Positions 1 to 34,918 of a stretch of 34,918 bases of DNA are shown here, piece after piece (within the stretch, counting starts at the first letter, position 1; every line of letters begins with the position of its first letter). The stretch lies in contig JAITEX010000067.1 of the NCBI GenBank assembly GCA_031281765.1, positions 1-34,918 of the forward strand, read 5' to 3'. The notes beneath the pieces are model-generated. The model did no database searches. It saw nothing but the letters and a program-made list of their open reading frames with translations, and had not been told where the DNA came from. A program made the position numbers and the translations under genes. The stretch comes from Eubacteriales Family XIII. Incertae Sedis bacterium. Its GTDB lineage: Bacteria > Bacillota > Clostridia > Peptostreptococcales > Anaerovoracaceae.

Positions 1-98
1 CGGGCCGTGAGTACCGTACGGCCGGACACTTTACGGACCTCGAGAAACAGATGCTGCGCGCTGGCGGCAAAATCAACCTTATCAAACAGACGGCGTGA
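1..98 (+). CDS. 3' end of an unidentified gene (partial, runs off window start)
   Basis: Frame open from window edge to TGA at 96-98 (...TAGHFTDLEKQMLRAGGKINLIKQTA*). Too short to assign a family. Confidence 0.25.
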   Translation, partial: GREYRTAGHFTDLEKQMLRAGGKINLIKQTA

Positions 99-124
99 GG
101 CGCGTAAGGCGCGGGGGCAAAGAA

Positions 125-736
125 ATGAACGACATTACCGAAATGCTGCGCGCGGACATACTACGCGAGAAAATCCGCATCGGCAGCAAGCTGACCGAAC
201 GCGACATCTGCGAAGCCTACGGCGTCAGCCGTACGCCCGTGCGCGAAGCGCTGCGCGACCTGAAAAACGAGGACCTCGTGGAATTGATCCCGAACCACGG
301 CGCGTATGTGAGCGGGTTTACGCTCTCGGATATGCGCGACCTGTTTGTCCTGCGCGAAATACTCGAAGCCCAATGCACGGCATGGGCGATAGAGCGCATT
401 ACGACGGATGAGCTCGAGACGCTCGAGAAGAAATACGAATTCCTCGAGCTCTATACGCACCGCGGCGATACCACGAAACTGAAGAAACTCGACGCGGAGT
501 TTCACACCTGCATCCACGCGGCCTCGCAGAACCGCATCCTTATACGGCGGCTCAGCGCCATTCAAAACTATGTAAAATACAGCGCGGTCGTCAAGACGCG
601 CCGCAAGGAGAACATCCAGGCTATCTTTGAAGAACACGCCGCGATTTTCGAAGCCTTTATCGCCCGCGACCCCGTCGCCGGAGAAGCGGCCGCGCGCGCG
701 CATATCCGCAACGCGGCGGTAAGGGCGGGGCTGTAG
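125..736 (+). CDS. GntR-family transcriptional regulator (FadR/FCD-type effector domain)
   Basis: Winged-helix segment LTERDICEAYGVSRTPVREALRDLKNEDLVE followed by an all-helical C-terminal domain. ATG at 125 (MNDITEML) preferred over the ORF-track start at 95. Confidence 0.85.
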   Translation: MNDITEMLRADILREKIRIGSKLTERDICEAYGVSRTPVREALRDLKNEDLVELIPNHGAYVSGFTLSDMRDLFVLREILEAQCTAWAIERITTDELETLEKKYEFLELYTHRGDTTKLKKLDAEFHTCIHAASQNRILIRRLSAIQNYVKYSAVVKTRRKENIQAIFEEHAAIFEAFIARDPVAGEAAARAHIRNAAVRAGL

Positions 737-755
737 GGGCGGCTACCGAGAGCAG

Positions 756-824
756 TTGCTTTTTGTCAGTTATTCTATTTGCTTTTTGTATACTTTCATG
801 GTTGCTTTTTGTATGTTTTATGAT
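756..824 (+). repeat. Three direct repeats of TTGCTTTTTGT at an exact 23-bp period (756, 779, 802)
   Basis: Read directly: ttgctttttgtcag.. / ttgctttttgtatac.. / ttgctttttgtatgt... The third copy can serve as a -35 (TTGCTT, 16-nt spacer, TGaTATTAT at 821-829) for the downstream ATPase gene. Confidence 0.7.
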
Positions 825-848
825 ATTATTCTCTAGGAGGATAGCAAA

Positions 849-2147
849 ATGACATTAGAAAAGAACGGTTACCGCCCGAGGATTATTGATAAGAGAATCG
901 CCGAATATTTAAAGTTATTTGGCGCCGTATCAATTGAGGGACCTAAATGGTGCGGCAAAACATGGACTTCGTTGAAACACGCAAACAGCGTTGTATATAT
1001 TATGGATCCTGCAGGGAATTATAGCAATCGTGAGAAAGCAAAGATAAATCCCTCTTTAATTCTTGACGGGAAAGCACCGCTCGCTATAGACGAATGGCAA
1101 GAAGTCCCGGGCATATGGGATGCGGTTCGATTTGACGTTGACCAGACTTCAACAGTAGGTAAGTATATTTTAACAGGCTCGGTTACCCCGCCGCGTAAGA
1201 GTTATACGCATAGCGGCGCAGGAAGATTTGCTTTTGTGAGAATGCGGCCAATGACATTATTCGAATCCGGAGATTCTTATGGCATGATTTCATTTGAATC
1301 TCTTTTCAGGGATAATTGCATAGACGCATTTTCCATCGATACTGACCTTGTCACACTTATTGACATTACTGTACGGGGCGGATGGCCTGAAACTATTCGG
1401 CTTCCGATGGAAAAGACAGGATTGGTTTCCGAAGCGTATATCAACGCAATTATTAAAAACGAACTACTGAGAGAAGATTTCTCCAAGCGGAATACGGCAA
1501 AACTCACTAAACTGCTTCGGGCATTGGCGCGGAGCAACGCGGCGCCGGTCAGTAACACGACGCTGTCTTTGGATATGGACGGCAACACGCGGCAAGAACA
1601 GAATGCAAGCGAAATATCCGTTTCGCGCACAACTGTCGCAGAATATCTTAATGATTTAAAGAGACTATTCATTATTGAAGAAATCCCGGGTTGGAATCCA
1701 GGAATTCGTTCAAAAACAAGGATAAGAATGGCGCCAAAGCGAATATTTTCAGACCCTTCCTTAGCCATCGCGACTCTTGGATTGAATAGAGAGCGGTTGT
1801 TGTCTGATTTGAATACCTATGGATTTATGTTTGAGAATCTATGCCTTAGGGATATAGCTGTTTATGCGGAAAACTGCGGCGGCGCCGTCTGCCATTACCG
1901 TGATAATGCCGGCCTTGAAGCCGATGCTATCGTAGAAATGCCGGACGGCACGTGGGGCGCATTTGAAATAAAACTTGGTGAACACCAGGTTGACGCTGCT
2001 GCGCTTTCATTATTGCGCCTAAAAGAAAAAATGACGTTAAACGGAGCGCCTCCTCCCGTATGTCTTGTTGTCATTACGGGTGGGGGATTTGGAAGACAAC
2101 GTAAAGACGGTGTCTGTGTCGTTCCGATTACCGCGCTACAACCATAA
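849..2147 (+). CDS. AAA+ ATPase of the AAA_14/DUF4143 family
   Basis: 432 aa. P-loop GPKWCGKT near the N-terminus, and length and architecture typical of DUF4143 ATPases. RBS AGGAGG at 835-840. Visibly lower GC than the flanks. Confidence 0.8.
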   Translation: MTLEKNGYRPRIIDKRIAEYLKLFGAVSIEGPKWCGKTWTSLKHANSVVYIMDPAGNYSNREKAKINPSLILDGKAPLAIDEWQEVPGIWDAVRFDVDQTSTVGKYILTGSVTPPRKSYTHSGAGRFAFVRMRPMTLFESGDSYGMISFESLFRDNCIDAFSIDTDLVTLIDITVRGGWPETIRLPMEKTGLVSEAYINAIIKNELLREDFSKRNTAKLTKLLRALARSNAAPVSNTTLSLDMDGNTRQEQNASEISVSRTTVAEYLNDLKRLFIIEEIPGWNPGIRSKTRIRMAPKRIFSDPSLAIATLGLNRERLLSDLNTYGFMFENLCLRDIAVYAENCGGAVCHYRDNAGLEADAIVEMPDGTWGAFEIKLGEHQVDAAALSLLRLKEKMTLNGAPPPVCLVVITGGGFGRQRKDGVCVVPITALQP

Positions 2148-2297
2148 CCGGATTGGACAGTATTCACCGTATGAGAAGGAACTTTTCACGCGCTTTTGTT
2201 CAGTGCGGTAAAGCCCATGGAGCTTGACATATCCTCCTGCATCGGATTGTCGTAGACCAATTGCAGGCGGGGCTGTAAAACTCCATTCCGCGAATCC

Positions 2298-4868
2298 CTA
2301 TCCCGAAAAGTCTATCGTGAATTCGTCGCCGTCCTTGATTTCGCCGGAGATGATTTTCGCGGCGATTTCCGTCTCGATATTCTTTTGCAGGTAGCGTCCT
2401 ACGGGCCGCGCGCCATAGGCCGGCGAATAGGTCTCCTGCGCGATGAAGCGTTTCGTGTTGTCCGTGATGTTCAGCCTGATGTTCCGGTCCTCGAGCCGCT
2501 CCTGCAGCTCCGCCACGGCGATGTCGATGATCTTCACGATGTCGTCTTCCGTCAGCGGCGAGAACACGACGATGTCGTCGATACGGTTGATAAACTCCGG
2601 CCGGAAATGACGCTTCATCTCCTCCGTCGTATGTTCGCGCACGTCCTCTTCTATCGTGCCGTCCGGTTGTATATTCTCAATCAGGTACGGGCTGCCGATA
2701 TTCGACGTCATGATGACGATGGCGTTCTTGAAATTCACGGTGCGGCCCTGGTTGTCCGTCAACCGCCCGTCGTCCAAAAGCTGCAGCAGGATATTGAACA
2801 CGTCCGGATGCGCTTTCTCGATTTCATCGAATAATATGACGCTGTAGGGACGCCGCCGCACGGCTTCCGTGAGCTGCCCGCCCTCCTCGTAGCCGACATA
2901 GCCCGGAGGCGCGCCGACGAGGCGCGATACGGAATACTTCTCCATATACTCGGACATATCGATGCGGACCATATTCTTCTCGCTGTCGAACAGGGCTTCG
3001 GCGAGCGCCTTTGCGAGCTCCGTCTTGCCGACGCCCGTCGGGCCGAGGAAGATAAACGAGCCGATGGGCCGGCTCCTGTCACCGAGGCCCGCGCGCGAAC
3101 GGAGCACCGCCTGCGACACAGCGTCCACCGCTTCGTCCTGGCCGATGACGCGCCGGTGCAGTATTTCGGGCAGGCGCAGCAGTTTCTCGCGCTCAGATTC
3201 GACGAGGCGGCTGACGGGGATGCCCGTCCAGCCCGCGACCACTTCCGCGATTTCCTCCTCCGTCACTTCCTCTTTTAAAAGCCGTTTTTCCTCGGCTTTG
3301 TCGGCGTTCAGCTTCGCGTCCTCAAGCTCCTTTTCGAGCTGCGGCAGTGTGCCGTATTTCAGCTGCGCGAGTTTCTCGAGGTCGTAGGCGCGTTCGGCTT
3401 CCTCTATCTCGAGCTTTACATCCTCTATGCGCTGCTTCGTATCCTTCAGCTGCGTGATGGCTTTCTTCTCGCCCTCCCACTGCGCGCGCATGGTGTCGTT
3501 CTCGGCTTTCAGTTCGGATAGCTCCTTGTCGATATGGTCAAGCCGTACTTTTGACGCCTCGTCATTCTCCTTGCCGAGCGCCTGTTTCTCTATCTCAAGC
3601 TGCATGATTTTCCGCGCGATTTGATCGAGCTCGGCGGGCATGCTGTCGATTTCCGTCCGTATCTTTGACGCGGCCTCGTCCATCAGGTCAATGGCCTTGT
3701 CCGGCAGAAAGCGGTCGCTGATATACCTATCGGACAGCGTGGCGCACGCGATAAGCGCGGCGTCCGTAATACGTACGCCGTGGTGTATCTCAAACCGCTC
3801 TTTCAGGCCGCGCAGGATGGATATGGTATCCTCCACGGTCGGCTGGTCCACGAGTATCTTCTGGAAGCGCCGTTCGAGGGCGGCGTCCTTCTCGATATGC
3901 TTGCGGTATTCGTCGAGCGTCGTCGCGCCGATGCAGTGCAGTTCGCCGCGCGCGAGCTTCGGCTTCAACAGGTTGCCCGCGTCCATCGCGCCCTCCGCCG
4001 CGCCCGCGCCGACGATATTGTGCAGCTCGTCGATAAAGAGTATGACCGTGCCATCCGACTTCTCTATCTCCGTCAGCACGGCTTTCAGCCGCTCCTCAAA
4101 TTCGCCGCGGAACTTCGCGCCCGCAATAAGGGCGCCCATATCGAGGGCGAATATCGTCTTGTCTTTCAAGCCCTCGGGCACGTCGCCGTTCAGGATGCGC
4201 TGCGCAAGCCCCTCGACGACCGCCGTCTTCCCGACGCCCGGGTCGCCTATCAGCACAGGATTGTTCTTCGTGCGCCGCGACAATATCTGAATCGTATGGC
4301 GTATTTCCTCATCGCGGCCAATCACGGGGTCGAGCTTGCCCTCGCGCGCGAGCTGTACGAGGTCGCGGCCATACTTCGTCAGCGCTTCGTAGCCCTCCTC
4401 GGGATTCTGCGTCGTAATGCGCTGGTTGCCGCGCACGGTCATGAGTTCCTCGAGGAAGTTTTCGCGCGTGATATTGTGGCTCTTTAGAATCTTCGCCGTC
4501 GGCGTACCGCGCTCGGCAATCAGCGCAAGGAACAGATGCTCCACACTGATAAAATCGTCCTTGAAATCCTTTGCCGCCTTTTCCGCCCCGTTCATCAGCT
4601 GGCCGACGCGGCGCGTGGAATAGAGGCCGTCGCTGCCGCCGCCACTGACCTTTGGCAGTTTGTCGAGCTCGCCCTCTATCTCTCTGACCACATCCGCGGG
4701 TTCAATGCCGCGTAGTTTCAGGATACGCGGAATCAGCCCGTCGCTTTGTGTGAGCAGCGCAAGCGCTATATGCTCGCCGTCGAGCTGCTGGTGCCCCATT
4801 TCTATCGCGGCGTTCTGCGCGCCAATCATCGCCATCTGCGCATTCTTTGTAAATTTTTCGAAATCCAT
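2298..4868 (-). CDS. clpB: ATP-dependent chaperone/disaggregase ClpB
   Basis: Clp N-domain, two AAA modules (GDPGVGKTA and GPTGVGKTE Walker A) and a long coiled-coil middle domain. ATG at 4868 (MDFEKF) with upstream AAAGGACGGGG RBS preferred over the TTG at 4874. Confidence 0.95.
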
Positions 4869-4920
4869 AGTCAACCCCGTCCTTTCGGATAATAATCGTT
4901 ATATATAGTATACCACAAAA

Positions 4921-4947
4921 TTAGCACTCTTGCATAGAGAGTGCTAA
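4921..4947. promoter_or_regulatory. CIRCE operator (HrcA binding site), perfect consensus
   Basis: TTAGCACTC-ttgcataga-GAGTGCTAA matches the TTAGCACTC-N9-GAGTGCTAA consensus exactly. It lies 53 nt upstream of the clpB ATG. Confidence 0.9.
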
Positions 4948-5060
4948 AATTCGTGCGAATTTTTGCTGTATAATTTTACGAAGAATATTTATTTGAATTA
5001 TATGCGAAAGTGCGTTATATTTTTATTATAGATAGATATTTATATTAGGAGGTGATGATA

Positions 5061-5315
5061 ATGCCAAGCATTAAACCGGTATCGGATTTGAGAAACTATA
5101 ATGAAGTATTGCGAAATGTGAGCGCCGGCCGTCCAGTTTTTTTGACGAAAAACGGCAGGGGACGGTTTGCGATTATTGATATGGATGATTACGAGAAAAC
5201 GCAAGCGACCATAGCGCTTTTGACCGAGCTTTCGAAAGGAAGAACAAGCGGTGAAGAAAAAGGCTGGATTGCGGCAAGGGATGTTGAGGCCGAATTGGGG
5301 CTGAGCCTTGGCTAA
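5061..5315 (+). CDS. Phd/YefM-family type II antitoxin
   Basis: MPSIKPVSDLRNYNEVLRNVSAGRPVFLTKNGRGRFAIIDMDDYE is a typical Phd/YefM N-terminus. AGGAGG at 5047-5052 favours the ATG at 5061 over the starts at 5052/5055. Confidence 0.8.
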   Translation: MPSIKPVSDLRNYNEVLRNVSAGRPVFLTKNGRGRFAIIDMDDYEKTQATIALLTELSKGRTSGEEKGWIAARDVEAELGLSLG

Positions 5316-5640
5316 GGTAGTTTACTCGCCTGCCGCTCGCGCGGATATGGTTGAAATCAGGAATTATATCCGAGACGAACTTCAAAATCCGGCGGCAGCC
5401 GAACGTGTTCTGACGAGGATTGCAAAATCTTTACGGTTACTTGAGGACGCGCCAAGAATCGGTTCGCCGCTTTCCTCGGTAATTGATATTGATACCGAAT
5501 ATCGATTTCTTATTTCCGGGAACTATTTGTCATTTTATCGATATTATGACGATACCTGTTATATAGACCGCATACTCTATCGTCGGCGCGATTATATATC
5601 GATTCTTTTTGGCATTGACGCAGAGCCGGACGAAACTTGA
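5308..5640 (+). CDS. ParE/RelE-family type II toxin
   Basis: 110 aa. Its TTG start overlaps the antitoxin stop by 8 nt. The sequence (VVYSPAARADMVEIRNYI...RILYRRRDY) fits ParE-like plasmid-stabilisation toxins. Confidence 0.75.
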   Translation: MAKVVYSPAARADMVEIRNYIRDELQNPAAAERVLTRIAKSLRLLEDAPRIGSPLSSVIDIDTEYRFLISGNYLSFYRYYDDTCYIDRILYRRRDYISILFGIDAEPDET

Positions 5641-5648
5641 AAATAACA

Positions 5649-5679
5649 AGAACACAGGGGTAAGGCCCCCTTGTGTTCT
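5649..5679. terminator. Hairpin between convergent genes (likely bidirectional terminator)
   Basis: agaacacagggg-taagg-cccccttgtgttct: a ~12-bp stem with one bulge, between the ParE stop (5640) and the VOC stop (5707). No strong T-tract. Confidence 0.5.
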
Positions 5680-5706
5680 ATTACTTGACCTCCCTATCCC
5701 GCGCGC

Positions 5707-6075
5707 TTACCTTGTCGGGATGATTTCGATCCAGTAGCCGTCAGGGTCGCCGATGAAGTAGATGCCCATATCCGGGTTTTCATAGATGATGACGCCGAGT
5801 CCCTTGTGATAGGCATGGGCGGCGTCAAAATCGTCGGCGCGGAATGCGAGGTGTATCTCGTTATCGCCGAGATTGTAGGGCGTCTCTTTTTCCCGCAGCC
5901 ACGTCAGTTCAAGCTGCTGCATTGACTCGCCGTCGGCCATAAAGACGATGCGGTAGCTCCCGTCTTCGGCGTCTATGCGCCGTACGACGGAAAGCCCGAC
6001 AGCTTTCTCGTAAAATTCTATGCTCTTGTCGAGGTCGAATACATTGATATTATTGTGCGCGAATCTGAGTTTCAT
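5707..6075 (-). CDS. VOC-family protein (glyoxalase I / lactoylglutathione lyase-like)
   Basis: 122 aa. MKLRFAHNNINVFDLDKSIEFYEKAVGL...HLAF...GYWIEII is the typical beta-alpha-beta-beta-beta VOC pattern. Confidence 0.8.
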   Translation of the reverse strand: MKLRFAHNNINVFDLDKSIEFYEKAVGLSVVRRIDAEDGSYRIVFMADGESMQQLELTWLREKETPYNLGDNEIHLAFRADDFDAAHAYHKGLGVIIYENPDMGIYFIGDPDGYWIEIIPTR

Positions 6076-6222
6076 GGTCTGCCTCCGTTACTATAGGGAT
6101 GTGAACCCGCGGCCGAAAACGGCGCGGCGGGGTTTTGCTTGTTGTGGGCCTTTGTGGAGCCGGTTGTTGTGGCTTTGCGTATGGTGATGATAAAATTATA
6201 CGTATAAGAGAAAGGAATAGCA

Positions 6223-6293
6223 ATGCACAGGGGGACGGTTCCCTTGTGTCGGATTGTATACAATTTAGCACAGCGGAACCGTCCCCTTGTGTT
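6223..6293. repeat. Nested-palindromic repeat element, copy 1 (5' UTR of the aminopeptidase gene)
   Basis: atgcacagggggacggttcccttgtg-tcgga-TTGTATACAA-tttag-cacagcggaaccgtccccttgtgtt. The arms are inverted repeats of each other around a palindromic core. Confidence 0.85.
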
Positions 6294-6306
6294 AAAAAGG
6301 GGAAAT

Positions 6307-8346
6307 ATGGAGAATAATAGAGTGATAATGGGTCGGCTCGCGGCCCTGCGCGACGCGATGCGCGCGGCGGGGCTTGACGCCTACCTCGTCTTCGACGCGG
6401 ATACGGTCGGGAGCGAATCCCCCGCGGAGCGCTTTCTGACGCGCACCTGGCTGACGGGGTTTGACGGCTCGGCCGGCTGCGCCGTTATCACGGCAAACGA
6501 AGCGCGGCTGTGGACGGACGGGCGCTACTGGCTTCAGGCTGAGAAGCAGCTTGCCGGTACGGGCATAGAGCTGATGCGATCGGGCAAAGCCGGCGTACCG
6601 AAGCCGGAAGAATTTTTAGCGGCGGCTCTGCACGCCGGGGATGCGGTCGGCGTCTGCGGGGAGACTTTTCCCGCCGCGGAGTACGACGGGCTTGCGGCGG
6701 CGCTGCAGCCGCAGGGCATAGCGGTACGCGCAACCGAAGATTTGTTTGAGAAACTCTGGACAGTAAACCGGCCGGAGATGCCGACGGGAGAGATATTTTT
6801 GCTGGAGGACGCAGCGCGGGCAAAAGGCGCGGGCGCGGCGACGGGCGCAGAAGATATGCACAGGGGGACGGTTCCCTTGTGCGATTTTGTATACAATTCA
6901 ACACAGCGGAACCGTCCCCCTGTGTTGAACGCGGCGGCGCGAAATCTGGCAGCCGTGCGGGCTGAACTGAAGAAGCGCGGCGCCGACTATGCGCTTATAA
7001 CGGACCTCGCGTCGGTCGCGTGGCTCTTCGGGTTCCGCGGCTCTGACATCCTGTGTACGCCGGTTGCCTACGCGCGCGCCCTCGTATCGCAGAGCGACGC
7101 CATTCTCTTTATCGACAATGCGAAAGTCCCTGCGGATGTCTTGTCAAGCCTGGAGATTGACGGGGTTGCCGTCAGGGATTTCGGAGGCATGGAGCATAGT
7201 CTGCGCGGGCTTGCGCCCGGAACGCGCCTTACCTATGACCCTGATACCGTCAGCGCTGCTCTGCGAAATTCCTTAGCCGCCGACATCACGCGTATTGAAG
7301 CGCCCGACCCCGTCCTGCTCCTCAAGTCCCTGAAGACGGACGAAGAAATTGGGAACCTGCGACGCTGCCACGAACGCGACGGCAGGGTTATGGTGCGTTT
7401 TCTCATATGGCTGGAGGAGTCCGCGGGAAAGATAACCGAATACGACGCGGCCGGTAAGCTGACGGAATTGCGGGCCGAAGACCCGCTCAGCCTCGGGGAT
7501 TCGTTCGAGCCGATATGCGCATATGGCGCGAACGGGGCCATCGTTCATTATCATGCGGAGCCGGACAGCGCCGCGGTAATTGGTGAGAGGACATATGCAC
7601 AGGGGGACGGTTCCCTTGAGCAATTTTGTATACAATTTAACACAGTGGAACCGTCCCCCTGTGTCGGCGGTCGTCGTACGGAGCCGGACAGCGCCGCGGG
7701 ACTCGGCGAGGCGGGGTTCTTTGTGACGGACAGCGGCGGGCAGTATGTGGACGGGACGACGGATATTACGCGGACCGTGCTGTTGGGGGATAGTGGCGAC
7801 AGCGCCCGCCGCGACTATACCCTCGTACTGAAAGCCCATATCGCCCTCGCCTCGGTCGAGTTCCGCCACGGAGTGGCGGGAGCGCATCTCGATGCGCTCC
7901 CGCGGCGCGTCCTCTGGCGCGAAGGCGTAGACTACGCGCACGGTACGGGACACGGCGTCGGGTACGTACTCGGCGTACATGAGACGCCGCCAGGCTTCAC
8001 CTCTTCGGCGAATGCGGGCTCCGGCGCCCGGACGCCCATAGAACCGAATATGGTCTTTTCAAATGAACCCGGTCTCTACCGCGCCGGCGCCTATGGCATT
8101 CGCATCGAAAACCTCGTGACGCCCTACGTTTCGCGGGAAAACGAATTCGGCAGGTTCCTGAAGCTCGAGACCCTCTCGCTCTGCCCCATCGATCTCACGC
8201 CCGTCATTGCTGAAATGCTGACAATAGATGAAATAGAATGGTTGAACGCCTACCACCGCGAAGTCTACGCGCGCCTCGCCCCCGGCCTTACGGAAACGGA
8301 ACGCCGCTGGCTTGCTTCGCGCACCCGCGAAATATCGACCCCTTGA
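6307..8346 (+). CDS. Xaa-Pro aminopeptidase (M24B, aminopeptidase P family) with two in-frame repeat insertions
   Basis: Creatinase-like N-domains plus an M24 catalytic domain (DSGGQY..GTTDITRT, HGTGHGVG, SNEPGLY, IRIEN). ATG at 6307 (MENNRVIMGRL) with RBS AAAGGGGA. The ORF-track start at 6223 lies inside repeat copy 1. Confidence 0.9.
   Translation: MENNRVIMGRLAALRDAMRAAGLDAYLVFDADTVGSESPAERFLTRTWLTGFDGSAGCAVITANEARLWTDGRYWLQAEKQLAGTGIELMRSGKAGVPKPEEFLAAALHAGDAVGVCGETFPAAEYDGLAAALQPQGIAVRATEDLFEKLWTVNRPEMPTGEIFLLEDAARAKGAGAATGAEDMHRGTVPLCDFVYNSTQRNRPPVLNAAARNLAAVRAELKKRGADYALITDLASVAWLFGFRGSDILCTPVAYARALVSQSDAILFIDNAKVPADVLSSLEIDGVAVRDFGGMEHSLRGLAPGTRLTYDPDTVSAALRNSLAADITRIEAPDPVLLLKSLKTDEEIGNLRRCHERDGRVMVRFLIWLEESAGKITEYDAAGKLTELRAEDPLSLGDSFEPICAYGANGAIVHYHAEPDSAAVIGERTYAQGDGSLEQFCIQFNTVEPSPCVGGRRTEPDSAAGLGEAGFFVTDSGGQYVDGTTDITRTVLLGDSGDSARRDYTLVLKAHIALASVEFRHGVAGAHLDALPRRVLWREGVDYAHGTGHGVGYVLGVHETPPGFTSSANAGSGARTPIEPNMVFSNEPGLYRAGAYGIRIENLVTPYVSRENEFGRFLKLETLSLCPIDLTPVIAEMLTIDEIEWLNAYHREVYARLAPGLTETERRWLASRTREISTP
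6856..6926. repeat. Nested-palindromic repeat element, copy 2 (inside the aminopeptidase CDS, translated)
   Basis: atgcacagggggacggttcccttgtg-cgatt-TTGTATACAA-ttcaa-cacagcggaaccgtccccctgtgtt. Translated as MHRGTVPLCDFVYNSTQRNRPPVL. Confidence 0.85.
7556..7699. mobile_element. In-frame insertion module: repeat copy 3 (core 7595-7664) bounded by 21-bp direct repeats
   Basis: cggagccggacagcgccgcgg occurs at 7556-7576 and again at 7679-7699, offset 123 bp = 41 codons. The core atgcacagggggacggttcccttgag-caatt-TTGTATACAA-tttaa-cacagtggaaccgtccccctgtgt lies between them. Confidence 0.75.
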
Positions 8347-8371
8347 CAAATAAAATCCATGCGCGTATAAT
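8343..8371 (+). promoter_or_regulatory. Sigma-A consensus promoter of the NifX-GNAT/ABC/NifDK-like-1 operon
   Basis: TTGACA (8343-8348), 17-nt spacer, TATAAT (8366-8371). The -35 overlaps the aminopeptidase stop codon. Confidence 0.75.
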
Positions 8372-8391
8372 AATTTCATAATACATAGGTA

Positions 8392-8410
8392 ACATATATA
8401 TTTTATATGC
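8392..8410. promoter_or_regulatory. AT-palindrome operator, site A
   Basis: ACATATATA-T-TTTATATGC, 16/18 arm positions matching the palindrome ACATATATA-N-TATATATGT. Starts 21 nt downstream of the -10. Confidence 0.65.
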
Positions 8411-8424
8411 ATTACTGATCGGAC

Positions 8425-8469
8425 AACCGAAGGCAACGCTACCAGTGGCAGTGCTTTCGGTTTTTTATT
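8425..8469 (+). terminator. Intrinsic terminator-like hairpin + T-tract inside the operon leader (or the aminopeptidase terminator)
   Basis: aaCCGAAGGCA-(16 nt)-TGCTTTCGGtt followed by TTTTTTATT. It sits between the consensus promoter at 8343 and the RBS/ATG at 8482. Confidence 0.6.
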
Positions 8470-8481
8470 GAGAAGGGAAAG

Positions 8482-9339
8482 ATGAGTTACAAAATCGCGT
8501 TTGCAAGTTCTGACGGAATACATATCGATCGCCATTTGGGCGAGGCTAAGACATTGACGATCCTGACAATAGGCGAGACAAAGAGCGTCACGACAGAAGT
8601 TTTGACAACGACGCTTGCGCCGGGCTCCGGAGGACGGGATGCTTCGCATCCCCATGCGCACGCGCACGTCAACCTTGCGCCCCTTTTAGATTGTGAATTT
8701 GTCGTGGCGCAGAAGATCGGACGCGAAATGTCCAAAGCGCTTTTGCGCAACAATATCTCCGCTATTGAACAGACGGGATCCATCGAGGAGGCGGCAACGG
8801 GCATCATCAAATTTAAGGAAACGCAGGAAAGGCGCCGGCATATAAGCAGGGATGACCTTGTCGTGGAAAAGGCGCACCCGCATGAATTGAATCAAATATC
8901 CGCCATCTATGTTCGGGCCCGCGTCAGGATGAACGAAAACGGCATCTACCAGTGGGATGAAAGATACCCGTTCGAAGAGATTACCCGGGCGGACATCAGT
9001 AATGGAAAGCTCTACATCCTCAAATTGAACGACAGGATCATCGGGGCGGCGACCCTTAACGATAGCTTGGAGTTCCCGGACGCGACGGAACTTGAGCAGG
9101 TTTATGTCATCCACCGGTTTTGCATCGACCCCGATTTTCAGAAGCGCGGCTTTGCCCGGCGCTTTCTCTTCTCCCTCTTTGAAATCGCACAAAGGGAGGG
9201 TATACATGAGATACACTTGGCCGTCGCGGAGCAGAACTTCATTGCGATAAGCTCATACCGGAAAGCCGGGTTTCGAAACCTTGAGCGCATGGATACAGGC
9301 GGGTTCGGCTATTTTCTGCATATGGCACGGAAGATATAG
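8482..9339 (+). CDS. Fusion protein: NifX/NifB-C-terminal-like (FeMo-cofactor-binding family) domain + GNAT N-acetyltransferase
   Basis: N-terminal ~115 aa (YKIAFASSDGIHIDRHLGEAKTLTI...VVAQKIGREMSKALLRNNISAIE) resembles the dinitrogenase FeMo-co biosynthesis (NifX/NafY/NifB-C) fold. The C-terminal ~160 aa has GNAT motif A (HRFCIDPDFQKRGFARRFL). One continuous ORF with RBS AGAAGGGAAAG. Confidence 0.8.
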   Translation: MSYKIAFASSDGIHIDRHLGEAKTLTILTIGETKSVTTEVLTTTLAPGSGGRDASHPHAHAHVNLAPLLDCEFVVAQKIGREMSKALLRNNISAIEQTGSIEEAATGIIKFKETQERRRHISRDDLVVEKAHPHELNQISAIYVRARVRMNENGIYQWDERYPFEEITRADISNGKLYILKLNDRIIGAATLNDSLEFPDATELEQVYVIHRFCIDPDFQKRGFARRFLFSLFEIAQREGIHEIHLAVAEQNFIAISSYRKAGFRNLERMDTGGFGYFLHMARKI

Positions 9340-9348
9340 GAGGGCTAC

Positions 9349-10047
9349 ATGGGAGAGAAATATTTTCGGTGGGATTATGTTCTGGATTATTTTCCGAAGC
9401 TGTTTGAAAAGCTTCCGGTCACCTTGTCCATCGTACTGATGGCGACTCTGTTCGGCAGCATTATCGCCGTATTCGTCGCCTTTATACGGCTTGAACGCAT
9501 ACCCGTCCTGAATCAGCTTTGCGTCGTATTTGTCTCCTTTATGCGCAGTACACCCATTATCGTGCAGATGTTTCTGCTTTTCTTCGGCTCTGTGATGATC
9601 TTCAACACTCTGTTCGGCATCAATATCATCACCTATAACAAAATCTGGTTTGTCTACGCAGCCTATGCGCTGAATCTGAGCGGGTTCATGGCCGAAATAT
9701 TCCGCGGCGCCATCCTCGGCGTCCCGAAAAAACAGATGGACGCAGCTATCTCTGTCGGCCATAACAGGCGTCAAGCGTATCTGCATATCATCATTCCGCA
9801 GGCGGCCGTCATCGCGTTGCCCACACTCGGTTATACGATTGTCGCGTTGCTGCAGGACTCAACGCTGGCTTTCACCTTCGGCATCATCGATGTCATCGGG
9901 GCAATCAACGGAGTGTCCGCCTCTACGGGCCACAAGCTCGAAGGCTACTTCGACGCCGCCTTTATGTTCGCTATACTCGCGATCCTCGTTGAGAAACTGT
10001 TCGGATTCTTGGAGAAAAAAACAACCCACCAGTCGAGAATCACATGA
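9349..10047 (+). CDS. Polar amino-acid ABC transporter permease (His/Glu/Gln/Arg/cystine-type)
   Basis: 232 aa, multi-TM, with an EAA-like loop (MAEIFRGAILGVPKKQMDAAISVG). RBS AGGAGGG 9 nt after the preceding stop. Confidence 0.9.
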   Translation: MGEKYFRWDYVLDYFPKLFEKLPVTLSIVLMATLFGSIIAVFVAFIRLERIPVLNQLCVVFVSFMRSTPIIVQMFLLFFGSVMIFNTLFGINIITYNKIWFVYAAYALNLSGFMAEIFRGAILGVPKKQMDAAISVGHNRRQAYLHIIIPQAAVIALPTLGYTIVALLQDSTLAFTFGIIDVIGAINGVSASTGHKLEGYFDAAFMFAILAILVEKLFGFLEKKTTHQSRIT

Positions 10048-10110
10048 CCGCAACCCGGAGTGTGTCTCAAATATATGAAGTTGCGTTTTATTGAAAGAAA
10101 GGAAAGTATC

Positions 10111-10944
10111 ATGAAAACGAAAATAACGAAAATTCTCATTGGCCTGCTGACGCTGAGTCTGTTGTTTGCTGTCGGCTGTTCAAAGTCGAACGACAAGGAC
10201 AGCGGCGAGGCAACCGACGGAGAAAAGACGAAGCTGATCGTCAGTTCGCAGCCGGGCGAGTACCCCCCGCTTATCTACGTGAATGAAAACGGGGAAAATG
10301 ACGGCATAGACTTCCGCATAATCAAGGCTTTGCAGGAGGAATTGCCACAGTACGAATTCGAAGTCGTTGCGCAGGATATGGCGACGACGCTGACCGCGCT
10401 CGATTCAGGAACAGTGGATGTGGGGCTCTGCATGTTCGAGTACAATGAACAGCGCGCCGAGAAATACGTCTACTCCGATGTCGGCTATATGGAATACGGT
10501 CAGTACATCGTCGTGCCGAAGGGCAATCCCCTCGGTATCAAGTCGCTCGACGATCTGGGCGGCAAACGCGTCAGCACCTACCCGTCATCCAATACCGCGT
10601 TTATTCTCGAGGATTATAACGCAAATCACCCGGACAACCAGATAGAGATCGTCTATGTGGCCGCAACGGACGCAATCCGCAAGGGCCTGCAAAGCGGAGA
10701 TACGGACGCGACGCTTTCGACCAAATGGGGCGTTGATCTGGAAGTTGCGCAGTTTGGCGACTATGAGGAGATTGCGGGCGAATCCATCTGGCCAGGCCAG
10801 GCCTATGTCCTCTTCCCGCGCACAAACGAAAACAAGCAAGTACAAGCGGACGTGAACGCCGCGCTCAAACGGCTTGTCGATTCCGGAGAAGCGCAGCGCA
10901 TCTACGACAACCTGCTTGAGGAATGGAAGGCGACCTTGAAATAG
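10111..10944 (+). CDS. Amino-acid ABC transporter substrate-binding lipoprotein (PBP type 3 family)
   Basis: Signal peptide with lipobox LLFAVGC. ATG at 10111 (MKTKITKIL) with RBS GAAAGGAAAG preferred over 10060. Periplasmic-binding-protein-like sequence. Confidence 0.85.
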   Translation: MKTKITKILIGLLTLSLLFAVGCSKSNDKDSGEATDGEKTKLIVSSQPGEYPPLIYVNENGENDGIDFRIIKALQEELPQYEFEVVAQDMATTLTALDSGTVDVGLCMFEYNEQRAEKYVYSDVGYMEYGQYIVVPKGNPLGIKSLDDLGGKRVSTYPSSNTAFILEDYNANHPDNQIEIVYVAATDAIRKGLQSGDTDATLSTKWGVDLEVAQFGDYEEIAGESIWPGQAYVLFPRTNENKQVQADVNAALKRLVDSGEAQRIYDNLLEEWKATLK

Positions 10945-10968
10945 GCGGAGCCGGAAAGCGAAGGGACT

Positions 10969-11682
10969 ATGTCAACCGTATTTGATTTTGATTTTTTTAT
11001 AGAATGCCTTAAGTCGGGCGCGGCGCGGATTCCGGTAAATCTTTACGTGGCCGCGGCGTCGGTATTCTTCGGAATGATATTCGGACTCATTATCGCGCTC
11101 ATACGGGTATTCCGGGTGCCGGTGCTGTCACCGATTTTCCGCTGGCTGGTCACCATACTAAAGGGCGTTCCTGTCATTCTTATGTTGCTCGTCTTCTATG
11201 TTCTCGCAGCGGATTACTTCAATTTAATTATGGAGTATTTCGGAATCGACTACACCTTTCGTCAGTTGAACAAGGCGATTATCGCTATAATCGCCTTGTC
11301 CGTCCTTTCATCCATAGGGCTTTCCGAGTCCTTCCGCGGCGCGCTCGCATCGGTGAAGAAGGGACAGTATGACGCGGCCTATTCCGTCTGGCTTACGAAG
11401 CGGCAGGCCCTCGTTTACGTCATTATACCGCAGGCCTTCCCTATCGCCGTACCGACGCTCTGCAATTATATTATCGGGATGATCAAGGCCGGCGCGCTCG
11501 CCGCTATGATTTCGGTTGTAGACATCATGAACGGCGCGCTCATCCCTGCCAACGCGAACTATCGATACCTCGAAGGGTACACGGCAGCCGCGTTGATTTA
11601 TTGGGTTGTTTGCGCGACGCTCGAAAAGGTATTGAATATCGCGGAAAAACGTTTCGCGAGCAAAGTAAGGGAGGTTGCTTAA
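10969..11682 (+). CDS. Polar amino-acid ABC transporter permease (second subunit)
   Basis: 237 aa, multi-TM, with an EAA-like loop (LSESFRGALASVKKGQYDAAYSV). Confidence 0.9.
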   Translation: MSTVFDFDFFIECLKSGAARIPVNLYVAAASVFFGMIFGLIIALIRVFRVPVLSPIFRWLVTILKGVPVILMLLVFYVLAADYFNLIMEYFGIDYTFRQLNKAIIAIIALSVLSSIGLSESFRGALASVKKGQYDAAYSVWLTKRQALVYVIIPQAFPIAVPTLCNYIIGMIKAGALAAMISVVDIMNGALIPANANYRYLEGYTAAALIYWVVCATLEKVLNIAEKRFASKVREVA

Positions 11683-12440
11683 TGATAGAGGTAAAGGGGC
11701 TGAAAAAGGCCTTTGGGCAAAACCAGGTACTCAAAGGGGTGGGCTTCCACGTCAATGAAGGGGATGTTATGACGCTGCTCGGCGTGAGCGGTTCGGGGAA
11801 AACGACGCTCATTCGTTGCCTGAATTATTTGGAGAGCCCCGACGAAGGGGTGATCCGCATCGATGACCGGACGGTGGACGCGCAGAAAATCACCAAGAAG
11901 GAAATCATCGAACTGCGGAAAAAGACCGCTATGGTTTTCCAGACCTACGACTTGTTCCTGAACCTGAACGCCCTGCAAAATGTTACGGAAGGGCTTATCC
12001 GGGGCGGCAAAATCCCGAAGCCGGACGCGGAGGATATTGCGCGTGATTTGCTTGAAAAAGTGGGGCTGTCCGCAAAATTGGAAAGCAAGCCCTATCAGCT
12101 TTCGGGCGGCGAACAGCAGCGTGTCGGGATAGCGCGCGCGCTCGCGCTCTGCCCTAAGGTCATCCTGTTTGACGAGCCGACTTCGGCGCTGGACCCGGAG
12201 GTGATCGGCGAGATATTGGATATTATCAAGGCGGTGGCGCGGAGCGGCGTTACCATGATTATCGTGACGCACGAGATGGAATTCGCGTTTAGCGTTTCCA
12301 ATAAGGTAGTCTTTATCGATCAGGGGGAAATCGTGGAGGAAGGGTCGCCGCGCGAGGTATTTCTGGAATCCAGTCAGGAACGCACGAAATCCTTCTTAGC
12401 CCGGTCGAATTTCCGGTTCCAACCGGAATATTATTTGTAA
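11682..12440 (+). CDS. Amino-acid ABC transporter ATP-binding protein
   Basis: Walker A GVSGSGKTT, signature LSGGEQQRVGIARAL, Walker B ILFDEPTSALD. The ATG at 11682 overlaps the permease stop (TAATG). The ORF-track start at 11601 is rejected. Confidence 0.92.
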   Translation: MIEVKGLKKAFGQNQVLKGVGFHVNEGDVMTLLGVSGSGKTTLIRCLNYLESPDEGVIRIDDRTVDAQKITKKEIIELRKKTAMVFQTYDLFLNLNALQNVTEGLIRGGKIPKPDAEDIARDLLEKVGLSAKLESKPYQLSGGEQQRVGIARALALCPKVILFDEPTSALDPEVIGEILDIIKAVARSGVTMIIVTHEMEFAFSVSNKVVFIDQGEIVEEGSPREVFLESSQERTKSFLARSNFRFQPEYYL

Positions 12441-12452
12441 AGGAGTAGCAAC

Positions 12453-13949
12453 ATGGGTACAATCAACATCGATGCCGGCACGGTCCCTATCCGGGAAACG
12501 CGGTTAGGCTCCATAACGGGGTATTATGGCGACCTGGAGGATCTGTCGACCAAGTCCTCCTGCGGGAATTTGAAGAACAGGGAACGCTGCTTCAGCCAAT
12601 GCAGCCTCTGCCTGAATATGTGTTCCATCGGGGAGTTCACCTCGCTGCGCGATGTGGCGGTCATCAACCACGCGCCCGCCGGGTGCAATGCGGGCTCCGC
12701 AGCCACCAAGGTGTTTGCCAAACAGATAGCGGAACGCATCGGCAAGGAGTATAATTCCGTGCTGGTCGGAACTGACCTCAATGAGAGTGACACCGTATTC
12801 GGCGCCACAGAATCGCTCCCGGACATCGTCCGACAGGTATATGAGAATTATCGTCCGAGCGCTATAGTAATCGCCTCCTCCTGCGTAAGCGGCGTCATAG
12901 GCGAGGACATCGAAAGCGTCACGAGCGAATTGGACAGACAATACGACATACCCATCTTCCCGATACAGTGTGAAGGCTTCCGCTCAAAGATTTGGCAGTC
13001 GGGCGCGGACATCGCCGACCACGCCTTTGTCAAATACATTGTCAAACCGCCGCAGGAGAAACGCAATGTAATCAATTTCAAGAACTTCTTTGAAAGCGAG
13101 CGTCAGCAGATCACGGAGATTTTTGCGGAGCTGGGTGTGACGCCCCAATTCCTCTATCTCAATTCCACGATTGAGGAGGTCGAACATCTTTCGGAATCCC
13201 TTGCGACGGTCAGCATCTGCGGCACGCTTGGCACCTATCTCGGCAACGCCCTCGAAGAACTTTACGGCGTACCTTATATCCGCAGCCTCAACCCGAACGG
13301 CATCACGGGATTCGAAAGCTGGCTTCGCGAGATAGGCAAAAAGATAGGGAAAAGCGCGGAGGTTGAGAACTATCTCACGCGTGAGAAGGCCAAGTATATC
13401 GATAAAATCGAGGAAGTGAAGGACGAACTGAAGGGGCTGACCGCCGTCATCGGCATGGGCCCCGGCTATGCTTTCGATGTGGGACGCGTTTTGCAGGAAT
13501 TGGGGCTTGAAATCATCTGGACGACTGCCTGGCACCTTGACTATCGTTACGACAACGGGGAAATGCCGACGTCCTTGCGCTATATGACGGAACACTCCGC
13601 AAATAATTTCGGCGTAAGCGTAGCGGATCAGCAGAATTTCGAGATAATGCATACGCTGAAGACGTTGAAGCCGGATGTCTATTTCTCGCGCCATCCGGGA
13701 ACCACGGTATGGGCGGTCAAACAAGGCATTGCATCCGTATTCGTCGCGGATGAGTATACGATATTCGGGTATCGCGGCACCTTGAATTTTGCCAATATGA
13801 TACTTGACGCGGTGCGCAACCGCAGTTTTGAACAGAACCTTGCCGCGCGGACGAAGCTGCCGTACACGGACTGGTGGTACGAGCAGAACAATCAGGCGAT
13901 GCTTTTGAATGAGGGCGAAACCAGACTGCGCGAGGCGGCGGCCCACTAG
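12453..13949 (+). CDS. Nitrogenase component-1 alpha-like subunit (NifD/NifE-like), paralog 1
   Basis: NHAPAGC, ASSCVSGVIGEDIESV and IQCEGFRSK parallel NifD HGPVGC, SECPIGLIGDDIESV and VRCEGFRG. VSICGTLGTY parallels the cofactor-Cys segment LVHCYRSMNY. RBS AAGGAG. Confidence 0.85.
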   Translation: MGTINIDAGTVPIRETRLGSITGYYGDLEDLSTKSSCGNLKNRERCFSQCSLCLNMCSIGEFTSLRDVAVINHAPAGCNAGSAATKVFAKQIAERIGKEYNSVLVGTDLNESDTVFGATESLPDIVRQVYENYRPSAIVIASSCVSGVIGEDIESVTSELDRQYDIPIFPIQCEGFRSKIWQSGADIADHAFVKYIVKPPQEKRNVINFKNFFESERQQITEIFAELGVTPQFLYLNSTIEEVEHLSESLATVSICGTLGTYLGNALEELYGVPYIRSLNPNGITGFESWLREIGKKIGKSAEVENYLTREKAKYIDKIEEVKDELKGLTAVIGMGPGYAFDVGRVLQELGLEIIWTTAWHLDYRYDNGEMPTSLRYMTEHSANNFGVSVADQQNFEIMHTLKTLKPDVYFSRHPGTTVWAVKQGIASVFVADEYTIFGYRGTLNFANMILDAVRNRSFEQNLAARTKLPYTDWWYEQNNQAMLLNEGETRLREAAAH

Positions 13950-13969
13950 CGGGGGAGGAAGAGGCAAAT

Positions 13970-15277
13970 ATGGCACAGATATTGGATCAACCGAGATATA
14001 AATGCGCTCTTGCGGCAATGCAGACCGTACACGCCATTCCGCGGGCCATACCCATCCTGCACGCGGGTCCGGGGTGCGGCACGAAACTGAACGACAATAC
14101 CGGCATCTCAGGGTATTATTCACCGAATATATTTCCGAGCACGAATATCGGCGAAAAGGAGGTGGTCTTCGGTGGCGAGGGCAAACTGCGAACCACCATC
14201 GAAAACGCGCTGAAAATAATTGACGCCGACCTCTTTGTTGTGCTGACCGGCTGCACGGCCGAGATCATAGGGGATGACGCCGAAGAAATCGTACACGAAT
14301 TTGCGGACGCGGGGAAGCGCGTCATCTACGTGAACACCCCCGGGTTCAAGGGGTCGAATTATCAAGGGCACGATTGGGTACTGACCGCCCTTTTCGAGCA
14401 GTATCTACCGCGCGAACGCGTCCCCGTAAACGCGAAGCAGGTGAACATATTCCCGGGGCCTCCGGTGCAGGATCCCTTTTGGCACGGCAACCTGAAGGAG
14501 CTGGAATCCCTGTTCCGCGAAATCGGCCTTGAGCCGAATATCATCTTCGGCTATGGCAACGGCGTTTCGGCCGTCGACCGCATACCGGCAGGCGCTTTCA
14601 ATATCCTCGTCTCGCCGTGGGTCGGCCTGGACAGCGTCAAGGTCCTCGAAAAGAAATACGGGACGCCGTACCTGCATTATCCCGTGCTGCCGATCGGCGC
14701 GACGGAGACGAGCAAGTTCCTCCGCGCCGTAGGGAAATTCACGAAGGTTGACGAGCTTCATGTCGAGCGCGTCATCGCCGAACATGAGAAGGAATATTAT
14801 TACTTTATCGAACGCTATTCGGATACCTTTCTCGAGCTGAGGATACTCTCCAAACGCTTCGTCGTCATATCCGACGCGCAGTACGCGATTGCCGCGACAA
14901 AGTTCCTCGTCAACGACCTCGGCTGGAACCCGGGCGGTACGCAGTTCGTTACGGACAACACGCCGGAGGAATACCGCGAAAGCGTCCGCTCCGAATTTGA
15001 AAAGCTCAATTACGGCATCAAGGCGTCGATGGAATTTTCGACAAACGGGTTTGAGATACAAAAGAAGATCAGGGAATCCGGATTTACCGCGCCGCCGATG
15101 ATCTTCGGCAGCAGTTGGGATAAGAGCTTCGCAAAGGAGATATATGCCCCCTTCCTGAACATCTCCTATCCTACGTATGACCGGCTCATCATCAACAGCG
15201 GCGTGGTCGGCTACGCCGGCGGCCTTAAGTTCCTGGAAGACATTTATACCACGGCGGTGCAGTCGCTTATTCTGTAA
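13970..15277 (+). CDS. Nitrogenase component-1 beta-like subunit (NifK/NifN-like), paralog 1
   Basis: YKCALAAM, HAGPGCG and LTGCTAEIIGDD parallel the three NifK P-cluster Cys motifs (ACQPLGA, HGSQGC, TTCMAEVIGDD). RBS GGGGGAGGAAGAGG. Confidence 0.85.
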   Translation: MAQILDQPRYKCALAAMQTVHAIPRAIPILHAGPGCGTKLNDNTGISGYYSPNIFPSTNIGEKEVVFGGEGKLRTTIENALKIIDADLFVVLTGCTAEIIGDDAEEIVHEFADAGKRVIYVNTPGFKGSNYQGHDWVLTALFEQYLPRERVPVNAKQVNIFPGPPVQDPFWHGNLKELESLFREIGLEPNIIFGYGNGVSAVDRIPAGAFNILVSPWVGLDSVKVLEKKYGTPYLHYPVLPIGATETSKFLRAVGKFTKVDELHVERVIAEHEKEYYYFIERYSDTFLELRILSKRFVVISDAQYAIAATKFLVNDLGWNPGGTQFVTDNTPEEYRESVRSEFEKLNYGIKASMEFSTNGFEIQKKIRESGFTAPPMIFGSSWDKSFAKEIYAPFLNISYPTYDRLIINSGVVGYAGGLKFLEDIYTTAVQSLIL

Positions 15278-15313
15278 AGTTTATCGGGCGTACGATAAGC
15301 GGCGCCGATCGGT

Positions 15314-15343
15314 TTGCGTGACGATGTCCGTATATAGTATAAT
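15314..15343 (+). promoter_or_regulatory. Candidate promoter of the TetR gene
   Basis: TTGCGT, 18-nt spacer, TATAAT (15338-15343), flanked by CGTATA(T)AG direct repeats. It lacks the AT-palindrome operator seen at the other cluster promoters. Confidence 0.4.
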
Positions 15344-15394
15344 GCGTATAAGAACGCGGTATAAATAACAGGCATGCCCGCGCGGGAGTACGCT

Positions 15395-15964
15395 ATGAGC
15401 AAAAAAGAGGAAATTATCGGGACGACCATCGATCTGTTCAAACGTGAAGGCTGTGAAAACGCGACGATACAGCGGATTTGCGAGGTCAACAAAATCACGA
15501 AAGGTACGTTCTATTATCATTTCAAGTCCAAGGGCGATCTTATCTATGCCTTCTTTGAATTGCAGGGCAACAGTATCCTGAGTATCTTCCCTCACATTGT
15601 AGCGGAGACCGACGACAGGAAGAAGATATGGATCGCCTACGAGTTTTGGCTCGATATGATGCTGCAGCTCGGGGAAAAATTGCTCCACGGCCTCTTTGTT
15701 TTCGAATATGAGAACGGTTTCGATTTCTTCTCGCCCTACCCGCGCATCCCCCGCGGCAACCTGCCCGACCCCTATAATATGATTATTGAACTTATCAAAA
15801 GCGCGCAGGCGTCCGGCGCTATTCGCAACAACGCGCCGCATGAACGCCTTATCATCACCCTGAACGCCATGATGACCACCATCCTGATGGATTGGTCCGC
15901 AGGCGGCCGCGACTACGATCCGAAAGAGGAAATACGCGCGGGGTTCGACGCTATTCTCAATTAA
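15395..15964 (+). CDS. TetR/AcrR-family transcriptional regulator
   Basis: N-terminal HTH: IIGTTIDLFKREGCENATIQRICEVNKITKGTFYYHFKSKGDL. ATG at 15395 with GGGAG RBS preferred over 15374. Confidence 0.88.
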   Translation: MSKKEEIIGTTIDLFKREGCENATIQRICEVNKITKGTFYYHFKSKGDLIYAFFELQGNSILSIFPHIVAETDDRKKIWIAYEFWLDMMLQLGEKLLHGLFVFEYENGFDFFSPYPRIPRGNLPDPYNMIIELIKSAQASGAIRNNAPHERLIITLNAMMTTILMDWSAGGRDYDPKEEIRAGFDAILN

Positions 15965-16000
15965 AGCGCATAGGCCGCTCACCTCTCTAATATCTACCGT

Positions 16001-16030
16001 TTGACAAGGATAGTTGGCATGTGGTATAAT
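16001..16030 (+). promoter_or_regulatory. Sigma-A promoter of the NifH-like gene (extended -10)
   Basis: TTGACA (16001-16006), 18-nt spacer, TGgTATAAT (16022-16030). Confidence 0.75.
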
Positions 16031-16031
16031 T

Positions 16032-16058
16032 ACATATATCATATATATGATATATATG
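16032..16058. promoter_or_regulatory. AT-palindrome operator, site B (two overlapping copies)
   Basis: ACATATATC-A-TATATATGA (16032-16050) overlaps CATATATAT-G-ATATATATG (16040-16058). Directly abuts the -10. Confidence 0.65.
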
Positions 16059-16085
16059 CAATATTCCATAAAGAAAGGGACAACT

Positions 16086-16976
16086 ATGGCGAAAAACGGC
16101 AAAGCGATCAAGCAGATTGCGATTTACGGCAAAGGGGGTATCGGCAAATCGACCACCACCTCGAACCTGAGCGCGGCATTGGCCGATCTCGGCTATAAGG
16201 TCATGCAATTCGGGTGTGACCCGAAAGCGGACTCCACGAATACCTTACGGGACGGTTCATATATTCCTACCGTGTTGGAACTATTGCGGGACCGGGGCAG
16301 CGTAAACGCCCACGACGCGATTTTTGTGGGATACAACGGCATATACTGCGTGGAGGCCGGCGGCCCGGCGCCCGGCGTGGGGTGCGCGGGGCGCGGTATC
16401 ATCACCGCGGTGCAATTGCTGAAAGAACAGGATATTTTCGAAGAACTCGATTTGGACTATGTGATCTACGACGTCCTCGGCGACGTTGTCTGCGGCGGCT
16501 TCGCGGTGCCCATCCGGGAGGGTATTGCGCAGCACGTCTTTACGGTTTCGTCCTCGGATTTTATGGCCATATACGCCGCCAACAATCTGTTCAAGGGCAT
16601 CCAGAAATATTCGAACTCGGGAGGCGCCCTCCTCGGCGGCATTATCGCGAACTCCGTTTCACCCGAATCCAATTATCAGCGATCCATTATCGACGATTTC
16701 GCCGCACGGACAAGCACGCAGATCATGCAATATATCCCCCGTTCCGTTACGGTGACCCAGAGCGAACTTTCGGGAAAGACGACCATAGAGGCCGCGCCGG
16801 ATTCCGCTCAGGCCAAGGTGTACCGCGAACTCGCGCGCCGCATCGACGAGCATGTCGACTCCAAGACGCCAACGCCTTTGGAACCTTCGCAATTGCGCGA
16901 CTGGGCCGCAGAATGGTCCGACCAGATACTCGCCATCGAAACCGGCGAGGTCCGCACGGAAGCGGCCAACATCTAA
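16086..16976 (+). CDS. NifH-like ATPase / Fe-protein (nitrogenase iron protein family)
   Basis: [18 protein letters not shown] (Walker A), GCDPKADST (switch I), and [4Fe-4S] Cys in [12 protein letters not shown] and [17 protein letters not shown] at 16086 with RBS AAAGGGA. Confidence 0.92.
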
Positions 16977-17021
16977 GGAAACGCTGATTACCGGCATTTT
17001 TGCATGGCGCTGTGCAAGCGT

Positions 17022-18389
17022 CTACAGGCTCAATTTTCTGCGGAAGGTCCGGGCGATAAGGCAGAGGCTGATAAGGCAGGTTGCCGTCTCCGCAACCGGA
17101 AAGCAGTACCAGACATAGCGCGGTTCAAACACCCGCCACAACAGTAAGGCGGCCGGGATGATGAATACGAGCTGTCTGAGCGAGGATATGATAAACGACA
17201 CAAACCCCACTCCGATAGATTGATAAAAGTTGGCTGTCATAATGGAAACCCCGGACATCGCGAAGGATATGCTGATGACGCGGAGCGCAAACGCCCCTAT
17301 CTCGTTGAGGTTCGCGGACGCGTGGAAAAGGCTCATGATCTCCTGCGGGAACATCTGCGTAAGCGCCGTCCCCACGAGCATAGCCGTTACGGAAGATACC
17401 ATCGCGAGAATAAATGTCTTGCGGACGCGCGGGATATTACGCGCCCCGTAATTGAAGCTGATAATAGGCAGGGCTCCCTGCCCTATTCCAAAGACGGGCG
17501 TAATGATTATCGTCTGCAGGCGATAATATATGCCGAGAACCGCCACGGCTGTCACCGAATACGCCATGAGAATAGCGTTCATCAAGAGTGACGATAGCGA
17601 CGAGATCCCATACATGAAGATGGAAGGCGCCCCGACTCTATAGATGTCCTTAATAATGGGGAAGTTGAAGCGCAGCGTACGCAGGGCAAAGCTCACATCA
17701 CTTTTCGCGCGCGCGAGCAGGATGAGGCCGAGCGCGGCCGCCGAGCACTGCCCTATCACCGTAGCCGTAGCCGAGCCGGCGATCCCGAGCGCGGGGAAGC
17801 CGAACTTCCCGAAAATAAGGATGGGATTGAGAACGATGTTGATGACCGTCCCGACGATGTTAAATATAAGCGGCTGATAGACGAGCCCCACCGATTGCAA
17901 AATCCTCTCGATATTGAACTGGAAGAAGGCGCCGAGGGAGCCGACCGTCGTGATAGTGCAAAACACCGACGCAAGGGACAGCAGCTCGGGGTCGTCGGTG
18001 AGCAGATGCAGAAACGGCATGGTGAGGAGGATGCCGAAGGCCGCGAAAACCAACCAGCTTGCTATGACAAGCAGGTACGCCTGATTGGCGACCGCCGAAA
18101 CCTTTTCCCTGTTCTTCTCCCCGTAGGAGCGGGCCATCAGGGAACCGACGCCAACGCCGGTCCCCGCGGCGATCGCCATGAGAAACATCGGGATGGGGAA
18201 AACGAGCGTCGTCGCAGCCAACGCTTTCTCGGAGATGCGCGCCACGAAGATGCTGTCCACGATATGGTAGACGGATTGGGCCGTCATGGTAACGATGGGC
18301 GGTATCGACATCGCCGCGAGCAAGCGCCCGACGGGTCTGGTTCCTAACTTCTCACTTCCCGGCTCAACGCCGCCCATCTTACCGGCCAT
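17022..18389 (-). CDS. MATE-family efflux transporter
   Basis: 455 aa, ~12 predicted TM segments, with a typical MATE N-terminus (RLLAAMSIPPIVTMTAQSVYHIVDSIFVARI). The start codon lies 2 nt after the NifK-like-2 stop. Confidence 0.88.
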   Translation of the reverse strand: MAGKMGGVEPGSEKLGTRPVGRLLAAMSIPPIVTMTAQSVYHIVDSIFVARISEKALAATTLVFPIPMFLMAIAAGTGVGVGSLMARSYGEKNREKVSAVANQAYLLVIASWLVFAAFGILLTMPFLHLLTDDPELLSLASVFCTITTVGSLGAFFQFNIERILQSVGLVYQPLIFNIVGTVINIVLNPILIFGKFGFPALGIAGSATATVIGQCSAAALGLILLARAKSDVSFALRTLRFNFPIIKDIYRVGAPSIFMYGISSLSSLLMNAILMAYSVTAVAVLGIYYRLQTIIITPVFGIGQGALPIISFNYGARNIPRVRKTFILAMVSSVTAMLVGTALTQMFPQEIMSLFHASANLNEIGAFALRVISISFAMSGVSIMTANFYQSIGVGFVSFIISSLRQLVFIIPAALLLWRVFEPRYVWYCFPVAETATCLISLCLIARTFRRKLSL

Positions 18390-18391
18390 GA

Positions 18392-19678
18392 TTACAGATT
18401 GTTGAACAGGTCCTCAACGAGGGTTATCGCGCCGCGGTATCCGCTATAGGTGCGGTTGAGAATCAGCTGGTCGGTGATGGGATACGCCGCAACGAATATC
18501 TGCGCGTCACGATTGAAGGCGATTTCCCGTTCCAATGAACTGCCGACAAACAGCGAGACGTCGTTATACTCGTCGAGGGCCCGGCCCACATCGTAATTAT
18601 CGGTGGCAAAGACGACATCCGGCCCTTTGACATATTCGAGATCCTGTATCCGGTCCCGTATAGCCGCCTTATCCGCTTCGCGTGACACCGGTTCGGTCAC
18701 CACGGTGACCACCGGGGTGAACCCGAGGTCGTTCGCGAGCGCGTGCGTCATGCCTATCGCCACATTGGCGTCCCCGATGACGGCGAATTTCTTCCACGAC
18801 AGAGCGCCGATGGCCGTTTCGTAATAATTATAGACGTAAGACTCCTCCTCGTAGATGACATCCTCGACGAGTTTGCCGTCTATAGCAAGCGCGTCCGCAA
18901 CCTGCCGGACGAGGCGCGTCGTATCGGTCGCGCCGACCGGCAGCCCCGGGAAACGGAGGCTCGGCACGCCGAACCTCTTTTCAAATTTCCTTGCCTCGCC
19001 TTGCAGGAGCCACGGATTGACTATGACGTTCAGCGCCGCCGCGCCGGCATTTTTTATATGTTCAATGCCCTGGCCGTGCGAGAAGAAGGTATTCACCTCC
19101 AGACCGAGCTTGGAAAAGATGCGCACTAATTCCTCAAACGTGCCCGCCCAATAGGGGTCATGATAGGGGAAGATGCCGAGCAGGTTGATGAGATTGGCCT
19201 GCCTGGGCCGCCCCGGCTCCACGAGCTGGCTCAGGAAGGTGGATATGGTCGTTTCGTATCCGAGGTTGCTGTCCCCCGCAAACCCCGGCGTGGGGATGTT
19301 ATAGACCGGGAAGCCTTCCGCGCGGAACCCCTTCGCCACCGTCTCCGTATCATCGCCGATAATGCCCGATGTGCAGCCGTTGAGGATGAAGTAGGCGTCC
19401 GCGTCGATAATGTCGATACTGCCGCGAATCGTATCGGTGAGTTTTTCAATGCCGCCAAACACCACCTCGCGTTCGAGCATAAGCGAGCAGGGAAGGGACA
19501 CGCTCGAGAGGAAATGCGGCGACTTGAGTCCCGCCTGCCCCGCTTCCCCCGCGCTGGTCTGGAGTCCGCATCCGGGTCCCGAATGAAAGATCGGGCAGAA
19601 TTTGTTGACGGCTGACAGGGTGCTGTTGATGCCGCCGAGTACGCAGCTGCCCCGGGGGTTCTCGGTAACGATGGACAT
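18392..19678 (-). CDS. Nitrogenase component-1 beta-like subunit (NifK/NifN-like), paralog 2
   Basis: GSCVLGG, HSGPGCG and LNGCTSGIIGDD give all three NifK-type P-cluster Cys motifs. The start lies 1 nt after the NifD-like-2 stop. Confidence 0.85.
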   Translation of the reverse strand: MSIVTENPRGSCVLGGINSTLSAVNKFCPIFHSGPGCGLQTSAGEAGQAGLKSPHFLSSVSLPCSLMLEREVVFGGIEKLTDTIRGSIDIIDADAYFILNGCTSGIIGDDTETVAKGFRAEGFPVYNIPTPGFAGDSNLGYETTISTFLSQLVEPGRPRQANLINLLGIFPYHDPYWAGTFEELVRIFSKLGLEVNTFFSHGQGIEHIKNAGAAALNVIVNPWLLQGEARKFEKRFGVPSLRFPGLPVGATDTTRLVRQVADALAIDGKLVEDVIYEEESYVYNYYETAIGALSWKKFAVIGDANVAIGMTHALANDLGFTPVVTVVTEPVSREADKAAIRDRIQDLEYVKGPDVVFATDNYDVGRALDEYNDVSLFVGSSLEREIAFNRDAQIFVAAYPITDQLILNRTYSGYRGAITLVEDLFNNL

Positions 19679-19679
19679 A

Positions 19680-21131
19680 TTAGATTACCTCCTTTATAAA
19701 CTTGAACGGGTCTTCGTCATACCAGCTCTCGCGATACGGCAGGCGCGCATACTTCGACAGCTTCTTGTTGAATCCCGGGTTTTCGATTTGGGCCGCGATC
19801 TTATTCCCCAGCCACACGATGCCGTCATAGCCCATAGTCGGCCGTTTCGGATCCAGAATATGCGTGGTCGGAATGCCGAACCTCGACGACCAGGAGGGTA
19901 CGCCGATAAAGACGTCCGGTTTCAGTTTGTTCACTATATTTACCTGTTCAAAGGGCAGCATATTGGCGACGTCGATGAGGTAATCCCCGTGAATATCGTT
20001 CAGAAACGCTATGTCGTCCTGAGCGTCAAGGTCGTAGACGGGCGTTTCAATGCCGAGCAGTTTCATGCCGAAATCATCGATAAGGGTGGCCGCCGCGAAC
20101 GAACGGCCCGTGCCGCCGCAGATAAACACCGACTTGCCCTGTAGCTTCAGCTTGATCTTGTCCAATTCCGGCTGAATGCGCGCGTGTTCGGTGGCGATGA
20201 TCTCTTCGACTTCATCCCCCTTGCCGGTGATCTCGGCAATGGCGCGATACCACTTATCCGTATTGCGTATTCCCACCGGCATCACCGTATGGGCGTAAGG
20301 AATGCCGAAGTCATGTTCGATGTCCTTCATAAACTCATCGGCGAACACCTTGCAGATGGACGTGGACGCTTCGGCGTTCGGTATATTCAGAACTTTGTCA
20401 TAGTCGCTGAAGAAGGGCAAAAAGTTGCTCTTCAATCCTATCCTCCGCAGCAATTTTTCTATTTCGAGCTGATCCGCGAAGCTCACCGTCATCGGCGCGA
20501 AGAGATTGATAAGGCCCTTCTCCTTCTTCGGGACCGCGCCTTTTAACACGAATTTCGATATGGCGATAAAAGCGGCGTCGTACCCGGAAGCGCAGATTTT
20601 CGACCGAAAACCGTCGCAGTGCACGGGGACGATGAGCGCCTCCGTATCCGGCTGCGCCTCGCGGACGATGGCGTCAACATCATCGCCTATTATACCGGAA
20701 GCGCAGGAGGTGAACACGAAAATCAGCTTTGGCTTGTACCGTTCGGACGCAAGCCGGATGGATTCGCGCAGCTTCCCCTCGCCTCCCATAATGACGTCGC
20801 TCTGATCGAGGTTTGTTATGAGGATCTTCGGTGACGTGATTTTCTCGGCGCCGCGATGGATCTGCGCGACACGGTACATATCCGCCCCCATGGTGATACA
20901 CCCGACACAGCCCTGCGGCGCGTGCGCGATGAGCACGGCGTCATTGACCGAAAGTAACGCGGATATGCTGTTCAGCTCCTGGCATTGATAGCTCTGGCTG
21001 AACGTGCGATCAGCGTTCTTAATACATTTCTTCTTGAAATCCTGCTCGATTTGCAGACTGCTGCCCGCAAGATCGAGATACGTATCGGTGTATTCGCGTT
21101 GTTCCCGAATACCGGAATAGGTTCTTGGCAT
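19680..21131 (-). CDS. Nitrogenase component-1 alpha-like subunit (NifD/NifE-like), paralog 2
   Basis: HAPQGC, FTSCASGIIGDDVDAIV, VHCDGFRSK, STSICKVFADEF (cofactor-Cys position) and GIPTTHILD (candidate His). The ATG at 21131 (MPRTYSG) follows a GGGAGGAG RBS, so the ORF-track start at 21149 is rejected. Confidence 0.85.
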   Translation of the reverse strand: MPRTYSGIREQREYTDTYLDLAGSSLQIEQDFKKKCIKNADRTFSQSYQCQELNSISALLSVNDAVLIAHAPQGCVGCITMGADMYRVAQIHRGAEKITSPKILITNLDQSDVIMGGEGKLRESIRLASERYKPKLIFVFTSCASGIIGDDVDAIVREAQPDTEALIVPVHCDGFRSKICASGYDAAFIAISKFVLKGAVPKKEKGLINLFAPMTVSFADQLEIEKLLRRIGLKSNFLPFFSDYDKVLNIPNAEASTSICKVFADEFMKDIEHDFGIPYAHTVMPVGIRNTDKWYRAIAEITGKGDEVEEIIATEHARIQPELDKIKLKLQGKSVFICGGTGRSFAAATLIDDFGMKLLGIETPVYDLDAQDDIAFLNDIHGDYLIDVANMLPFEQVNIVNKLKPDVFIGVPSWSSRFGIPTTHILDPKRPTMGYDGIVWLGNKIAAQIENPGFNKKLSKYARLPYRESWYDEDPFKFIKEVI

Positions 21132-21175
21132 CTTTCTCCTCCCATACATCCGTCTCCGTCAATATAGCCTAATTA

Positions 21176-21194
21176 ACATATATGAATATCTGAG
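21176..21194. promoter_or_regulatory. AT-palindrome operator, site E (degenerate, one strong half-site)
   Basis: Plus strand ACATATATG-AATATCTGA. It lies at about +5 to +24 relative to the minus-strand promoter of the NifDK-like-2 operon. Confidence 0.45.
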
Positions 21195-21198
21195 TTTT

Positions 21199-21227
21199 AT
21201 TATATGGTGAATTGAACTATATGTCAA
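21199..21227 (-). promoter_or_regulatory. Sigma-A consensus promoter of the NifDK-like-2/MATE operon
   Basis: Minus strand reads TTGACA (21227-21222), 17-nt spacer, TATAAT (21204-21199). Confidence 0.75.
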
Positions 21228-21277
21228 TATAATATGAACTATAGTATAAAATTTATTTGCGTATATAAATTTTTATA

Positions 21278-21306
21278 TTGACAAGAGTAAAGGAGAGGCA
21301 TATAAT
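21278..21306 (+). promoter_or_regulatory. Sigma-A consensus promoter of the NifB-like/NifX-like operon
   Basis: TTGACA (21278-21283), 17-nt spacer, TATAAT (21301-21306). Divergent from the promoter at 21199-21227. Confidence 0.75.
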
Positions 21307-21318
21307 AATACTTATTAA

Positions 21319-21337
21319 ACATATATATTATATATGT
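21319..21337. promoter_or_regulatory. AT-palindrome operator, site C (perfect 9-1-9 palindrome)
   Basis: ACATATATA-T-TATATATGT. Starts 13 nt after the -10. Confidence 0.7.
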
Positions 21338-21398
21338 ATTTGCTGACCTGCCAGAAATTTGGCTCTCAGCTTGTAGATACCGCGCCGAAACGGATGCG

Positions 21399-22301
21399 AT
21401 GCGGAGAAGGACGGATTTCGTGAAAACATACAGAAACGGAAGTTTGATAAACCAACACCCCTGCTTCAACCATGGGGCGAAAGCAGGCAGGATTCACCTG
21501 CCGGTTTGCCCTTCTTGCAATATTTTCTGCAATTTTTGCGTAAGAAAAACGGATGATGAGGAATGGGATGTCGTGCGGCCCGGGCTTTCGTCGGGATTGA
21601 TCGCACCGGAGGAAGCGGGAAGATATGTCGCCGACGCATTGCACTTCTGCCCGGACATTTCGGTGGTCGGTATCGCGGGGCCGGGAGATACGCTTGCAAC
21701 CGATCATGCGCTCCGGGCCTTCGCCTCGGTTCACGAGCGGTTTCCGCATCTGCTGAAATGCATGAGCACGAATGGCCTGCGCCTGTCGGAACGTTTGGGC
21801 GAAGTGATTCGCGCCGGAGTGGATACGCTGACCGTAACGGTGAATGCCGTTGATCCCGGGATCCTCAAGGATATATGCTCAGGCATTATCTATCAAAACA
21901 AGCTGCTCTCGGGCGCCGAAGGCGCCGAAATCCTGATCGCGAATCAGCTCGGCGGCATTAAGGCGGCAGCCTTGGCCGGCATTACCATAAAGGTGAATAT
22001 GGTGCTGATACCGGAGATCAATGGCGACCACGTTAAACAGGTCGCGCATGAGGTCGGAAACGCGGGAGCTTCTATCTTCAACATCATCCCTCTTATCCCG
22101 CAGAACAAGCTCAGCGAATGTGCGGCGCCGAACTGCGGCCAGATTGCCGATGCGCGCGCGGACGCGGAAACGTTTCTGCCCGTATTCAAACATTGCCAAC
22201 ATTGCCGTGCCGACGCGGTAGGGCTTCTGGGTGGCCGGGATTTCGGCCGGGAGGTCTTCGCGAATAAGGAAGCGGTAGCCGACACATTCTCCCACGGATG
22301 A
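21399..22301 (+). CDS. NifB-like radical SAM protein (stand-alone SAM domain, no fused NifX domain)
   Basis: HPCF...GRIHLPVCPSCNIFCNFCVRK (HPC motif + CX3CX2C), VVGIAGPGDTLA, KCMSTNGL and the C-terminal HCQHCRADAVGLLG closely parallel NifB. The start is uncertain: ATG at 21399, or GTG at 21420 behind GGAGAAGGA. Confidence 0.85.
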   Translation: MRRRTDFVKTYRNGSLINQHPCFNHGAKAGRIHLPVCPSCNIFCNFCVRKTDDEEWDVVRPGLSSGLIAPEEAGRYVADALHFCPDISVVGIAGPGDTLATDHALRAFASVHERFPHLLKCMSTNGLRLSERLGEVIRAGVDTLTVTVNAVDPGILKDICSGIIYQNKLLSGAEGAEILIANQLGGIKAAALAGITIKVNMVLIPEINGDHVKQVAHEVGNAGASIFNIIPLIPQNKLSECAAPNCGQIADARADAETFLPVFKHCQHCRADAVGLLGGRDFGREVFANKEAVADTFSHG

Positions 22302-22327
22302 GCTGCCTGAAACGGAAGGTGACATTT

Positions 22328-22678
22328 ATGGCATATAGAGCTGCCTTTGCAACGAGCGACGGATTGACCGTTTACAAACACTTCGGACAAGCGAACGAAT
22401 ATCTCGTCGCCGACATCCTGGAAGACCATTATGAAATCGTAGCTCGCAGAAACGTAGTCCCTCCCTGCAACGCCCGCGGGCACTCGGAAGCGGCGTTCGA
22501 CGCGGTACTTGACGCCTTATCCGACTGTGAAGCCATTTTCGTCGGCAAGGTCGGAGTGGGAGCTGCGGAATACATCGCAAGCCGGGGTATAAACGTATTT
22601 GAAACCCCGGGTGTGATCGATGAGATTTTTTTAAAACAAAAATCGCAGGCGCCTCTTGATAAAAAACGGGATATATGA
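22328..22678 (+). CDS. NifX/NifB-C-terminal-like FeMo-cofactor-binding family protein
   Basis: MAYRAAFATSDGLTVYKHFGQANEYLV...IFVGKVGVGAAEYIASRGINVFE. ATG at 22328 with RBS GGAAGGTGA preferred over 22298. Confidence 0.8.
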   Translation: MAYRAAFATSDGLTVYKHFGQANEYLVADILEDHYEIVARRNVVPPCNARGHSEAAFDAVLDALSDCEAIFVGKVGVGAAEYIASRGINVFETPGVIDEIFLKQKSQAPLDKKRDI

Positions 22679-22684
22679 TATTAT
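22656..22684 (+). promoter_or_regulatory. Promoter of the yezD-like gene (extended -10)
   Basis: TTGATA (22656-22661), 17-nt spacer, TGaTATTAT (22676-22684). Embedded in the 3' end of the NifX-like gene. Confidence 0.6.
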
Positions 22685-22703
22685 ACATATATGTTATATA
22701 TGT
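22685..22703. promoter_or_regulatory. AT-palindrome operator, site D
   Basis: ACATATATG-T-TATATATGT (17/18 arm positions). Directly abuts the -10. Confidence 0.65.
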
Positions 22704-22725
22704 AATAGGGTGATAGGTAGAGCCG

Positions 22726-22905
22726 ATGACCAATGCGAATACCGTTAAAACAGAAGAAAGCCGATTATTGAAAAAATTTTCGCTTGATGACCTCGACAAA
22801 ATCGTCGGCTACATCAACGAAATCAAGTATGGTTCCGTCACAATCATTATTCAGGACGGGCACATAATTCAGATTGATAAAAACGAGAAGATCCGGTTGA
22901 AATAG
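22726..22905 (+). CDS. yezD: YezD-family small protein (DUF2292), 59 aa, absent from the ORF track
   Basis: Hand translation: MTNANTVKTEESRLLKKFSLDDLDKIVGYINEIKYGSVTIIIQDGHIIQIDKNEKIRLK*. The YGSVTIIIQDGxIIQIDKNEKIRL core is the hallmark of the family as I recall it. Confidence 0.75.
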   Translation: MTNANTVKTEESRLLKKFSLDDLDKIVGYINEIKYGSVTIIIQDGHIIQIDKNEKIRLK

Positions 22906-22988
22906 TCGGAGCGCCCTGCCTAAGCAACGCTTGAACGTTCGCTTCAGGTAATCATTTCTATCCCGCTGCAACAAAAAACCCTACCCCC

Positions 22989-23017
22989 TTGACATCCGCC
23001 CCGAAAGAGTATAGTAT
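22989..23017 (+). promoter_or_regulatory. Candidate promoter of the MarR/ABC exporter operon
   Basis: TTGACA (22989-22994), 17-nt spacer, TAGTAT (23012-23017). Confidence 0.5.
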
Positions 23018-23046
23018 CTAATGCTGTTAGTATTTAATGCCGTTAG
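23018..23046. promoter_or_regulatory. Candidate MarR operator: two CTAA-N5-TTAG-type palindromes 16 bp apart
   Basis: CTAATGCTGTTAG (23018-23030) and TTAATGCCGTTAG (23034-23046), immediately downstream of the -10. Confidence 0.4.
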
Positions 23047-23098
23047 CGACACGGGACGTATTTGCGGCGTTCAAAACAGATTGGAGGCGGTACCTACC

Positions 23099-23551
23099 AT
23101 GGACTATGAAAAAGTAGCTGCGGAATTTATCGAGCGCAAGATGCCGCGCGGGCATGCGCACCATCCGCCGCTTGAGAAATATCAGCTGTTTACCAAGGGG
23201 GAGCGTTTCGCCCTCTTCTATCTGATTCATACGGACGGCGGCGTGACGCCCGGCGATATTACCCGGGCTACGCACACGTCATCCGCGCGGGTCGCCATGG
23301 TACTGAAAACCTTGGAAGCGAAAGGCTATATCAGCCGAAGCCCCGACCCGCAAGACCGGCGAAAAGTCCTCGTATCCGTGACAAAGGCCGGCCGCGCCAT
23401 CATTGCGCGCGAGCAGAAGGAACTGATAAAAATCATCGCGACTATATTCGAGCGCATGGGCGAACGCGACACGACGGAATTCGTGCGGCTCTTCGGCACA
23501 TTTTTCGACTATATGTCCGAGAATTGCGAAAGCTGCGAGGGGAACGCGTGA
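23099..23551 (+). CDS. MarR-family transcriptional regulator
   Basis: Winged-helix segment LFYLIHTDGGVTPGDITRATHTSSARVAMVLKTLEAKGYISRSPDPQDRRKVLVSVTKAGR. ATG at 23099 (MDYEK) with GGAGG upstream. Confidence 0.88.
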   Translation: MDYEKVAAEFIERKMPRGHAHHPPLEKYQLFTKGERFALFYLIHTDGGVTPGDITRATHTSSARVAMVLKTLEAKGYISRSPDPQDRRKVLVSVTKAGRAIIAREQKELIKIIATIFERMGERDTTEFVRLFGTFFDYMSENCESCEGNA

Positions 23552-23566
23552 GAGGGAGTAATAAAG

Positions 23567-25765
23567 TTGAGCATACTGAAATATCTATTTGAATCGAAAC
23601 GGACCGTAGTGACGCTTGTCGTCATCGTCGCCTTCCTTGCGGTGCAGGCAATCTGCGACCTGCTGCTACCGAATTACACGAGCGACATCGTTGATGTCGG
23701 CATTATGCAGGGCGGCATCGAGGACGCTGCGCCCCTTGAGATACGAAAGCAAAGCCTTGAGGACCTTGAACTTTTCATGCCGGAAGTGGATACGGACATC
23801 GTCTCCGGCGCCTACCGCGAGAGCAAGGACGGTAAGACGTATATCCTGAAAGATTCCGCGTCAAGCGCTGAGTCAATCGAAAAACTTGATGAGGTTTTCA
23901 AAGTCCCGATGACCCTGCTTGCGGCCGGCGAGCTGAATCAGGGCGATTCGCCGGCGGACGGCTCCGGCGCAGACACCCCAACCATCGACATTGACAAGCT
24001 GCGCGCGGGCTATGAGGCCGGCGCGGTCACGAAGGACCAGCTGCTCGAGATCCGCCGGAGCGCCGAAGAACAAATCGGCTCGCTCGGCGACCTGATGACG
24101 GATACGGCCGCCGTCTCCTATCTGCGGAATGAATACAAGGCGATGGGTAAGGACATGGAGGCTATCCAGACCGATTATATGAAGCGGGCCGGCGGGCGCA
24201 TGATACTCTTCACGCTCTGTTCCGCCCTCTCCGCCATTATCGTCTGCTTCCTCGCGAGCTATACGGCAGCGGGAATCTGCCGGGATCTGCGGCGCAAAAT
24301 GTACTTTAAGACCCTCGGGTTTTCGCTGCACGAAACGGACCACTTTACGGCGGCTTCCCTCATTACGCGAAGCACAAACGATATACAGCAGATACAGATG
24401 GCCCTCGTGCTCATCATGCGGATCGTCCTGTTCGCGCCCATTATGGCAATCGGCGGCATCATTATGGTGGCGGGTACGAAATCCGGCATGGGATGGATCG
24501 TCGTGGCGGCCGTGGCCTTCCTGCTCGTCGTTGTGATTGGCCTCGTTCGCATTACGATGCCGAAATTCAAGATGCTGCAGACCCTTATCGATAAGTTGAA
24601 TCTGATCAGCCGCGAAATATTGACGGGCCTGCCCGTGATCCGCGCGTTCTGCCGCGAGCATTATGAGACGGACCGCTTTGAAGGGGCAAACGGCGCGCTG
24701 ATGAAGACGCAGCTCTTTACGAACCGCGCCATGAGCATGATGTTCCCGTTTATGATGCTGACGATGAACGGTATCTCCATCACCGTCGTATGGTTCGGCG
24801 CGTCGGCCATCGACGCGGGGAACCTGCAGGTCGGGGATATGATGGCCTTTATCACCTACACGATCATGATCGTCATGGCCTTTATGATGATAAGCATGAT
24901 TTCTGTCTTCCTGCCGCGCGCAAATGTGGCTGCGGAGCGCGTGAACGAGGTACTCGCCATGCCGCAGTCCGTAACGGACAGACCGGAAACCGCGCTCGTC
25001 CACAAGACCGGTTGGACCGGCAAGGTCGCCTTCGACAAGGTGTCGTTCCGCTTCCCCGACGCGGAGGAGAACGTGCTGACCGGCATCAGCTTTACGGCAA
25101 ACCCCGGGGAAACCACCGCCATCATCGGCTCTACGGGTAGCGGCAAAACGACGCTCGTAAACCTCCTGCCGCGTATGTTCGACGTCACGTCCGGCAGCGT
25201 CAGTATCGACGGCGTGGATGTGCGCGATATAAGCCAGCACGATCTGCGCGACCTGCTCGGCGTCGTTCCGCAAAAGGGCGTGCTGTTCAGCGGCGACATC
25301 GCTTCGAACATCAAGTTCGCCGATGAAGACGGCATAACGGACGAGGCGATGGCGAGAGCCGCGGAAATCGCCCAGGCGACCGAGTTTATCGAGGCCAAGG
25401 ACGGCGGCTTTGCAAGCGCCATATCCCAGGGAGGCTCAAATGTTTCCGGCGGCCAGAAGCAGCGAATTTCGATAGCGCGGGCCATCGCGAAAGACCCGAA
25501 GATATTTATTTTCGACGACAGCTTCTCGGCGCTCGACTACCGGACGGACCGGTCTCTGCGCAAGGCGCTCGCGAAAGCGCTAGGGGACCGGACGGTCATT
25601 ATCGTCGCGCAACGCATTTCAACGATACTCGGCGCGAACAAAATCATCGTGCTCGACGAGGGGGAAATCGCGGGCATCGGGACGCACAAGGAACTGCTCG
25701 AGACCTGCGCGGTCTATCGCGAAATCGCCGTAAGCCAGCTCAGCGAACAGGAACTTGCGAGCTGA
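23567..25765 (+). CDS. ABC exporter, fused permease/ATPase half-transporter with a large TM1-TM2 insert
   Basis: Type-I exporter TMD plus an NBD (GSTGSGKTT, SGGQKQRISIARA, IFIFDDSFSALD). TTG start behind GAGGGAG. A ~170-aa hydrophilic segment lies between the first two hydrophobic helices. Confidence 0.9.
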   Translation: MSILKYLFESKRTVVTLVVIVAFLAVQAICDLLLPNYTSDIVDVGIMQGGIEDAAPLEIRKQSLEDLELFMPEVDTDIVSGAYRESKDGKTYILKDSASSAESIEKLDEVFKVPMTLLAAGELNQGDSPADGSGADTPTIDIDKLRAGYEAGAVTKDQLLEIRRSAEEQIGSLGDLMTDTAAVSYLRNEYKAMGKDMEAIQTDYMKRAGGRMILFTLCSALSAIIVCFLASYTAAGICRDLRRKMYFKTLGFSLHETDHFTAASLITRSTNDIQQIQMALVLIMRIVLFAPIMAIGGIIMVAGTKSGMGWIVVAAVAFLLVVVIGLVRITMPKFKMLQTLIDKLNLISREILTGLPVIRAFCREHYETDRFEGANGALMKTQLFTNRAMSMMFPFMMLTMNGISITVVWFGASAIDAGNLQVGDMMAFITYTIMIVMAFMMISMISVFLPRANVAAERVNEVLAMPQSVTDRPETALVHKTGWTGKVAFDKVSFRFPDAEENVLTGISFTANPGETTAIIGSTGSGKTTLVNLLPRMFDVTSGSVSIDGVDVRDISQHDLRDLLGVVPQKGVLFSGDIASNIKFADEDGITDEAMARAAEIAQATEFIEAKDGGFASAISQGGSNVSGGQKQRISIARAIAKDPKIFIFDDSFSALDYRTDRSLRKALAKALGDRTVIIVAQRISTILGANKIIVLDEGEIAGIGTHKELLETCAVYREIAVSQLSEQELAS

Positions 25766-25816
25766 CGGCGCACATAGTACGTAAAGCAAATAATTTGACG
25801 AATAGGAAATGAAACT

Positions 25817-27673
25817 ATGGCTGAATCACAGAAAATAAGACGCAAACGCCGCGGACCCGAGCGCGGGCCCGGCATGAACATGGCGCCCGTGGAAAAGGCA
25901 AAGGATTTCAAAGGCTCGATGAAAATGCTGCTGAAATATATGAGCCGCTACAAGGCGGCGCTTATCGTCGTGCTGCTCTTTGCCGCCTGCGGTACGGCAT
26001 TCAGCATCGTCGGCCCGAAGATACTCAGCAAGGCGATCACCGAGCTTTTCAACGGTCTCGTATCGAAGTATACGGAGGGCGGCAGCATCGATTTCCATAA
26101 GATTGGCGTCATCCTGCTCGGCCTGCTCGCTCTTTACTTAGTCTCCTCGCTTTTCATCGGGGTCCAGGGCTGGATCATGTCCTCCGTCACGCAGAAGACC
26201 GGGCTGCGCATGCGCAGTGAAATATCCGCGAAGATACACCGTATGCCGATGAAGTATTTCGAAGGGAACAGCGTCGGCGATATACTCTCACGCATTACAA
26301 ACGACGTGGATACGCTGATTCAGGGGCTGAACCAGAGCGTTACGATGCTTATCGTCAGCGTGACGACCATTATCGGCGTCATCATTATGATGCTGTCAAT
26401 CAGCCTGCTGATGACGGGCATCGTCTTCATTATCCTGCCCATATCGGTGCTGCTGATTGCCATCGTGATGAAGATCAGTCAAAAATATTTTCGCAGACAG
26501 CAGGATTACCTCGGTAAAATCAACGGCCAGGTGGAGGAAAGCGTCAGCGGCCTCACCATACTGAAGCTGTTCAATCACGAAGAGCGGTCAAAGGCGCAGT
26601 TCTCCGGGACGAACGACGTCCTCTTTGCGTCGGCGTGGAAGAGCCAATTCCTGTCCGGCCTTATGATACCTATCATGAACTTTATCGGCAACCTCGGCTA
26701 TGTGGGCGTCGCGATTTCGGGCGGCATACTCGCCTTCCGCGGCACGATTACGGTCGGCGATATACAGGCGTTCATCCAGTATGTGCGGAATTTCACGCAG
26801 CCGATTTCACAGCTTGCCCAAATCACAAATATGATGCAGAGCACCGCCGCCGCCGCCGAGCGCGTCTTCGAATTTCTCAGAGAAGAAGAGGAAACGGCGG
26901 ACGCGCCGGACGCCCTCGAGCTCACGGACGCGAGCGGGGAAATAGACTTCTATCACGTGAAATTCGGCTATACGCCCGAGAAAATCATCATACGGAACCT
27001 GACCGAAAACGTGAAACCGGGCATGACCGTTGCCATCGTCGGCCCGACGGGCGCGGGCAAGACGACCCTCGTGAAGCTGCTCATGCGGTTTTACGATGTA
27101 AGCGGAGGCAGCATTGAACTCGACGGCGCGGATATAAAGAAAATCAAACGCGCAAGCCTGCGGGAGCATTTCGGCATGGTGCTGCAGGACACGTGGCTGT
27201 TCAAGGGCACTATTATGGAGAATATCCGCTACGGGCGGCCCGGGGCGACGGACGAAGAGGTCATGGACGCCGCAAAGGCGGCCCATGTACACCGCTTTAT
27301 CAAGACGCAGGCCCACGGCTATGAGACGATGCTCTCCGAGGACGCAGAAAATATCTCGCAGGGCCAACGTCAGCTGCTCACGATAGCGCGCGCCATTCTC
27401 GCGGACCGTCCCGTATTGATTCTCGACGAGGCCACATCCAGCGTCGATACGCGGACTGAAGAACGCATACAGAAAGCCATGAAGAACCTTATCGAAGGGC
27501 GCACGAGCTTTGTCATCGCGCACCGGCTTTCGACGATACGCTACGCGGACCTGATACTCGTCATGCGCGAGGGCGACGTGGTGGAACAGGGGACGCACGA
27601 GGAACTGCTTGCCCGCGAAGGCTTCTATGCCGAACTGTACAACAGCCAATTCGATTCGCTGTCGGAAGCATAA
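25817..27673 (+). CDS. ABC exporter, fused permease/ATPase half-transporter (partner subunit)
   Basis: TMD plus an NBD (GPTGAGKTT, SQGQRQLLTIARA, ILILDEATSSVD). The basic N-terminus RRKRRGPERGPG is typical of the second subunit of heterodimeric multidrug-type exporters. Confidence 0.9.
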   Translation: MAESQKIRRKRRGPERGPGMNMAPVEKAKDFKGSMKMLLKYMSRYKAALIVVLLFAACGTAFSIVGPKILSKAITELFNGLVSKYTEGGSIDFHKIGVILLGLLALYLVSSLFIGVQGWIMSSVTQKTGLRMRSEISAKIHRMPMKYFEGNSVGDILSRITNDVDTLIQGLNQSVTMLIVSVTTIIGVIIMMLSISLLMTGIVFIILPISVLLIAIVMKISQKYFRRQQDYLGKINGQVEESVSGLTILKLFNHEERSKAQFSGTNDVLFASAWKSQFLSGLMIPIMNFIGNLGYVGVAISGGILAFRGTITVGDIQAFIQYVRNFTQPISQLAQITNMMQSTAAAAERVFEFLREEEETADAPDALELTDASGEIDFYHVKFGYTPEKIIIRNLTENVKPGMTVAIVGPTGAGKTTLVKLLMRFYDVSGGSIELDGADIKKIKRASLREHFGMVLQDTWLFKGTIMENIRYGRPGATDEEVMDAAKAAHVHRFIKTQAHGYETMLSEDAENISQGQRQLLTIARAILADRPVLILDEATSSVDTRTEERIQKAMKNLIEGRTSFVIAHRLSTIRYADLILVMREGDVVEQGTHEELLAREGFYAELYNSQFDSLSEA

Positions 27674-27701
27674 GGGATTTTCTTGTGATAGAATAAACAC
27701 T

Positions 27702-28241
27702 ATGATGAATACGAAAACGATTTTACTCGGGATCACCGGGGGTATTGCGGCCTACAAAGCGGCCGACATCGCGAACACGCTGACGAAAAAAGGCTATGCC
27801 GTGGACGCCGTCATGACGAAGAACGCGCGCGAGTTTATCACGCCGCTGACGATAGAGACGCTGACAAAACGGCGCGTCTATACGGACAGCTTCGAGCGCG
27901 CGCACGGCTTCGATGTGGAGCATATCGGGCTTGCGAAGGCGGCGGACCTCGTGCTGATTGCGCCGGCCACGGCGAATTTTATCGGCAAGGTTGCCGGCGG
28001 CATCGCGGACGACCTGCTGACGACCGTCGTCATGGCCGCACACAAAAAGCCGGTCGTTATCTGCCCGGCCATGAATACGGAAATGTACGAAAACCCCCTC
28101 GTCCTGGGGAATATTGAGAAGCTCGCGGCGCTCGGCTACCGTTTTATCGAGCCGCGCGAAGCGCTTTTAGCCTGCGGGGACCTCGGCAAAGGCGCCCTCG
28201 CCGACATTGATAGCATTATCAAATTTATAGAGTCTTTCTAA
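27702..28241 (+). CDS. coaC: Phosphopantothenoylcysteine decarboxylase (flavoprotein, monofunctional CoaC)
   Basis: ILLGITGGIAAYKAADIANTLTKKGYAV...IAPATANFIGKVAGGIADDLLTT...PAMNTEMY. ATG at 27702 preferred over 27609. Confidence 0.85.
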   Translation: MMNTKTILLGITGGIAAYKAADIANTLTKKGYAVDAVMTKNAREFITPLTIETLTKRRVYTDSFERAHGFDVEHIGLAKAADLVLIAPATANFIGKVAGGIADDLLTTVVMAAHKKPVVICPAMNTEMYENPLVLGNIEKLAALGYRFIEPREALLACGDLGKGALADIDSIIKFIESF

Positions 28242-28260
28242 AGATACATCCGGCGACGGG

Positions 28261-28282
28261 ATTGCGGCGCGAAGGCCGCAAT
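28261..28282. terminator. GC-rich hairpin between convergent coaC and coaB
   Basis: attgcggc-gcgaag-gccgcaat: an 8-bp perfect stem with no T-tract. Confidence 0.35.
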
Positions 28283-28302
28283 GACAGTGTAAATGACGTT
28301 TA

Positions 28303-29073
28303 TCAGGAAAAATTGCCGGTGACCGCGCTCACGATCAGTTCCGCGATGGCGTCTTTCCCCTCCGCCTCCGTATAGGCGCCCTCCTTATCGATAAGAAAGC
28401 CCGTGTGTTTTCCGGCGGTGACGGTGCGCATATCGTTCGCCAAAACGTAGTCGCAGTTATTCGCTTTCAGCGTGGACAGGCCCGTTTGCAAAAGCTCGTC
28501 CTGCGACGCATCCACGAGCAGCTTGAAGCCGACTATCACCGCCTCGGGCAAAAGCTCGCGCAACGCCCCGATGATTTTCGGCGTCCTCTCGAGTACGACC
28601 ACCAAATCGCTGTGGTCCGAGCGTATCTTTCCGCCGTCCTCTATCTGCGGCGCGTTCAGTATCAACTCCGCAAATGCTTCCTCCCGCGCATCGCCGGGCT
28701 CTCCCGGAAGCCCCGAACCGGACCGGCGCGCTTCCTCCGCTATGCGCTTTGCGAGCAAGGCGGAATCGGTGACGGTTTTCACGCGGTAATCGCTGACGGC
28801 CATAGCGTGAATCACCACATCTATCCGCCGCGACTCGCATATTTCCCGTATCGTCCATTCGAGCGCCGCCGTATCGTCGGCGATAAACGTTTCGGCGGGA
28901 AGCGTCGGCCTGACCGATTCCTTGCCGCACACGTATATTACCTCATGAGACTCGTCGCGCTCCTTGAAACGGTCCGCTATCATCGCGCCAAGCGTTCCCG
29001 TTCCCGTATTCGTTATAGCGCGCACCTCGTCTATCCTCTCGGTGGTGCCCCCGGATGTAATCAGTATATTCAT
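28303..29073 (-). CDS. coaB: Phosphopantothenate--cysteine ligase (monofunctional CoaB)
   Basis: MNILITSGGTTERIDEVRAITNTGTGTLGAMIA... and AMAVSDY...KI..D fit the DFP C-terminal-type ligase fold. Confidence 0.8.
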   Translation of the reverse strand: MNILITSGGTTERIDEVRAITNTGTGTLGAMIADRFKERDESHEVIYVCGKESVRPTLPAETFIADDTAALEWTIREICESRRIDVVIHAMAVSDYRVKTVTDSALLAKRIAEEARRSGSGLPGEPGDAREEAFAELILNAPQIEDGGKIRSDHSDLVVVLERTPKIIGALRELLPEAVIVGFKLLVDASQDELLQTGLSTLKANNCDYVLANDMRTVTAGKHTGFLIDKEGAYTEAEGKDAIAELIVSAVTGNFS

Positions 29074-29152
29074 GCTCTCTTCTTTCTCTTACCCATAGCC
29101 CGCAGGACGTCGTCGTAACCGTGCAAAATCCGCAATTCCCAGCAAAAAATCG

Positions 29153-29878
29153 TCAGAAAAACACCGCTTCAAACATCGTATAGAGCGCGTTTATTATCGG
29201 CGATATGACTCTTGACGGTATGTTGAGTATAATAAGGAACATAAGTATTGGGAACCCCATATTGTAGAGTTGGTCGTAAATCGGCTTGTTCCGCAAATCG
29301 AAAATCTCCGTGACGATGCCGAAGCCGTCGAGCGGCGGTACGGGCAGGAGATTGAATATCATCAGCACGAGGTTCATAAGCACGATGCCGCTCATCACAC
29401 GCACCGTATAATACAGCACGTCGTAGGGCAAGGTCGCGCCGAGCGTGACGAACAGGAGCTTCATCAGCCCCATAAACAGGAACGCCATCACAAAGTTCGT
29501 CGCGATGCCGGCCACGTCCGTGATAAGATTCGACCGGCGGGGATTTTTCCGGAACGCATAGGGGTTTACCTGTACGGGCTTGCCCCATCCGAACCCGATC
29601 AAAAGCAGCGCCACGAAGCCGATGGGGTCGATATGCCGGATCGGGTTCAGCGACACGCGCTTCTGGTATTTCGGCGTCATGTCGCCGAGCTTGTACGCGG
29701 CCAAAGCGTGCGCATACTCGTGTACCGTGATGCCGATAATGACGCCCGGTATAATAATAAGCATATTGATGATCCACCCGAGCGGGTCGCGAAAAAAGTC
29801 ATTGTCCATAATAGAGCGTACGGCAAGTATCACAATAAGCCCGACGCTGAATATATTGTTTCTGAAAAAGTTACTCAT
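29153..29878 (-). CDS. Site-2 protease family (peptidase M50) membrane metalloprotease
   Basis: HEYAHALAAYKLGD (HExxH) in a polytopic membrane protein. The ATG at 29878 (MSNFF) behind AAGGTGGA overlaps the upstream gene stop by 8 nt. Confidence 0.82.
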   Translation of the reverse strand: MSNFFRNNIFSVGLIVILAVRSIMDNDFFRDPLGWIINMLIIIPGVIIGITVHEYAHALAAYKLGDMTPKYQKRVSLNPIRHIDPIGFVALLLIGFGWGKPVQVNPYAFRKNPRRSNLITDVAGIATNFVMAFLFMGLMKLLFVTLGATLPYDVLYYTVRVMSGIVLMNLVLMIFNLLPVPPLDGFGIVTEIFDLRNKPIYDQLYNMGFPILMFLIILNIPSRVISPIINALYTMFEAVFF

Positions 29879-31205
29879 TTTGTCCACCTTCATTATTTTT
29901 ATGTTCAAGCGCGTAGAGGTGATCCACAAACCCCTTTGCGGTTCGTCCCGAGCGCCCTCCGTGCCGTATTTCCCACGTCAGCGCCGCCTCGTCAAGCTCC
30001 CCGCTTGATAGGGCAAGCCCTGCTCTGCCCGCAAGCCCGCGCACTATTCCTAAATACTCATTCTTGTCCGGCGCCTCGTATATGATGGTAAGCCCGAAGC
30101 GGTCGGCAAGCGATTTCTTTTCCTGCAGATTGTCGCGCAGATGCACATCGTCCTGTGTTTCGCGGTCTTTCCAGACCTCTTTCACGATATTCCGGCGATT
30201 CGAGGTGACGCACACGATCCAGTTTTTATTCGCGGCTTCAATGCGCCCCTCTATGGCCGATTTAAACGCCTTGTAGCCGTTTTCCCCCTCGTCGAATGAG
30301 AGGTCGTCAATAAAGACGATGAATTTCAGCCCGCGCCCGGAAATCAGGTCAATGGCCCCGGTAATCTCCGCGAGGCGCGCTTTCGGCAGGGAAATGAGTT
30401 TCAGCCCCCGATCCGCGAACACATTCAGCAGCGCTTTGACGGACGAGGATTTGCCCGTGCCGCTGTCTCCGTAAAGCAATACATTTGACGCAGGAAGCCC
30501 TGCGATAAGCAGCTCCGCATTTTCGATAAGCAGCGCTTTCTGCCGTTCATACCCGATCAGCGAATCCATCGTCACGCTCTCGTCATAGGGCGCAGGGGCA
30601 AGCGAGCCGTCCCACAGGAACGCGGCCGAAGCCGCGAATGTCCCCGAGCCGAACGCGCGGTAAGAGTCCGCGAGAAGCCGTACGCCCTCTTCTTCCGATT
30701 CGGCCGCGAACGCCGCGTGTATGCGCCGCAGGCGCTCCGCGCTCCGGCCCTCGCCGGGCGGCTGCCGTGAGCCCGCGATATTCTCAGCGCCCGCGCGTAT
30801 GCCCGTTTTCTTTTCAACGGCCTTCGCGAGAGCGCCAAAATCGATGTGGTAGAGGCGTTTGATTACCCGCAGTTCCTCCGCCGCAAGCTCCCATAACTGT
30901 TTGTCGTCCGCTCCGCGCTCCGCCAAACGGCTGAACGCGTTGTCCGCGGAACAGACGAGATCGGCGATATAGTCCTGCCAGACCGTTGCTCCTGAGCCGA
31001 GCGGCAGCCTGCCGCGGGCGTCGAGCAAACCTCTCTGCACCTCGTAATATGTGAGAGGCTCTATGCGGTCAAGAACCGGCTCTATCGGCGCCTTGCCGGA
31101 TTTGCTAGAGATAAACCACTGAAACAGAGCGCACGTCTTTCGGACGAGCGCTTCGTTTGCAAATTCGCTATAGAGTATGAGTTGGTCTATGCCTTTCTCG
31201 TTCAT
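29871..31205 (-). CDS. DUF815-type AAA ATPase with an extended N-terminal domain
   Basis: P-loop LLYGDSGTGKSSSVKALL and Walker B FIVFIDDLSF. The C-terminal ~290 aa resemble DUF815 ATP-binding proteins. Confidence 0.75.
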   Translation of the reverse strand: MNEKGIDQLILYSEFANEALVRKTCALFQWFISSKSGKAPIEPVLDRIEPLTYYEVQRGLLDARGRLPLGSGATVWQDYIADLVCSADNAFSRLAERGADDKQLWELAAEELRVIKRLYHIDFGALAKAVEKKTGIRAGAENIAGSRQPPGEGRSAERLRRIHAAFAAESEEEGVRLLADSYRAFGSGTFAASAAFLWDGSLAPAPYDESVTMDSLIGYERQKALLIENAELLIAGLPASNVLLYGDSGTGKSSSVKALLNVFADRGLKLISLPKARLAEITGAIDLISGRGLKFIVFIDDLSFDEGENGYKAFKSAIEGRIEAANKNWIVCVTSNRRNIVKEVWKDRETQDDVHLRDNLQEKKSLADRFGLTIIYEAPDKNEYLGIVRGLAGRAGLALSSGELDEAALTWEIRHGGRSGRTAKGFVDHLYALEHKNNEGGQNE

Positions 31206-31215
31206 CGGGCTCCCA

Positions 31216-32475
31216 TCAGTACGTGTCCACCGGCCTGTTGTACAGAGGATGTTTCTCCGTCAGGTCTTTCACGATTTCGCGCGCGCGCGCCGCCCACTGC
31301 TCGTCGCCGCCGTGGTTCAGCACCATAGCGATGGCATCGGCCGTACGCACCACATCCTCTTCCCTGAATCCGCGCGTGGTCAGCGCCGGCGTCCCGAGCC
31401 GGATACCGCTTGTGACAGCCGGGCCGTTCGGGTCATTGAGGACCGCGTTCTTATTTGTCGTAATATTTGCGTCGTCGAGCCAATGCTCGGCGTCCCGGCC
31501 CGTGATGCCCTTGCCGACGAGGTTGACGAGCACGAGATGATTGTCCGTCCCGTCGGACACGAGCTTGAACCCGTGCTTCATAAGCTCATCCGCAAGCACT
31601 TTCGCGTTCTTCACGATTTGCTGCTGATAGGTCACGAACTTCGGCTCCATGGCTTCCTTGAAGCAGATGGCCTTGCCCGCAATGACGTGCATGAGCGGCC
31701 CGCCCTGTATGCCCGGGAAAATGCCCTTGTCTATCTTCGGGCCGAATTCCTCTTTCGCGAAAATCACGCCGCCGCGCGGGCCGCGCAGGGTCTTGTGCGT
31801 GGTGCTCGTGACCACGTGCGCGTGCGGCACGGGATTCGGATGCTCTCCGGCCGCGACAAGCCCGGCGAAATGCGCCATATCGACGACCAAAAGCGCGCCG
31901 ACCTCGTCCGCAATTTCGCGGAATTTGTCCGCTTCGATTATGCGCGGATACGCGCTCGCCCCGGCCACAATCATCTTCGGTTGGTGCTCGTGCGCAAGCT
32001 GTCTCACCACCTCGTAATCTATCTTCTCCGTCGTTTCGTCAATGCCGTAGGGGACAAAATTGAAATACTTTCCGGAGATATTCGCTTTGCTGCCGTGCGT
32101 CAGGTGTCCGCCGTTGTTCAGGTCCATGCCGAGCACCGTGTCGCCGGGCTTCAGCAAGGCAAAATACACCGCGATGTTTGCGCTGCTGCCCGAATGCGGC
32201 TGTACGTTCGCGTATTCGGCGCCGAACAGTTCCTTGGCGCGCTCTATGGCGATGGCTTCCACCTCGTCCACGTGCTCGCAGCCGCCGTAGTACCGGCGCC
32301 CCGGATAGCCCTCTGCATACTTATTCGTAAGCGGGCTGCCGCACGCCTCCATGACGGCCGGCGTCGTGAAATTCTCGGACGCAATCATTTCGATTTTATG
32401 TTCCTGACGCGACATTTCGCGCCGTATCATATCCGCAACCTCTTTGTCCGCAATGTCGATATAGTTAAAATACAT
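31216..32475 (-). CDS. glyA: Serine hydroxymethyltransferase
   Basis: [36 protein letters not shown] and the PLP-Lys motif [27 protein letters not shown]. Confidence 0.95.
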
Positions 32476-32504
32476 ACAGTTCCCTCCCGGCCTCTTGAAT
32501 TGAT

Positions 32505-33131
32505 TTACTTGATAAGCGCTATACCGCGCGCATATTTGCTGCGCGTCTCCGGGCTGATTCCGTATTTCTCCACAAGTTTGTTTCCTATCGCAATCAAATC
32601 GTCCCGGTTTCCCGAATATAACTCTACTTCGAGTTCATGTATCGGGGCTTTTGCATCGTCCGCAATAATTTCGCCCTCATCGAGCGATATTTCCATCAGG
32701 CTGCTGCCCGTATCAACACGGAATTTCCGGCGCGTGAACACCGTCTCGAATATATTGACGAGTTCTCCGCCGCCGAGCAGTTCGACCATCTTGCGGCCTT
32801 CTTCACTCTGCCGGAAGATAGTCGGGTCGGGCGCGAGAAAGCACGCCTTGTCCGTAACGGGTACGTTTATTTCCTCACGGACATAGAGGCCGCTTTCGTC
32901 GACATCCTTGTCGCCCCACTTCAGCGTGCCGACGACCCTGTTGCCCTCACGGCGTATGCGAAACGCGATCCGGTTCTCCGAAAGCAGCATATCCTTCGTA
33001 TCAAAGTACGCTGCCTTGATCGATATTTTCGCCCGGCTGCCGTTCTCTTCTATATCCGCAAACAGCTCGTCGTTCCATATCCGCTCCGCTTGCTCGCGGC
33101 TCGTTATTTTGTATTTAAGTTCTACTTCCAT
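32505..33131 (-). CDS. CYTH-domain protein (triphosphate tunnel metalloenzyme, CyaB/ThTPase-like)
   Basis: N-terminal EVELKY (ExExK signature). ATG at 33131 (MEVELKYKI) preferred over 33188. Confidence 0.75.
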
Positions 33132-33224
33132 AATTACATCGTTTACGTGAGAGAAAGCGCATTCCGGCTTCCCCGCAAAAAGCTGCACATAATTATACCA
33201 TAATGAGCGGCCCCGTCACCGTTT

Positions 33225-33968
33225 TTATGGCGCGATTTTGAGTTTTTTCCCTGATTTGATAATAGATTCCTCTACGAGCACATCCATCGCGTCGACGAGT
33301 TTTCGCCCCCCGAAGAGGCCATAGTTCAAATCGCAGAGCACCGAGAGTTCCGTACACGCGACGATAAGCGCGTCGGCGCCCCGCGCGAGCAGCCGGTCCG
33401 CCACGGCGAGGAAGCCCGCCGTATCCGCGTCCGCTTCGTTTCCCGATTTAACATCGTCGTAGATTATTTTCATCAAGAGCGCCTGGTCCGCCTCATCCGG
33501 TATAATGGCTTCGAGTCCCTGCGCGGCGGCTATGCCCTGATAGAGTCCGGTCGTGACCGTGCCGGTGGTCGCGAGGATGCCGACGGCCCGCGCGTCCGGG
33601 TCGTTTCCGGTAATACGCCTTACGGCGGATTCGGCCATATTGATAACGGGAACCTCGACGCGGCTCTGCAGGTCATCAAAGAAACAATGCGACGTATTGC
33701 ACGGAATCGCGATAACGTCCGCGCCCGCTTCCTGAAGAAAACGCAGCCCGTCCGCGATGACGGGCCTCGGGTCCTCCTTCGATTCGCCAATCAGCCACGC
33801 CGTCCGGTCCGGAACCTTCGCGTGGTTCAGGCAGATATAGGTCACGTGTTCCTGATCCGTGCGCGCGTCTGTGCGCTTCGCGAGTTTAGTGACGAAGAAC
33901 GCCGTCGCAAGCGTCCCGACGCCACCGAGTATACCGAGTATTTTTTCGTGTTCATTATGTATATTCAT
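33225..33968 (-). CDS. Aspartate/glutamate racemase family protein
   Basis: ILGGVGTLAT, the two catalytic-Cys motifs IPCNTSH and VACTELS, and 247 aa length. Confidence 0.85.
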   Translation of the reverse strand: MNIHNEHEKILGILGGVGTLATAFFVTKLAKRTDARTDQEHVTYICLNHAKVPDRTAWLIGESKEDPRPVIADGLRFLQEAGADVIAIPCNTSHCFFDDLQSRVEVPVINMAESAVRRITGNDPDARAVGILATTGTVTTGLYQGIAAAQGLEAIIPDEADQALLMKIIYDDVKSGNEADADTAGFLAVADRLLARGADALIVACTELSVLCDLNYGLFGGRKLVDAMDVLVEESIIKSGKKLKIAP

Positions 33969-33974
33969 TAAAGG

Positions 33975-33983
33975 ATTATACCA
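33975..33983 (-). promoter_or_regulatory. Extended -10 (TGgTATAAT) only 6 nt upstream of the racemase ATG
   Basis: Minus strand reads TGGTATAAT-ccttta-ATG, with no RBS in between. Confidence 0.4.
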
Positions 33984-34033
33984 TAGCTACGGCTGAGACA
34001 ACAAAACCACCGGCCAGTTTCAAGACGCGCCAA

Positions 34034-34093
34034 CTTGACACGTGTTGATAGATGTTGACACGAGTTGATAGATGTTGACACGGGTTGATAGCA
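34034..34093. repeat. 3 x 20-bp tandem repeat (six TTGAYA hexamers in 10-bp phase)
   Basis: cTTGACAcgtgTTGATAgat / gTTGACAcgagTTGATAgat / gTTGACAcgggTTGATAgca. Within their first 19 positions units 2 and 3 differ only at the central nucleotide (T/A/G across the three units). Unit 1 also differs at its first base, and unit 3 ends ...gca instead of ...gat. Confidence 0.85.
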
Positions 34094-34098
34094 GGAAA

Positions 34099-34827
34099 CT
34101 ATCGATTAAGGCTCTCAACAAAAGCTCTTTCTTCTTCTCCAATTTCGCTGTCGTCCATCTTTCTTGTATTTTTTGAAAGCTCGTCAAGAGTAAGGTCTTT
34201 ATCGTTCAGGTTTATTTCGTAAGCTCCGAATTTATCCATATAAATCAATTGAATTGACCTGAAATTATATCGGTCGCCTACTGCGTCTATCAATTGATGT
34301 GCTGTTTCGCTCGCCATATTTTTGCTGTCATCCTCTGAAATCGTCTTATCGCGATTTTGAATGCCCAGTAAATATATTTTTTGCTCAACACTGAGTTTTT
34401 CAAAATCCGGGTTGTAATTATCATCAGCGATTACAAACGTATGAATATACAATTCCTCGGGAAATTCCAAATAGTCATTGGCAAAAGACTCGCAAGCCGC
34501 GGGATAATCCTCATTAAATTTATCCTGAAAATAATTTGTGACATTTTCGTCCGTAATCCGGTTGGCATAAAACTTTAATGTCATCGTTTGAATACCAATC
34601 TTCACTTCCGAGAAATATCCCCTCTCGGGAAAGAAATAATAGGTTCTTTTGATCTCGCTGTCCGCGGAATATACCTCGTGAATGTATTTCTGGATTTCAT
34701 TCTTTGCTATAGCTTTGGAAACAGGGTTTCCGGTAAGAGCGTTTATGACAAATAAAAACGCCGCAATAAAAACAGCGCATACAATCAACCCAACTATACT
34801 CAGCGTCTTTTTAACTTTTCTAACCAT
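34099..34827 (-). CDS. Hypothetical membrane-anchored protein (single N-terminal TM helix), low GC
   Basis: MVRKVKKTLSIVGLIVCAVFIAAFLFVINAL then a hydrophilic 200-aa domain. No family recognised. The ATG overlaps the upstream stop (TAATG). Confidence 0.6.
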   Translation of the reverse strand: MVRKVKKTLSIVGLIVCAVFIAAFLFVINALTGNPVSKAIAKNEIQKYIHEVYSADSEIKRTYYFFPERGYFSEVKIGIQTMTLKFYANRITDENVTNYFQDKFNEDYPAACESFANDYLEFPEELYIHTFVIADDNYNPDFEKLSVEQKIYLLGIQNRDKTISEDDSKNMASETAHQLIDAVGDRYNFRSIQLIYMDKFGAYEINLNDKDLTLDELSKNTRKMDDSEIGEEERAFVESLNR

Positions 34828-34918
34828 TAAATAACAATCTCTAATTTATCGCCTCGGGATTCGGCCAAAATCAGTTCGCCAAGATAATTTGGGCTTTCGC
34901 TCCACAAACCGTTGGCTT
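34827..34918 (-). CDS. 3' end of an unidentified gene (partial, runs off window end)
   Basis: Minus-strand frame open from the window edge (...ANGLWSESPNYLGELILAESRGDKLEIVI*). Its TAA overlaps the next ATG by 1 nt, suggesting an operon. Confidence 0.3.
   Translation of the reverse strand, partial: ANGLWSESPNYLGELILAESRGDKLEIVI

Follow-up and report, generated by a model that had tools for sequence, protein, structure and literature searches.

A REPIN-like palindromic repeat in and upstream of a clostridial aminopeptidase gene, probably moved by a RAYT-type transposase

What kind of element is present once just upstream of an aminopeptidase gene and twice within its coding sequence, and how did it come to be there? 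The question is raised by a 34,918-nt contig of a Family XIII bacterium (Eubacteriales; assembly GCA_031281765.1), the whole of which was analysed and is called the window here. A repeat search of the whole 35 kb identified a family of three 77-nt copies that are 84-92% alike (copy 1 is 84% and copy 3 is 92% identical to copy 2), and no further copy of the 77-nt unit was found elsewhere in the window. The 23-nt arm was matched six times at three or fewer mismatches (0 expected, 100 shuffles), and TTGTATACAA, the short spacer between the units, occurred three times (0 expected). The repeat search, the arm counts and the shuffles confirm the nested-palindromic element in three copies within 1.4 kb that a sequence-only reading of the locus had described. 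A degenerate solo arm is also present, so that the window contains three doublets and one degenerate singlet; a near-match to the core at 16249, with no palindrome there, was rejected as chance. The solo arm is terminator-like and lies between the convergent parE-like and glyoxalase genes. The coordinates of all features are given in Table 1.

Table 1. Repeat copies and associated features in the window.
Feature	Position	Strand	Remarks
Degenerate solo arm AACACAGGGGTAAGGCCCCCTTGTGTT	5651..5679		stem as in arms, tip mutated
Extended -10-like motif TGATGATAAAATTATAC	6185..6201	+	conserved upstream of orthologous genes
Copy 1, 77-nt repeat	6216..6292	+	palindrome arms 6226-6291
Host gene, three-domain Xaa-Pro aminopeptidase (M24B), 679 aa	6307..8346	+	homologue alignment, fold
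Copy 2, 77-nt repeat	6849..6925	+	palindrome arms 6859-6924
Direct repeat, upstream copy, 32-37 nt (AEPDSAAVIGE)	7551..7587	+	host coding sequence; abuts copy 3 left end
Copy 3, 77-nt repeat	7588..7664	+	palindrome arms 7598-7663
Direct repeat, downstream copy (TEPDSAAGLGE)	7674..7710	+	segment single in orthologue P0002

All three copies are doublets, each made of two hairpin units in inverted orientation. The unit is about 23 nt long, with a stem CACAG(G)/C(T)TGTG and a tip carrying GGGGACGGTTCC, and the arms of the window are of the CACAGGGGGACGGTTCC type. Every copy folds as a long hairpin (-42 to -48 kcal/mol, z -6.6 to -8.7), and each arm alone also forms a hairpin. Across the wider family the arm stem covaries: 89.5% of the cells are paired, compensatory changes were found at seven of the nine pairs, and none of 500 shuffles scored as high. 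Folding and stem covariation agree with the earlier description of two inverted arms, each of which is its own small hairpin. The hairpin feet read ATGCACAGG / CCTGTGTT and the conserved motif is located at the tip; neither a GTAG nor a GTGG tetranucleotide is present at the feet, which sets the element apart from canonical GTAG REPs.

Copies 2 and 3 lie inside the coding sequence of the host gene, in whose product the residues D475, D486, H549, E587 and E601 do not vary across 43 homologues. The host protein is 679 aa long, compared with a median of 595 aa for 42 homologues. The sequence-only reading had put the excess at roughly 80 aa, and the alignment traces it to the only two large private insertions, aa 174-208 (nt 6826-6930; 35 aa, copy 2) and aa 425-465 (nt 7579-7701; 41 aa, copy 3). 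Both are clean in-frame insertions that most homologues lack; the closest homologue is without copy 3, and the orthologues at 55-73% identity are without the copies of the window. The closest orthologue (P0002) has a related element in the loop of copy 2, with different junctions and with an interior and stems of another subfamily. As had been read from the sequence, copies 2 and 3 run in two different frames of the gene without stops and the element is largely stop-free (in each copy, four frames out of six contain no stop), and the two inserted peptides are unrelated to each other. An intein, an intron and translational bypass were set aside, since inserts that keep the frame and contain no stop codon do not have to be removed. 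Judging from the reading frame, the inserts are probably translated, and they are presumably neutral. The insert of copy 2 is located where the first N-terminal domain meets the second, and that of copy 3 immediately before the strand bearing the metal ligand D475. In the AF2 model, pLDDT drops below 50 only at 169-206 and 430-467 (the inserts themselves are modelled at 30-40), the rest is confident, and the modelled fold matches 3ctz (TM 0.87). Both insertions are thus predicted to be disordered loops on an intact fold, in line with the earlier expectation of surface loops.

Copy 1 lies upstream, within a block of about 105 nt (6202-6306) inserted between the -10-like motif and the ancestral start codon. 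This motif had been proposed as a candidate extended -10, and its conservation in relatives strengthens the proposal; there it is followed by 6 nt and then ATG, and these genes look leaderless. At 6223, on the left edge of copy 1, there is a further ATG in the reading frame of the gene (ORF 6223-8346).

A pattern search beyond the window, which the sequence-only reading had suggested, identified elements built on the same core elsewhere. The core GGGGACGGTTCC was found in lineage-specific covarying stems at more than 120 loci in six phyla (Bacillota, Actinomycetota, Bacteroidota, Cyanobacteriota, Chloroflexota and Pseudomonadota), and the repeats of the window belong to this family by their core and covarying stem. 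The tip motif GGGGACGGTTC(C/T) is conserved across the phyla while the stems drift; in the loci fetched from these six phyla 11-12 nt of the core hardly vary, and its conservation extends past the searched 10-mer, with G at position -1 in 98% and at -2 in 79% of 366 arms. Complementarity of the flanks over at least 5 bp was detected in 50% of the arms versus 8% of the controls. In other genomes the elements occur as singlets, doublets and nested arrays, most of them intergenic, and dispersed copies have unrelated housekeeping genes beside them. The arm pattern of the window had only two metagenome matches, both in frame, inside an amidase and a galactokinase gene. Long ORFs span 27 elements elsewhere, ten of which were checked by Pfam: eight of these ORFs have no Pfam match and look like spurious frames, and in another the element is upstream of the domains of the gene, which leaves the linker of an ABC-F protein as the sole credible in-frame case. 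Insertions in frame are found in unrelated genes (the peptidase twice, the amidase, the galactokinase and the ABC-F linker). A search of the six-frame element peptides against a database of 5.8 billion proteins returned nothing, the query being probably too short for a database of this size. The unit had no BLAST match in plasmid and phage collections, and the core pair was present in only four viral contigs, which argues that the element is not phage- or plasmid-borne.

No RAYT or other transposase is encoded in the 35-kb window. The link to RAYT was found only through a directed phmmer search with E. coli RayT, which retrieved one ORF from the fetched loci (L029:3626-4426, E 4.9e-8). Its product has a Y1_Tnp domain (Pfam, 4.6e-19) at aa 11-123, an HTH at aa 231-264 and the motifs SNHVHLMI, HLFQDRF and RYIHQNPVKAG (NHVH, YIHQNP). 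With the C-terminal HTH these motifs agree with TnpA-Y1 subclass 2.1 (NHVH, FQ/W[EQ], Y..NP, C-terminal HTH, ~240-260 aa; Table 1 of Quentin et al. 2018, PMC6006769). The ORF is flanked by inverted core hairpins. At seven further independent homologue loci a core hairpin lies 60-100 nt upstream of the start, and an inverted copy follows no more than about 15 nt past the stop at six of them (in the seventh, L136, it is degenerate). Core hairpins thus flank the transposase at all eight independent Bacillota loci (L029, L131, L133-L138), all with the upstream unit and seven with a clear downstream inverted unit. Dispersed doublets or singlets with the same or similar stems are found nearby in at least three transposase-bearing genomes. 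The arms of the window align with the transposase-flanking repeats, and that of L137 (ATACAGGGGGACGGTTCTTGTGTAT) is nearly the same as the window arm. The association with RAYT genes is hence a feature of other genomes, all of Bacillota, and in the present genome the element would likewise have been mobilised by a RAYT.

The closest known system is that of the TIRYT or 'TIRtron' (Di Nocera et al. 2013), TnpA-Y1 subclass 2.1 and RAYT Group 1. It shares with the present family a Y1 HUH enzyme of about 260 aa with a C-terminal HTH (as described for subclass 2.1; Quentin et al. 2018, PMC6006769) and the motifs NHVH / FQ / Y..NP, a gene flanked at fixed distances by inverted repeats starting with GGGG, and the dispersal of the same repeats as singles, dimers and groups. 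TIRYT repeats have GGGGWSAS in common and occur as singles, dimers and groups (PMC3733652), whereas the core here is GGGGACGGTTC(C/T), located at the tip of a covarying hairpin; GGGGACGG agrees with the published motif at 7/8 positions, with G for A at position 7. RAYT Group 1 has been reported in Clostridia (Bertels et al. 2017, PMC5581495), and in the 2018 survey no REP-like structures were reported for subclass 2.1 (PMC6006769). We found no published in-frame gene insertions for TIRYT, subclass 2.1 or Group 1.

The REPIN-RAYT system of Pseudomonas and E. coli (Bertels and Rainey 2011, PMC3116915) is similar in its inverted hairpin doublet that forms a long hairpin, in being non-autonomous with a single-copy RAYT gene flanked by units, and in its singlets, doublets and clusters; it differs in that the present element has no GT[AG]G at the foot, has its conserved motif at the tip and goes with another RAYT subclass (canonical GTAG REPs belong to RAYT subclasses 2.2, 2.4 and 2.5 and to Groups 2 and 3). 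In-frame REP insertions outside Rickettsia have already been published (PMC3733652, PMC6006769): REP dimers, of the GTAG/CGTC type within ORFs (Di Nocera et al. 2013) or inside tnpA genes of subclass 2.4 (Quentin et al. 2018), encode 20-30 aa with the frame kept, sometimes twice per ORF and often near the N-terminus. Their hosts are mostly Proteobacteria, Verrucomicrobia and Cyanobacteria/Bacteroidetes, and the repeats here belong to another superfamily with another tag. The sequence-only reading had likened the element to Rickettsia palindromic elements (RPEs; Ogata et al. 2000, as cited in PMC10969869), which are in-frame palindromic inserts in unrelated housekeeping genes, use more than one reading frame and lie at sites where the fold tolerates insertion. 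The likeness holds as an analogy for in-frame loop inserts; the idea of an orphan RPE equivalent does not, the element being one of a cross-phylum family that flanks RAYT/TIRYT genes. The size class (about 100-150 bp for RPEs) and the host phylum differ; moreover, a candidate transposase is identified here and most family members elsewhere are intergenic. The element works like an RPE, but in our judgement it is probably unrelated to the RPEs.

Since core-bearing hairpins flank RAYT-type transposase genes, we infer that the element is a REPIN-like non-autonomous repeat, most probably moved in trans by a RAYT-type (TIRYT/subclass 2.1/Group 1) transposase and kept where it does no harm. As non-autonomous selfish DNA, it would be copied by the transposase acting on folded single-stranded DNA, and insertions would persist only at harmless sites. 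Two copies would have landed in frame and stop-free in surface loops of the aminopeptidase, giving the disordered loops of 35 and 41 aa, and the third between promoter and start codon, giving a structured leader.

Two observations are unexplained by this REPIN-like reading. One is that the three copies are all clustered in a single gene (P ~0.005 for three uniform points). The other is the target duplication of 32-37 nt at copy 3, a direct repeat that scores 44 against a shuffle maximum of 25. A target duplication is not expected of IS200/IS605-type chemistry. Both might be the result of local copying: copy 2 would have given rise to copy 3, and perhaps to copy 1, when the strong hairpin triggered template switching during replication or a segmental duplication, events that would also produce a long duplicated stretch at the re-entry site. 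The direct repeat abuts copy 3 exactly, the high identity of copies 2 and 3 takes in 10 nt on the left side of the palindrome, the three copies share one orientation and a span of 1.44 kb, and no similar long duplication was detected at 128 other family elements except in repeat arrays (127 of the 128 have no significant flanking repeat). However, copies 1 and 2 have no significant flanking repeat either, related elements are dispersed beside unrelated genes in many genomes, and local copying accounts for the spread within the gene only, not for the origin of the family or the RAYT link. We consider it improbable, though worth keeping in mind, as the main explanation.

The copies might instead be selected cis-regulatory hairpins (a leader hairpin, an mRNA stabiliser, a processing site or a protein-binding operator) rather than selfish DNA. 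Their folds are very stable, one arm of copy 2 scores as terminator-like, all three are in one transcription unit, and copy 1 separates promoter and start codon where relatives look leaderless. Yet the orthologues manage without these copies, the family lies beside unrelated genes in six phyla, and the differences between the copies of the window are not compensatory. No Rfam 15 family was matched at gathering score in the window or in 18 family loci, and the hits below threshold (gathering and E-value thresholds were tried) were chance miRNA-precursor-like hairpins. A regulatory origin is therefore unlikely.

In size (~70-85 nt), inverted-repeat architecture and dispersed copies, the elements also resemble conventional MITEs of a DDE-type insertion sequence, whose terminal inverted repeats would be recognised by a DDE transposase. 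Against this, the aligned copies show no short target duplications, and the conserved motif is subterminal, at the hairpin tip, and not at the termini. All-ORF clustering and a Pfam scan of 150 neighbouring ORFs revealed no enriched transposase, DDE or other, near family members, and the sole repeat-flanked transposase is the Y1 HUH enzyme, in 8/8 genomes, which makes a DDE-type MITE very unlikely. It is just as hard to believe that the inserted peptides are adaptive modules kept for the function of the enzyme: they are retained in frame and stop-free, and the loop of copy 2 is occupied in the closest orthologue too, but the different frames give unrelated peptides that are modelled as disordered and are missing from most homologues. 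An assembly artefact created by the palindromic repeat is hardly credible, because, although the assembly is probably metagenomic and chimeric joins are possible at palindromes, the copies differ at 8-16% of positions, the ORF is unbroken and stays collinear with homologues to either side of every copy, and independent contigs from other samples have the same kind of in-frame insertion.

The window clearly provides a new case of selfish DNA of an already known kind, and a single gene shows three outcomes of it, two probably translated loop inserts in different frames and one new structured leader. We know of no biochemistry and no demonstrated activity for the TIRYT/Group 1 RAYT class, and the 11-12-nt tip motif linked to these poorly understood RAYTs offers a concrete DNA substrate for such work. 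The motif is also a simple tag for annotating the repeats in Bacillota and other phyla, by which mis-annotated protein 'insertions' can be avoided. More tentatively, and with some doubt on our part, the GGGGACGGTTC(C/T)-tipped hairpin might be the cognate mobile repeat for Group 1/subclass 2.1, the largest RAYT class and one described as without REPs; an almost invariant tip motif would then serve for its recognition in six or more phyla. Its insertions into coding sequence might, in some gut Clostridia, be frequent enough to reshape protein loops and 5' leaders, and the route taken might be one able to duplicate over 30 nt of the target.

The 77-nt repeats form a single family with three members window-wide, each forming one extended hairpin (-42 to -48 kcal/mol, z -6.6 to -8.7). 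The 23-nt arm CACAGGGGGACGGTTCCCTTGTG has six matches at ≤3 mismatches, namely both arms of every copy, and the spacer TTGTATACAA occurs three times in the window; 0 occurrences of either are expected in shuffled sequence, and both are absent outside the three copies in the 34.9 kb. A fourth, solitary arm has a terminator-like score on both strands; a core near-match at 16249 was rejected as chance.

Features of the peptidase locus in the window
Feature	Position	Size or identity	Remarks
Degenerate solo arm (fourth)	5651-5679		Stem as in the arms, tip mutated; between convergent parE-like and glyoxalase genes
Motif ATGATAAAATTATAC(T)	6185-6201		~105 nt, copy 1 among them, separate it from the ancestral ATG (6307)
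Copy 1	6216-6292	77 nt; 84% identical to copy 2	Same orientation as copies 2 and 3
Xaa-Pro aminopeptidase gene	6307-8346	679 aa	ORF; three domains
Copy 2	6849-6925	77 nt	Reference for identities
Copy 3	7588-7664	77 nt; 92% identical to copy 2

The sequence-only reading had described three palindromic copies, two of them translated in different frames, and had expected two insertions in loops of the peptidase; the repeat search, the frames and a homologue alignment confirmed the former, and the same alignment and a predicted structure bear out the latter. The aminopeptidase (Creatinase_N, Creatinase_N_2, Peptidase_M24 and Peptidase_M24_C) is longer than the median of 42 homologues (595 aa). Relative to them it has two large private insertions and no others: copy 2 falls in the one at aa 174-208 (nt 6826-6930), copy 3 in the one at aa 425-465 (nt 7579-7701). 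Its alignment to human XPNPEP1 (3ctz) breaks precisely at query residues 164-213 and 423-470. Four of the six frames are open in every copy; copies 2 and 3 are read in different ones, giving the peptides ...MHRGTVPLCDFVYNSTQRNRPPVL... and ...YAQGDGSLEQFCIQFNTVEPSPCV..., respectively. The insert with copy 2 lies at the boundary of the first and second N-terminal domains, that with copy 3 immediately ahead of the strand bearing D475, which together with D486, H549, E587 and E601 we take (from the 3ctz structure and alignment) to be the five metal ligands; none of them varies among homologues. In an AlphaFold2 model (mean pLDDT 87, pTM 0.86; TM 0.87 when superposed on 3ctz), pLDDT falls below 50 only in segments 169-206 and 430-467, i.e., the two insertions, so that the fold is predicted to be intact and both inserts to be floppy loops.

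Copy 3 is absent from P0002, the closest homologue (63-73% identity); its copy-2 loop is occupied by a different element of that type (GGGACAG-TGGGGACGGCACAAAG-CTGTCCC ... GGGACAG-TTTGTACCGTCCCCA-CTGTCCC), possibly orthologous to copy 2, and a solo arm is present at a third site. Three further homologues (P0003, P0004 and P0005) are without either window insertion, other insertions occupying those loops, and the synteny Phd/ParE - glyoxalase - peptidase is kept in relatives. Tandem duplications of 160-189 nt lie upstream of the peptidase gene in two relatives (L122 1866-2144; L123 1826-2162), the second taking in ~130 nt from the start of the coding sequence as well as the promoter-like motif. 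In the orthologue P0004 (901 aa; L123 2359-3160), another first-domain loop contains a 210-nt (70-aa) sequence four times in tandem and in frame; these repeats show no relation to the hairpin element.

In two relatives, the ATG comes straight after the motif that precedes copy 1 in the window, which makes the gene look leaderless, whereas in the window the two are set apart; from this comparison, the leader with its -48 kcal/mol hairpin and Shine-Dalgarno-like sequence (AAAGGGG) would thus have been created by the insertion of copy 1. Translation may also begin at an ATG on its left edge (6223, after GAAAGGA), which shares the gene's frame and would add 28 aa to the N-terminus.

Other features of the window were recorded. 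A perfect TTGACA-17-TATAAT promoter consensus (8343-8371) comes right after the peptidase stop codon, and a putative nitrogenase-like cluster (12453-21149) comprises two paralogous nitrogenase component 1-type pairs, one NifH-like gene, a MatE transporter and a radical-SAM gene. An AT-rich, partly palindromic ATATATATTTTATATG-like motif (8373-8413, 16029-16069, 21300-21340, 22666-22706) is intergenic, beside nitrogenase-like (NifH/NifDK-like) and radical-SAM genes, and three tandem copies of the 20-nt unit TTGACACGTGTTGATAGATG (34035-34094) sit between genes, upstream of gene 34099-34827 on the minus strand.

The pattern GGACGGTTCC-N22-42-GGAACCGTCC, scanned in one genome per species, was found at at least 120 loci, and those listed include Bacillota, Actinomycetota, Bacteroidota, Cyanobacteriota, Chloroflexota and Pseudomonadota. 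Chance palindromes can be ruled out: among 366 arms, G stands immediately before the searched 10-mer in 98% and one base further out in 79%, and the sequence beyond is lineage-specific; core-flank complementarity of at least 5 bp was seen in 50% of arms vs 8% of controls. In an 18-arm alignment, 89.5% of cells in the stem around the core are paired, with compensatory changes in seven of nine pairs. Judged by this conserved core and covarying stem, the repeat unit is a hairpin whose tip, GGGGACGGTTC(C/T), is conserved while its stem drifts, and the "nested palindrome" of the window consists of a pair of these units in inversion, i.e., the REPIN architecture. Elsewhere the family occurs as singlets, doublets and nested arrays beside ordinary, mutually unrelated genes; within one genome, the copies compared match over whole units of ~85 nt and bear no visible short target duplication. 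Copies in the cyanobacterium Halomicronema sp. CCY15110 (L003, L017, L052, L088, L103) share only a ~14-nt core pair (AGGGGACGGTTCC ... GGAACCGTCCCCT) and the ~30 nt between cores varies by copy, in contrast to whole-unit conservation in Clostridia. Nested or iterated arrays (L015 199-380; L102 323-550; L096 612-790; L043 4179-4380) have several cores one way and then several inverted, spaced by 13-37 nt, with lineage-specific short repeats between (e.g., GGTTAC in Bifidobacteriaceae).

A search with E. coli RayT over all ORFs of the fetched loci gave one match (L029:3626-4426, E 4.9e-8), a 267-aa protein of a Thermoanaerobacter MAG in which Pfam Y1_Tnp (4.6e-19) is joined by an HTH at the C-terminus and by the motifs NHVH, FQ and RYIHQNPVKAG; its gene has cagacaagGGGGACGGTTCCttttgtctg upstream and an inverted unit downstream. 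Its 5,551 homologues in the protein database are often named REP-associated tyrosine transposase or RayT in their source records. At seven more independent loci (Syntrophomonadaceae, Desulfitobacteriaceae, Petroclostridium, Sporomusa, a Clostridiales MAG, a Eubacteriales MAG and Herbivorax), the core hairpin was always present 60-100 nt upstream of the transposase start, and a clear inverted copy followed within ~15 nt of the stop at six (degenerate in the seventh). Doublets or singlets with the same or a similar stem are dispersed near the transposase in at least three of these genomes, and the Eubacteriales MAG unit ATACAGGGGGACGGTTCTTGTGTAT is nearly the window arm. Upstream of the RAYT-type genes (L029 3567-3625; L131 4908-5000; L133-L138), the core hairpin runs into a -35-like TTGAC with a TGATAA-type -10 ~17 nt further on, so the repeat overlaps the transposase's own promoter and may allow HTH-mediated autoregulation.

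This arrangement agrees with what has been published on the "TIRtron": TIRYT transposases are flanked at fixed distances by inverted repeats with a common GGGGWSAS, which occur singly, as dimers and in groups in some genomes (Di Nocera et al., PMC3733652). They correspond to subclass 2.1 (NHVH, FQ, Y..NP, C-terminal HTH), for which REP-like structures were not detected (Quentin et al., PMC6006769), and to Group 1, the most widely distributed, Clostridia included, with flanking 16-mers only moderately repeated (Bertels et al., PMC5581495). The exact core 11-mer was not found in any relevant paper in a literature text search. In-frame REP insertions outside Rickettsia are documented: some are dimers that encode 20-30 aa, at times two to an ORF, and others lie within tnpA genes. 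The interpretation in the sequence-only reading is partly supported. Its likening of the element to Rickettsia palindromic elements therefore holds for behaviour, i.e., in-frame insertion, but the phenomenon is not new, and the element itself belongs to the RAYT/TIRYT-associated repeats.

Most copies of the broader family are intergenic. Long ORFs span 27 elements, of which 10 were checked against Pfam and one was credible (an ABC-F linker). The window arm pattern matched only twice in a metagenome scan, both times in one termite-gut sample and in frame in real genes, an amidase (inside the Pfam domain) and a galactokinase (between two domains). The ABC-F example, from a termite-gut Clostridiales MAG (L049 2398-2462), is a family doublet that keeps the frame in the linker joining the two ABC domains of the ABC-F-type protein, and it too is likely translated.

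In the best-supported reading, the hairpin repeat would be non-autonomous, a RAYT/TIRYT enzyme would move it in trans by acting on single-stranded DNA, and selection would remove each insertion that breaks a gene; as no transposase gene was found in the 35-kb window, we only infer mobilisation in its organism. Two findings sit uneasily with this reading. All three copies lie within 1.44 kb, with none in the other 33.5 kb (P about 0.005 for three uniform points), and this clustering suggests local copying. In addition, host coding sequence is repeated directly over 32-37 nt on either side of copy 3 (7551-7587 and 7674-7710; score 44 vs a shuffle maximum of 25); the repeat reaches exactly to the unit's left end, and its segment is single in P0002. 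Such a duplication, seen at none of 128 other elements, is not expected from IS200/IS605-type chemistry, and an origin of copy 3 from copy 2 by template switching in replication is a reasonable alternative for that copy. The window element belongs to the RAYT/TIRYT-associated hairpin repeats and is exonised twice in one gene, and what it adds is a sharply conserved tip motif consistently associated with subclass 2.1-type transposase genes.

What the first reader, a model, noticed from the sequence alone, without database searches (positions are those of the whole stretch)
8343..22905. Uncharacterised NifB-dependent nitrogenase-like (NFL) reductase supercluster wired to an amino-acid importer, a GNAT, a MATE exporter and YezD
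Seen in sequence: 14.5 kb holds six transcription units. (i) NifX-domain::GNAT fusion, permease, lipoprotein SBP, permease and ATPase of a polar amino-acid ABC importer, then NifD-like/NifK-like pair 1, with gaps of 63 nt or less. (ii) A TetR regulator. (iii) A monocistronic NifH-like Fe-protein. (iv) A divergent NifD-like/NifK-like pair 2 plus a MATE exporter, with 1-2 nt gaps. (v) A NifB-like radical SAM gene plus a NifX-like gene. (vi) YezD. There are no nifI (PII) or nifV genes in the window, no NifN-type subunit lacking the P-cluster Cys, and no nitrogen-metabolism neighbours. Established knowledge: nitrogenase homologues outside true Nif/Vnf/Anf include DPOR/COR, CfbCD (F430 synthesis) and the methylthio-alkane reductase MarBHDK of Rhodospirillum rubrum. 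As far as I recall, only true nitrogenases and Mar are linked to NifB. Inference: this is a NifB-cofactor-containing nitrogenase-like reductase acting on an imported, possibly N-acetylated, amino-acid-like (perhaps organosulfur) substrate rather than on N2. I am not aware of a characterised system combining two DK-like pairs with one H-like protein, an importer, an exporter and a GNAT.
Basis: partly seen in the sequence, partly recalled or inferred. Interest (0 to 1): 0.92.

Follow-up and report, generated by a model that had tools for sequence, protein, structure and literature searches.

The report
Nitrogenase-like sulfur-scavenging reductase cluster
This locus is not a nitrogen-fixing system: it belongs to a widespread but functionally uncharacterised family of nitrogenase-like gene clusters of anaerobic gut and rumen bacteria that most likely break carbon-sulfur bonds in imported sulfur compounds to supply the cell with sulfur.

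Summary
It comprises a NifX::GNAT fusion, a four-gene polar-amino-acid ABC importer, two NifDK-like pairs, a TetR, one NifH-like protein, a MATE exporter, a NifB-like radical-SAM enzyme, a NifX-like protein and a DUF2292/YezD protein. Five of the six transcription units share the same AT-rich palindrome right after the -10 box, so they form one regulon. The Fe protein is most similar to R. rubrum MarH. D1 has the Mar-type cofactor site (Cys256, Arg413-His414) but falls in a subclade separate from MarD. D2 belongs to a different Group-IV-like clade that lacks that loop and has an invariant His430 in the loop where nitrogenase places His442. K1 and K2 both keep all three P-cluster cysteines, so D2K2 does not look like NifEN. 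The core set (B, X, H, D1K1, D2K2, importer) recurs in Lachnospiraceae, Clostridium and Treponema genomes, next to CysK, CymR-like regulators, C-S lyases and Ssu-type transporters. The binding protein's nearest solved relatives are TcyK cystine binders. The best reading is anaerobic organosulfur assimilation. Multi-DK NFL loci, NifB linkage beyond Mar and the sulfur context were already published, so this is a new variant of a known kind whose substrate is unknown.

The parts
8343..8411 (+). Promoter P1 (TTGACA-17-TATAAT, 8343-8371) followed by the operator-like palindrome ACATATATATTTTATATGCA (8392-8411)
8482..9339 (+). NifX-like domain fused to a GNAT acetyltransferase. The N-terminal half is homologous to the small 'X2' NifX-like proteins found next to D1K1/D2K2 elsewhere. 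It carries a His-rich insert, DASHPHAHAH.
9349..10047 (+). ABC importer permease 1 (TcyL/M-like)
10111..10944 (+). Lipoprotein substrate-binding protein (SBP_bac_3). Its nearest solved relatives are Listeria Lmo2349/TcyK and B. subtilis YtmK/TcyK.
10969..11682 (+). ABC importer permease 2
11679..12440 (+). ABC importer ATPase
12453..13949 (+). D1, the NifD/MarD-like alpha subunit. P-cluster Cys53/78/144. Cofactor ligands Cys256 and Loop-I Arg413-His414. Active-site motif IWQSGAD.
13970..15277 (+). K1, the NifK/MarK-like beta subunit, with all three P-cluster Cys (12, 36, 95)
15374..15964 (+). TetR-family regulator. It is the candidate repressor of the shared operator. It is lineage-specific and has no operator of its own.
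16001..16059 (+). Promoter PH (TTGACA-18-TGxTATAAT) followed by the operator ACATATATCATATATATGATATATATGC
16086..16976 (+). H, the single Fe protein (ATP-dependent reductase). It has the Walker A motif and the two 4Fe-4S Cys. Best match is R. rubrum MarH at 499 bits.
17022..18389 (-). MATE efflux transporter, last gene of the D2-K2-MATE operon
18392..19678 (-). K2, the second beta-like subunit, with all three P-cluster Cys (12, 37, 102). Best match is MarK.
19680..21149 (-). D2, the second alpha-like subunit. P-cluster Cys56/81/149 and Cys266 (equivalent to NifD Cys275). It has no Loop-I Arg-His. His430 is invariant in the nitrogenase His442 loop. A Cys sits at the NifD Gln191 position.
21176..21227 (-). 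Promoter PD2 (TTGACA-17-TATAAT on the minus strand, 21227-21199) followed by an operator half-site at 21176-21190
21278..21337 (+). Promoter PB (TTGACA-17-TATAAT) followed by the perfect palindrome ACATATATATTATATATGT (21319-21337)
21399..22301 (+). NifB/MarB-like radical-SAM enzyme without a NifX domain. Motifs present: HPC, CNIFCNFC, TVTVN, HCQHCRADAVG.
22298..22678 (+). NifX-like cofactor carrier (X)
22656..22703 (+). yezD promoter (TTGATA-17-TGxTATTAT) followed by the palindrome ACATATATGTTATATATGT
22726..22905 (+). DUF2292/YezD small protein. It recurs next to the NifB-like gene in related loci.

Best explanation
The locus is a single regulon encoding a Group-IV nitrogenase-like (NFL) reductase system for anaerobic sulfur acquisition.

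Proposed mechanism:
1. One MarH-type Fe protein (H) uses ATP to pass electrons to two different catalytic heterotetramers. Each is predicted to hold a P-cluster.
2. D1K1 has the Mar-type cofactor site, made of a Cys plus a Loop-I Arg-His.
3. D2K2 belongs to a separate clade. It keeps the Cys, lacks that loop, and has an invariant His in the loop that nitrogenase uses.
4. A SAM-domain-only NifB homologue makes an [Fe8S9C]-type cluster. Two NifX-like carriers are expected to deliver it. One is free; the other is fused to a GNAT.
5. A TcyKLMN-like ABC importer brings in a sulfur-containing amino-acid-like compound, such as cystine or an S-alkyl-cysteine-type molecule. The GNAT may acetylate it.
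6. The two reductases cleave C-S bonds. They act either on different substrates or in sequence, thioether to thiol and then thiol to sulfide.
7. The released thiol or sulfide enters cysteine or methionine synthesis. The MATE pump may export the left-over skeleton.

What is shown: gene content, ligand residues, clade placement, the conserved neighbourhood and the shared operator. What is inferred: the cofactor, the substrate class, the acetylation step, the division of labour between the pairs, and TetR as the repressor.
For: Nearest solved relatives are all R. rubrum methylthio-alkane reductase subunits.
- D1 matches MarD at E 9e-88, against 1e-30 to 1e-35 for NifD.
- D2 matches MarD at 1e-64.
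- K2 matches MarK at 1e-66.
- H matches MarH at 5e-149 and 499 bits, against 285 bits for NifH.

Ligand residues.
- D1 and its family keep the Mar hallmark Cys270/Arg428/His429 in 36 of 36 sequences.
- All six P-cluster Cys are present in both pairs.
- NifD Gln191 and His195 are absent from both D proteins.
- The B protein has NifB signature motifs.

Conserved neighbourhood around D2 homologues, from 80 genome loci.
- Of the 40 loci with full flanks, D1K1 is within 10 kb in 24, B in 23, H in 22, a polar-amino-acid SBP in 22 and CysK in 20.
- The recurring order is H-CysK-D1-K1-X2-(Rrf2)-D2-K2. CysK lies directly upstream of D1 in 19 cases.
- D2-K2 is followed by SsuA/SsuC-like genes in Treponema.
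- A CymR-like Rrf2 regulator, a PatB C-S lyase and Cys/Met PLP enzymes are also present.

Importer. The SBP's best solved relatives are Lmo2349/TcyK and B. subtilis YtmK/TcyK. TcyK belongs to the CymR-controlled snaA-tcyJKLMN-cmoOIJ-sndA operon, which converts S-methyl-cysteine to cysteine and begins with a GNAT (PMC6323116).

Regulation. The same operator-like palindrome sits at five promoters.

Literature. Group IV NFL systems are associated with sulfur genes; Mar and ISR are sulfur-acquisition enzymes (PMC13474568).
Against: - The window itself holds no CysK, MetY, CymR or other sulfur-metabolism gene.
- No S-box, T-box or other riboswitch was found in the window or in seven related loci.
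- D1 is only about 33% identical to MarD and D2 about 29%. R. palustris homologues 52-65% identical to one another already differ in substrate or have no known activity (bioRxiv 10.64898/2026.08.20.746119). Mar chemistry therefore cannot be transferred.
- CysK can act as a CymR co-repressor rather than as an enzyme (10.1101/2021.09.07.459368).
- SBP similarity to TcyK is moderate (E about 1e-26) and does not fix the ligand.
- GNAT, MATE and TetR are not conserved parts of the family.
- No expression or biochemical data exist for this clade.
Confidence: 0.62

Rival explanations
1. D2K2 is not a second enzyme. It is a NifEN-like scaffold or maturase on which the NifB product is processed before transfer to the catalytic D1K1, analogous to nifDK-nifEN-nifX.
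For: - NCBI often names D2 homologues NifE.
- D2's top NCBIfam model is nifE at 167 bits, against 158 for the alpha-subunit model; both are far below cut-off.
- D1K1 and D2K2 are adjacent in 24 of 40 loci, and a NifX-like gene sits between them.
- D2 lacks the Mar-type Arg-His ligand loop.
- Dos Santos et al. proposed exactly this for DKDK operons (PMC3464626).
Against: - K2 keeps all three P-cluster Cys, whereas NifN lacks two.
- D2 groups with the Mar-type clade to the exclusion of NifD and NifE in 100 of 100 bootstraps.
- D2K2 occurs with B and H but without D1K1 within 10 kb in L031-L033, L036 and L062.
- D2K2 has its own transporter partners, Ssu-like genes in Treponema.
- Mar needs no NifEN (PMC13474568).
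Confidence: 0.13
2. The system reduces a non-sulfur substrate. It could act on an imported amino-acid derivative for catabolism or detoxification (C-N, C-O, C-Se or C-halogen bonds). It could also take part in making an exported secondary metabolite, with GNAT and MATE as tailoring and export steps.
For: - The window has a GNAT, a MATE exporter, a TetR, and an adjacent MarR with two ABC exporters.
- The window has no sulfur gene.
- The functions of two Group IV clades are unknown (PMC13474568).
- D1 of this lineage has an atypical active-site motif, IWQSGAD, against IWASGFD in most relatives.
Against: - The sulfur context of related loci is strong and repeated: CysK, CymR-like regulators, PatB, Ssu-type genes.
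- The SBP is closest to cystine binders.
- GNAT, MATE and TetR are not conserved with the reductases.
Confidence: 0.15
3. One of the pairs is an alternative nitrogenase (Nfa-like) that fixes N2.
For: - Group IV-A Nfa enzymes with the same Arg-His motif are reported to support N2 fixation (PMC13474568, PMC9147875).
- H passes the NifH equivalog cut-off, 399 against 394 bits.
- D2 has a Cys/His pair that may mimic Cys275/His442.
Against: - No PII/NifI, NifV, NifEN or nitrogen-regulation genes are in the window.
- NifD Gln191 and His195 equivalents are absent.
- Both D proteins lie outside NifD/NifE in the tree.
- An amino-acid importer and the sulfur context of relatives do not fit N2 fixation.
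Confidence: 0.04

Closest known systems
Methylthio-alkane reductase MarBHDK of Rhodospirillum rubrum (Group IV-C NFL; PDB 9FMG/9D9U)
   Same: - It has the same parts: a SAM-domain-only NifB homologue, one Fe protein and a DK heterotetramer with six P-cluster Cys.
- D1 carries the Cys + Arg-His (Loop I) cofactor site.
- Mar subunits are the best solved match for H, D1, D2 and K2.
   Different: - D1 is about 33% identical to MarD and falls in a separate subclade (99 of 100 bootstraps).
- Active-site residues H194/S196/F199/F374 of MarD are I/Q/A/W in D1.
- D2 lacks Loop I altogether.
- Related loci couple to CysK and a cystine-type importer rather than to O-acetylhomoserine sulfhydrylase.
- There are two DK pairs and two NifX-like proteins.
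R. palustris Mar1/Mar2/NflDK3 loci, and R. rubrum marBHDK plus the nearby nflDK
   Same: - Several DK pairs are served by fewer H and B genes.
- A NifX homologue is present.
- Neighbours are sulfur-metabolism and transport genes.
- At least one pair has unknown function (bioRxiv 10.64898/2026.08.20.746119; PMC13474568).
   Different: - Those are alphaproteobacterial systems, regulated by sulfate limitation through SalR.
- Their DK paralogues all keep Cys270/His429.
- Here the second pair lacks that His loop.
- Here the regulon is controlled through a local AT-rich operator, probably bound by the TetR.
nifDK-nifEN-nifX organisation of true nitrogenases
   Same: - Two tandem DK-like pairs plus a NifX-like carrier and NifB.
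- D2 has a His in the loop that carries NifD His442.
   Different: - K2 keeps all P-cluster Cys, unlike NifN.
- There is no NifV, NifQ or PII.
- Gln191 and His195 are missing.
- Both D proteins lie outside the NifD/NifE clades.
B. subtilis snaA-tcyJKLMN-cmoOIJ-ribR-sndA (ytmI) S-methyl-cysteine/cystine salvage operon
   Same: A GNAT leads an operon that encodes a TcyK-type binding protein, two permeases and an ATPase, followed by the enzymes that attack the sulfur compound. Relatives of the present cluster sit next to CymR-like regulators and CysK (PMC6323116).
   Different: - The oxygen-dependent monooxygenases are replaced here by oxygen-sensitive nitrogenase-like reductases.
- No deacetylase is present in the window.
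- Homology of the GNAT to SnaA was not tested.

Membership tests
[quoted passage not shown] | MarD cofactor ligands Cys270 plus Loop-I Arg428-His429 | tested here: met
   D1 has Cys256 and Arg413-His414; the motif is conserved in 36 of 36 D1-family sequences. D2 does not meet it: there is a gap in 82 of 82 D2-family sequences.
[quoted passage not shown] | Six P-cluster cysteines (three in D, three in K) | tested here: met
   Present in both D1K1 and D2K2.
[quoted passage not shown] | Phylogenetic placement inside the MarD clade | tested here: not met
   Neighbour-joining tree with 100 bootstraps. The D1 subclade excludes the MarD/Chlorohelix subclade in 99 of 100 replicates. The D2 clade is separate in 100 of 100. 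The method is distance-based and lacks labelled IV-A to IV-F references, so the subgroup name is unresolved.
[quoted passage not shown] | Active-site residues H194, W195, S196, F199, F374 and H375 shared by R. rubrum Mar and R. palustris Mar1/Mar2 | tested here: not met
   D1 has I, W, Q, A, W, H. D2 has I, C, A, Y, P, V.
[quoted passage not shown] | Cleavage of DMS, EMS or methylthioethanol to methanethiol plus hydrocarbon; induction by sulfate limitation | not testable with these tools
   Needs culture work or biochemistry.
Group IV NFL systems with a NifB-derived cofactor (broad class) | Co-located NifB homologue with radical-SAM and NifB cluster motifs, an Fe protein, and a DK pair with the Cys275-equivalent | tested here: met
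   The B protein has HPC, Cx3Cx2C, TVTVN and CxxCRADAxG. H has Walker A and both cluster Cys. D1 has Cys256 and D2 has Cys266.
Bona fide nitrogenase (Nif/Vnf/Anf) | NifD Gln191 and His195, Cys275 and His442; NifEN (or at least NifE); placement in groups I-III | tested here: not met
   - The Gln191 and His195 positions are W/A in D1 and C/Y in D2.
- No NifEN, NifV or PII is present.
- Both D proteins lie outside NifD/NifE in 100 of 100 bootstraps.
- D2 His430 aligns with His442 in two of four alignments (auto and G-INS-i) and two residues away in the other two.
NifEN cofactor maturase | The NifN-type subunit lacks two of the three P-cluster Cys (a [4Fe-4S] sits at the interface); NifE has Asn in place of His442 | tested here: not met
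   K2 has Cys12, Cys37 and Cys102; NifN has one. D2 has an invariant His in that loop.
Isethionate reductase (ISR, Group IV-F) | IsrDK lacks the P-cluster and cofactor ligand residues; IsrB has only a radical-SAM domain without NifB cluster motifs (PMC13474568) | tested here: not met
   All ligand Cys are present. The B protein has NifB C-terminal motifs.
CfbCD / DPOR / COR | A single [4Fe-4S] at the dimer interface, no NifB, tetrapyrrole pathway neighbours | tested here: not met
   These models score far below cut-off. NifB is present. No tetrapyrrole genes are in the window.
TcyJKLMN-type sulfur amino-acid ABC importer | An SBP related to TcyK/TcyJ, two permeases and one ATPase; binds cystine or S-alkyl-cysteines | tested here: inconclusive
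   The architecture is met. The best solved relatives are Lmo2349/TcyK at 2e-27 and YtmK at 5e-26. The ligand was not tested.

The most novel reading that the evidence does not exclude
D2K2 represents an uncharacterised class of NifB-cofactor enzymes. In this reading it ligates its cluster in the nitrogenase manner: a Cys plus a His on the 'Loop II' side, with a conserved Cys where nitrogenase has Gln191. It would work in tandem with a Mar-type D1K1, both drawing electrons from one Fe protein. Together they would strip sulfur stepwise from imported S-alkyl-cysteine-like compounds in strict anaerobes. That would be an oxygen-free replacement for the monooxygenase-based S-methyl-cysteine/cystine salvage pathway. 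It could also be a non-archaeal source of methane, ethylene or other small hydrocarbons in rumen, termite and gut communities.
Probability: 0.15. Interest if true: 0.85.

Novelty: new variant of a known kind. Interest (0 to 1): 0.6.

Why it matters
[quoted passage not shown] A 2026 review names the remaining ones as the field's main open problem (PMC13474568).

This cluster family is common in rumen and gut Lachnospiraceae, Clostridium and Treponema. It therefore probably contributes to anaerobic sulfur cycling in animals, and possibly to hydrocarbon gas formation.

The analysis narrows the search in four ways:
- It points to cystine or S-alkyl-cysteine-like substrates.
- It shows that the second DK pair has a different cofactor-binding solution from Mar.
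- It names cultured carriers in which the hypothesis can be tested.
- It defines a five-promoter operator that could serve as a reporter for the inducing signal.

Tried and rejected
1. Riboswitch or T-box control. The Rfam gathering scan of the window and of seven related loci found nothing except one tRNA.
2. Conservation of the operator. The palindrome ACATATAT-N3-ATATATGT is absent from all 87 fetched loci. The octamer occurs once in the closest long relative, L087, which is chance level. The operator is therefore lineage-specific.
3. TetR orthology. The TetR of L087 shares only the HTH region with the window's TetR.
4. Naming the D2-adjacent clades. The listing of cluster members returned only generic names such as 'nitrogenase'. 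I could not decide whether D1 or D2 corresponds to Group IV-D or IV-E, and the held papers do not list members.
5. Literature searches for CymR + nitrogenase, for DUF2292/YezD, and for NFL in rumen or gut bacteria gave nothing specific.
6. Source of the window. The D2 product is not on record in the contig index, so the organism is not identified. The best D1/D2 relatives are 85% and 79% identical JGI metagenome proteins.
7. NifEN-like reading of D2K2. Considered, and down-weighted on the Cys pattern, the tree and the stand-alone occurrences.
8. Exact equivalence of D2 His430 with NifD His442. It depends on the alignment method. Structure prediction was not run because the tool returns no coordinates with which to measure the Cys-His geometry.
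9. Search for other NifX::GNAT fusions. Only one other was found, at 77% identity and with the same gene order.

Full report
**1. Observation**

On the + strand:
- a protein with a NifX-type Nitro_FeMo-Co domain fused to a GNAT (8482-9339);
- a permease (9349-10047);
- an SBP_bac_3 lipoprotein (10111-10944, lipobox);
- a second permease (10969-11682);
- an ABC ATPase (11679-12440);
- two Oxidored_nitro proteins, D1 (12453-13949) and K1 (13970-15277);
- a TetR (15374-15964);
- a NifH-family protein whose real start is the ATG at 16086.

On the - strand, with 1-2 nt gaps: D2 (19680-21149), K2 (18392-19678) and a MATE transporter (17022-18389).

Divergent from D2: a 300-aa NifB-like radical-SAM protein (21399-22301), a NifX-like protein (22298-22678) and a 59-aa DUF2292/YezD protein (22726-22905).

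The rest of the window holds housekeeping and unrelated genes: a GntR, a DUF4143 ATPase, ClpB, a Phd/ParE pair, a glyoxalase, an M24 peptidase, a MarR, two ABC exporters, CoaC/CoaB-like genes, SHMT and a racemase. None is a PII, NifV, NifE or NifN gene.

**2. One regulon**

The promoter scan found four perfect 12/12 sigma-70 consensus promoters. They lie exactly upstream of the importer-D1K1 operon (8343-8371), H (16001-16030), D2-K2-MATE (21227-21199, minus strand) and B-X (21278-21306). A 10/12 promoter precedes yezD.

Right after each -10 box lies an AT-rich palindrome built on ACATATAT...ATATATGT. The octamer ACATATAT occurs 8 times in the 34.9-kb window, only at these five promoters. Shuffles give a mean of 0.57 and a maximum of 3.

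This is direct sequence evidence that the scattered units are co-regulated. The TetR gene has no such site and is the obvious candidate repressor, but that is an inference. The operator is not found in related loci. The TetR is not orthologous to the one in the closest long relative. The regulatory layer is therefore lineage-specific.

**3. What the reductase proteins are**

Against solved structures, the best matches are the R. rubrum methylthio-alkane reductase subunits (PDB 9FMG/9D9U):
- D1 at E 9e-88 and D2 at 1e-64, against about 1e-30 to 1e-35 for NifD;
- K2 against MarK at 1e-66;
- H against MarH at 5e-149 and 499 bits, against 285 bits for the best NifH.

I aligned D1/D2 family members taken from 80 genome loci with several references. 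These were MarD (rebuilt), a Chlorohelix Mar-like D, and annotated NifD/K/E/N from Rahnella and C. butyricum plasmids.

The alignments show the following:
- Both D proteins keep the three P-cluster cysteines and the Cys equivalent to NifD Cys275/MarD Cys270. These are Cys256 in D1 and Cys266 in D2.
- Both K proteins keep all three NifK cysteines, whereas NifN has one.
- D1 and all 36 family members keep the Loop-I Arg-His (Arg413-His414). The Nat Catal 2025 structure paper identifies this motif as the second cofactor ligand and a hallmark of Mar. The 2026 review says it is conserved in nearly all Group IV systems (PMC12552129, PMC13474568).
- D2 and all 82 family members lack that loop.
- D2 instead carries GIPTT-H-(V/I)LD. 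The His is invariant in 120 of 120 top homologues and lies in the loop that carries NifD His442.
- That His aligns with His442 under MAFFT auto and G-INS-i, and two residues away under L-INS-i and E-INS-i. The equivalence is suggestive, not established.
- Neither D has NifD Gln191 or His195. D2 has a conserved Cys at the Gln191 position.
- The B protein has the NifB motifs HPC, CNIFCNFC, TVTVN and HCQHCRADAVG, and no NifX domain, like MarB.

**4. Phylogeny**

I built a neighbour-joining tree with 100 bootstraps from the 50%-identity representatives found with D2 plus the references.
- The Arg-His clade (MarD, Chlorohelix D, D1) is separate from D2 and from NifD/NifE in 100 of 100 replicates.
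- D1's subclade is separate from the MarD subclade in 99 of 100.
- D2 forms its own clade in 100 of 100.
- D2 plus the Arg-His clade excludes NifD/NifE in 100 of 100.

Identities are low: D1-MarD 33%, D2-MarD 29%, D1-D2 26%, and either D against NifD/NifE 21-23%.

Both pairs are therefore Group-IV-type NFL proteins, and neither is a Mar orthologue. I could not obtain labelled IV-D or IV-E references, so the subgroup names stay open.

**5. How common the cluster is, and what travels with it**

D1 and D2 each have hundreds of homologues at 60-70% identity in Clostridia, Lachnospiraceae, Oscillospiraceae and Treponema (rumen and termite gut); D1 homologues are also found in Sodalis, Brenneria and Syntrophobotulus.

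I examined 80 genome loci around D2 homologues. In the 40 with full 10-kb flanks:
- D1K1 lies within 10 kb in 24;
- B in 23 and H in 22;
- a polar-amino-acid binding protein in 22;
- a second small NifX-like gene (X2) in 22;
- CysK in 20;
- MATE in 9, YezD in 6 and a small GNAT in 3.

Typical orders are B-X-H-CysK-D1-K1-X2-(Rrf2)-D2-K2-importer in Lachnospiraceae, and CysK-D1-K1-LysR-importer-MATE-X2-D2-K2-SsuA-SsuC-SsuB in Treponema. CysK lies directly upstream of D1 in 19 cases. YezD lies directly upstream of B in 5.

NCBIfam confirms the accessory families:
- cysteine synthase A (466 bits, above cut-off);
- a CymR-like Rrf2 regulator;
- a PatB C-S lyase (442 bits, above cut-off);
- Cys/Met gamma-lyase-family PLP enzymes;
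- SsuA/SsuC-like transporter parts.

A Syntrophobotulus-type locus adds a corrinoid protein and a URO-D-type methyltransferase between two DK pairs.

D2K2 also occurs with B and H but without D1K1 nearby in L031-L033, L036 and L062.

The X2 proteins are homologues of the N-terminal half of the window's NifX::GNAT protein. The fusion itself was found only once more among 5.8 billion proteins, at 77% identity and with the same gene order.

**6. The importer**

The binding protein's best solved relatives are Listeria Lmo2349 (4GVO, 2e-27) and B. subtilis YtmK/TcyK (2O1M, 5e-26).

Listeria TcyK binds cystine and cysteine (10.1101/2021.09.07.459368). B. subtilis TcyK belongs to the CymR/AscR-controlled snaA-tcyJKLMN-cmoOIJ-ribR-sndA operon, which converts S-methyl-cysteine to cysteine (PMC6323116). 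That snaA encodes an acetyltransferase is from my own knowledge, not from the cited paper.

The window's arrangement is GNAT, then a binding protein with two permeases and an ATPase, then the enzymes. It parallels that operon, with oxygen-sensitive reductases in place of the monooxygenases. This is an analogy from established knowledge, not a tested homology of the GNAT.

**7. Most likely mechanism**

Shown:
- one Fe protein, two distinct DK heterotetramer candidates with complete P-cluster ligands, a NifB-type enzyme and two NifX-type domains;
- a TcyK-like importer;
- a common operator;
- a sulfur/cysteine gene context in relatives.

Inferred:
- B makes an [Fe8S9C] cluster that the NifX-like proteins carry to D1K1 and D2K2.
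- H delivers electrons at the cost of ATP.
- The substrates are imported organosulfur amino-acid-like compounds whose C-S bonds are cleaved reductively. The resulting thiol or sulfide is taken up by CysK-type enzymes.

The two pairs either have different substrates, as Mar1 and Mar2 do in R. palustris, or act in sequence from thioether to thiol to sulfide. GNAT acetylation and MATE export are plausible additions in this lineage only.

I put 0.62 on the general statement. I put much less, about 0.2-0.25, on S-alkyl-cysteine plus N-acetylation specifically.

**8. Rivals**

- A NifEN-like scaffold role for D2K2 (0.13) was proposed for DKDK operons in 2012 (PMC3464626). It fits the NifX gene between the pairs. 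The K2 cysteines, the tree and the stand-alone D2K2 loci argue against it.
- A non-sulfur substrate or a biosynthetic role (0.15) cannot be excluded from the window alone.
- N2 fixation (0.04) is unlikely. The catalytic and accessory requirements are missing and the context does not fit.

**9. Comparison with what is known, and novelty**

Much of this is already published:
- NifB-linked Group IV NFL systems and their 'tantalizing association' with sulfur genes;
- genomes with multiple DK pairs;
- a NifX requirement;
- a second nflDK of unknown function near marBHDK.

The sources are PMC13474568, bioRxiv 10.64898/2026.08.20.746119, PMC9147875 and PMC3464626.

So is the claim that two DK pairs sharing one H is unheard of.

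What seems not to be described in the papers I could read:
- the D2-type clade's loss of the Arg-His loop, its invariant His in the nitrogenase loop and its Cys at the Gln191 position;
- the conserved CysK-D1K1-X2-D2K2 module with a TcyK-type importer;
- the NifX::GNAT fusion;
- the five-promoter operator.

I therefore rate the finding a new variant of a known kind. Interest is moderate to good (0.6) rather than the 0.92 first proposed.

Noticed in passing
window 8343-8371, 16001-16030, 21199-21227, 21278-21306: Four perfect 12/12 TTGACA-N17/18-TATAAT promoters lie within 13 kb. That is unusually strong consensus for one locus and implies tight repression by the operator just downstream.
   Followed up: yes
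window 8620-8660 (residues ~50-62 of the NifX::GNAT protein): A His-rich insert, DASHPHAHAHVN, sits inside the NifX-like domain. The free NifX-like protein at 22298-22678 lacks it. It may be a metal- or cluster-binding stretch.
   Followed up: no
window 12990-13010 (D1 residues 179-185): D1 has the active-site motif IWQSGAD, where 109 of 120 close homologues have (I/V)WA(S/T)GFD. Only 8 of 120 share the Gln/Ala(Asn) variant, which hints at a substrate shift in this sublineage.
   Followed up: partly
window 23021-27673: A MarR regulator and two half-size ABC exporters (a likely heterodimer) lie directly downstream of yezD. The MarR has its own promoter-like site at 22989-23017 and no ACATATAT operator, so they are probably not part of the regulon.
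   Followed up: partly
window 27609-28241 (+) and 28303-29073 (-): A Flavoprotein-domain (CoaC-like) gene and a DFP-domain (CoaB-like) gene are separate and convergent. In most bacteria these two domains form a single fused coaBC gene.
   Followed up: no
window 5052-5640: A Phd/YefM antitoxin and ParE toxin pair with overlapping genes.
   Followed up: no
window 6223-8346: A 707-aa M24 Xaa-Pro aminopeptidase ends at 8346, inside the -35 box of the cluster's first promoter. It could supply amino acids or peptides, but it has no conserved link to the cluster in related loci.
   Followed up: partly
L089 13256-19145: In a Syntrophobotulus-type contig, two DK pairs flank a CysK, a URO-D-family methyltransferase and a B12-binding corrinoid protein. 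Two Cys/Met PLP enzymes follow. This suggests that methyl-thiol demethylation is coupled to an NFL reductase.
   Followed up: no
L085 739-11746 (Candidatus Chlorohelix allophototropha plasmid): A Mar-like B-X-H-D-K operon with the Arg-His motif sits on a 375-kb plasmid of a phototrophic Chloroflexota. It lies next to an O-acetylhomoserine sulfhydrylase and an ABC importer, and is flanked by IS elements.
   Followed up: partly
L088 10001-12784 (Brenneria izadpanahii chromosome): A D1K1-type pair stands alone in an enterobacterial plant pathogen, next to a transposase and a CcdAB pair. No H, B or D2K2 lies within 10 kb. It may be a horizontally acquired or decaying copy.
   Followed up: no
loci L001, L002, L006, L019, L021, L058, L062 versus most others: The Fe proteins of related clusters fall into two identity classes relative to the window's H: about 73-78% and about 50%. 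Two different H lineages therefore appear to serve the same DK families.
   Followed up: no

What the first reader, a model, noticed from the sequence alone, without database searches (positions are those of the whole stretch)
8392..22703. One 19-bp AT palindrome (ACATATATA-N-TATATATGT) sits just downstream of the -10 at all five promoters of the cluster
Seen in sequence. Site A 8392-8410: ACATATATATTTTATATGC. Site B 16032-16058: ACATATATCATATATATGA overlapping CATATATATGATATATATG. Site C 21319-21337: ACATATATATTATATATGT, a perfect 9-1-9 palindrome. Site D 22685-22703: ACATATATGTTATATATGT. Site E 21176-21194 is degenerate, with one strong half-site. Each lies 0-21 nt downstream of a near-consensus sigma-A promoter, and I did not see the motif elsewhere in the window by eye. 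The TetR gene promoter lacks it. Inference: a single dimeric repressor blocks five very strong promoters, giving an all-or-none regulon. The embedded TetR (15395-15964) is the obvious candidate, but a global regulator (for example sulfur- or redox-responsive) is equally possible.
Basis: partly seen in the sequence, partly recalled or inferred. Interest (0 to 1): 0.75.

Follow-up and report, generated by a model that had tools for sequence, protein, structure and literature searches.

The report
Sulfur-repressor operators on a nitrogenase-like cluster
Five strong promoters of a nitrogenase-like sulfur-salvage gene cluster each carry the same 19-bp AT-rich palindrome, which most likely binds a conserved cysteine-responsive Rrf2 (CymR-like) repressor encoded outside this contig, not the TetR gene inside the cluster.

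Summary
ACATATAT-N3-ATATATGT occurs at four places (A, B, C, D), plus a half-site at E. Each lies 0-21 nt downstream of a 12/12 or 10/12 sigma-70-type promoter. I found 4 site clusters against 0.017 expected when each intergenic region is shuffled on its own.

The genes are Mar-like (methylthio-alkane-reductase-like) nitrogenase homologues: two D/K pairs, H, B and X, with an ABC importer, a MATE pump and YezD.

The embedded TetR is nearly an orphan. Its nearest relative among 1.84 billion representatives is 37% identical. It is absent from all 80 orthologous loci, yet several of those loci keep the same promoter-plus-operator layout.

An unbiased palindrome count in those loci recovers CATAT-N7-ATATG (14 observed, 0.84 expected). 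It sits before cysK, metY-like, ABC and nitrogenase-like genes, and before Rrf2-family regulator genes.

A matrix built only from the window's sites hits 18 of 44 upstream regions of cysK-linked, cysteine-free Rrf2 genes from unrelated metagenomes (0.32 expected).

Best reading: these are operators of a CymR-like Rrf2 sulfur repressor encoded elsewhere. No binding was tested, and no Rrf2 gene lies on this contig. I rate it a new member of a known kind, of moderate interest.

The parts
8343..8371 (+). Promoter A (TTGACA-17-TATAAT, 12/12). Its -35 hexamer contains the stop codon of the upstream M24 peptidase gene.
   Evidence: sequence
8383..8410 (.). Operator A. The main 19-bp site is 8392-8410 (21.3 bits). 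A weaker overlapping site lies 9 bp upstream (8383-8401, 14.1 bits).
8425..8468 (+). G+C-rich hairpin followed by U7, in the leader between operator A and the first gene. It is either the terminator of the upstream gene or an attenuator. Its role is unresolved.
   Evidence: z-score -2.96; no Rfam match
8482..15277 (+). Operon A: NifX-like/GNAT fusion, ABC permease, solute-binding protein, permease, ATPase, MarD-like D1 and MarK-like K1.
   Evidence: Pfam; PDB (D1 298 bits to 9fmg MarD)
15374..15964 (+). Embedded TetR-family gene with its own promoter (about 15312-15343) and no operator. It is probably not the protein that binds the motif.
16001..16030 (+). Promoter B (TTGACA-18-TATAAT with TG extension, 12/12).
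16032..16059 (.). Operator B: two overlapping 19-bp sites offset by 9 bp (16032-16050 at 21.3 bits, 16041-16059 at 19.9 bits), made of three CATATATG-like boxes.
16086..16976 (+). NifH/MarH-like Fe protein gene.
17022..21149 (-). Operon E: MarD-like D2, MarK-like K2 and a MATE efflux protein.
21167..21194 (.). Operator E: one strong half-site (AACATATATG, 21175-21184) with degenerate partners on either side. It is conserved in L083.
21199..21227 (-). Promoter E (TTGACA-17-TATAAT, 12/12, minus strand).
21278..21306 (+). Promoter C (TTGACA-17-TATAAT, 12/12).
21319..21337 (.). Operator C: the perfect palindrome ACATATATA-T-TATATATGT (24.6 bits).
21399..22678 (+). Operon C: NifB-like radical SAM protein and NifX-like protein.
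22656..22684 (+). Promoter D (TTGATA-17-TATTAT with TG extension, 10/12). It lies inside the 3' end of the NifX-like gene.
22685..22703 (.). Operator D: ACATATATGTTATATATGT (24.0 bits). It abuts the -10 hexamer.
22726..22905 (+). DUF2292/YezD small-protein gene.

Best explanation
The five sites are operators of a dimeric Rrf2-family repressor that acts like CymR, the cysteine-metabolism repressor of Bacillales. The repressor is encoded outside this 35-kb contig.

When cysteine is sufficient, the repressor sits on 19-bp dyads (ACATA-N9-TATGT, C-N15-G). These dyads cover roughly +1 to +30 of five consensus sigma-A promoters. There it blocks RNA polymerase binding or escape. By analogy with CymR, it may act in complex with the cysteine synthase CysK, with O-acetylserine as the releasing signal.

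When sulfur is limiting, the repressor leaves the DNA. The whole Mar-like nitrogenase-like sulfur-salvage set is then transcribed at once: two D/K pairs, H, B, X, an ABC importer, a MATE pump and YezD.

Shown here: the sites, their placement, their non-randomness, their conservation in orthologous clusters, and their association with cysK-linked Rrf2 genes. Inferred: which protein binds, the direction of regulation, and the signal.
For: 1. Sites and placement are confirmed.

2. Both D subunits are closest to R. rubrum MarD (9fmg/9d9u: 298 and 222 bits, against about 110-125 bits for NifD). The cargo is therefore plausibly sulfur salvage.

3. An unbiased palindrome count in intergenic DNA of 80 orthologous loci recovers CATAT-N7-ATATG: 14 observed against 0.84 expected, in 13 loci.

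4. Those instances lie before sulfur and Rrf2 genes:
- Rrf2 genes (L001, L004, L017, L018, L023, L024);
- cysK (L004, L065) and a metY-like gene (L004);
- ABC solute-binding genes (L002);
- nitrogenase-like operons (L001, L032, L055).

5. L001 has TTGACA-17-TATTAT followed by ACATATATGAATAGTATGA before the whole H-D1-K1-B-X-D2-K2-ABC operon. The Rrf2 gene at the end of that cluster carries its own site.

6. A matrix built only from the window's five sites hits 18 of 44 upstream regions of cysK-linked Rrf2 genes at 14 bits or more. Shuffles give 0.32 (maximum 2 in 200). Control regions give 0 of 35.

7. These Rrf2 genes neighbour cysK in about 30 of 46 loci and a metY-like gene in about 15 of 46. 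The one representative inspected (L004 type) has no cysteine. It shares the C-terminal G[YF]M[YF][YF]I tail with two of the solved Rrf2 proteins shown (4cic and 3lwf).

8. The geometry equals the canonical Rrf2 operator, a 19-bp 5-N9-5 palindrome (TGTAA-N9-TTACA for HypR and SifR; PMC9218516).

9. Tandem sites offset by 9 bp occur both in the window and in the Rrf2 loci.

10. The Bacillus CymR consensus, recalled from memory, hits the window only at site E. It is enriched in the Rrf2 upstream regions: 22 of 44 against 3.4 at 4 or fewer mismatches.
Against: - No Rrf2 gene lies on the contig, and the rest of the genome is not available. The regulator's presence in this organism is assumed.
- The candidate regulators from related loci fall below NCBIfam's CymR and IscR equivalog cut-offs (89 and 138 bits against 195). 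They are a different subfamily whose effector is unknown.
- Assigning the motif to the Rrf2 protein rests on co-localisation, not binding.
- Many orthologous clusters carry other sulfur motifs instead (Met-box-like TATAG-N7-CTATA, ATAAG-N5-CTTAT). Control of this cluster type is lineage-specific.
- In the closest relative, L083, only half-sites are clear.
- Promoters and transcription start sites are predicted, not mapped.
- Some of the 44 Rrf2 regions are near-duplicates, so the effective sample is smaller.
Confidence: 0.68

Rival explanations
1. The embedded TetR (15374-15964) is the repressor. A TetR dimer binds the palindrome at all five promoters and releases it on binding a substrate or product of the pathway.
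For: It is the only regulator gene inside the cluster, and TetR proteins bind palindromes of about this size as dimers. Nothing here tests binding, so it cannot be excluded. A lineage-specific TetR could have been recruited to pre-existing sites.
Against: - The word-indexed search returns only the protein itself.
- The exhaustive search gives 37% identity as the best match and only 4 hits at E <= 1e-30.
- No homologue occurs in any of the 80 orthologous loci.
- L081 and L001 keep the operator layout without it.
- The same motif is found at cysK/Rrf2 loci in unrelated organisms.
- Its own promoter lacks the site.
Confidence: 0.1
2. A different trans-acting global regulator recognises the motif, neither Rrf2 nor the TetR. 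It could be a sulfur-, redox- or iron-responsive factor. It would co-regulate cysK, the Rrf2 genes and the nitrogenase-like genes.
For: The motif-to-protein assignment is by association only. The Rrf2 genes could be targets rather than the binder. LysR-type sulfur regulators and their motifs also occur in related loci.
Against: - Placement downstream of the -10 of consensus promoters fits a repressor, not a LysR-type activator.
- The 5-N9-5, 19-bp geometry matches Rrf2 operators.
- Sites sit in front of two different Rrf2 subfamilies, as expected for autoregulation.
- No other regulator gene recurs next to the motif.
Confidence: 0.17
3. The palindrome acts in the RNA or as a DNA structural element. 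It would form a 5'-terminal AU hairpin that stabilises the mRNAs, or provide an easily melted stretch that boosts promoter strength, with no dedicated binding protein.
For: All sites lie in or at the start of the transcribed region. The site C leader does form an 8-bp AU stem in the predicted fold.
Against: - At B and D the site abuts the -10 hexamer, so the left arm would not be transcribed.
- Predicted leaders of B, D and E fold no better than shuffles (z -0.69, +0.49, +0.22).
- In other loci the motif lies upstream of or within the promoter: L096/L099 before the -35, L007 within the spacer and -10.
- The invariant positions are the outer C and G, not the AT core.
Confidence: 0.04

Closest known systems
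CymR regulon of Bacillus subtilis and Staphylococcus aureus (Rrf2 family, CymR-CysK complex, O-acetylserine signal)
   Same: - Both involve a cysteine-free Rrf2 repressor genetically tied to cysK.
- Both use AT-rich operators at promoters of sulfur-assimilation and uptake genes.
- The same C-N15-G dyad span appears in the Bacillus consensus as I recall it.
- A C-terminal G[YF]M[YF][YF]I tail is present in the L004-type Rrf2 protein and in two of the solved Rrf2 proteins shown (4cic, 3lwf).
- Background on CymR comes from PMC3828012 and PMC2940859.
   Different: - The candidate regulators score below the CymR equivalog cut-off.
- The consensus here is a clean palindrome, wCATATAw-N3-wTATATGw, rather than the asymmetric 27-bp Bacillus box.
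- The regulon includes Mar-like nitrogenase homologues.
- Sites often come as tandem copies offset by 9 bp.
- The regulator is not on this contig.
HypR / SifR / SaiR operators (Rrf2 family), TGTAA-N9-TTACA
   Same: Both are 19-bp near-palindromes with 5-bp outer half-sites separated by 9 bp, bound by an Rrf2 dimer at promoters (PMC9218516).
   Different: The half-site sequence differs (ACATA/TATGT against TGTAA/TTACA). The effectors (quinones, HOCl) and the regulons also differ.
SalR (LysR-type) control of marBHDK in Rhodospirillum rubrum
   Same: Both place Mar-type nitrogenase-like genes under transcriptional control by sulfur availability (PMC13474568).
   Different: SalR is required for mar expression in R. 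rubrum, and is of the LysR type. Here the layout indicates repression of constitutively strong promoters by an Rrf2-type protein in a Firmicute.
TetR/tetO-type local repressor
   Same: Both use a palindromic operator overlapping a promoter, with a TetR-family gene inside the cluster.
   Different: Operator and TetR are not co-conserved, the TetR promoter lacks the site, and the TetR is nearly an orphan.

Membership tests
Rrf2-family repressor operator | Dyad-symmetric operator of about 19 bp with outer half-sites spaced 5-N9-5 | tested here: met
   ACATA-N9-TATGT at sites A-D. The geometry matches the description in PMC9218516.
Rrf2-family repressor operator | Operator overlaps the promoter or transcription start (repression by occlusion) | tested here: met
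   Sites start 0-20 nt after the -10 hexamers of predicted promoters. Start sites are not mapped experimentally.
Rrf2-family repressor operator | The same motif occurs upstream of Rrf2 regulator genes (autoregulation) in other genomes | tested here: met
   18 of 44 Rrf2 upstream regions score 14 bits or more with a window-only matrix, against 0.32 in shuffles. Sites also lie before a second Rrf2 subfamily.
Rrf2-family repressor operator | An Rrf2 regulator is encoded in the same genome | not testable with these tools
   The window is the whole contig. It carries no Rrf2 gene. The source record was not retrievable.
Rrf2-family repressor operator | Direct binding of the protein to the sites | not testable with these tools
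   This needs EMSA, footprinting or ChIP.
CymR (Bacillales cysteine repressor) regulon | The regulator reaches the CymR equivalog score | tested here: not met
   The L004-type protein scores 89 bits and the L017-type 138 bits, against a cut-off of 195 (NF047409).
CymR (Bacillales cysteine repressor) regulon | 27-bp CymR box TAAWNCN2ANTWNAN3ATMGGAATTW (recalled from memory, not verified in the held papers) | tested here: inconclusive
   In the window only site E matches, with 3 mismatches (0.03 expected). The box is enriched upstream of the cysK-linked Rrf2 genes (6 of 44 against 0.39, and 22 of 44 against 3.4).
CymR (Bacillales cysteine repressor) regulon | Regulator genetically linked to cysK, with targets in sulfur assimilation | tested here: met
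   cysK is adjacent in about 30 of 46 loci and a metY-like gene in about 15 of 46. Sites lie before cysK, metY-like, ABC and Mar-like genes.
CymR (Bacillales cysteine repressor) regulon | CysK-dependent DNA binding relieved by O-acetylserine | not testable with these tools
   The only lead is the C-terminal G[YF]M[YF][YF]I tail.
TetR-family local repressor with cognate operator | Operator at the TetR gene's own or adjacent divergent promoter | tested here: not met
   The best score in 15278-15373 is 5.5 bits. The gene has a separate TTGCGT-18-TATAAT promoter.
TetR-family local repressor with cognate operator | Regulator and operator are co-conserved across orthologous clusters | tested here: not met
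   No TetR homologue occurs in the 80 loci. The operators are kept in L001, L007, L021 and L055/L081. The TetR's best relative is 37% identical.
Mar (methylthio-alkane reductase) nitrogenase-like system (the regulated genes) | B, H, D and K homologues closest to MarBHDK | tested here: met
   D1 and D2 have their best PDB hits to 9fmg/9d9u MarD. H and B are identified.
Mar (methylthio-alkane reductase) nitrogenase-like system (the regulated genes) | C-S bond reduction of volatile organosulfur compounds | not testable with these tools
   This needs enzymology or growth tests.

The most novel reading that the evidence does not exclude
Clostridia and their relatives may have an undescribed clade of cysteine-free, cysK-linked Rrf2 repressors. 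These proteins would be distinct from Bacillales CymR and from IscR.

Their operator would be built from self-complementary CATATATG boxes phased 9 bp apart. Their regulon would include Mar-like nitrogenase homologues. That would be the first regulatory link between cysteine status and nitrogenase-like sulfur-salvage enzymes in Firmicutes.

In this contig the control may be layered. A lineage-specific TetR and a leader terminator after operator A could add further levels.
Probability: 0.5. Interest if true: 0.55.

Novelty: new member of a known kind. Interest (0 to 1): 0.45.

Why it matters
Nitrogenase-like (NFL/Mar) clusters are widespread in anaerobic Firmicutes, and their physiological roles there are largely untested. 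In the 2026 review I consulted (PMC13474568), the Mar regulator its text searches turned up was SalR of R. rubrum.

A shared operator ties these clusters to cysK, a metY-like gene and a CymR-like regulator. That gives independent evidence that they serve sulfur acquisition. It also predicts the inducing condition, cysteine or sulfur limitation. The position matrix can be used to map the regulon in any genome of this group.

The practical lesson is that a regulator gene sitting inside a cluster is not necessarily the one that owns the cluster's operators.

Tried and rejected
- **TetR as binder.** The word-indexed homologue search returned only the protein itself. The exhaustive search gave 37% identity at best. 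phmmer found no TetR or MarR relative in the 80 orthologous loci. I rejected this as the main explanation.
- **Riboswitch or leader RNA.** No Rfam family matches in the window at gathering score. Only chance-level hits appear around leader A.
- **RNA hairpin role for the palindrome.** The predicted leaders of B, D and E fold no better than shuffles.
- **LysR-type site.** The motif contains T-N11-A, but it lies downstream of the -10 of consensus promoters, so I rejected this. True LysR- or Met-box-like motifs do exist in other orthologous loci.
- **Site E as a full 19-bp site.** It is not one (-8.6 bits). I kept it as a conserved half-site.
- **Literature.** I found no paper giving this motif or linking Rrf2 to nitrogenase-like genes. 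The Bacillus CymR consensus could not be verified in the held papers.
- **Source record.** A look-up of the source contig failed, so no genome-wide scan of the organism was possible.
- **Collection-wide motif scan.** I did not run a scan with the bare motif.


Full report
**1. The observation**

The pattern ACATATATNNNATATATGT with up to 3 mismatches gives 9 overlapping hits, against 0.07 expected from whole-window shuffles. The window is about 55% G+C but its spacers are AT-rich. I therefore repeated the test by shuffling each intergenic region on its own, preserving dinucleotides. That gave 4 site clusters against 0.017 expected, in 0 of 1000 shuffles. All four lie in the spacers of the gene cluster and none in the other AT-rich spacers.

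The promoter scan finds four perfect 12/12 TTGACA-17/18-TATAAT promoters and one 10/12 promoter. Each sits immediately upstream of a site.

Site E is only a half-site. As delimited it scores -8.6 bits, and the alternative register 21167-21185 scores 9.4 bits. Its core, TTAACATATATG, is conserved in the closest relative (L083, 79% identical D2).

The TetR gene has its own TTGCGT-18-TATAAT promoter and no site.

**2. What the cluster is**

Pfam and NCBIfam annotation gives five transcription units.

| Promoter | Genes | Coordinates |
|---|---|---|
| A | NifX-like/GNAT fusion, four ABC importer genes, D1, K1 | 8482-15277 |
| own | TetR | 15374-15964 |
| B | NifH-like | 16086-16976 |
| E (minus strand) | D2, K2, MATE | 21149-17022 |
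| C | NifB-like, NifX-like | 21399-22678 |
| D | DUF2292/YezD | 22726-22905 |

A MarR gene follows, with its own promoter and two ABC exporter genes.

Both D subunits are far closer to Rhodospirillum rubrum MarD (PDB 9fmg/9d9u; 298 and 222 bits) than to NifD (about 110-125 bits). Mar is the methylthio-alkane reductase, a nitrogenase-like enzyme of sulfur salvage. In R. rubrum it is induced by sulfate limitation through the LysR-type regulator SalR (PMC13474568).

**3. Is the TetR the binder?**

The word-indexed search of 5.8 billion proteins returned only the TetR itself. The exhaustive search of 1.84 billion representatives found 37% identity at best, and only 4 hits at E <= 1e-30.

I fetched 80 orthologous loci, using D2 as the anchor with 10-kb flanks. 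phmmer finds no relative of the window's TetR or MarR in any of them.

Several of these loci nevertheless keep the same layout, a consensus promoter followed within 0-27 nt by the palindrome.

- **L055/L081** (a Family XIII genome): both divergent promoters of D1K1-ABC-MATE-H and D2K2 carry the site. No regulator gene lies in the cluster.
- **L001**: TTGACA-17-TATTAT, then 15 nt, then ACATATATGAATAGTATGA, before the whole H-D1-K1-B-X-D2-K2-ABC operon.
- **L007 and L021** (Oscillospiraceae).
- **L002** (Anaerocolumna) and **L044** (Propionispira).

An operator conserved across families cannot depend on a regulator that exists only here.

**4. Who, then?**

I counted all w-Nk-rc(w) palindromes in the intergenic DNA of the 80 loci, with no prior motif. 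CATAT-N7-ATATG came out at 14 observed against 0.84 expected, in 13 loci. Its instances lie in front of these genes:

- Rrf2-family regulator genes of two subfamilies;
- cysK and a metY-like gene;
- ABC solute-binding genes;
- nitrogenase-like operons.

In L001, L002 and L004 a cysteine-free Rrf2 gene sits at the edge of the nitrogenase-like cluster. In L004 it is divergent from cysK, with three or four sites in the spacer.

I then fetched 46 metagenomic loci encoding relatives of this Rrf2 protein, 36-80% identical. About 30 have cysK next door, usually divergent. About 15 have a metY-like gene downstream.

A position matrix was built only from the window's five sites and scored against an AT-rich background.

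| Threshold | Rrf2 upstream regions with a hit | Expected from shuffles |
|---|---|---|
| 14 bits or more | 18 of 44 | 0.32 (maximum 2 in 200 shuffles) |
| 12 bits or more | 22 of 44 | 1.0 |

Control regions from inside the same loci gave 0 of 35. The consensus of the recovered sites is wCATATAw-N3-wTATATGw. That consensus is partly circular, because the matrix selected the sites. The enrichment test is not circular.

Three further points fit an Rrf2 protein.

- **Geometry.** ACATA-N9-TATGT has the same 19-bp, 5-N9-5 form as the canonical Rrf2 operator TGTAA-N9-TTACA of HypR and SifR (PMC9218516).
- **Tandem copies.** Sites offset by exactly 9 bp recur in the window (8383/8392, 16032/16041, 21310/21319, 22676/22685, 21167/21176). 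They also recur in the Rrf2 loci. The 8-mer CATATATG is its own reverse complement, so one box can serve two overlapping dyads.
- **The Bacillus CymR box.** I recalled the consensus from memory (Even et al. 2006) and could not verify it in the held papers. It has the same C-N15-G span. It hits the window only at site E (3 mismatches, 0.03 expected). It is enriched in the Rrf2 upstream regions (6 of 44 against 0.39, and 22 of 44 against 3.4).

**5. What the candidate regulator is and is not**

NCBIfam places both Rrf2 subfamilies in the Rrf2 superfamily. Both fall below the equivalog cut-offs for CymR (89 and 138 bits against 195) and for IscR. I therefore do not file them as CymR proper.

The L004-type protein inspected has no cysteine, so it cannot carry an Fe-S cluster. 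It ends in GFMFFI, a C-terminal tail also seen in two of the solved Rrf2 proteins shown (4cic ...GYMYYI, 3lwf ...GYMFYI) but not in E. coli IscR.

By context they work like CymR, the cysteine repressor that acts with CysK and O-acetylserine in Bacillus (background in PMC3828012 and PMC2940859). Whether CysK and O-acetylserine are involved here is inference.

**6. Rivals**

- **TetR as binder.** See section 3. It cannot be excluded without binding data. I put it at about 0.1.
- **Another unknown global factor.** This is possible because the assignment is by association. I put it at about 0.17.
- **RNA hairpin or DNA melting element.** This is unlikely. Sites B and D abut the -10 hexamer. The leaders of B, D and E fold no better than shuffles. 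In other loci the motif lies upstream of or within the promoter. The conserved positions are the outer C and G.
- **LysR-type activator site.** I rejected this on position. Genuine LysR- or Met-box-like motifs (TATAG-N7-CTATA, ATAAG-N5-CTTAT, TTATC-N6-GATAA) do precede orthologous clusters and cysK in other Lachnospiraceae. This cluster type is thus repeatedly wired to sulfur amino-acid regulators, with different ones in different lineages.

**7. Verdict**

The general inference, one dimeric repressor over five strong promoters, is supported. The TetR candidate is not. The best-supported mechanism is repression by a CymR-like Rrf2 sulfur regulator encoded elsewhere, with confidence of about 0.68.

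The main gaps are these:
- no Rrf2 gene lies on this contig;
- nothing was tested for binding;
- promoters are predicted only.

On novelty, this is a known kind of system, an Rrf2/CymR-type sulfur regulon. It has a consensus that none of my searches of the held papers turned up. It also brings in new targets, the Mar-like nitrogenase homologues. I rate it of moderate interest.

Noticed in passing
window 6216-6292, 6849-6925, 7588-7664: There are three copies of a roughly 77-nt internally palindromic repeat (CACAGGGGGACGGTTCCCTTGTG ... TGTATACA ... CACAGCGGAACCGTCCCCCTGTG). The first straddles the start of the M24 aminopeptidase ORF (6223-8346). The other two lie inside the ORF and are read in frame, giving repeated MHRGTVPLC-like peptides. 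They look like MITE/REP-type insertions tolerated in a coding gene.
   Followed up: partly
window 8343-8481: The stop codon of the peptidase gene lies inside the -35 hexamer of promoter A. A strong hairpin plus U7 (8425-8468) lies between operator A and the first gene. It is either the peptidase terminator, which promoter A transcripts must read through, or a second attenuation layer of control. No Rfam family matches.
   Followed up: partly
window 15278-15964: The TetR gene embedded in the cluster is nearly an orphan (best relative 37% identical). It has its own promoter with CGTATA direct repeats around the -10. Its target and ligand are unknown. The MATE pump gene in the cluster is one guess.
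   Followed up: partly
window 8383-8410, 16032-16059, 21310-21337, 22676-22703; loci L092, L094, L095, L097, L098, L101, L103, L105, L108, L110, L117: Operators often come as two overlapping 19-bp sites offset by exactly 9 bp. They are built from the self-complementary box CATATATG. This suggests that two dimers bind side by side, or that the protein binds as a higher oligomer.
   Followed up: partly
L019, L034, L047, L048, L054, L059, L068, L072-L074; L018, L020, L022-L024, L057, L058, L060, L065: Orthologous nitrogenase-like clusters and cysK genes in other Lachnospiraceae carry different conserved palindromes. These are TATAG-N7-CTATA (like the streptococcal Met box of LysR-type MetR/MtaR) and ATAAG-N5-CTTAT with TTATC-N6-GATAA. 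The same cluster type is therefore wired to different sulfur regulators in different lineages.
   Followed up: partly
L017 4391-5051, L018 9387-9936, L023, L024 (also L019, L026, L030, L035): A second Rrf2 subfamily lies immediately upstream of the D2 gene in many Lachnospiraceae. It gives the best NCBIfam hit to CymR (138 bits, below the cut-off) and ends in ...DYCI. In L017, L018, L023 and L024 it is preceded by CATATCGGGATAATATG (CATATCGGAATAATATG in L023).
   Followed up: partly
L081 9895-9965: The D2 leader in the Family XIII relative carries a long hairpin after its operator (GGAGCTGTGAAAAAA ... TTTTTTCACAGCTCC). Structured leaders downstream of the operator may be a recurring feature.
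   Followed up: no
window 8482-9339: The first gene of operon A fuses a NifX/Nitro_FeMo-Co domain to a GNAT acetyltransferase domain. This is an unusual combination. Weaker matches to the same query occur in some related loci.
   Followed up: no

Follow-up and report, generated by a model that had tools for sequence, protein, structure and literature searches.

The first gene of an importer and nitrogenase-like reductase operon encodes a NifX-like domain and a GNAT acetyltransferase in a single chain. Judged by comparison with related sequences, this NifX-like::GNAT gene is a genuine gene fusion under purifying selection with both domains intact, and the architecture arose at least twice with different NifX paralogues and different GNAT subfamilies. 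The gene lies in a contig of a Family XIII bacterium, which we analyzed over its whole length of 34,918 nucleotides (hereafter the window). We propose, with a probability of roughly 35%, that the product is a bifunctional accessory protein linking cofactor handling or docking to the N-acetylation of an imported organosulfur amino acid. The host system would be a methylthio-alkane-reductase-like (Group IV nitrogen-fixation-like) organosulfur salvage system of a termite-gut Anaerovoracaceae/Family XIII bacterium. The housekeeping gene for SHMT shows 81% identity to that of a MAG of termite-gut Family XIII/Anaerovoracaceae. The features on which the argument is built are collected in Table 1.

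Table 1. Coordinates of the fusion gene, its parts and its neighbors (numbered from the first nucleotide of the window).
Feature	Position	Strand	Remarks
Promoter-like site	8343–8371	+	TTGACA-17 nt-TATAAT, 12/12 matches, sigma-70-type; overlaps the end of the upstream M24 peptidase gene
Strong leader hairpin followed by U-run	8425–8468	+	In a leader of ~100 nt; MFE -25.3 kcal/mol, z -2.6
NifX-like::GNAT fusion ORF	8482–9339	+	285 aa, ATG start, uninterrupted
NifX/NafY-type domain	8482–8835	+	Residues 1 to ~118; PF02579, Foldseek
His18 codon	8533–8535	+	Aligned with NifB-co ligand His35 of A. vinelandii NifX
Gly/His-rich loop	8614–8673	+	Residues 45-64; variable, predicted disordered; dN/dS 0.63
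Helical tail and interdomain linker	8812–8865	+	Residues 111-128; relaxed constraint
GNAT domain	8854–9336	+	Residues ~125-285; Pfam, Foldseek
ABC permease 1 (BPD_transp_1)	9349–10047	+	Ribosome-binding site (AGGAGG) overlaps the fusion gene's 3' end
Solute-binding protein (SBP_bac_3)	10060–10944	+	Closest solved relatives Lmo2349 and B. subtilis YtmK (TcyK)
ABC permease 2	10969–11682	+	Stop codon overlapped by the ABC ATPase start
ABC ATPase	11679–12440	+	Likely ATG at 11679 overlaps the permease 2 stop codon
NifD-like 1 (NifD1)	12453–13949	+	34.7% identical to R. rubrum MarD; cluster ligands kept
NifK-like 1 (NifK1)	13970–15277	+	Follows the NifD1 gene
TetR-family regulator	15374–15964	+	Follows the NifK1 gene
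NifH-like Fe protein	16086–16976	+	Follows the TetR gene
Second NifD/NifK-like pair	18392–21149	-	NifD2 19680–21149, NifK2 18392–19678
NifB-like radical SAM protein	21399–22301	+	300 aa, without NifX domain; TIGR01290, 234 bits
Standalone class A NifX-like gene	22328–22675	+	Directly behind the NifB-like gene

Domain architecture of the fusion protein

An uninterrupted reading frame of 285 residues, an N-terminal domain of the NifX family and a C-terminal GNAT with a recognizable motif A had all been proposed in a sequence-only reading of the window, and each of these features stood up to ORF listing (ATG at 8482) and to profile searches. The ATG is preceded at 6 nt by a ribosome-binding site (GAAGGGA). 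In Pfam, residues 12-107 match Nitro_FeMo-Co (PF02579; 39.5 bits, cutoff 26.3) and residues 156-264 match Acetyltransf_1 (PF00583; 55 bits, cutoff 20.7). Against NCBIfam, residues 4-108 give partial, sub-threshold matches to nifX and to the NifB C-terminus, and the score on the nifX equivalog TIGR02663 is 27.9 bits for a cutoff of 112. By these scores, the fused domain is best classified as a member of the NifX family and not as an orthologue of nitrogenase NifX.

We modeled the N-domain with AlphaFold2 (pLDDT 71) and compared the result with solved structures using Foldseek. The best match was A. vinelandii NifX in the NifEN-NifX complex (9ian_F, E 1e-6, TM 0.69), followed by the NafY core 1p90, TM1290, TM1816 and PH0822, and the list also includes MJ0327 and orange protein; the domain is predicted to adopt the NifX/NafY alpha-beta fold. 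Pairwise alignment pairs residues 3-40 with residues 20-57 of the A. vinelandii NifX chain and places His18 on His35, the residue that ligates an apical Fe of NifB-co in a 2026 cryo-EM study (PMC13128457). NifX-family members that do not have an equivalent of His35, such as NifY and NafX, are perhaps placeholders (PMC13128457). His18 is conserved under strong constraint in the orthologue described below, and S10-D11-G12, G20, D70-C71, K78 and G80 are invariant in the fusions and in the standalone NifX of the window. The N-domain thus resembles NifX, the NafY core and the NifB C-terminal domain in HMM match, fold and position of the cluster-binding histidine, and, like nitrogenase NifX, it is encoded together with a NifB-like radical SAM enzyme and NifDK-type proteins. 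Two differences from nitrogenase NifX are apparent. The domain belongs to a non-nitrogenase, Mar-like system in which its cluster binding is a prediction, and, whereas A. vinelandii NifX holds NifEN by a C-terminal tail (PMC13128457), the GNAT of the fusion has replaced this NifE-binding end, which argues against a carrier role.

The sequence-only reading had also pointed to a His-rich loop. The motif, SHPHAHAHV, is indeed present within residues 45-64, but it sits where the protein is least conserved: the orthologue differs there by an indel of 6 residues and keeps HAHA alone, dN/dS is 0.63, and pLDDT falls below 50 in both the full-length and the N-domain model. The loop occupies the position of a Cys/Gly-rich insert found in class B NifX-like proteins (see below). 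Since it is not conserved, it makes an unconvincing functional motif; a conserved metal site in this variable and predicted disordered stretch is unsupported.

The GNAT half appears, from its motifs, to be catalytically competent. Motif A (Q220-K-R-G223-F-A225, at 9139-9156) conforms to the acetyl-CoA motif pattern Q/R-x-x-G-x-G/A, and Y259, G263 and F264 are conserved (Tyr259-x3-Gly-Phe). Matches in NCBIfam are to generic GNAT families, the best being RimI and PaiA, and the score on the RimI equivalog TIGR01575 is 36.7 bits for a cutoff of 86.4. The orthologue carries the name RimI in JGI. Compared with YtmI (SnaA) of the B. subtilis group, the domain gave no significant BLASTP alignment, only a generic GNAT-profile match (46.9 bits), and an orthologous relationship to SnaA is unsupported. 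Because the best family matches are generic and BLASTP similarity to SnaA/YtmI is absent, the substrate class of the GNAT cannot be read from its sequence. Structure comparison is similarly broad: for the full-length model (pLDDT 73, pTM 0.52), GNATs made up 50 of the 50 Foldseek matches listed, among them the small-molecule enzymes PaiA, YncA/MnaT, ArsN and PAT as well as the protein acetyltransferases RimI and HP0935. At a pTM of 0.52, the modeled orientation and packing of the two domains relative to each other are not reliable.

The combination of a docking-type domain with a GNAT is a common design of protein acetyltransferases. The NifX-like domain could accordingly serve to target the GNAT to the NifDK-like or NifH-like protein, where acetylation of a lysine or of the N-terminus would regulate or mature the reductase; this idea draws an analogy with the post-translational control of nitrogenase. 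RimI and HP0935 are indeed among the top family and fold matches, and some NifX-family members interact with NifEN/NifDK-type proteins (PMC13128457). We nonetheless regard such a protein switch as improbable, given that the RimI score is far under the family cutoff, that the fold list holds equally good small-molecule enzymes, and that the M20D amidohydrolases and the TcyK-like importer of these clusters suggest small N-acyl amino acids as substrates.

Integrity and conservation of the fusion

Two genes merged by a frameshift or by a chimeric join would produce the same appearance. This was considered solely because the source is a metagenome assembly, and we found no support for it. A Logan contig obtained independently, from a public metagenome run of termite gut, spans 8300-9500 with eight substitutions, no indel and no joint, and so provides assembly support across 8800-8880, the segment that the sequence-only reading had singled out for scrutiny. 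Six of the eight substitutions lie inside the ORF, and all six are synonymous. An orthologue of 291 aa from a different JGI metagenome is 77% identical, has the same reading frame and architecture, and is followed by permease, binding-protein and permease genes in the same order as in the window. The independent contig, the orthologous frame and the purely synonymous changes effectively refute frameshift and misassembly, leaving an artifact scarcely conceivable. The two genes have diverged to a dS of ~1.2, and between them dN/dS is 0.05-0.06 in the core of the NifX domain, 0.07 in the GNAT and, under relaxed constraint, 0.42 in the linker (residues 111-128).

This type of fusion is exceedingly rare. 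It is represented by two proteins among ~15 billion, the orthologue being the sole other member found among 5.8 billion clusters. When 1.84 billion representative proteins were searched, every two-stretch match that was checked proved to be a tandem GNAT, a tandem NifX or some other fusion, and none combined NifX with GNAT. Likewise, a scan of metagenome contigs returned standalone NifX-like genes and no further window-type fusion, and the NifX-like genes encountered when genomes were scanned, which are 28-31% identical and come from Clostridium puniceum, C. beijerinckii and a Bacillota MAG, all stood alone.

The operon and its partner reductase

The sequence-only reading took the fusion gene to be the first of the importer/NifDK-like-1 operon, and the promoter-like site at 8343-8371 together with the tight spacing downstream bears this out. 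The fusion stop codon lies 10 nt from the next start, and the ABC, NifD1 and NifK1 genes that follow are separated by gaps of no more than 25 nt or overlap. The hairpin in the leader could be an attenuator or a terminator for the upstream gene; a riboswitch was sought there in Rfam, with no match at the gathering threshold or at E values up to 5. A MatE exporter is also encoded on the minus strand, near the second NifD/K-like pair. The NifB-like protein matches TIGR01290 over model positions 9-290 of 441. Because the window has a separate standalone NifX at 22328-22675, the fused NifX domain is an extra copy and not the sole carrier; regarding it as the only NifX of the cluster would be wrong, as the standalone gene adjoins that for the NifB-like protein.

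The reductase that shares the operon with the fusion is related to methylthio-alkane reductase. NifD1 matches the R. rubrum enzyme structures 9FMG and 9D9U at E 1e-88. It keeps the P-cluster cysteines (C53, C78 and C144), the mar2-cluster ligands C256 and R413-H414, and W181, the latter residues being equivalent to Cys270, Arg428-His429 and Trp195 of MarD, whose roles have been described (PMC13474568). NifD2 is missing the Arg-His cofactor ligand and has a cysteine in place of Trp195. With its full set of P-cluster and mar2-cluster ligands, its Trp195 equivalent and its sulfur-assimilation context, the NifD1 system is similar to MarBHDK (Group IV-C) of R. rubrum and R. palustris, and it further resembles R. 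palustris Mar2 in combining a NifB-like maturase that has no NifX domain with a separate NifX homologue. Unlike the characterized Mar homologues, which are 52-65% identical to each other, NifD1 is just 34.7% identical to R. rubrum MarD. While MarBHDK acts on volatile sulfides, the system of the window is linked to an amino-acid-type ABC importer, and its operon contains a GNAT, which the described Mar clusters do not. In R. palustris, a NifX homologue is essential for growth on DMS or DMSP as sulfur source, from which the authors of that study inferred a more complex trafficking of the Mar metallocofactor (bioRxiv 10.64898/2026.08.20.746119). A cofactor-related role of the fusion is credible in light of this requirement.

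NifX and GNAT in related loci

Eighty related loci with NifD1 identities of 54-66% were compared, from Lachnospiraceae, Oscillospiraceae, Clostridium, termite and rumen Treponema, and others. The recurrent layout comprises genes for a radical SAM protein, class A NifX, NifH, a CysK-like PLP enzyme, NifD1, NifK1 and class B NifX, and continues with either an amino-acid ABC importer or a second NifDK pair. NifX-like genes are thus standard at two places, after the radical SAM gene and after NifK1. Class A proteins are ~118 aa long and bear the histidine; class B proteins are 135-155 aa long, with the histidine replaced and a Cys/Gly-rich insert. The fused N-domain of the window scores 73 bits on the class A HMM and 61.5 bits on the class B HMM, and does not have the loop cysteine typical of class A paralogues. 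It is, by this comparison, a divergent, His-retaining third NifX type.

A second GNAT subfamily, marked by the motifs CFPxxEAA, WQMIFGV and WYQM, is encoded directly after NifX or NifK in six of the loci. It is a separate gene adjoining NifX in loci L055 and L066, and it is fused to class B NifX in L082 and in L084, with both domains above Pfam thresholds. The genome behind L084 is that of Eubacterium uniforme ATCC 35992. Seven protein clusters (P0152-P0158) carry this class B fusion. The fusions of the two types agree in domain order, in similar linker length and in the nitrogenase-like cluster family to which they belong, those of the E. uniforme type being located right after NifK1. They differ in both halves: the E. 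uniforme-type N-domain is class B, without the cluster-binding histidine and with a long Cys/Gly-rich insert, whereas that of the window retains His18, and the GNAT is of the other subfamily (WQMIFGV...WYQM), for which BLASTP detected no similarity to the GNAT of the window. As the N-domain paralogues differ and the GNATs share no BLASTP similarity, the fusions have originated independently, and that of the E. uniforme type is likewise uncharacterized. A window-type GNAT gene with an in-frame stop was found in one further locus (L010), 5' of NifH. With GNATs in only about 8 of ~85 related loci, acetylation is not common to all of these systems.

The literature search found no characterized or described NifX-GNAT fusion, in agreement with the sequence-only reading, which knew of none. 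The architecture is not unique: it exists unrecognized in public genomes such as that of E. uniforme, and both domain families are well known. The E. uniforme protein WP_078765928.1 is labeled as RimI/GNAT only, class B fusions are named 'Ribosomal protein S18 acetylase RimI' or 'GNAT family N-acetyltransferase' at NCBI, and some RefSeq models retain only the 176-aa GNAT part.

It is conceivable that the two domains were joined incidentally and work independently, one in cofactor trafficking and the other in an unrelated acetylation, being coupled neither physically nor kinetically. The neighboring yet separate genes in L055 and L066, the rarity of both fusion types and the short linker under relaxed constraint would all fit such a history. 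Two independent fusions of different paralogues and subfamilies in the same order and with similar linker lengths, and an architecture maintained over a dS of ~1.2, make it unlikely. The repeated occurrence of NifX-like genes next to, or joined with, GNAT genes lends real support to a functional link of the two domains to the reductase system.

The class B fusions bear on another explanation, in which the NifX fold is a ligand- or cluster-sensing module that gates the GNAT according to cofactor, iron-sulfur or small-molecule status. Proteins with PF02579 are common well beyond nitrogen fixers and bind metal clusters of various kinds; TM1290, TM1816, PH0822, MJ0327 and orange protein appear in the fold list; a dedicated NifX already lies beside the NifB-like gene; and the N-domain of the second fusion type has a Cys/Gly-rich insert and no histidine. 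A sensor of this kind seems to us a long shot all the same, because His18, at a known cluster-ligand position, is retained under strong constraint in the window protein, and the literature that we searched gave no earlier case of this fold controlling a GNAT allosterically.

Parallels with sulfur amino-acid salvage

The importer provides an indication of what the system may act on. Among solved structures, its binding protein is closest to Lmo2349 (E 1e-27) and YtmK/TcyK (E 5e-26). The operons of both of these proteins begin with a GNAT. In the Bacillus locus that we retrieved, the YtmK operon starts with the GNAT YtmI (SnaA), after which come the genes for the importer, for monooxygenases and for the deacetylase YtnL, and the published scheme for such B. 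subtilis clusters is acetylation, followed by C-S cleavage and deacetylation (PMC12757645). M20D amidohydrolases that are 36-41% identical to the YtnL N-acetylcysteine deacetylase are encoded among the ABC genes in 10 of the related loci; no M20D deacetylase was found in the window. The related clusters also contain CysK-like, rhodanese-ThiF and TtcA-like genes. By analogy, these surroundings speak for N-acyl chemistry and for an organosulfur substrate of amino-acid type.

The parallel with B. subtilis is one of shared logic, not of family membership. Like the ytmI/snaA-tcyJKLMN-monooxygenases-ytnL and scm/yxe clusters, the operon of the window begins with a GNAT, continues with a polar-amino-acid ABC importer (B. 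subtilis YtmK being among the closest solved relatives of its binding protein) and then with a C-S-cleaving enzyme, which in the window is putative. YtnL-like M20D deacetylases are common to the B. subtilis clusters and the related nitrogenase-like loci, but not to the window. Cleavage in B. subtilis is carried out by flavin monooxygenases, whereas that in the window would be the task of an oxygen-sensitive nitrogenase-like reductase. Finally, the B. subtilis GNAT has no NifX domain, and the two GNATs are not detectably homologous in pairwise comparison.

Proposed role of the fusion

Under the reading that we favor, the NifX-like domain would bind a NifB-type 8Fe cluster, or dock on NifD1K1 at the carrier site, and the GNAT would thereby be positioned at the reductase. 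There it might N-acetylate an imported amino-acid-type organosulfur compound, similar to an S-alkylcysteine, with acetyl-CoA. The acetylated compound would be kept from translation and presented for reductive C-S cleavage, and a deacetylase could afterwards recover the amino acid. Taken together, these steps would be the anaerobic equivalent of the way in which the scm/ytm/yha clusters of B. subtilis acetylate, cleave and deacetylate their compounds. The fused copy may itself carry no cofactor, since a standalone NifX is already encoded next to the NifB-like protein.

A bolder version of this proposal, which we consider doubtful, is that the carrier-fold domain tethers the acetyltransferase to a nitrogenase-like reductase that cleaves the C-S bond of N-acetylated S-alkyl amino acids, with direct hand-on of the product from one enzyme to the other in a new anaerobic pathway. 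If this were true, the GNAT genes of related clusters would provide the first step, and their M20D genes the last, of an 'acetylate-reduce-deacetylate' route in gut Clostridia and spirochaetes.

Implications for nitrogenase-like enzymes

Most Group IV nitrogenase-like enzymes have no known substrate, and according to a recent review little could be learned from their gene context other than a loose connection with sulfur metabolism (PMC13474568). Current annotation adds to this difficulty, as RimI/GNAT labels and GNAT-only RefSeq models hide the NifX domain. On the basis of the recurrent NifX-GNAT partnership with its two independent fusions, the TcyK-like importers and the YtnL-like deacetylases in these clusters, we propose N-acetylatable sulfur amino acids as a candidate substrate class, and a testable one, for the large clade of these enzymes in Firmicutes and spirochaetes. 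One organism that carries a NifX-like::GNAT fusion, Eubacterium uniforme ATCC 35992, is in culture. The value of the fusion is that of a Rosetta-stone clue to the substrate class of a widespread, uncharacterized nitrogenase-like clade, and it suggests that these enzymes may act on N-acetylated amino-acid-type sulfur compounds.

Fusion homologues and genes of related loci

The NifX-like::GNAT architecture recurs in Eubacterium uniforme ATCC 35992 (L084, one of the related nitrogenase-like loci retrieved through NifD1), where it is concealed by annotation. Of the two NCBI entries for this protein, WP_078765928.1 (323 aa) is named RimI/GNAT and the RefSeq model WP_242942999.1 (176 aa) comprises the GNAT only, so that the NifX-like half is either unannotated or trimmed off. 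Among the fetched loci, the nearest standalone relative of the window's GNAT is encoded in Lachnoclostridium sp. UBA1308, in a gene whose reading frame is interrupted by one in-frame stop. This gene is flanked on one side by a NifH-like gene and on the other by an ORF that, judged by its sequence, looks like a dipeptidase.

Sulfur-related genes are found at several of these loci. Most Lachnospiraceae loci carry a CysK-like PLP enzyme gene in the interval between the NifH-like and NifD1 genes. A rhodanese-ThiF/MoeB fusion gene lies 3' of the NifX::GNAT gene in L082, and a gene for a rhodanese-TtcA-like protein lies 3' of the GNAT gene in L040. In ten loci, M20D amidohydrolase genes are situated amid the ABC importer genes; their products share 36-41% identity with Bacillus YtnL, a member of the N-acetylcysteine deacetylase family.

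Positions of features in the window and in related loci
Locus	Feature	Position	Strand	Remarks
Window	Palindromic element (~77 nt), 3 copies	6216-6292, 6849-6925, 7588-7664		
Window	Leader	8378-8481		Consensus promoter to start codon; imperfect palindrome and hairpin
Window	NifD-like 2	19680-21149	-	
Window	Standalone class A NifX-like gene, 115 aa	22328-22675	+	Directly 3' of NifB-like radical SAM gene
L084	NifX-like::GNAT fusion	12859-13902		
L010	Standalone GNAT	7159-7683		Lachnoclostridium sp. UBA1308
L041, L060, L070, L073 and others	Class B NifX-like genes	about 12760-13320		After NifK1
L065	CysK-like PLP enzyme gene	8975-9982		Between NifH-like and NifD1 genes
L084	CysK-like PLP enzyme gene	8975-9973		Between NifH-like and NifD1 genes
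L002, L012, L022, L024, L025, L026, L030, L031, L033, L036	M20D amidohydrolase genes			n=10

Leader and upstream repeats

The leader of the fusion gene, which matched no Rfam family, folds into two elements: an imperfect palindrome rich in A and T, at about 8388-8416, and a strong hairpin with a run of six U behind it. An attenuator or operator is one possibility for this structure, and a terminator belonging to the upstream gene is another. Two of the three copies of the palindromic element (CACAGGGGGACGGTTCCCTTGTG...TGTATACA...CACAGCGGAACCGTCCCCCTGTG) are internal to the M24 aminopeptidase ORF (6223-8346), where they keep the reading frame and contribute peptide inserts such as HRGTVPLC. Direct repeats of 37 nt, at 7551-7587 and 7674-7710, bracket the third copy. 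The copies look like MITE/REP-like intragenic insertions.

NifX-like and NifD-like paralogues

The standalone NifX-like protein of the window, which is under the 150-aa minimum of the ORF list, keeps the HFG histidine and a loop cysteine. In NifD-like 2, the cysteines of the P-cluster are retained, as is Cys270; a 4-residue deletion removes the Arg428-His429 ligand of the cofactor, and Cys stands at the Trp195 position (R. rubrum MarD numbering). The top NCBIfam match of NifD-like 2 is NifE. The protein may serve as a scaffold, or it may be a paralogue that carries some other cofactor. In the class B NifX-like proteins of related clusters, the cofactor-binding His is replaced by Lys, Asn or Thr, and a Cys/Gly-rich insert of 20-60 residues is accompanied by a DCRCVxCKK motif. 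The class B proteins seem to represent a not yet described form of the NifX fold that binds a cluster or sulfur.

Follow-up and report, generated by a model that had tools for sequence, protein, structure and literature searches.

The window, i.e. the whole stretch of 34,918 nucleotides that was analysed from an Eubacteriales Family XIII. Incertae Sedis bacterium, carries one tightly packed operon at positions 8482-15277, in which a gene for a NifX::GNAT fusion is followed by the four genes of a polar amino-acid ABC importer and a NifD/NifK-like pair, all on the plus strand. The intergenic gaps are, in order, 9, 63, 24, -4, 12 and 20 nt. A sequence-only reading of this DNA had placed a GNAT, a four-component importer and a NifDK-like enzyme in one operon, which domain profiles and these gaps confirmed. 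The operon has a sigma-70-type consensus promoter (TTGACA-N17-TATAAT, 8343-8371, plus strand) whose hexamers match at 12 of 12 positions.

Directly downstream of the -10 hexamer lies an AT-rich palindromic, operator-like motif (AACATATATA...TATATGCA, 8389-8414). It marks five promoters, those of the importer-nifDK operon, nifH, a second nifDK-MATE operon, nifB-nifX and the DUF2292/YezD gene. When the whole 35-kb window was scanned, all eight occurrences of the exact octamers ACATATAT/ATATATGT fell within these nitrogenase-like-gene promoter regions. Allowing one mismatch, the palindrome 10-mer gave 10 matches against 1.3 expected in the window, and the motif was found nowhere in the window outside the five promoters. 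The other sites are a second consensus promoter followed by a triple AT palindrome (TTGACA-N18-TATAAT, 16001-16062, plus strand; hexamer and motif scan), a divergent promoter region with three motif copies (21170-21345) and the region 5' of the YezD gene (22680-22710), the last two based on the motif scan. The shared palindrome bears out the earlier claim that the YezD gene belongs to the same regulon. A TetR-family regulator identified by profile match (15374-15964, plus strand) is the candidate binder of the palindrome, and TetR genes also adjoin the NifDK genes of the closest relatives (loci L001 and L086). The regulators of the window are of the TetR and MarR types; no riboswitch, T-box or Rrf2 gene was found in it, nor any other sulfur-sensing element.

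The first gene of the operon (8482-9339) encodes, based on Pfam and NCBIfam matches, a NifX-like Nitro_FeMo-Co domain (residues 12-107, with the His-rich insert HPHAHAH) fused to a GNAT acetyltransferase (residues ~150-283; Acetyltransf_1 at 156-264, E 1e-14). The best named matches of the GNAT domain are generic (RimI, PaiA and unnamed GNATs). A second NifX-GNAT fusion is known from P0002 only, with 77% identity and the same gene order. No further fusions were found among the top 150 matches in a search of 1.84 billion representatives, and no homologue of the GNAT was present in 83 related loci. The GNAT is a lineage-specific fusion which is not conserved in relatives. The N-acetylation step proposed earlier is not supported, as it rests on a domain fused to NifX only here and in that one relative.

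The importer comprises permease 1 (9349-10047; polar amino-acid type, BPD_transp_1, best NCBIfam match a cystine permease), a lipoprotein substrate-binding protein (SBP) of the TcyJ/TcyK subfamily (10111-10944; SBP_bac_3, lipobox LFAVGC, profile and PDB matches), permease 2 (10969-11682; BPD_transp_1, Pfam and NCBIfam) and an ATPase (11679-12440) whose ATG overlaps the stop codon of permease 2 by 4 nt. The permeases and the ATPase find their best NCBIfam match in the cystine system, yet below equivalog cut-offs (ATPase to TcyN, 282 bits, cut-off 406 bits). The best PDB matches of the SBP, at 27-28% identity, were 4gvo (Lmo2349/TcyK of Listeria, 99.5 bits) and 2o1m (B. subtilis YtmK/TcyK, 95 bits). 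With these as its top solved relatives, the importer is of the cystine/TcyJKLMN kind, in agreement with the earlier assignment. The SBPs from relatives' operons reach 42-47% identity to TcyK; that of the window is a divergent Tcy protein and could therefore bind something other than cystine-like compounds.

The last two genes encode subunits with the Oxidored_nitro domain: NifD#1 (12453-13949), of a Group IV nitrogenase-like (NFL) reductase, with MarD as its best PDB match (9fmg_A, 298 bits), and NifK#1 (13970-15277; 349 bits to MarK, 9d9u_C/9fmg). Mar cleaves thioether C-S bonds anaerobically, using P- and [Fe8S9C]-clusters (PMC12552129). Residue mapping located cysteines of NifD#1 at the MarD C66, C91 and TSC positions, and NifK#1 has three cysteines in total, all aligned with MarK P-cluster ligands, so that six of six P-cluster cysteines are present. 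The equivalents of the Mar-type Cys270 and His429, which ligate the [Fe8S9C] cluster, both occur in NifD#1. The genes thus resemble those for Mar (R. rubrum MarBHDK, Group IV-C NFL) in encoding a predicted two-component, ATP-dependent reductase with six P-cluster cysteines and, as ligands of an L-type cluster, the Cys270/His429 pair, and in their sulfur-metabolism context.

The sequence-only reading had cited Mar as a nitrogenase-like enzyme that cleaves C-S bonds, but the reductases described here are not Mar. Identity to MarD is 33% for NifD#1 and 29% for NifD#2, in contrast to 52-65% among MarD1, MarD2 and NflD3 of R. palustris. Among the active-site residues H194, W195, S196, F199, F374 and H375, which Mar, Mar1 and Mar2 have in common, only W195 and H375 are kept in NifD#1, the substitutions being H194 to I, S196 to Q, F199 to A and F374 to W; in the main NifD#1 clade A occupies the S196 position and F199 is retained. 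The channel residues M70, C73 and Y98 are altered as well. Based on pairwise identities and the altered active site, NifD#1 and NifD#2 were rejected as Mar orthologues, a closer MarD-like paralogue (44% identity) coexisting with the NifD#1 clade in some of the same genomes. The chemistry of NifD#1 may therefore differ from that of Mar. Membership in Group IV-F (one D-subunit and three K-subunit cysteines, no Cys270/His429) was also rejected, since no ligand is missing and the maturase is NifB-like. The hallmarks of a true nitrogenase or Nfa are likewise missing: there are no NifEN, NifV or PII genes in the window, and the Q191/H195 positions are not conserved.

The remaining genes of the set lie downstream; the sequence-only reading of the operon mentions neither the nifH, the second nifDK with MATE and the nifB-nifX genes nor the NifX half of the fusion. 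The Fe protein of the NifH family (16086-16976, plus strand) is near-orthologous to MarH (495.7 bits to 9fmg_D; the top canonical NifH reaches 285 bits); it has the Walker A motif and both [4Fe-4S] cluster cysteines, and a CGGFA motif aligns with MarH 9fmg_D. On the minus strand are a second NifD-like subunit of a separate clade (NifD#2, 19680-21149; profile and residue mapping), a second NifK-like subunit (NifK#2, 18392-19678; profile match) and, as the last gene of this operon, a MATE efflux transporter (17022-18389) that begins 2 nt past the end of nifK2. NifD#2 has the Cys270 equivalent, while the His429 position, unlike in Mar, falls within a clade-wide deletion of four residues; it carries a nitrogenase-type His in 'GIPTTH'. 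The second NifDK with its MATE exporter would be a scaffold, or else another C-S reductase that acts on a different substrate. On the plus strand follow a NifB/MarB-like radical-SAM cofactor maturase (21399-22301; Radical_SAM, TIGR01290 nifB with 234 bits over profile positions 9-290 of 441), lacking a NifX domain as MarB does, a stand-alone NifX-like cofactor carrier (22298-22678; profile match) and the YezD/DUF2292 small protein (22726-22905; PF10055, 67 bits, cut-off 22). The YezD protein is a distant relative of the sulfur-starvation protein OscA (NCBIfam, 27 bits, below cut-off) and contains no Cys or Met. Combined Cys and Met content is low in several of these proteins (SBP 1.8%, NifK#1 1.4%, NifK#2 1.6%, YezD 0%), which gives weak support to a sulfur role. 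Several DK pairs share one H gene, one B gene and a NifX, as in R. palustris (bioRxiv 10.64898/2026.08.20.746119).

Relatives were surveyed in species-level genomes, of which 435 hold one; 82 loci were analysed. Both NFL clades are spread over several hundred anaerobic species from gut, rumen, termite and sediment. A Tcy-like importer lies directly beside NifD1K1, or NifD2K2-NifD1K1, in 29 of the 82 loci; in this operon and in 17 relatives the importer and NifD1K1 are directly co-transcribed. In approximately 60% of NifD#1-clade loci a Tcy-like importer is missing from the accessible neighbourhood, for which short contigs are partly responsible. Co-transcription with an amino-acid importer sets the operon apart from Mar, whose own substrates are volatile and which yields methanethiol and a hydrocarbon from dimethyl sulfide, ethyl methyl sulfide or methylthioethanol. 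It also bears on the possibility that only co-regulation is involved, i.e. that the importer handles ordinary cystine/cysteine uptake as part of a sulfur-starvation island, or feeds cluster assembly with sulfur, while the NFL substrate is unrelated and diffuses freely, like the volatile sulfides used by Mar. Mar substrates require no importer, the NifH is very close to MarH, clustering of sulfur-starvation genes is common, and Dos Santos et al. 2012 took ABC linkage as cofactor supply (PMC3464626). However, translationally tight importer-NifDK coupling is seen repeatedly, across two phyla and several gene orders, and the importer type varies as well (Opp-type in L085), a typical picture for substrate supply; the residues of the Mar active site are not conserved, and the closer MarD-like paralogue is available in some of the same genomes. 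Co-regulation alone is considered clearly unlikely.

The sequence-only reading had called for a check of co-occurrence with cysteine/methionine genes, and such genes do recur. Within 8 kb of NifD#1-clade genes were found CysK-like proteins (39%), the C-S lyase PatB (32%, above the NCBIfam cut-off), Ssu-like importers (21%), Cys/Met PLP enzymes (17%), Rrf2 (12%) and YxeP-type M20 hydrolases (11%); LysR regulators recur also. YezD is present in at least 14 related loci. In line with its expected occurrence in sulfur neighbourhoods, it recurs beside the NifDK clade. The YezD genes of three Clostridium loci have a SAM riboswitch or Cys T-boxes on their 5' side. In C. acidisoli and C. akagii a SAM riboswitch precedes a cluster of the order SBP-M20-SBP-perm-perm-ATPase-NifD2K2-NifD1K1-NifB-YezD, and in five more loci a SAM riboswitch or Cys (UGC) T-box lies 5' of YezD, PatB or NFL genes. 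Response to sulfur status is thus supported by these elements in Clostridium relatives only, and the refuting condition set by the sequence-only reading, a cluster not induced by sulfur limitation, is answered for those relatives alone; in the present organism sulfur regulation may be expected by analogy.

A non-sulfur function, such as reduction of N2 or nitrogen oxides as proposed for Nfa, or reductive change of a non-sulfur amino acid or opine, is extremely improbable: the neighbours, riboswitches and T-boxes all point to Cys/Met, and the missing NifEN, NifV and PII genes and the unconserved Q191/H195 positions speak against it, although the chemistry of the nitrogenase superfamily is varied and NifD#2 has its nitrogenase-type His.

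Profile searches found no CysK, PatB or M20 genes in the window. The lack of an M20 amidohydrolase there, on which the earlier reading was correct, had been regarded as weakening the salvage analogy; this holds for the window, but a YxeP-type M20 is present in 13 related loci (TIGR01891 above cut-off, 239 bits to YxeP 1ysj), and relatives carry it inside the importer operon. The lack of PatB and CysK bears on another scheme of sulfur scavenging, in which a PatB-type lyase first frees a thiol (e.g. methanethiol), the NFL enzyme desulfurises it to hydrocarbon and H2S, and the CysK-like protein fixes the sulfide into cysteine. A minimal conserved module of Treponema and rumen genomes (Rrf2 / PatB / NifK1-NifD1 / CysK / LysR), which has no importer, fits this scheme, as do the frequency of CysK-like neighbours, equal to that of the importer (39% each), and the requirement for R. 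palustris Mar2 with ethanedithiol as sulfur source (bioRxiv 10.64898/2026.08.20.746119). Against it stand, besides the two genes missing from the window, the direct co-transcription of importer and NifD1K1, and CysK may be a CymR-type co-regulator instead of a sulfide trap (bioRxiv 10.1101/2021.09.07.459368). Prior release of a thiol appears rather unlikely.

The Isr system offers a precedent for NFL genes beside an ABC importer. IsrBHDK of Rhodobacter capsulatus (Group IV-F) serves anaerobic sulfur assimilation, and growth on the reductase substrate depends on the adjacent importer (PMC11423573). This precedent, together with Ssu/Tau-like importers (NMT1 SBP and SsuC-like permease), Fe-alcohol dehydrogenases and aminotransferase-fold genes recurring near the NifD#1 clade, would favour a sulfonate or other oxidised organosulfur substrate (cysteate, taurine or isethionate-like) cleaved to sulfite as by isethionate reductase, instead of a thioether. 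In contrast to Isr, whose importer is Ssu-type, that of the 8482-15277 operon is Tcy-type; the Cys/His pair and most P-cluster cysteines are missing from IsrDK, whereas NifD#1 and NifK#1 retain the full set; and IsrB is not NifB-like (PMC13474568), whereas a NifB-like maturase is present here. The 'aminotransferase' neighbour proved to be the C-S lyase PatB, and no sulfite reductase recurs among the relatives' neighbour genes. A sulfonate substrate is very unlikely.

Among the closest known parallels are Bacillus salvage operons, in which acetylate-cleave-deacetylate logic is documented (PMC9706529, PMC10863075, PMC6323116). Like snaA-tcyJKLMN-cmo-sndA, the operon begins with a GNAT and encodes a TcyK-family SBP, a pair of permeases and a TcyN-like ATPase; in relatives the importer operon further contains two SBPs and a YxeP/SndA-type M20, and Rrf2, LysR and CysK occur as well (PMC6323116; PMC10863075). 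It differs in having nitrogenase-like reductases in place of flavin monooxygenases and flavin reductase, in the fusion of the GNAT to a NifX domain, and in the absence of an M20 hydrolase and of CymR from the window. Cysteine and sulfur status act in Bacillus through CymR/AscR. No CmoO/CmoJ- or YxeK-type flavin enzymes were found in the window or among the recurrent neighbours of relatives. The yxe operon (YxeL acetylase, YxeP deacetylase) likewise has an adjacent Tcy-like importer, and the acetylate-cleave-deacetylate logic may by analogy apply here, although the cleaving enzyme would be an ATP-driven metallocluster reductase. An exchange of the C-S-cleaving enzyme in such clusters is plausible, since for S-(2-succino)cysteine YxeK and the non-orthologous 2SL lyase replace each other (PMC9706529).

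The importer, acetyltransferase and NFL operon, and the relatives' link to Cys/Met starvation, suggest oxygen-free recovery of sulfur from modified cysteines. The proposed function, judged from sequence, is sulfur assimilation in anoxic life through ATP-driven, reductive cleavage of a C-S bond in an imported organosulfur compound derived from cysteine, and we consider it probable. In this route the TcyJKLMN-like system would take up an amino acid derived from cysteine by S-substitution or another modification. The MarH-like Fe protein would use ATP to pass low-potential electrons to a NifD#1/NifK#1 heterotetramer, predicted to hold a P-cluster and an L-type [Fe8S9C]-like cluster which the MarB-like radical-SAM enzyme would build and NifX domains would carry. 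Reductive cleavage by this complex would yield a thiol, sulfide or cysteine for Cys/Met synthesis, the NFL reductase taking the place of the O2-dependent CmoO/CmoJ or YxeK monooxygenases. In this lineage a further step is probable, N-acetylation of the imported amino acid or the product by the GNAT half of the NifX fusion, in the manner of SnaA/YxeL. The anaerobic salvage route of the sequence-only reading has support for its Tcy-like importer and, through relatives, its Cys/Met context, but not for its GNAT step, and the reductases are not Mar; it is partly supported, and better so than the window alone suggests. Many S-substituted cysteines can already be split by PLP C-S lyases under anoxic conditions, so it is not obvious why a reductase with a high ATP cost would be needed.

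In a 2026 review the function of the remaining Group IV NFL clades was counted among the field's greatest challenges, genetic context having yielded little past a vague sulfur link (PMC13474568). The TcyK-type importer, YxeP-type deacylase, PatB, CysK-like proteins and SAM-riboswitch/Cys-T-box control narrow the substrate search to cysteine-derived compounds. This is directly testable in cultured species, namely Clostridium akagii, C. acidisoli, C. puniceum, C. aminobutyricum, Treponema primitia and T. bryantii. If correct, it would extend nitrogenase-cofactor chemistry to amino-acid thioethers and account for sulfur recovery from S-alkylcysteines in strict anaerobes, given that aerobes break these compounds down with oxygenases. 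It is tentatively suggested that the two Group IV NFL clades could be oxygen-free counterparts of CmoO/CmoJ and YxeK, dealkylating or desulfurising imported S-substituted cysteines with ATP and nitrogenase-type clusters, e.g. S-methylcysteine to cysteine and methane, or to alanine and methanethiol. Such chemistry would be a new enzymatic reaction, would open a new way for anaerobes to obtain sulfur, and would possibly be an unrecognised biological source of methane and short hydrocarbons from dietary and xenobiotic cysteine conjugates.

Seven co-directional genes occupy positions 8482-15277, with intergenic gaps of 9, 63, 24, -4, 12 and 20 nt, downstream of a perfect TTGACA-N17-TATAAT promoter (8343-8371). 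Based on Pfam and NCBIfam matches, they encode a fusion of a NifX-type Nitro_FeMo-Co domain (residues 12-107) with a GNAT domain (residues ~150-283; 8482-9339), a polar-amino-acid permease (9349-10047), an SBP_bac_3 lipoprotein which is the substrate-binding protein (SBP, 10111-10944), a second such permease (10969-11682), an ATPase (11679-12440) and two Oxidored_nitro proteins, named NifD#1 (12453-13949) and NifK#1 (13970-15277). Both permeases are closest to cystine permeases, and the ATPase to TcyN (282 bits, under the 406-bit cut-off). The sequence-only reading had placed a GNAT, an importer and a NifDK-like enzyme in one operon; domain matches, gaps and promoter confirm this, with the refinement that the GNAT is one half of a fusion protein. 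The M24 peptidase encoded at 6223-8346 was ruled out as a stand-in deacylase, as it is encoded ahead of the operon's promoter and is not a recurrent neighbour in the relatives. Two further upstream genes, situated between clpB and a gene for a glyoxalase, encode a DUF4143/AAA_14 ATPase (849-2147) and a ParE-family toxin (5308-5640) and are unrelated to the cluster.

The operon is followed by a TetR regulator gene (15374-15964) and by a second perfect promoter (16001-16030) ahead of nifH (16086-16976, starting at ATG 16086). On the minus strand, a MATE exporter gene (17022-18389) is grouped with nifK#2 (18392-19678) and nifD#2 (19680-21149). A NifB/MarB-like radical-SAM gene lacking a NifX domain (21399-22301), a stand-alone nifX (22298-22678) and the gene for the small DUF2292 protein YezD (22726-22905; 67 bits) complete the set, and beyond YezD lie a MarR gene and two ABC exporters. 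Eight exact octamers of an AT-rich palindrome (ACATATAT / ATATATGT) were identified at 8392, 16032, 21176, 21319/21330 and 22685-22696. Within the 35 kb, all are confined to the five promoters that serve genes of the nitrogenase-like set (sites 8389-8414, 16030-16062, 21173-21190, 21316-21342 and 22680-22710); the palindrome 10-mer, with one mismatch or fewer, gave 10 matches in the window against 1.3 expected. The suggestion that YezD and the operon share a regulon is therefore supported. The protein binding the palindrome may be the local TetR, the MarR or another regulator. In the closest relatives (loci L001 and L086), the promoters do not carry the palindrome.

[quoted passage not shown] NifK#1 matches MarK with 349 bits, and NifH scores 495.7 bits against MarH versus 285 bits against the best canonical NifH. 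NifD#1 retains three P-cluster cysteines together with the Cys270/His429 pair which in Mar binds the [Fe8S9C] cluster, while NifK#1 has three cysteines in all, the P-cluster ligands. Identity to MarD is 33% for NifD#1 and 29% for NifD#2, and 28% between the two. Around the cofactor, H194, W195, S196, F199, F374 and H375 are common to Mar, Mar1 and Mar2 (bioRxiv 10.64898/2026.08.20.746119); NifD#1 retains only W195 and H375, and the Mar channel residues M70, C73, Y98 and I101 are also changed. A third NifDK paralogue in some Clostridium genomes (L060:18092-20369, L061:14540-16248 and L071:16464-17954) is 44% identical to R. rubrum MarD and hence closer to it than NifD#1 or NifD#2; such genomes carry up to three nitrogenase-like catalytic pairs per neighbourhood. 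The low identity to MarD, the changed active-site and channel residues and the closer third paralogue argue that NifD#1 and NifD#2 are not Mar orthologues but represent two distinct, uncharacterised clades of Group IV that work with H and B proteins of Mar type.

The NifD#1 clade comprises more than 1000 homologues of 58-70% identity in Clostridia, Spirochaetes, Fibrobacter, Sodalis and Brenneria. At residues ~172-186, the window and its closest relatives (at least 66% identity) have in common CEGF(R/K)S(K/R)IWQSG(A/N)D, and 92 of ~107 scored clade members have ...IWASGFD. Because this signature covers the equivalents of MarD S196 and F199 beside the cofactor, the window's sub-lineage may act on another substrate. 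The signature occurs independently of the GNAT fusion, since locus L001 combines it with a plain NifX. Clade-wide, NifD#2 proteins lack the Mar-type His429 (owing to a four-residue deletion), W195, F374 and H375; the P-cluster cysteines and the Cys270 equivalent are kept, with an extra cysteine in GCxGC and, in most members including that of the window, a further one in KICASG. An invariant 'GIPTTH' histidine aligns with alpha-His442 of canonical nitrogenase ('GIPFRQMH'), the alignments to MoFe NifD being weak. NifD#2, co-transcribed here with the MATE exporter, may be a second catalyst or an EN-like scaffold. For Syntrophobotulus, where four DK genes are linked, one pair was previously proposed to be a scaffold (Dos Santos et al. 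2012, PMC3464626).

The SBP is closest among solved proteins to Lmo2349 (Listeria TcyK, 99.5 bits) and B. subtilis YtmK/TcyK (95 bits), with 27-28% identity over ~228 residues. As far as homology goes, the analogy drawn to Bacillus-type importers therefore holds. Dos Santos et al. (2012, PMC3464626) took the ABC transporters beside nitrogenase-like genes as a metal supply; for this system, a metal transporter was ruled out, the SBP being a family-3 amino-acid binder of TcyK type. In one related locus (L085:1137-9837), an Opp/Dpp-type peptide importer (SBP_bac_5, two permeases, two ATPases) comes after a NifD1K1 pair (70% identical) in place of the Tcy-like one, a sign that some members may import peptide-bound substrates, e.g. 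gamma-glutamyl or glutathione conjugates. About 5 kb past the cluster, at 27609-29073, are split coenzyme A biosynthesis genes encoding a CoaC-like flavoprotein (plus strand) and a CoaB-like DFP domain (minus strand). B. subtilis TcyJKLMN imports cysteinopantetheine for CoA salvage (bioRxiv 10.1101/2024.04.17.589903); the nearness of these genes to a Tcy-like importer cluster is probably coincidental.

A scan of species-representative genomes gave relatives in 435 genomes. Eighty loci were fetched, their ORFs were called and labelled with the proteins of the window, and the remainder were clustered. A Tcy-like importer lies directly upstream of NifD1K1 in 17 of 82 non-redundant loci, directly upstream of NifD2K2 (usually with NifD1K1 next) in 10, and directly downstream of NifD1K1 in four; one or other arrangement was found in 29 of the 82, in both Bacillota and Spirochaetota. 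Since the importer neighbouring isethionate reductase (Isr) is needed for growth on that enzyme's substrate (PMC11423573), the analogy supports reading the Tcy-like importer as the probable substrate supply of the reductase. Mere co-regulation with an ordinary cystine importer appears distinctly unlikely.

Within 8 kb of 82 NifD#1-clade genes, the Tcy-like importer and a CysK-like PLP enzyme were each present for 39%, a PatB-family C-S lyase (411 bits, cut-off 340) for 32%, an Ssu-like importer for 21%, a Cys/Met PLP enzyme for 17%, an Rrf2 regulator for 12%, and an M20 amidohydrolase and a LysR regulator for 11% each. Co-occurrence with cysteine and methionine genes thus holds in the relatives. 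For the NifD#2 clade (n=18) the share of the Tcy-like importer is 72%, and YezD was found in at least 14 related loci. Proximity of nitrogenase-like genes to O-acetylhomoserine sulfhydrylase or cysteine synthase genes was noted previously (Dos Santos et al. 2012, PMC3464626). The minimal Treponema module, Rrf2 / PatB / NifKD / CysK / LysR, fits another reading, in which PatB would free a thiol and the reductase would convert it to sulfide for CysK; we regard this as rather unlikely. A sulfonate substrate, as for Isr, is very improbable.

In several Clostridium species the order is SBP-M20-SBP-permease-permease-ATPase-NifD2K2-NifD1K1-NifB-YezD, with SBPs 42-47% identical to TcyK. This layout resembles the Bacillus tcyJ-sndA-tcyKLMN operon more closely than does that of the window. 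The M20 enzyme matches TIGR01891 above the cut-off and scores 239 bits against B. subtilis YxeP; as it lies inside the importer operon, the deacylase is part of the system in these relatives. The absence of an M20 deacetylase from the window stands and, there, still weakens the analogy with Bacillus salvage operons for S-substituted cysteines. In the enterobacterium Brenneria izadpanahii (CP050854, 4615-13881), the NifD1K1 pair (60% identity) stands alone, with an IS transposase and ccdAB a few kb upstream, a 67-residue PALP (CysK-like) fragment downstream and neither nifH nor nifB within 10 kb. The pair has the appearance of a copy gained by horizontal transfer, possibly decaying.

Rfam scans covered 37 related loci. 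SAM riboswitches directly precede the first SBP of the long operon in C. acidisoli (L039:248-355) and C. akagii (L050:1854-1961), and are also present before YezD (C. arbusti, L056), the third paralogue (C. luticellarii, L061) and PatB-FeADH (L065). T-box leaders precede YezD in two Clostridium genomes (L060 and L069), with the specifier GAA-UGC-A corresponding to cysteine; in L060 the third paralogue lies behind the T-box and YezD. From these elements, the system genes of the relatives are predicted to respond to SAM and uncharged tRNA-Cys. The same scan of the window revealed no riboswitch, no T-box and no other Rfam element. The low Cys+Met content there (SBP 1.8%, NifK#1 1.4%, NifK#2 1.6%, YezD 0%) is a faint echo of the signals in relatives, and YezD matches, under the cut-off, the NCBIfam model of OscA, a sulfur-starvation protein. 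In C. beijerinckii, the nitrogenase-like Cbei_0620/0621, which may not be of the same clade, are down-regulated with the adjacent cysteine synthase, metC and mccA (bioRxiv 10.1101/2024.02.27.582317). A function unrelated to sulfur is scarcely credible.

Among 5.8 billion clustered proteins the NifX-GNAT fusion has one relative, P0002, which is 77% identical with the same gene order. An exhaustive search of 1.84 billion representatives revealed no other such fusion among the top 150; the two-domain matches were GNAT-GNAT or NifX-NifX tandems and were rejected. The GNAT gave no blast match in 83 related loci, and GNATs of any kind account for three of 105 small unlabelled neighbour ORFs. In relatives, the equivalent place is taken by a plain nifX, directly upstream of NifD1 in about 10 loci. 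Hence the GNAT is a late addition specific to this lineage, and that it is fused to the domain carrying the cofactor of the reductase speaks for a role within the reductase system. Because an 'acetylate, cleave, deacetylate' rule is published for S-substituted cysteines (PMC9706529, PMC10863075), the simplest guess is that it would N-acetylate the imported compound. The NifX-like domain contains at residues ~45-65 a His/Ala-rich insert (...RDASHPHAHAHVNL...), not seen in the window's plain NifX, which could serve as a ligand for a metal or a cluster. An AlphaFold2 model of the fusion made without an alignment was unusable (pLDDT 34).

The best-supported model has four steps. The TcyK-like system would import a cysteine-derived organosulfur amino acid; the MarH-like Fe protein would hydrolyse ATP and pass electrons via the P-cluster to an L-type cluster in NifD#1, built by the MarB-like enzyme and carried by NifX domains; a C-S bond would be cleaved reductively; and the sulfur product would enter Cys/Met synthesis, in relatives via CysK-like, PatB and MetY-like enzymes. 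Gene content, cluster ligands, synteny and the RNA regulators of relatives are observations; the class of substrate, the bond broken, the product, the part played by the GNAT and the regulation in this organism are inferred. In the literature searched, no paper was found tying these clades to a TcyJKLMN-type importer, a YxeP-type deacylase, PatB, S-box or Cys-T-box control or S-alkylcysteines, or nitrogenase to S-methylcysteine, and a search on YezD/DUF2292 gave nothing relevant. A 2026 review (PMC13474568) assigns Groups IV-A, B, C and F, leaves the remainder as unknown and finds genetic context of little help. Rather than a demonstrated function, a nitrogenase-like sulfur-salvage system with an amino-acid importer is a well-founded, testable hypothesis.

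Follow-up and report, generated by a model that had tools for sequence, protein, structure and literature searches.

We found that two adjacent genes, D1 (12453..13949; 498 amino acids) and K1 (13970..15277; 435 amino acids), both on the forward strand like every feature described below, code for subunits D and K of a nitrogen-fixation-like (NFL) enzyme, which is not a nitrogenase despite its nitrogenase-like genes. The window, which is the whole stretch of DNA analyzed, spans 34,918 nucleotides. Based on the phylogenetic tree, an AU test and published tables, the pair (D1K1) falls in Group IV-E, outside the methylthio-alkane reductase (MAR) clade, Group IV-C, as a new member of an already catalogued clade. 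With a probability of roughly 0.7, we consider D1K1 to be the catalytic component of a Group IV-E NFL system that has P-type and L-cluster-like clusters and probably cleaves the C-S bond of organosulfur compounds. The enzyme most likely helps a termite-gut bacterium to scavenge sulfur, not to fix nitrogen. Genes of the nitrogenase-like type are frequently mistaken for a sign of nitrogen fixation, and this applies in particular to metagenomes from termite guts.

Family and clade placement of D1K1

The alpha-like and beta-like reading frames at 12453..15277 were present as given in the preliminary description, and both matched the Pfam family Oxidored_nitro (PF00148) over their full lengths, with an E-value of 5e-70 (237 bits) for D1 and 1e-71 (242 bits) for K1. 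Both scores exceeded the gathering score of 28.6 bits, which places the two subunits in the nitrogenase component 1 superfamily. A phmmer search of the PDB revealed MarD as the first match of D1 (E 9e-88) and MarK as that of K1 (E 3e-103), with NifD and NifK behind them at 1e-30 or weaker. The AF2 model of D1 (pLDDT 85.6) was structurally most similar to chain 9FMG_A, with Foldseek TM-scores of 0.82/0.87, as against about 0.65 for the NifD chains. An independent Logan contig spanning 12453-14806 showed a single difference, at 12788, so that the codons for D1 Cys50 and K1 Ser57, discussed below, are not assembler artefacts.

The scores against the NCBIfam equivalog models were far below the cut-offs for the bona fide nitrogenases of Groups I-III. 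In particular, D1 scored 139 bits against nifD (cut-off, 654) and 153 bits against N2-ase-Ialpha (cut-off, 486), and K1 scored 92 bits against nifK (cut-off, 427). Group IV-E was found to be large, with at least 1196 proteins at an E-value of 1e-20 or better, the top 120 of which were all at least 58% identical. The D1 clade had an SH-aLRT support of 99 and was separate from the clade that holds the MarD-like representative P0138 (616 bits to 9FMG_A; 35% identity to D1) and D3, a IV-A-like protein of the same genome encoded on another contig. The AU test rejected the grouping of D1 with the IV-C representatives (p 8e-46), a group that was named after the tree was seen, and D1 did not lie inside the IV-C clade.

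The Group IV-E assignment rests partly on by-eye translation of partial N-terminal table entries (PMC13753814). In the available entries of this mBio 2026 table, four NflD N-termini labelled 'E' matched either the D1-clade consensus or P0126, a cluster representative that shares the 99-supported clade with the D1 group and whose N-terminus closely resembles, by eye, the A. mesophilus entry. By this N-terminus comparison, D1 groups with the Group E labels of North and co-workers. The accessible parts of the published supplements did not name the organisms of the D1-clade loci, and 'Lachnospira' matched only rows of other Lachnospiraceae.

We considered whether D1K1 could be a MAR isozyme that converts volatile sulfides (DMS, EMS, methylthio-ethanol) to methanethiol, as R. 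rubrum MarDK does. MarDK is the closest solved relative of D1K1, and every residue reported as essential in MarD is kept in D1. However, D1 lies outside the clade of the MarD-like representative in the tree, the AU test mentioned above rejects its grouping with the IV-C representatives, and its score of 298 bits to MarD was below the 399 bits of the IV-A-like D3. Moreover, MarK Cys52 corresponds to Ala32 in K1, and this position is Ser or Ala in 77 of the 78 K sequences; D1 also does not carry the N-terminal signature of clostridial Group C MarD. According to the accessible part of PMC13753814, 11 of the 32 catalogued Group IV-E systems were expressed in R. rubrum, some of them with an R. rubrum-compatible NflH group, and in all 11 the cleavage of MT-EtOH and EMS was below the cut-off of 10 umol/L/OD. 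Host effects can mask activity, as a Clostridium system was shown to be incompatible with one NflH group; still, volatile sulfides would not need the amino-acid-type ABC importer that is encoded upstream of D1. Taken together, we regard a MAR isozyme as decidedly unlikely.

Metal-cluster ligands and N-terminal cysteines

We mapped the ligands by HMMER alignment to the R. rubrum MarDK structures 9FMG/9D9U, with ligand identities taken from PMC12552129. D1 Cys53, Cys78 (12684..12686) and Cys144 (12882..12884) aligned with MarD Cys66, Cys91 and Cys158, the latter two also being the equivalents of NifD Cys88 and Cys154. The three cysteines of K1, Cys12 (14003-14005), Cys36 (14075-14077) and Cys95 (14252-14254), are its only ones and aligned with MarK Cys32, Cys56 and Cys121. 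The residues were invariant in 120/120 D sequences and 78/78 K sequences, respectively. The earlier assignment of the alpha-like cysteines in the motifs NHAPAGC (Cys78) and ASSCVSG (Cys144) and in the N-terminal segment (Cys53) was therefore correct, as was that of the three beta-like cysteine motifs. All six ligands are thus present, aligned with MarDK and invariant in relatives, and this conservation supports the suggested P-cluster-type 8Fe site, whose identity is deduced from the ligands.

The N-terminal stretch CFSQCSLCLNMC was located at D1 residues 46-57 (12588..12623) and contains Cys46, Cys50, Cys53 and Cys57. It had been described as an additional CX3CX2CX3C cluster; the string is indeed present, but it is only in part additional, as Cys53 within it is the P-cluster ligand equivalent to NifD Cys62 and MarD Cys66. 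Nor does the pattern hold as a motif, because Cys50 is replaced by Ser in 119/119 homologs and is unique to the D1 protein. The conserved pattern was instead Cys46-X6-Cys53-X3-Cys57, in which Cys46 and Cys57 are clade-invariant extras beyond the P-cluster ligand. As stated previously, the paralog D2 has no counterpart of the stretch, with T, S, C and N at positions 46, 50, 53 and 57. K1 has Ser at position 57, where 77/77 orthologs have Cys. On a reading that we hold to be unlikely (see below), Cys46 and Cys57 could be additional P-cluster ligands, in the role that MarK Cys52 has in oxidised MAR, and the gained D-Cys50 together with the lost K-Cys57, a one-off in D1K1, could represent a relocated ligand. 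The two clade-invariant cysteines are specific targets for studying how Group IV-E enzymes of the D1 type handle the redox states of the P-cluster.

In MarD, according to the accessible parts of PMC12552129 and PMC13474568, the ligands that hold the [Fe8S9C] cluster are Cys270 and His429; this histidine sits on a loop specific to MarD and does not occupy the position of NifD His442. D1 Cys256 (13218..13220) aligned with MarD Cys270 as the NifD Cys275 equivalent, and the segment VSICGTLGTY had thus been placed properly. D1 Arg413-His414 (13689..13694) aligned with MarD Arg428-His429, the pair in Loop I from which the 8Fe cofactor receives its histidine ligand. The preliminary description had noted no His at the NifD His442 position, and a profile alignment to the NifD-type chain 9p1x_A indeed paired no D1 residue there; the His442 equivalent is part of an insertion located between Val431 and Ala432 of D1. 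However, the His-free segment is not the ligand site, as the His ligand of the family lies elsewhere, in the FSRHPG stretch that contains Arg413-His414. The apparent 'missing histidine' is a known trap, which was resolved by the 2025 MarDK structure.

Differences were also found in the SQSLGHH region. The position of the catalytic His195 is not His, as previously noted, since HMMER paired it with D1 Ala185, but the statement that the Gln is kept arose from a one-residue misalignment: Gln191 pairs with Trp181 (12993..12995), the MarD Trp195 equivalent, and D1 Gln182 pairs with Ser. Cys256, Arg413-His414, Trp181 and His361 were invariant in 120/120 D sequences, whereas the Arg-His loop is absent from D2. 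By mutagenesis, as given in the accessible part of PMC13474568, MarD Cys270, His429 and Trp195 are essential and His194, Phe199, Cys73 and His450 are dispensable; the dispensable residues are the positions at which D1 differs, including His450 near the 442 loop, which is Tyr435 in D1. D1 thus combines the Cys270 equivalent with the Loop I Arg-His pair, and this ligand conservation suggests a MarD-type cofactor.

Two other readings bear on this site. One, contained in the preliminary description, is that D1K1 has a P-cluster plus a cluster anchored by cysteines only, or is a NifEN-like scaffold that matures the cofactor for another enzyme, such as D2K2. The lack of a His aligned with NifD His442, the extra cysteines close to the D1 N-terminus and a second DK pair nearby, of a type also found in 17 of 80 related loci, would fit this reading. 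Cys-only anchoring is nevertheless not supported, because D1 has the counterpart of the MarD His ligand in Arg413-His414, a pair without variation in 120/120 sequences, and the equivalents of the MarD active-site residues Trp195 and His375, Trp181 and His361, are retained. MAR works without a NifEN-type scaffold, the nifE equivalog score was 150 bits (cut-off, 505), and 63 of the 80 loci have no D2-type pair in their flanks. The scaffold idea is further weakened because the 2.6-Mb genome of Lachnospira multipara LB2003 has only two Oxidored_nitro genes, one D1K1-type pair, and so no other component-1 enzyme for it to serve. We therefore consider this reading very improbable.

According to the other, D1K1 would reduce nitrogen as an alternative enzyme comparable to the Group IV-A Nfa system, which is implicated in weak diazotrophy. 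D1K1 shares the Group IV superclade and the ligand set with NfaDK, and its probable source, a termite-gut metagenome, represents a nitrogen-poor habitat. However, the IV-A clade holds D3 of this genome and not D1, the residues of N2 reduction Gln191, His195 and Val70 are Trp181, Ala185 and Gly60/Glu61 in D1, every nitrogenase equivalog model was far below its cut-off, and the neighboring genes relate to sulfur amino acids and not to nitrogen regulation. Of all the readings, this one appeared to us the most improbable.

Putative operon and proposed sulfur role

The genes from 8482 to 15277 overlap or are spaced by 0-25 nt, behind a promoter-like site (8343..8371) with 12/12 consensus matches, which is a consensus match only. 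The first gene encodes a NifX-like (Nitro_FeMo-Co) and GNAT acetyltransferase fusion (8482..9339; PF02579, residues 12-107; PF00583, residues 156-264). It is followed by a polar amino-acid-type ABC importer with permease 1 (9349..10047; Pfam BPD_transp_1), a solute-binding protein (10060..10944; SBP_bac_3), permease 2 (10969..11682; BPD_transp_1) and an ATPase (11682..12440; ABC_tran), whose start was taken as the ATG overlapping the permease stop in a reading frame that opens at 11601. The closest solved relatives of the solute-binding protein were Listeria Lmo2349 and B. subtilis YtmK (TcyK) (PDB phmmer, 4GVO, E 2e-27; 2O1M, E 5e-26). Downstream of K1, a TetR-family regulator (15374..15964; TetR_N) and a second promoter-like site (16001..16030; 12/12 with TG, again a consensus match only) precede NflH, a NifH-like ATP-dependent reductase (16086..16976; Fer4_NifH, E 1e-99; start taken at MAKNGK). 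The recovered genome had no other strong NflH copy, as a second match was weak (32 bits) and on another contig. The NifB-like radical-SAM protein NflB (21399..22301; Radical_SAM), the presumed 8Fe cofactor maker, scored 234 bits with TIGR01290, below the cut-off, and occurs once in the recovered genome; a separately encoded NifX-like protein (22298..22678; Nitro_FeMo-Co) overlaps its end.

One DNA run, from a termite-gut metagenome, contains the stretch and may represent the sample from which it came, and no RNA run containing it was found among the sequencing runs searched. No Rfam family reached its gathering threshold anywhere in the window (0 matches), which gives no riboswitch evidence for sulfur control. 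In the window, D1K1 does not have a cysteine synthase gene or a gene for a Cys/Met PLP enzyme next to it.

Based on gene order and spacing, D1K1 is apparently co-transcribed with the TcyK-like amino-acid importer, and the locus is therefore a concrete lead on Group IV-E. We compared it with 80 loci that contain D1 orthologs, with neighbor types checked by Pfam on a 12-locus sample. K was present in 78 loci, NifH-like genes in 60 and NifB-like genes in 57. Cysteine-synthase-type PALP genes were found in 47/80 loci, Cys/Met PLP enzymes in 27/80, a Tcy-like solute-binding protein in 25/80 and an ATPase with 50% identity or more in 24/80; the importer association is thus present in a minority of the loci. 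A D2-type pair at least 50% identical occurred in 17/80. At least one cysteine/methionine-type neighbor (PALP, Cys/Met PLP or Tcy-like solute-binding protein) was present in 68/80 loci; when only the 55 loci that span at least 15 kb are counted, 51 had one. Together with the apparent importer co-transcription, these neighbors point to anaerobic organosulfur cleavage; both the co-transcription and the sulfur role are inferred. An N-acetyl-S-alkylcysteine substrate was also considered and set aside, as the GNAT domain recurred in 1/80 loci and M20 deacylases in 9/80, which supports it weakly.

In the proposed mechanism, D1 and K1, a textbook type of subunit pair, would presumably form a D2K2-type heterotetramer. 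Each D/K interface would be expected to carry a P-type [8Fe-7S] cluster, with D1 Cys53/78/144 and K1 Cys12/36/95 as its ligands, and each D subunit an L-cluster-like [Fe8S9C] cofactor with Cys256 at one end and His414 at the other, lined by Arg413, Trp181 and His361 like their MarD counterparts. NflB would make the cofactor with NifX-like carriers, and NflH would deliver electrons singly to D1K1. The reaction would probably be a reductive bond cleavage, most likely of C-S, in an organosulfur compound taken up by the TcyK-like importer, and the sulfide or thiol set free would enter the synthesis of cysteine/methionine. C-S cleavage is an analogy and not a finding, because Group IV-E has no known activity and its 11 expressed systems of 32 were below the cut-off. 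The substrate question is directly testable in cultured relatives with only a D1K1-type nitrogenase-family enzyme, such as Lachnospira multipara.

The Bacillus ytmI-type pathway uses oxygen-dependent monooxygenase steps. Among the products of the ytmI operon is the cystine transporter TcyJKLMN (PMC9239247). A limited literature search found no paper linking nitrogenase-like enzymes to S-methylcysteine, ytmI or tcyJ. As a joint reading, which we hold to be unlikely as a whole, Group IV-E enzymes of the D1K1 type would remove sulfur without oxygen from imported S-substituted cysteine-type amino acids, with the nitrogenase-like reductase in place of the monooxygenase steps, Cys46/Cys57 as switchable P-cluster ligands and the Cys50/K-Cys57 swap as a ligand relocation.

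Comparison with known systems

Mo-nitrogenase NifDK (Groups I-III) shares the Oxidored_nitro fold, the P-cluster ligands and the Cys275-equivalent cofactor ligand with D1K1. In contrast, its His ligand comes from a different loop, with no D1 residue at the His442 position, and Gln191, His195 and Val70 are replaced in D1; the nifD/nifK equivalog scores were far below the cut-offs. NfaDK of Endomicrobium proavitum (Group IV-A) has the same ligand inventory with near-identical numbering (Cys53, Cys78). As given in the accessible part of PMC13474568, NfaD also has extra cysteines around the first two P-cluster ligands (Cys50, Cys60 and Cys81), whereas D1 has Cys46 and Cys57 in place of Cys60 and Cys81.

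MarDK of R. rubrum (Group IV-C) was similar to D1K1 in fold, the six P-cluster cysteines, the cofactor Cys, the Loop I Arg-His pair and the Trp195 and His375 equivalents, and the dependence on NifH-like and NifB-like partners is probably common to both. However, the two are only about one third identical (32%, Foldseek) and belong to different clades. MarD His194, Phe199 and Cys73-Gln74 are Ile, Ala and Gly-Glu in D1, MarK Cys52 is Ala in K1, and D1 but not MarD has the invariant Cys57 one helical turn past the P-cluster ligand. The tested clade relatives of D1K1 are without MAR activity in the accessible part of the published data.

The most similar systems were the Group IV-E NflDK examples in the accessible part of PMC13753814, from Clostridium arbusti (operon 58b), Butyrivibrio sp. 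MC2021, Bacteroides xylanolyticus and Acetivibrio mesophilus. By-eye translation of the available entries revealed, as in D1, Arg-Cys-Phe/Tyr-Ser-Gln followed by Cys-X3-Cys around the first P-cluster Cys, with the N-terminus of the K subunit likewise the same as in K1; the nflB/X-H-D-K gene set is also the same. Unlike these relatives, D1K1 has D-Cys50 and no K-Cys57, lies in one putative operon with the TcyK-like importer and the NifX-GNAT fusion, and has the TetR gene between it and nflH.

Gene order around D1K1 and its relatives

The source genome is a metagenome-assembled genome of 1.56 Mb that is 73% complete, and a termite-gut metagenome was the only public sequencing run containing the stretch. 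Both subunits gave full-length matches to the Pfam family Oxidored_nitro (D1, 498 aa, E 5e-70; K1, 435 aa, E 1e-71). Their genes, at 12453-13949 and 13970-15277, were the final two of a compact same-strand series starting at 8482, in which adjacent genes overlapped or were spaced by 0-25 nt. The series was headed by a NifX-like/GNAT fusion gene (8482-9339), followed by a polar-amino-acid-type ABC importer encoded in the order permease, solute-binding protein, permease and ATPase (9349-12440), and a sigma-70-like promoter-like site with a 12/12 consensus match was located at 8343-8371. Downstream of K1, we found a TetR regulator gene (15374-15964), a second promoter-like site with a perfect 12/12 consensus (16001-16030), a NifH-like reductase gene (16086-16976) and, on the strand opposite to D1K1, a MatE gene together with D2K2, the second DK pair of the window, after which came a NifB-like radical-SAM gene and then a NifX-like gene. 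K1 and the NifH-like gene were parted by the TetR gene and promoter-like site, and close relatives have the NifH-like gene immediately next to the DK pair. The GNAT part of the fusion was seen again in only one of 80 related loci. Type II toxin-antitoxin genes (Phd/YefM antitoxin and ParE toxin) were present at 5052-5640.

Among the candidates scored, at least 1196 proteins were D1 orthologs at E 1e-20 or better, with hosts in Clostridia, Lachnospiraceae, Oscillospiraceae, termite-gut spirochaetes and a few enterobacteria. We surveyed the genes within 9 kb of D1 orthologs at 80 genome loci and confirmed neighbour identities by Pfam in a 12-locus sample. The nitrogen-fixation-like (NFL) partners were a K1 ortholog (78 loci) and NifH-like (60), NifB-like (57) and NifX-like (51) proteins, and the sulfur and amino-acid enzymes included cysteine-synthase-type PALP proteins (47) and Cys/Met-metabolism PLP enzymes (27). 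A Tcy-like binding protein was encoded nearby in 25 of the 80 loci, and other neighbours were aminotransferases (16), Fe-ADH (12), M20 deacylases (9) and SulP (4). Taken together, one or more of PALP, Cys/Met PLP enzyme, OAH sulfhydrylase, M20, SulP or SBP accompanied the D1 ortholog at 68/80 loci; among the 55 loci that spanned 15 kb or more, 51 had such a neighbour. The nearest solved structures to the solute-binding protein in the window were Listeria Lmo2349 and B. subtilis YtmK/TcyK; the cystine transporter TcyJKLMN is encoded by the ytmI operon (PMC9239247). D1-type operons of spirochaete and Bacillota relatives also contained an Fe-alcohol dehydrogenase and a class I/II aminotransferase (L004, 2748-5857; L023, 11997-14237), which in locus L004 were fused into one protein of 728 aa, with a cysteine-synthase-type PALP gene alongside.

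Cluster ligands and cysteine changes in D1K1

The closest solved structures were not nitrogenases but the chains of MarDK, the R. rubrum methylthio-alkane reductase (MAR; 9FMG/9D9U), with E values of 9e-88 for MarD and 3e-103 for MarK; the best NifD and NifK chains were weaker, at only about 1e-30 and 1e-21. The AlphaFold2 model of D1 (mean pLDDT 85.6) had 9FMG_A as its best structural match, with TM values of 0.82/0.87, and its TM value against NifD chains was about 0.65. In MarDK, the P-cluster ligands are MarD Cys66/91/158 and MarK Cys32/56/121, and the [Fe8S9C] cluster is held by MarD Cys270 and His429 (PMC12552129). HMMER paired the P-cluster cysteines with D1 Cys53/78/144 and K1 Cys12/36/95, and the cofactor ligands with D1 Cys256 and His414; because of this alignment, the preliminary description was right in its assignment of the P-cluster cysteines and of the cofactor Cys. 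Among D1 and its 119 best homologs (58-85% identical), Cys46, Cys53, Cys57, Cys78, Cys144, Cys173, Cys256, Trp181, His361, Arg413 and His414 were invariant (120/120), and K1 Cys12, Cys36 and Cys95 were kept in 78/78 K sequences (K1 and 77 orthologs translated from related loci). Many of the D1-clade homologs listed carry a second Cys right after the Cys78 ligand (Gly-Cys-Cys), where D1 has Asn79.

As previously noted, no D1 residue corresponds to NifD His442: upon alignment to a NifD-type chain, that His belongs to a segment inserted after D1 Val431 and before Ala432. According to the structure paper, MarD His429 was overlooked by earlier sequence analyses because it lies beside Arg428 on the MarD-specific 'Loop I' and not on the NifD His442 loop (PMC12552129). 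D1 Arg413-His414 aligned with MarD Arg428-His429 and was invariant, so that the proposed Cys-only anchoring of the second cluster is unsupported. The statement that NifD Gln191 is kept arose from a one-residue slip: the D1 counterparts of Gln191 and His195 are Trp181 and Ala185, and D1 Gln182, a position occupied by Ala in 112/120 homologs, pairs with Ser. A 2026 review reports that the MarD variants C270A, H429L/F and W195A are inactive, and that substitutions at His194, Phe199, Asp200, Cys73 and His450, the last being the His close to the 442 loop, leave activity largely or fully intact (PMC13474568). MarD C270A and H429L lose the cofactor as well as activity. D1 and MarD are alike at Arg413-His414, Trp181 (MarD Trp195) and His361 (MarD His375) and differ only at dispensable positions, where D1 has Ile180, Ala185, Gly60-Glu61 and Tyr435.

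The extra Cys-rich N-terminal stretch, CFSQCSLCLNMC (D1 residues 46-57), stood in part: Cys46 and Cys57 are clade-invariant extras, but Cys53 is a P-cluster ligand itself. Since Cys50 is Ser in 119/119 homologs, CX3CX2CX3C as a motif is a peculiarity of D1 alone. The Cys50 codon is TGC (12600-12602), and an independently assembled Logan contig agreed with the window over 12453-14806, except at position 12788. Conversely, K1 Ser57 (14138-14140) is Cys in 77/77 orthologs, and the Logan contig matched the assembly at both codons; thus, a Cys gain in the D subunit and a Cys loss in the K subunit coincide in this single enzyme. D1 Cys46 aligned with MarD Cys54, which is not mentioned in any passage of the structure paper (PMC12552129). 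In the D1 model, Cys53 opens helix 54-63, Cys57 follows one turn later, and Gly60-Glu61 align with cofactor-lining MarD residues; from this model, we infer that Cys57 may be placed between the two clusters. Extra cysteines near the P-cluster ligands (Cys50, Cys60 and Cys81) have been remarked on in the Group IV-A protein NfaD, and in oxidised MAR ligation is taken over by a seventh cysteine, MarK Cys52 (PMC13474568). The residue corresponding to MarK Cys52 is Ala in K1, and among the 78 K sequences it is Ser in 69, Ala in 8 and Cys in 1. The invariant Cys46 and Cys57 are points of mild interest, as is the combination of a Cys50 peculiar to D1 with the loss of K-Cys57.

Clade placement and the other DK pairs

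Scores against the NCBIfam equivalog models of every nitrogenase and NifEN subunit were far under the cut-offs. We built a tree of 41 rows, comprising D1, D2, D3 (of a third pair on another contig), five D1 homologs and 33 full-length 50%-cluster representatives. At support 100, it separated the sequences that have the Arg-His loop from those that lack it, D2 being among the latter. The loop-bearing half contained one clade (support 98) with D3 and P0131, and P0138/P0134/P0136, and another (support 99) with the D1 group and P0126-P0129, P0132, P0133 and P0135. P0138 scored 616 bits against 9FMG_A and therefore marks the MAR clade, Group IV-C; the scores to MarD were 399 bits for D3, 298 for D1 and 222 for D2. 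An AU test rejected a clade of the D1 group and the three IV-C-side representatives (p 8e-46), this group having been named after the tree was seen.

Group letters were taken from the constructs tabulated in PMC13753814, for which the visible NflD gene starts were translated by eye. By this comparison, the Group E entries Butyrivibrio sp. MC2021, Bacteroides xylanolyticus and Clostridium arbusti 58b agreed with the D1-clade consensus in the residues flanking the first P-cluster Cys, and Acetivibrio mesophilus (E) resembled P0126, itself in the 99-supported clade of the D1 group. The clostridial entries labelled C resembled R. rubrum MarD rather than D1, and one entry labelled A was D3-like. 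Because the tree clade and the N-termini of entries labelled E agree, D1K1 is assigned to Group IV-E, as judged from these by-eye translations.

D2K2 (18392-21149, minus strand) keeps six P-cluster-type cysteines and wholly lacks the Arg-His Loop I. D2 His430, in the stretch GIPTTHILDP near the loop bearing NifD His442, is common to P0154 (48% identical), and 17/80 related loci had, beside the D1-type pair, a D2-type pair of at least 50% identity. D3K3 (L001, contig C50, 5426-13108) is Group IV-A-like (Nfa-like), and its same-strand neighbours encode an O-acetylhomoserine sulfhydrylase, a GNAT protein and an SsuA-type sulfonate ABC system. The recovered genome contained a single NifB-like gene and a single strong NifH-like match, a second match on another contig being weak (32 bits); in the recovered 73%, one NifH-like and one NifB-like gene are apparently common to the three DK pairs.

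Proposed function and comparison with known systems

In Lachnospira multipara LB2003, the D1K1-type pair represents the only two Oxidored_nitro genes; therefore, this type of enzyme appears, from gene content, to work alone and not as a scaffold for another component. For the best-supported reading, we infer both chemistry and substrate: D1K1 would be an ATP-driven reductase cleaving an organosulfur compound. NflH, the NifH-like protein, would feed electrons in an ATP-driven manner to D1K1, which would hold a P-cluster and an L-like cluster anchored by Cys/His. The substrate would here probably be imported and amino-acid-like, and its cleavage would supply sulfide or thiol to cysteine/methionine synthesis. 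The operon link of D1K1 to a TcyK-like importer is a lead to this substrate.

Of 32 Group E systems, 11 were tested and are reported with MT-EtOH and EMS cleavage under the physiological cut-off, as are the tested systems of Groups A, D and F, and the authors concluded that IV-C is the only MAR clade, with unknown chemistry in the others (PMC13753814). Published work already covers the family with its ligand set and relocated histidine, as well as its sulfur-gene neighbourhoods, and D1K1 belongs to a known clade.

What the first reader, a model, noticed from the sequence alone, without database searches (positions are those of the whole stretch)
18392..21131. NifDK-like pair 2 in a divergent operon: Cys plus a candidate His cofactor ligand; neither pair looks like a NifEN scaffold
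Seen in sequence: the alpha-like subunit 2 has HAPQGC, TSCASGIIGDD, STSICKVF (Cys275-equivalent segment) and RFGIPTTHILDPKRPTMGYDG. That last segment has a His close to where NifD has His442 (GIPFREMH). The beta-like subunit 2 has GSC, HSGPGC and NGCTSGIIGDD. Established: NifN lacks most P-cluster Cys, and NifE lacks the His. Here both beta-like proteins keep three Cys each, so the duplication is DK+DK-like rather than DK+EN-like. Only pair 2 has the Cys+His combination expected for a tightly bound M-cluster-type cofactor. Inference: either two catalytic reductases share one Fe-protein (different substrates or steps), or pair 1 has taken over an EN-like maturation role by a different route.
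Basis: partly seen in the sequence, partly recalled or inferred. Interest (0 to 1): 0.6.

Follow-up and report, generated by a model that had tools for sequence, protein, structure and literature searches.

The report
Nitrogenase-like reductase with nitrogenase-type histidine
These two genes encode the catalytic half of an uncharacterised nitrogenase-like enzyme, probably used to recover sulfur without oxygen; it is neither a nitrogenase nor a cofactor scaffold, and its family appears to hold its iron-sulfur cofactor with a histidine at the nitrogenase position, not the position used by its only characterised relative.

Summary
All quoted motifs are present in two intact, tightly coupled genes on the minus strand: D2 (19680-21131) and K2 (18392-19678).

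- Neither pair is NifEN. NifD+NifE split from all nitrogenase-like (NFL) rows with 100/100 support, and the AU test rejects D2+NifE (p 4e-7).
- The closest solved relative of both pairs is methylthio-alkane reductase MarDK (PDB 9FMG).
- "Only pair 2 has Cys+His" is wrong. Pair 1 has the MarD-type ligands: Cys256 plus the Loop I Arg-His.
- Pair 2 lacks Loop I. Its invariant His (119/119 relatives) sits at the NifD His442 column in a profile-profile alignment.
- D2K2 belongs to a large, conserved clade (Lachnospiraceae, Clostridium, Treponema and others).
- In 7 of 55 genomes D2K2 is the only DK pair. Its own NifB- and NifH-like genes were seen beside it in five of the seven, so it is an autonomous enzyme, not a maturase.

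Neighbouring genes point to anaerobic organosulfur salvage: an amino-acid ABC importer, cysteine synthase-like and Cys/Met PLP enzymes, and an Rrf2 regulator. The substrate is unknown.

This scan met the family before on other DNA (a Treponema, Clostridia and a Lachnospiraceae genome). The point I did not find in the papers read is that the histidine sits in a different loop.

The parts
19680..21131 (-). D2: alpha-like (NflD-type) subunit of NFL pair 2, 483 aa. An in-frame ATG at 21149 would give 489 aa, which is the numbering used in this report.
   Evidence: PF00148 257 bits. Best PDB hit is MarD 9fmg_A, 222 bits. The AF2 model has pLDDT 90.4 and TM 0.85/0.89 to 9fmg_A. A Shine-Dalgarno GGGAGGAG precedes the 21131 ATG.
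18392..19678 (-). K2: beta-like (NflK-type) subunit of pair 2, 428 aa.
   Evidence: PF00148 222 bits. Best PDB hit is MarK 9d9u_C, 229 bits. The three P-cluster Cys columns are kept.
19860..19862 (-). Codon of His430 (His424 in the 483-aa form): proposed cofactor ligand at the NifD His442 / Loop II column.
   Evidence: Invariant in 119/119 relatives. Aligned to NifD His442 by L-INS-i and hhalign. The spacing H-x2-D-x6-G-[YF]-D-G is the same as in NifD.
20352..20354 (-). Codon of Cys266: equivalent of NifD Cys275 and MarD Cys270.
   Evidence: 119/119 conserved.
20592..20594 (-). Codon of Cys186: family-specific Cys at the column of MarD Trp195 and NifD Gln191.
   Evidence: 116/119 conserved; column equivalence.
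17022..18389 (-). MATE-family efflux protein; its start lies 2 nt after the K2 stop.
   Evidence: PF01554 158 bits. Weak MatE-like hits (21-27% identity) lie within the flanks of D2K2 in about 11 other loci.
21399..22301 (+). NifB/MarB-like radical SAM cofactor maturase without a NifX domain, divergent from D2.
   Evidence: TIGR01290 234 bits over model positions 9-290. It is the only NifB-like gene found in the assembled genome.
22298..22678 (+). NifX-like cofactor carrier.
   Evidence: TIGR02663 and the NifB C-terminal region match. NifX-like genes lie next to D2 in 47 related loci.
16014..16976 (+). Single NifH-like Fe protein (NflH). The true start is probably near 16110.
   Evidence: PF00142 333 bits; TIGR01287 399 bits. 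It is the only full NifH-type gene in the assembly.
12453..15277 (+). Pair 1 (D1 12453-13949, K1 13970-15277): MarD/Nfa-type NFL pair with the Loop I Arg-His.
   Evidence: 298 and 349 bits to MarD and MarK. D1 falls in the Arg-His clade, 100/100.
8482..12440 (+). NifX-domain::GNAT fusion and a polar-amino-acid ABC importer (permease, SBP, permease, ATPase), upstream of pair 1.
   Evidence: The ATPase's best match is the cystine-type TcyN model.
21319..21337 (.). Perfect 9-1-9 AT-rich palindrome in the D2/NifB divergent intergenic region. Related sites lie at 8392, 16032 and 22685.
   Evidence: 6 overlapping matches at four places with up to 3 mismatches, against 0 expected in shuffles.

Best explanation
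D2K2 is the catalytic alpha2beta2 component of a Group IV nitrogen-fixation-like (NFL) reductase. It belongs to a widespread, strongly conserved and uncharacterised clade.

Shown:
- The clade is separate from NifDK/NifEN and from the Arg-His clade that holds MarDK-like D3 and pair 1.
- All six P-cluster Cys and the cofactor Cys are kept.
- The MarD Loop I Arg-His is deleted, and an invariant His sits at the nitrogenase His442 column.
- The pair can be the only DK pair in a genome. In five of the seven such genomes a NifB-like and a NifH-like gene lie beside it.

Inferred:
- The single NflH dimer delivers electrons, using ATP, through a P-type cluster to a NifB-made [Fe8S9C] L-type cluster.
- That cluster is held by Cys266 and His430.
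- The enzyme reductively cleaves a C-S bond in an imported, amino-acid-type organosulfur compound to supply cysteine and methionine synthesis under anoxic sulfur limitation.
- In this genome it shares NflH, NifB and NifX with pair 1 and with a third pair on another contig.
For: Family and fold:
- PF00148 matches end to end; best PDB hits are MarD and MarK (9fmg/9d9u); the AF2 model has TM 0.85/0.89 to 9fmg_A against about 0.72 to NifD.

Phylogeny:
- NifD+NifE split from all NFL rows at 100/100.
- D2 sits in its own 9-row clade (100/100), outside the 13-row Arg-His clade (100/100).
- The AU test rejects D2+NifE: delta lnL 199.5, p 3.9e-7.
- K2 likewise separates from NifK+NifN.

Ligands:
- His430 is 119/119 and Loop I is absent in all 119.
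- hhalign and L-INS-i place His430 on NifD His442 and Cys266 on Cys275.

Autonomy:
- D2K2 are the only two PF00148 genes in 7 of 55 D2-bearing genomes. Two of these are isolates, Lachnospiraceae bacterium C6A11 and Eubacterium ruminantium FB3002.
- NifB-like and NifH-like genes lie next to the pair in five of the seven (L048, L050, L053, L075, L079); none was seen in the flanks of L071 and L078.

Sulfur context around D2K2 in 80 loci:
- NifX-like 47, PALP (cysteine synthase-like) 25, Cys/Met PLP enzyme 23, NMT1-type ABC 21, Rrf2 regulator 20.
- An importer gene lies within 1.5 kb in 23 of 74 loci.

Literature:
- MarDK holds a P-cluster and an [Fe8S9C] cluster made by MarB/NifB, with no NifEN needed. 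Other Group IV clades lack MAR activity but sit beside sulfur genes (PMC12552129, PMC13753814).
Against: - No biochemistry exists for this clade.
- That His430 is a ligand rests on alignment. The tools return no coordinates, so its distance to the cofactor site could not be measured.
- One large automatic MAFFT alignment placed the 2-residue gap differently and shifted His430 by two columns from NifD His442.
- The two nearest sister representatives (P0127, P0129) have neither histidine, so a His ligand is not universal in the wider clade.
- In this window the amino-acid importer sits beside pair 1, not pair 2.
- The own genome is only 72.6% complete, so a second NflH or NifB could be unassembled.
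- The published Group IV letter (probably D or E) could not be assigned.
Confidence: 0.65

Rival explanations
1. D2K2 is a methylthio-alkane reductase isozyme. It would have the same chemistry as MarDK (DMS, EMS, methylthioethanol to methanethiol plus a hydrocarbon) with a shifted substrate range, like Mar2 of Rhodopseudomonas palustris.
For: MarDK is the closest solved relative. Several Mar-like paralogues with different substrate ranges are documented in one genome (bioRxiv 10.64898/2026.08.20.746119). The gene context is sulfur-related.
Against: D2 lies outside the Arg-His clade that holds the MarD-like D3. Of eight MarD active-site residues named in the papers, most differ: His194 is Ile, Trp195 is Cys, Ser196 is Ala, and Phe374/His375 and Arg428/His429 are deleted. 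The Group IV clades tested outside IV-C showed no physiologically relevant MAR activity (PMC13753814). The adjacent importer is of the polar-amino-acid type, and a volatile thioether would need no such importer.
Confidence: 0.15
2. D2K2 is a NifEN-like scaffold or maturase that processes the NifB product for pair 1 or the third pair.
For: D2 is divergently adjacent to the NifB-like and NifX-like genes here. A NifX-like gene lies next to D2 in 47 loci. NCBI pipelines often name the family 'NifE'.
Against: In 7 genomes D2K2 is the only DK pair, so there is nothing to mature. It is not a NifE orthologue. All six P-cluster Cys are kept. R. rubrum MAR needs no NifEN or homologue (PMC13753814).
Confidence: 0.05
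3. D2K2 reduces a substrate that is not a sulfur compound, for example N2 or another nitrogen compound as proposed for Group IV-A Nfa, or a cofactor precursor. The sulfur-gene neighbourhood would then be incidental.
For: The His is at the nitrogenase position. Group IV-A Nfa has been implicated in N2 fixation (PMC13474568).
Against: The NifD residues Gln191, His195 and Lys426 are not kept. No NifEN, and no NifD above the curated cut-off, was found in the genome. Sulfur amino-acid genes recur across phyla in the flanks.
Confidence: 0.07

Closest known systems
Methylthio-alkane reductase MarDK (Group IV-C NFL; Rhodospirillum rubrum; PDB 9FMG, 9D9U)
   Same: Same fold and best sequence and structure match. 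Six P-cluster Cys and the cofactor Cys (MarD Cys270 = D2 Cys266) are shared. It also depends on a NifB-like maturase and a NifH-like ATPase, needs no NifEN, and sits among sulfur genes.
   Different: D2 is about 27% identical over the structural alignment. It falls in a different starred clade. The MarD hallmark Loop I Arg428-His429 is deleted, as are Phe374/His375. Trp195 is replaced by a conserved Cys. The candidate His ligand lies in Loop II. An amino-acid-type importer is linked.
Nitrogenase NifD (Mo, V and Fe types)
   Same: The His lies at the His442 column with identical spacing to the G-[YF]-D-G motif. Cys275 and the three alpha P-cluster Cys are kept.
   Different: D2 scores 131 bits against a NifD cut-off of 654. 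Gln191, His195 and Lys426 are absent. There are no NifEN or homocitrate features. NifD separates from all NFL rows at 100/100.
NifEN cofactor scaffold
   Same: Same superfamily; automatic annotation often calls the family NifE; a NifX-like carrier is encoded nearby.
   Different: It is not orthologous (AU p 3.9e-7). It keeps all beta-subunit P-cluster Cys. It occurs in genomes with no other DK pair to serve.
Multi-paralogue NFL systems sharing one NflH (Heliophilum fasciatum NflDK1-5; R. palustris Mar1/Mar2/NflDK3)
   Same: Several DK pairs with a single Fe protein and a NifB-type maturase, induced by or linked to sulfur limitation.
   Different: The R. palustris paralogues are reported to keep the MarD-type Cys/His pair; no such statement was found for H. 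fasciatum. D2K2 is a more distant lineage whose candidate His lies in a different loop.

Membership tests
Nitrogenase component 1 superfamily (PF00148) | Full-length match above Pfam's gathering score in both subunits | tested here: met
   257 and 222 bits against a cut-off of 28.6
NifEN | Score above the NifE and NifN equivalog cut-offs | tested here: not met
   D2 scores 167 bits on NifE (cut-off 505). K2 scores 35 bits on NifN (cut-off 327).
NifEN | Phylogenetic grouping with bona fide NifE and NifN | tested here: not met
   NifD+NifE split from all NFL rows at 100/100. AU rejects D2+NifE, p 3.9e-7. In the K tree, NifK+NifN split off at 100.
NifEN | Serves a co-resident NifDK-type enzyme | tested here: not met
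   D2K2 is the only PF00148 pair in 7 genomes. No NifD above the cut-off was found in the own genome.
Methylthio-alkane reductase MarDK (Group IV-C) | Six P-cluster Cys and the cofactor Cys270 | tested here: met
   D2 Cys56/81/149/266 and K2 Cys12/37/102
Methylthio-alkane reductase MarDK (Group IV-C) | Extended Loop I with Arg428-His429, proposed as the MAR hallmark (PMC12552129) | tested here: not met
   A 4-residue deletion is present in all 119 family members. D1 and D3 keep the Arg-His.
Methylthio-alkane reductase MarDK (Group IV-C) | Placement in the clade that contains MarD | tested here: not met
   D2 lies outside the 13-row Arg-His clade (100/100) that holds D3, which scores 399 bits to R. 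rubrum MarD. No R. rubrum sequence could be put in the tree, so D3 stands in as proxy.
Methylthio-alkane reductase MarDK (Group IV-C) | Cleavage of DMS, EMS or methylthioethanol | not testable with these tools
   Needs expression and gas chromatography.
Bona fide nitrogenase alpha subunit (NifD/VnfD/AnfD) | His at the His442 (Loop II) column together with Cys275 | tested here: met
   hhalign and L-INS-i. One automatic alignment shifts the His by two columns.
Bona fide nitrogenase alpha subunit (NifD/VnfD/AnfD) | Gln191, His195 and the homocitrate anchor Lys426; score above the NifD cut-off | tested here: not met
   The columns hold Cys186 and Tyr/Phe190, and the Lys426 region reads GVPSW. D2 scores 131 bits against 654.
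Group IV NFL systems (NflBHDK) | NifB-like, NifH-like, D-like and K-like genes together, co-localised with sulfur-metabolism genes | tested here: met
   Window layout; 80 related loci.
Group IV lettered subclade (IV-D or IV-E) | Grouping with the reference sequences of North et al. 2020 | not testable with these tools
   The reference list and paper are not held. Cluster names gave no anchors.

The most novel reading that the evidence does not exclude
In the D2 lineage the histidine that anchors the [Fe8S9C] cofactor moved. The MarD-type Loop I histidine was deleted and a histidine arose at the nitrogenase Loop II position. That would make this clade an independent, non-nitrogenase example of nitrogenase-style Cys/His cofactor ligation. 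It would also make it a natural test case for how the protein scaffold tunes L-cluster chemistry, here towards an amino-acid-type organosulfur substrate.
Probability: 0.4. Interest if true: 0.7.

Novelty: new variant of a known kind. Interest (0 to 1): 0.5.

Why it matters
MarDK showed that nitrogenase-type great clusters work outside nitrogen fixation. Its authors could not infer the ancestral histidine ligand, because nitrogenase and MAR use different loops (PMC12552129). A third, abundant NFL clade lacks the MAR loop and carries an invariant His at the nitrogenase column. That bears directly on the open question, and it can be tested by structure and mutagenesis.

The clade is common in rumen, gut and soil anaerobes, including cultured isolates such as Eubacterium ruminantium, Treponema bryantii and Butyrivibrio. 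It sits next to importers and cysteine/methionine enzymes. Finding its substrate would add an oxygen-free route of organosulfur assimilation, possibly one that forms hydrocarbons.

Tried and rejected
- D-K fusion. The genome search listed open frames of 915-1012 aa for many D2-type hits. Direct translation of 70 loci shows a stop after D2 in every one, so there is no fusion.
- Group IV letter. The mBio 2026, Chem Rev 2026 and mSphere 2024 texts and the cluster names gave no usable reference sequences, and North et al. 2020 is not held. The letter stays unassigned.
- Cys numbering against E. proavitum NfaD. Both D1 and D3 resemble it, so it does not discriminate.
- Co-occurrence statistics within the genome's own phylum. 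No D2 orthologue was found in 400 genomes. This is informative only in suggesting horizontal acquisition.
There are therefore no expression or sample data.
- Docking of NflH2 with D2K2 was not attempted: the complex exceeds the 1000-residue limit of complex prediction.
- Residue-level geometry of His430 was not obtainable, because the structure tools return no coordinates.
Full report
**Observation.** The minus strand holds two intact genes. D2 runs from 19680 to 21131; an in-frame ATG at 21149 gives the 489-aa numbering used here. K2 runs from 18392 to 19678. Both proteins match PF00148 end to end. D2, K2 and a MATE exporter (17022-18389) are separated by 1 and 2 nt. This operon is divergent from a NifB-like radical SAM gene (21399-22301) and a NifX-like gene (22298-22678).

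On the plus strand lie, in order:
- a NifX-domain::GNAT fusion;
- a polar-amino-acid ABC importer;
- pair 1 (D1 12453-13949, K1 13970-15277);
- a TetR-type gene;
- the single NifH-like gene (16014-16976).

**What the pairs are related to.** For all four proteins the best solved relative is the R. rubrum methylthio-alkane reductase MarDK (9FMG/9D9U).

| Protein | Bits to MarD or MarK |
|---|---|
| D1 | 298 |
| K1 | 349 |
| D2 | 222 |
| K2 | 229 |

An AlphaFold2 model of D2 (pLDDT 90.4) matches 9fmg_A with TM 0.85/0.89. NifD chains score about 0.72, and NifE ranks lower. All NifD, NifE, NifK and NifN equivalog scores are far below their cut-offs. The assembled genome is a 1.56-Mb MAG, 72.6% complete. 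It holds a third pair, D3K3, on contig C50. D3 is the closest to MarD (399 bits). The pair lies next to an O-acetylhomoserine sulfhydrylase-type gene, a GNAT and an NMT1-type ABC transporter. Only one NifH-like and one NifB-like gene were found, both in the window.

**Phylogeny.** I took bona fide NifD/K/E/N from other genomes, checked against the curated models. I added 150 representatives from a search of 1.84 billion proteins. A careful IQ-TREE of 50 rows gave the following:
- NifD+NifE separate from all NFL rows (100/100).
- A 13-row clade whose members mostly carry the Loop I Arg-His holds both D1's subclade and D3's MarD-like subclade (100/100).
- D2 sits in a different 9-row clade (100/100).

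Forcing D2's family together with NifE costs 199.5 log-likelihood units (p-AU 3.9e-7). K1, K2 and K3 likewise separate from NifK+NifN.

**The histidine.** The MAR structure paper shows that the [Fe8S9C] cluster is held by MarD Cys270 and His429. His429 lies with Arg428 in an extended Loop I that nitrogenases lack. NifD His442 lies in a different Loop II (PMC12552129).
- D1 (SRHPG) and D3 (ARHGG) have the Loop I Arg-His and the Cys. The statement that only pair 2 has Cys+His is therefore wrong.
- D2 has a 4-residue deletion exactly there.
- D2 His430 aligns with NifD His442 in an L-INS-i alignment and in a profile-profile (hhalign) alignment of the D2 family against NifD.
- From the His to the conserved G-[YF]-D-G motif the spacing is the same in both (H-x2-D-x6-G).
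- His430 is invariant in 119 relatives at 62-79% identity, and none of them has Loop I.

Across the wider tree:
- a neighbouring clade keeps a shorter Loop I with His but no Arg;
- D2's two nearest sister representatives have neither His;
- D2 plus one further representative (P0125) have the Loop II His.

This pattern fits loss of the Loop I ligand followed by gain of a Loop II ligand in this lineage. That reading is an inference. One automatic alignment shifts the His by two columns, and no coordinates were available to measure distances.

The papers I could read say either that nitrogenase-like alpha subunits lack His442 (PMC3464626; PMC13474568) or that nearly all Group IV sequences keep the MAR Cys/His pair (PMC13753814). 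I found no description of this variant in them.

**Active site.** Most of the MarD residues discussed in the literature differ in D2.

| MarD residue | In D2 |
|---|---|
| His194 | Ile |
| Trp195 | Cys186 (116/119 conserved) |
| Ser196 | Ala |
| Phe199 | Tyr here; Phe in 112 of 119 relatives |
| Phe374/His375 | deleted |
| Arg428/His429 | deleted |

NifD Gln191 and His195 are not kept either. A different substrate or chemistry from both MAR and nitrogenase is likely. An L-type cluster without homocitrate is the reasonable expectation.

**Is it a scaffold?** Eighty loci from named genomes carry D2 orthologues. They include Lachnospiraceae, Clostridium, Butyrivibrio, Eubacterium ruminantium, Treponema bryantii and MAGs of other phyla.
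- In the 74 loci where both genes were detected, K2 follows D2 directly. In the other six the contig ends or only part of the pair is present.
- A common order is NifB, NifX, NflH, D1, K1, D2, K2 and an ABC importer.
- Of 39 loci with full flanks, 24 have a pair-1 type within 10 kb.
- Whole-genome counts of PF00148 show exactly two genes, D2 and K2, in 7 of 55 genomes. Two of the seven are isolates.
- In five of the seven (L048, L050, L053, L075, L079) a NifB-like and a NifH-like gene lie next to the pair. In L071 and L078 none was detected in the flanks.
- Conversely, a genome of the window's own phylum has a D1 orthologue (60% identity) but no D2 orthologue.

The two pair types are therefore independent modules that are often linked, and D2K2 is an enzyme in its own right. 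Published genetics also show that MAR needs no NifEN. Two of three NifE references carry His at the 442 column, and two of three NifN references keep all three Cys.

**Likely role.** Gene families that recur beside D2K2 are:

| Family | Loci |
|---|---|
| NifX-like carrier | 47 |
| PALP (cysteine synthase-like) | 25 |
| Cys/Met PLP enzyme | 23 |
| Aminotransferase | 21 |
| NMT1-type ABC transporter | 21 |
| Rrf2 regulator | 20 |

A polar-amino-acid importer gene lies within 1.5 kb in 23 of 74 loci, against 6 of 31 for pair 1. Group IV clades outside IV-C lacked MAR activity in R. rubrum, and their authors tie them to sulfur metabolism of unknown kind.

I therefore favour ATP-driven reductive C-S cleavage of an imported amino-acid-type organosulfur compound. 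The substrate is a guess.

No D2 orthologue was found in 400 genomes of the window's own phylum, so the cluster was probably acquired horizontally.

**Verdict.** The object is a member of a known but uncharacterised NFL lineage. This scan has met the lineage before on other DNA. The added point is the ligand arrangement: Loop I lost, with a His at the nitrogenase column. Multi-paralogue NFL systems that share one Fe protein are already described.

Noticed in passing
L007 (own genome contig C50) 5426-13108: A third NFL pair, D3 (9802-11307, minus) and K3 (8481-9860, minus). D3 is the genome's closest MarD relative (399 bits). The pair is flanked by a GNAT, an O-acetylhomoserine sulfhydrylase-type PLP enzyme and an NMT1-type ABC transporter, with no NifH or NifB of its own.
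   Followed up: partly
window 8482-9339: One ORF joins a NifX/NafY-type cofactor-binding domain (PF02579) to a GNAT acetyltransferase, at the head of the importer/pair-1 operon.
   Followed up: partly
window 8392-8410, 16032-16059, 21319-21337, 22685-22703: An AT-rich 9-1-9 palindrome (ACATATATA-N-TATATATGT) occurs at four places in the cluster, against 0 expected by shuffling. D2's own upstream region has no copy within 3 mismatches other than the shared one at 21319.
   Followed up: partly
L014, L015, L017 (NifEN references from other genomes): Two of three curated-score NifE proteins carry His at the NifD His442 column, and their NifN partners keep all three P-cluster Cys. The Azotobacter-like third reference does not. 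The textbook NifEN ligand pattern is therefore lineage-specific.
   Followed up: partly
Genomes of L024 (Candidatus Clostridium eludens) and L035 (Bacillota MAG): These genomes have 29 and 31 PF00148 matches, a very large expansion of nitrogenase-like paralogues.
   Followed up: no
Representatives P0130, P0137, P0138, P0143, P0147, P0151 and P0127, P0129: One neighbouring NFL clade has a shorter Loop I with His but no Arg. D2's two nearest sister representatives have no His in either loop. Cofactor ligation seems to vary widely across Group IV.
   Followed up: partly
K2 orthologues in L018, L022, L028, L036, L050, L053, L067, L075, L079: Nine of the 11 K2-type proteins aligned have a double Cys (GPGCC) at the second P-cluster ligand. 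The window's K2 and L089 have GPGCG.
   Followed up: no
window 5052-5640: A Phd/YefM antitoxin gene and a ParE toxin gene form a type II toxin-antitoxin pair.
   Followed up: no
400 genomes of the window's own phylum: No D2 orthologue was found (E <= 1e-120) in any of the 400 sampled genomes of the same phylum. The nearest relatives are in Lachnospiraceae, Clostridia and Treponema, which suggests the cluster was acquired horizontally.
   Followed up: partly
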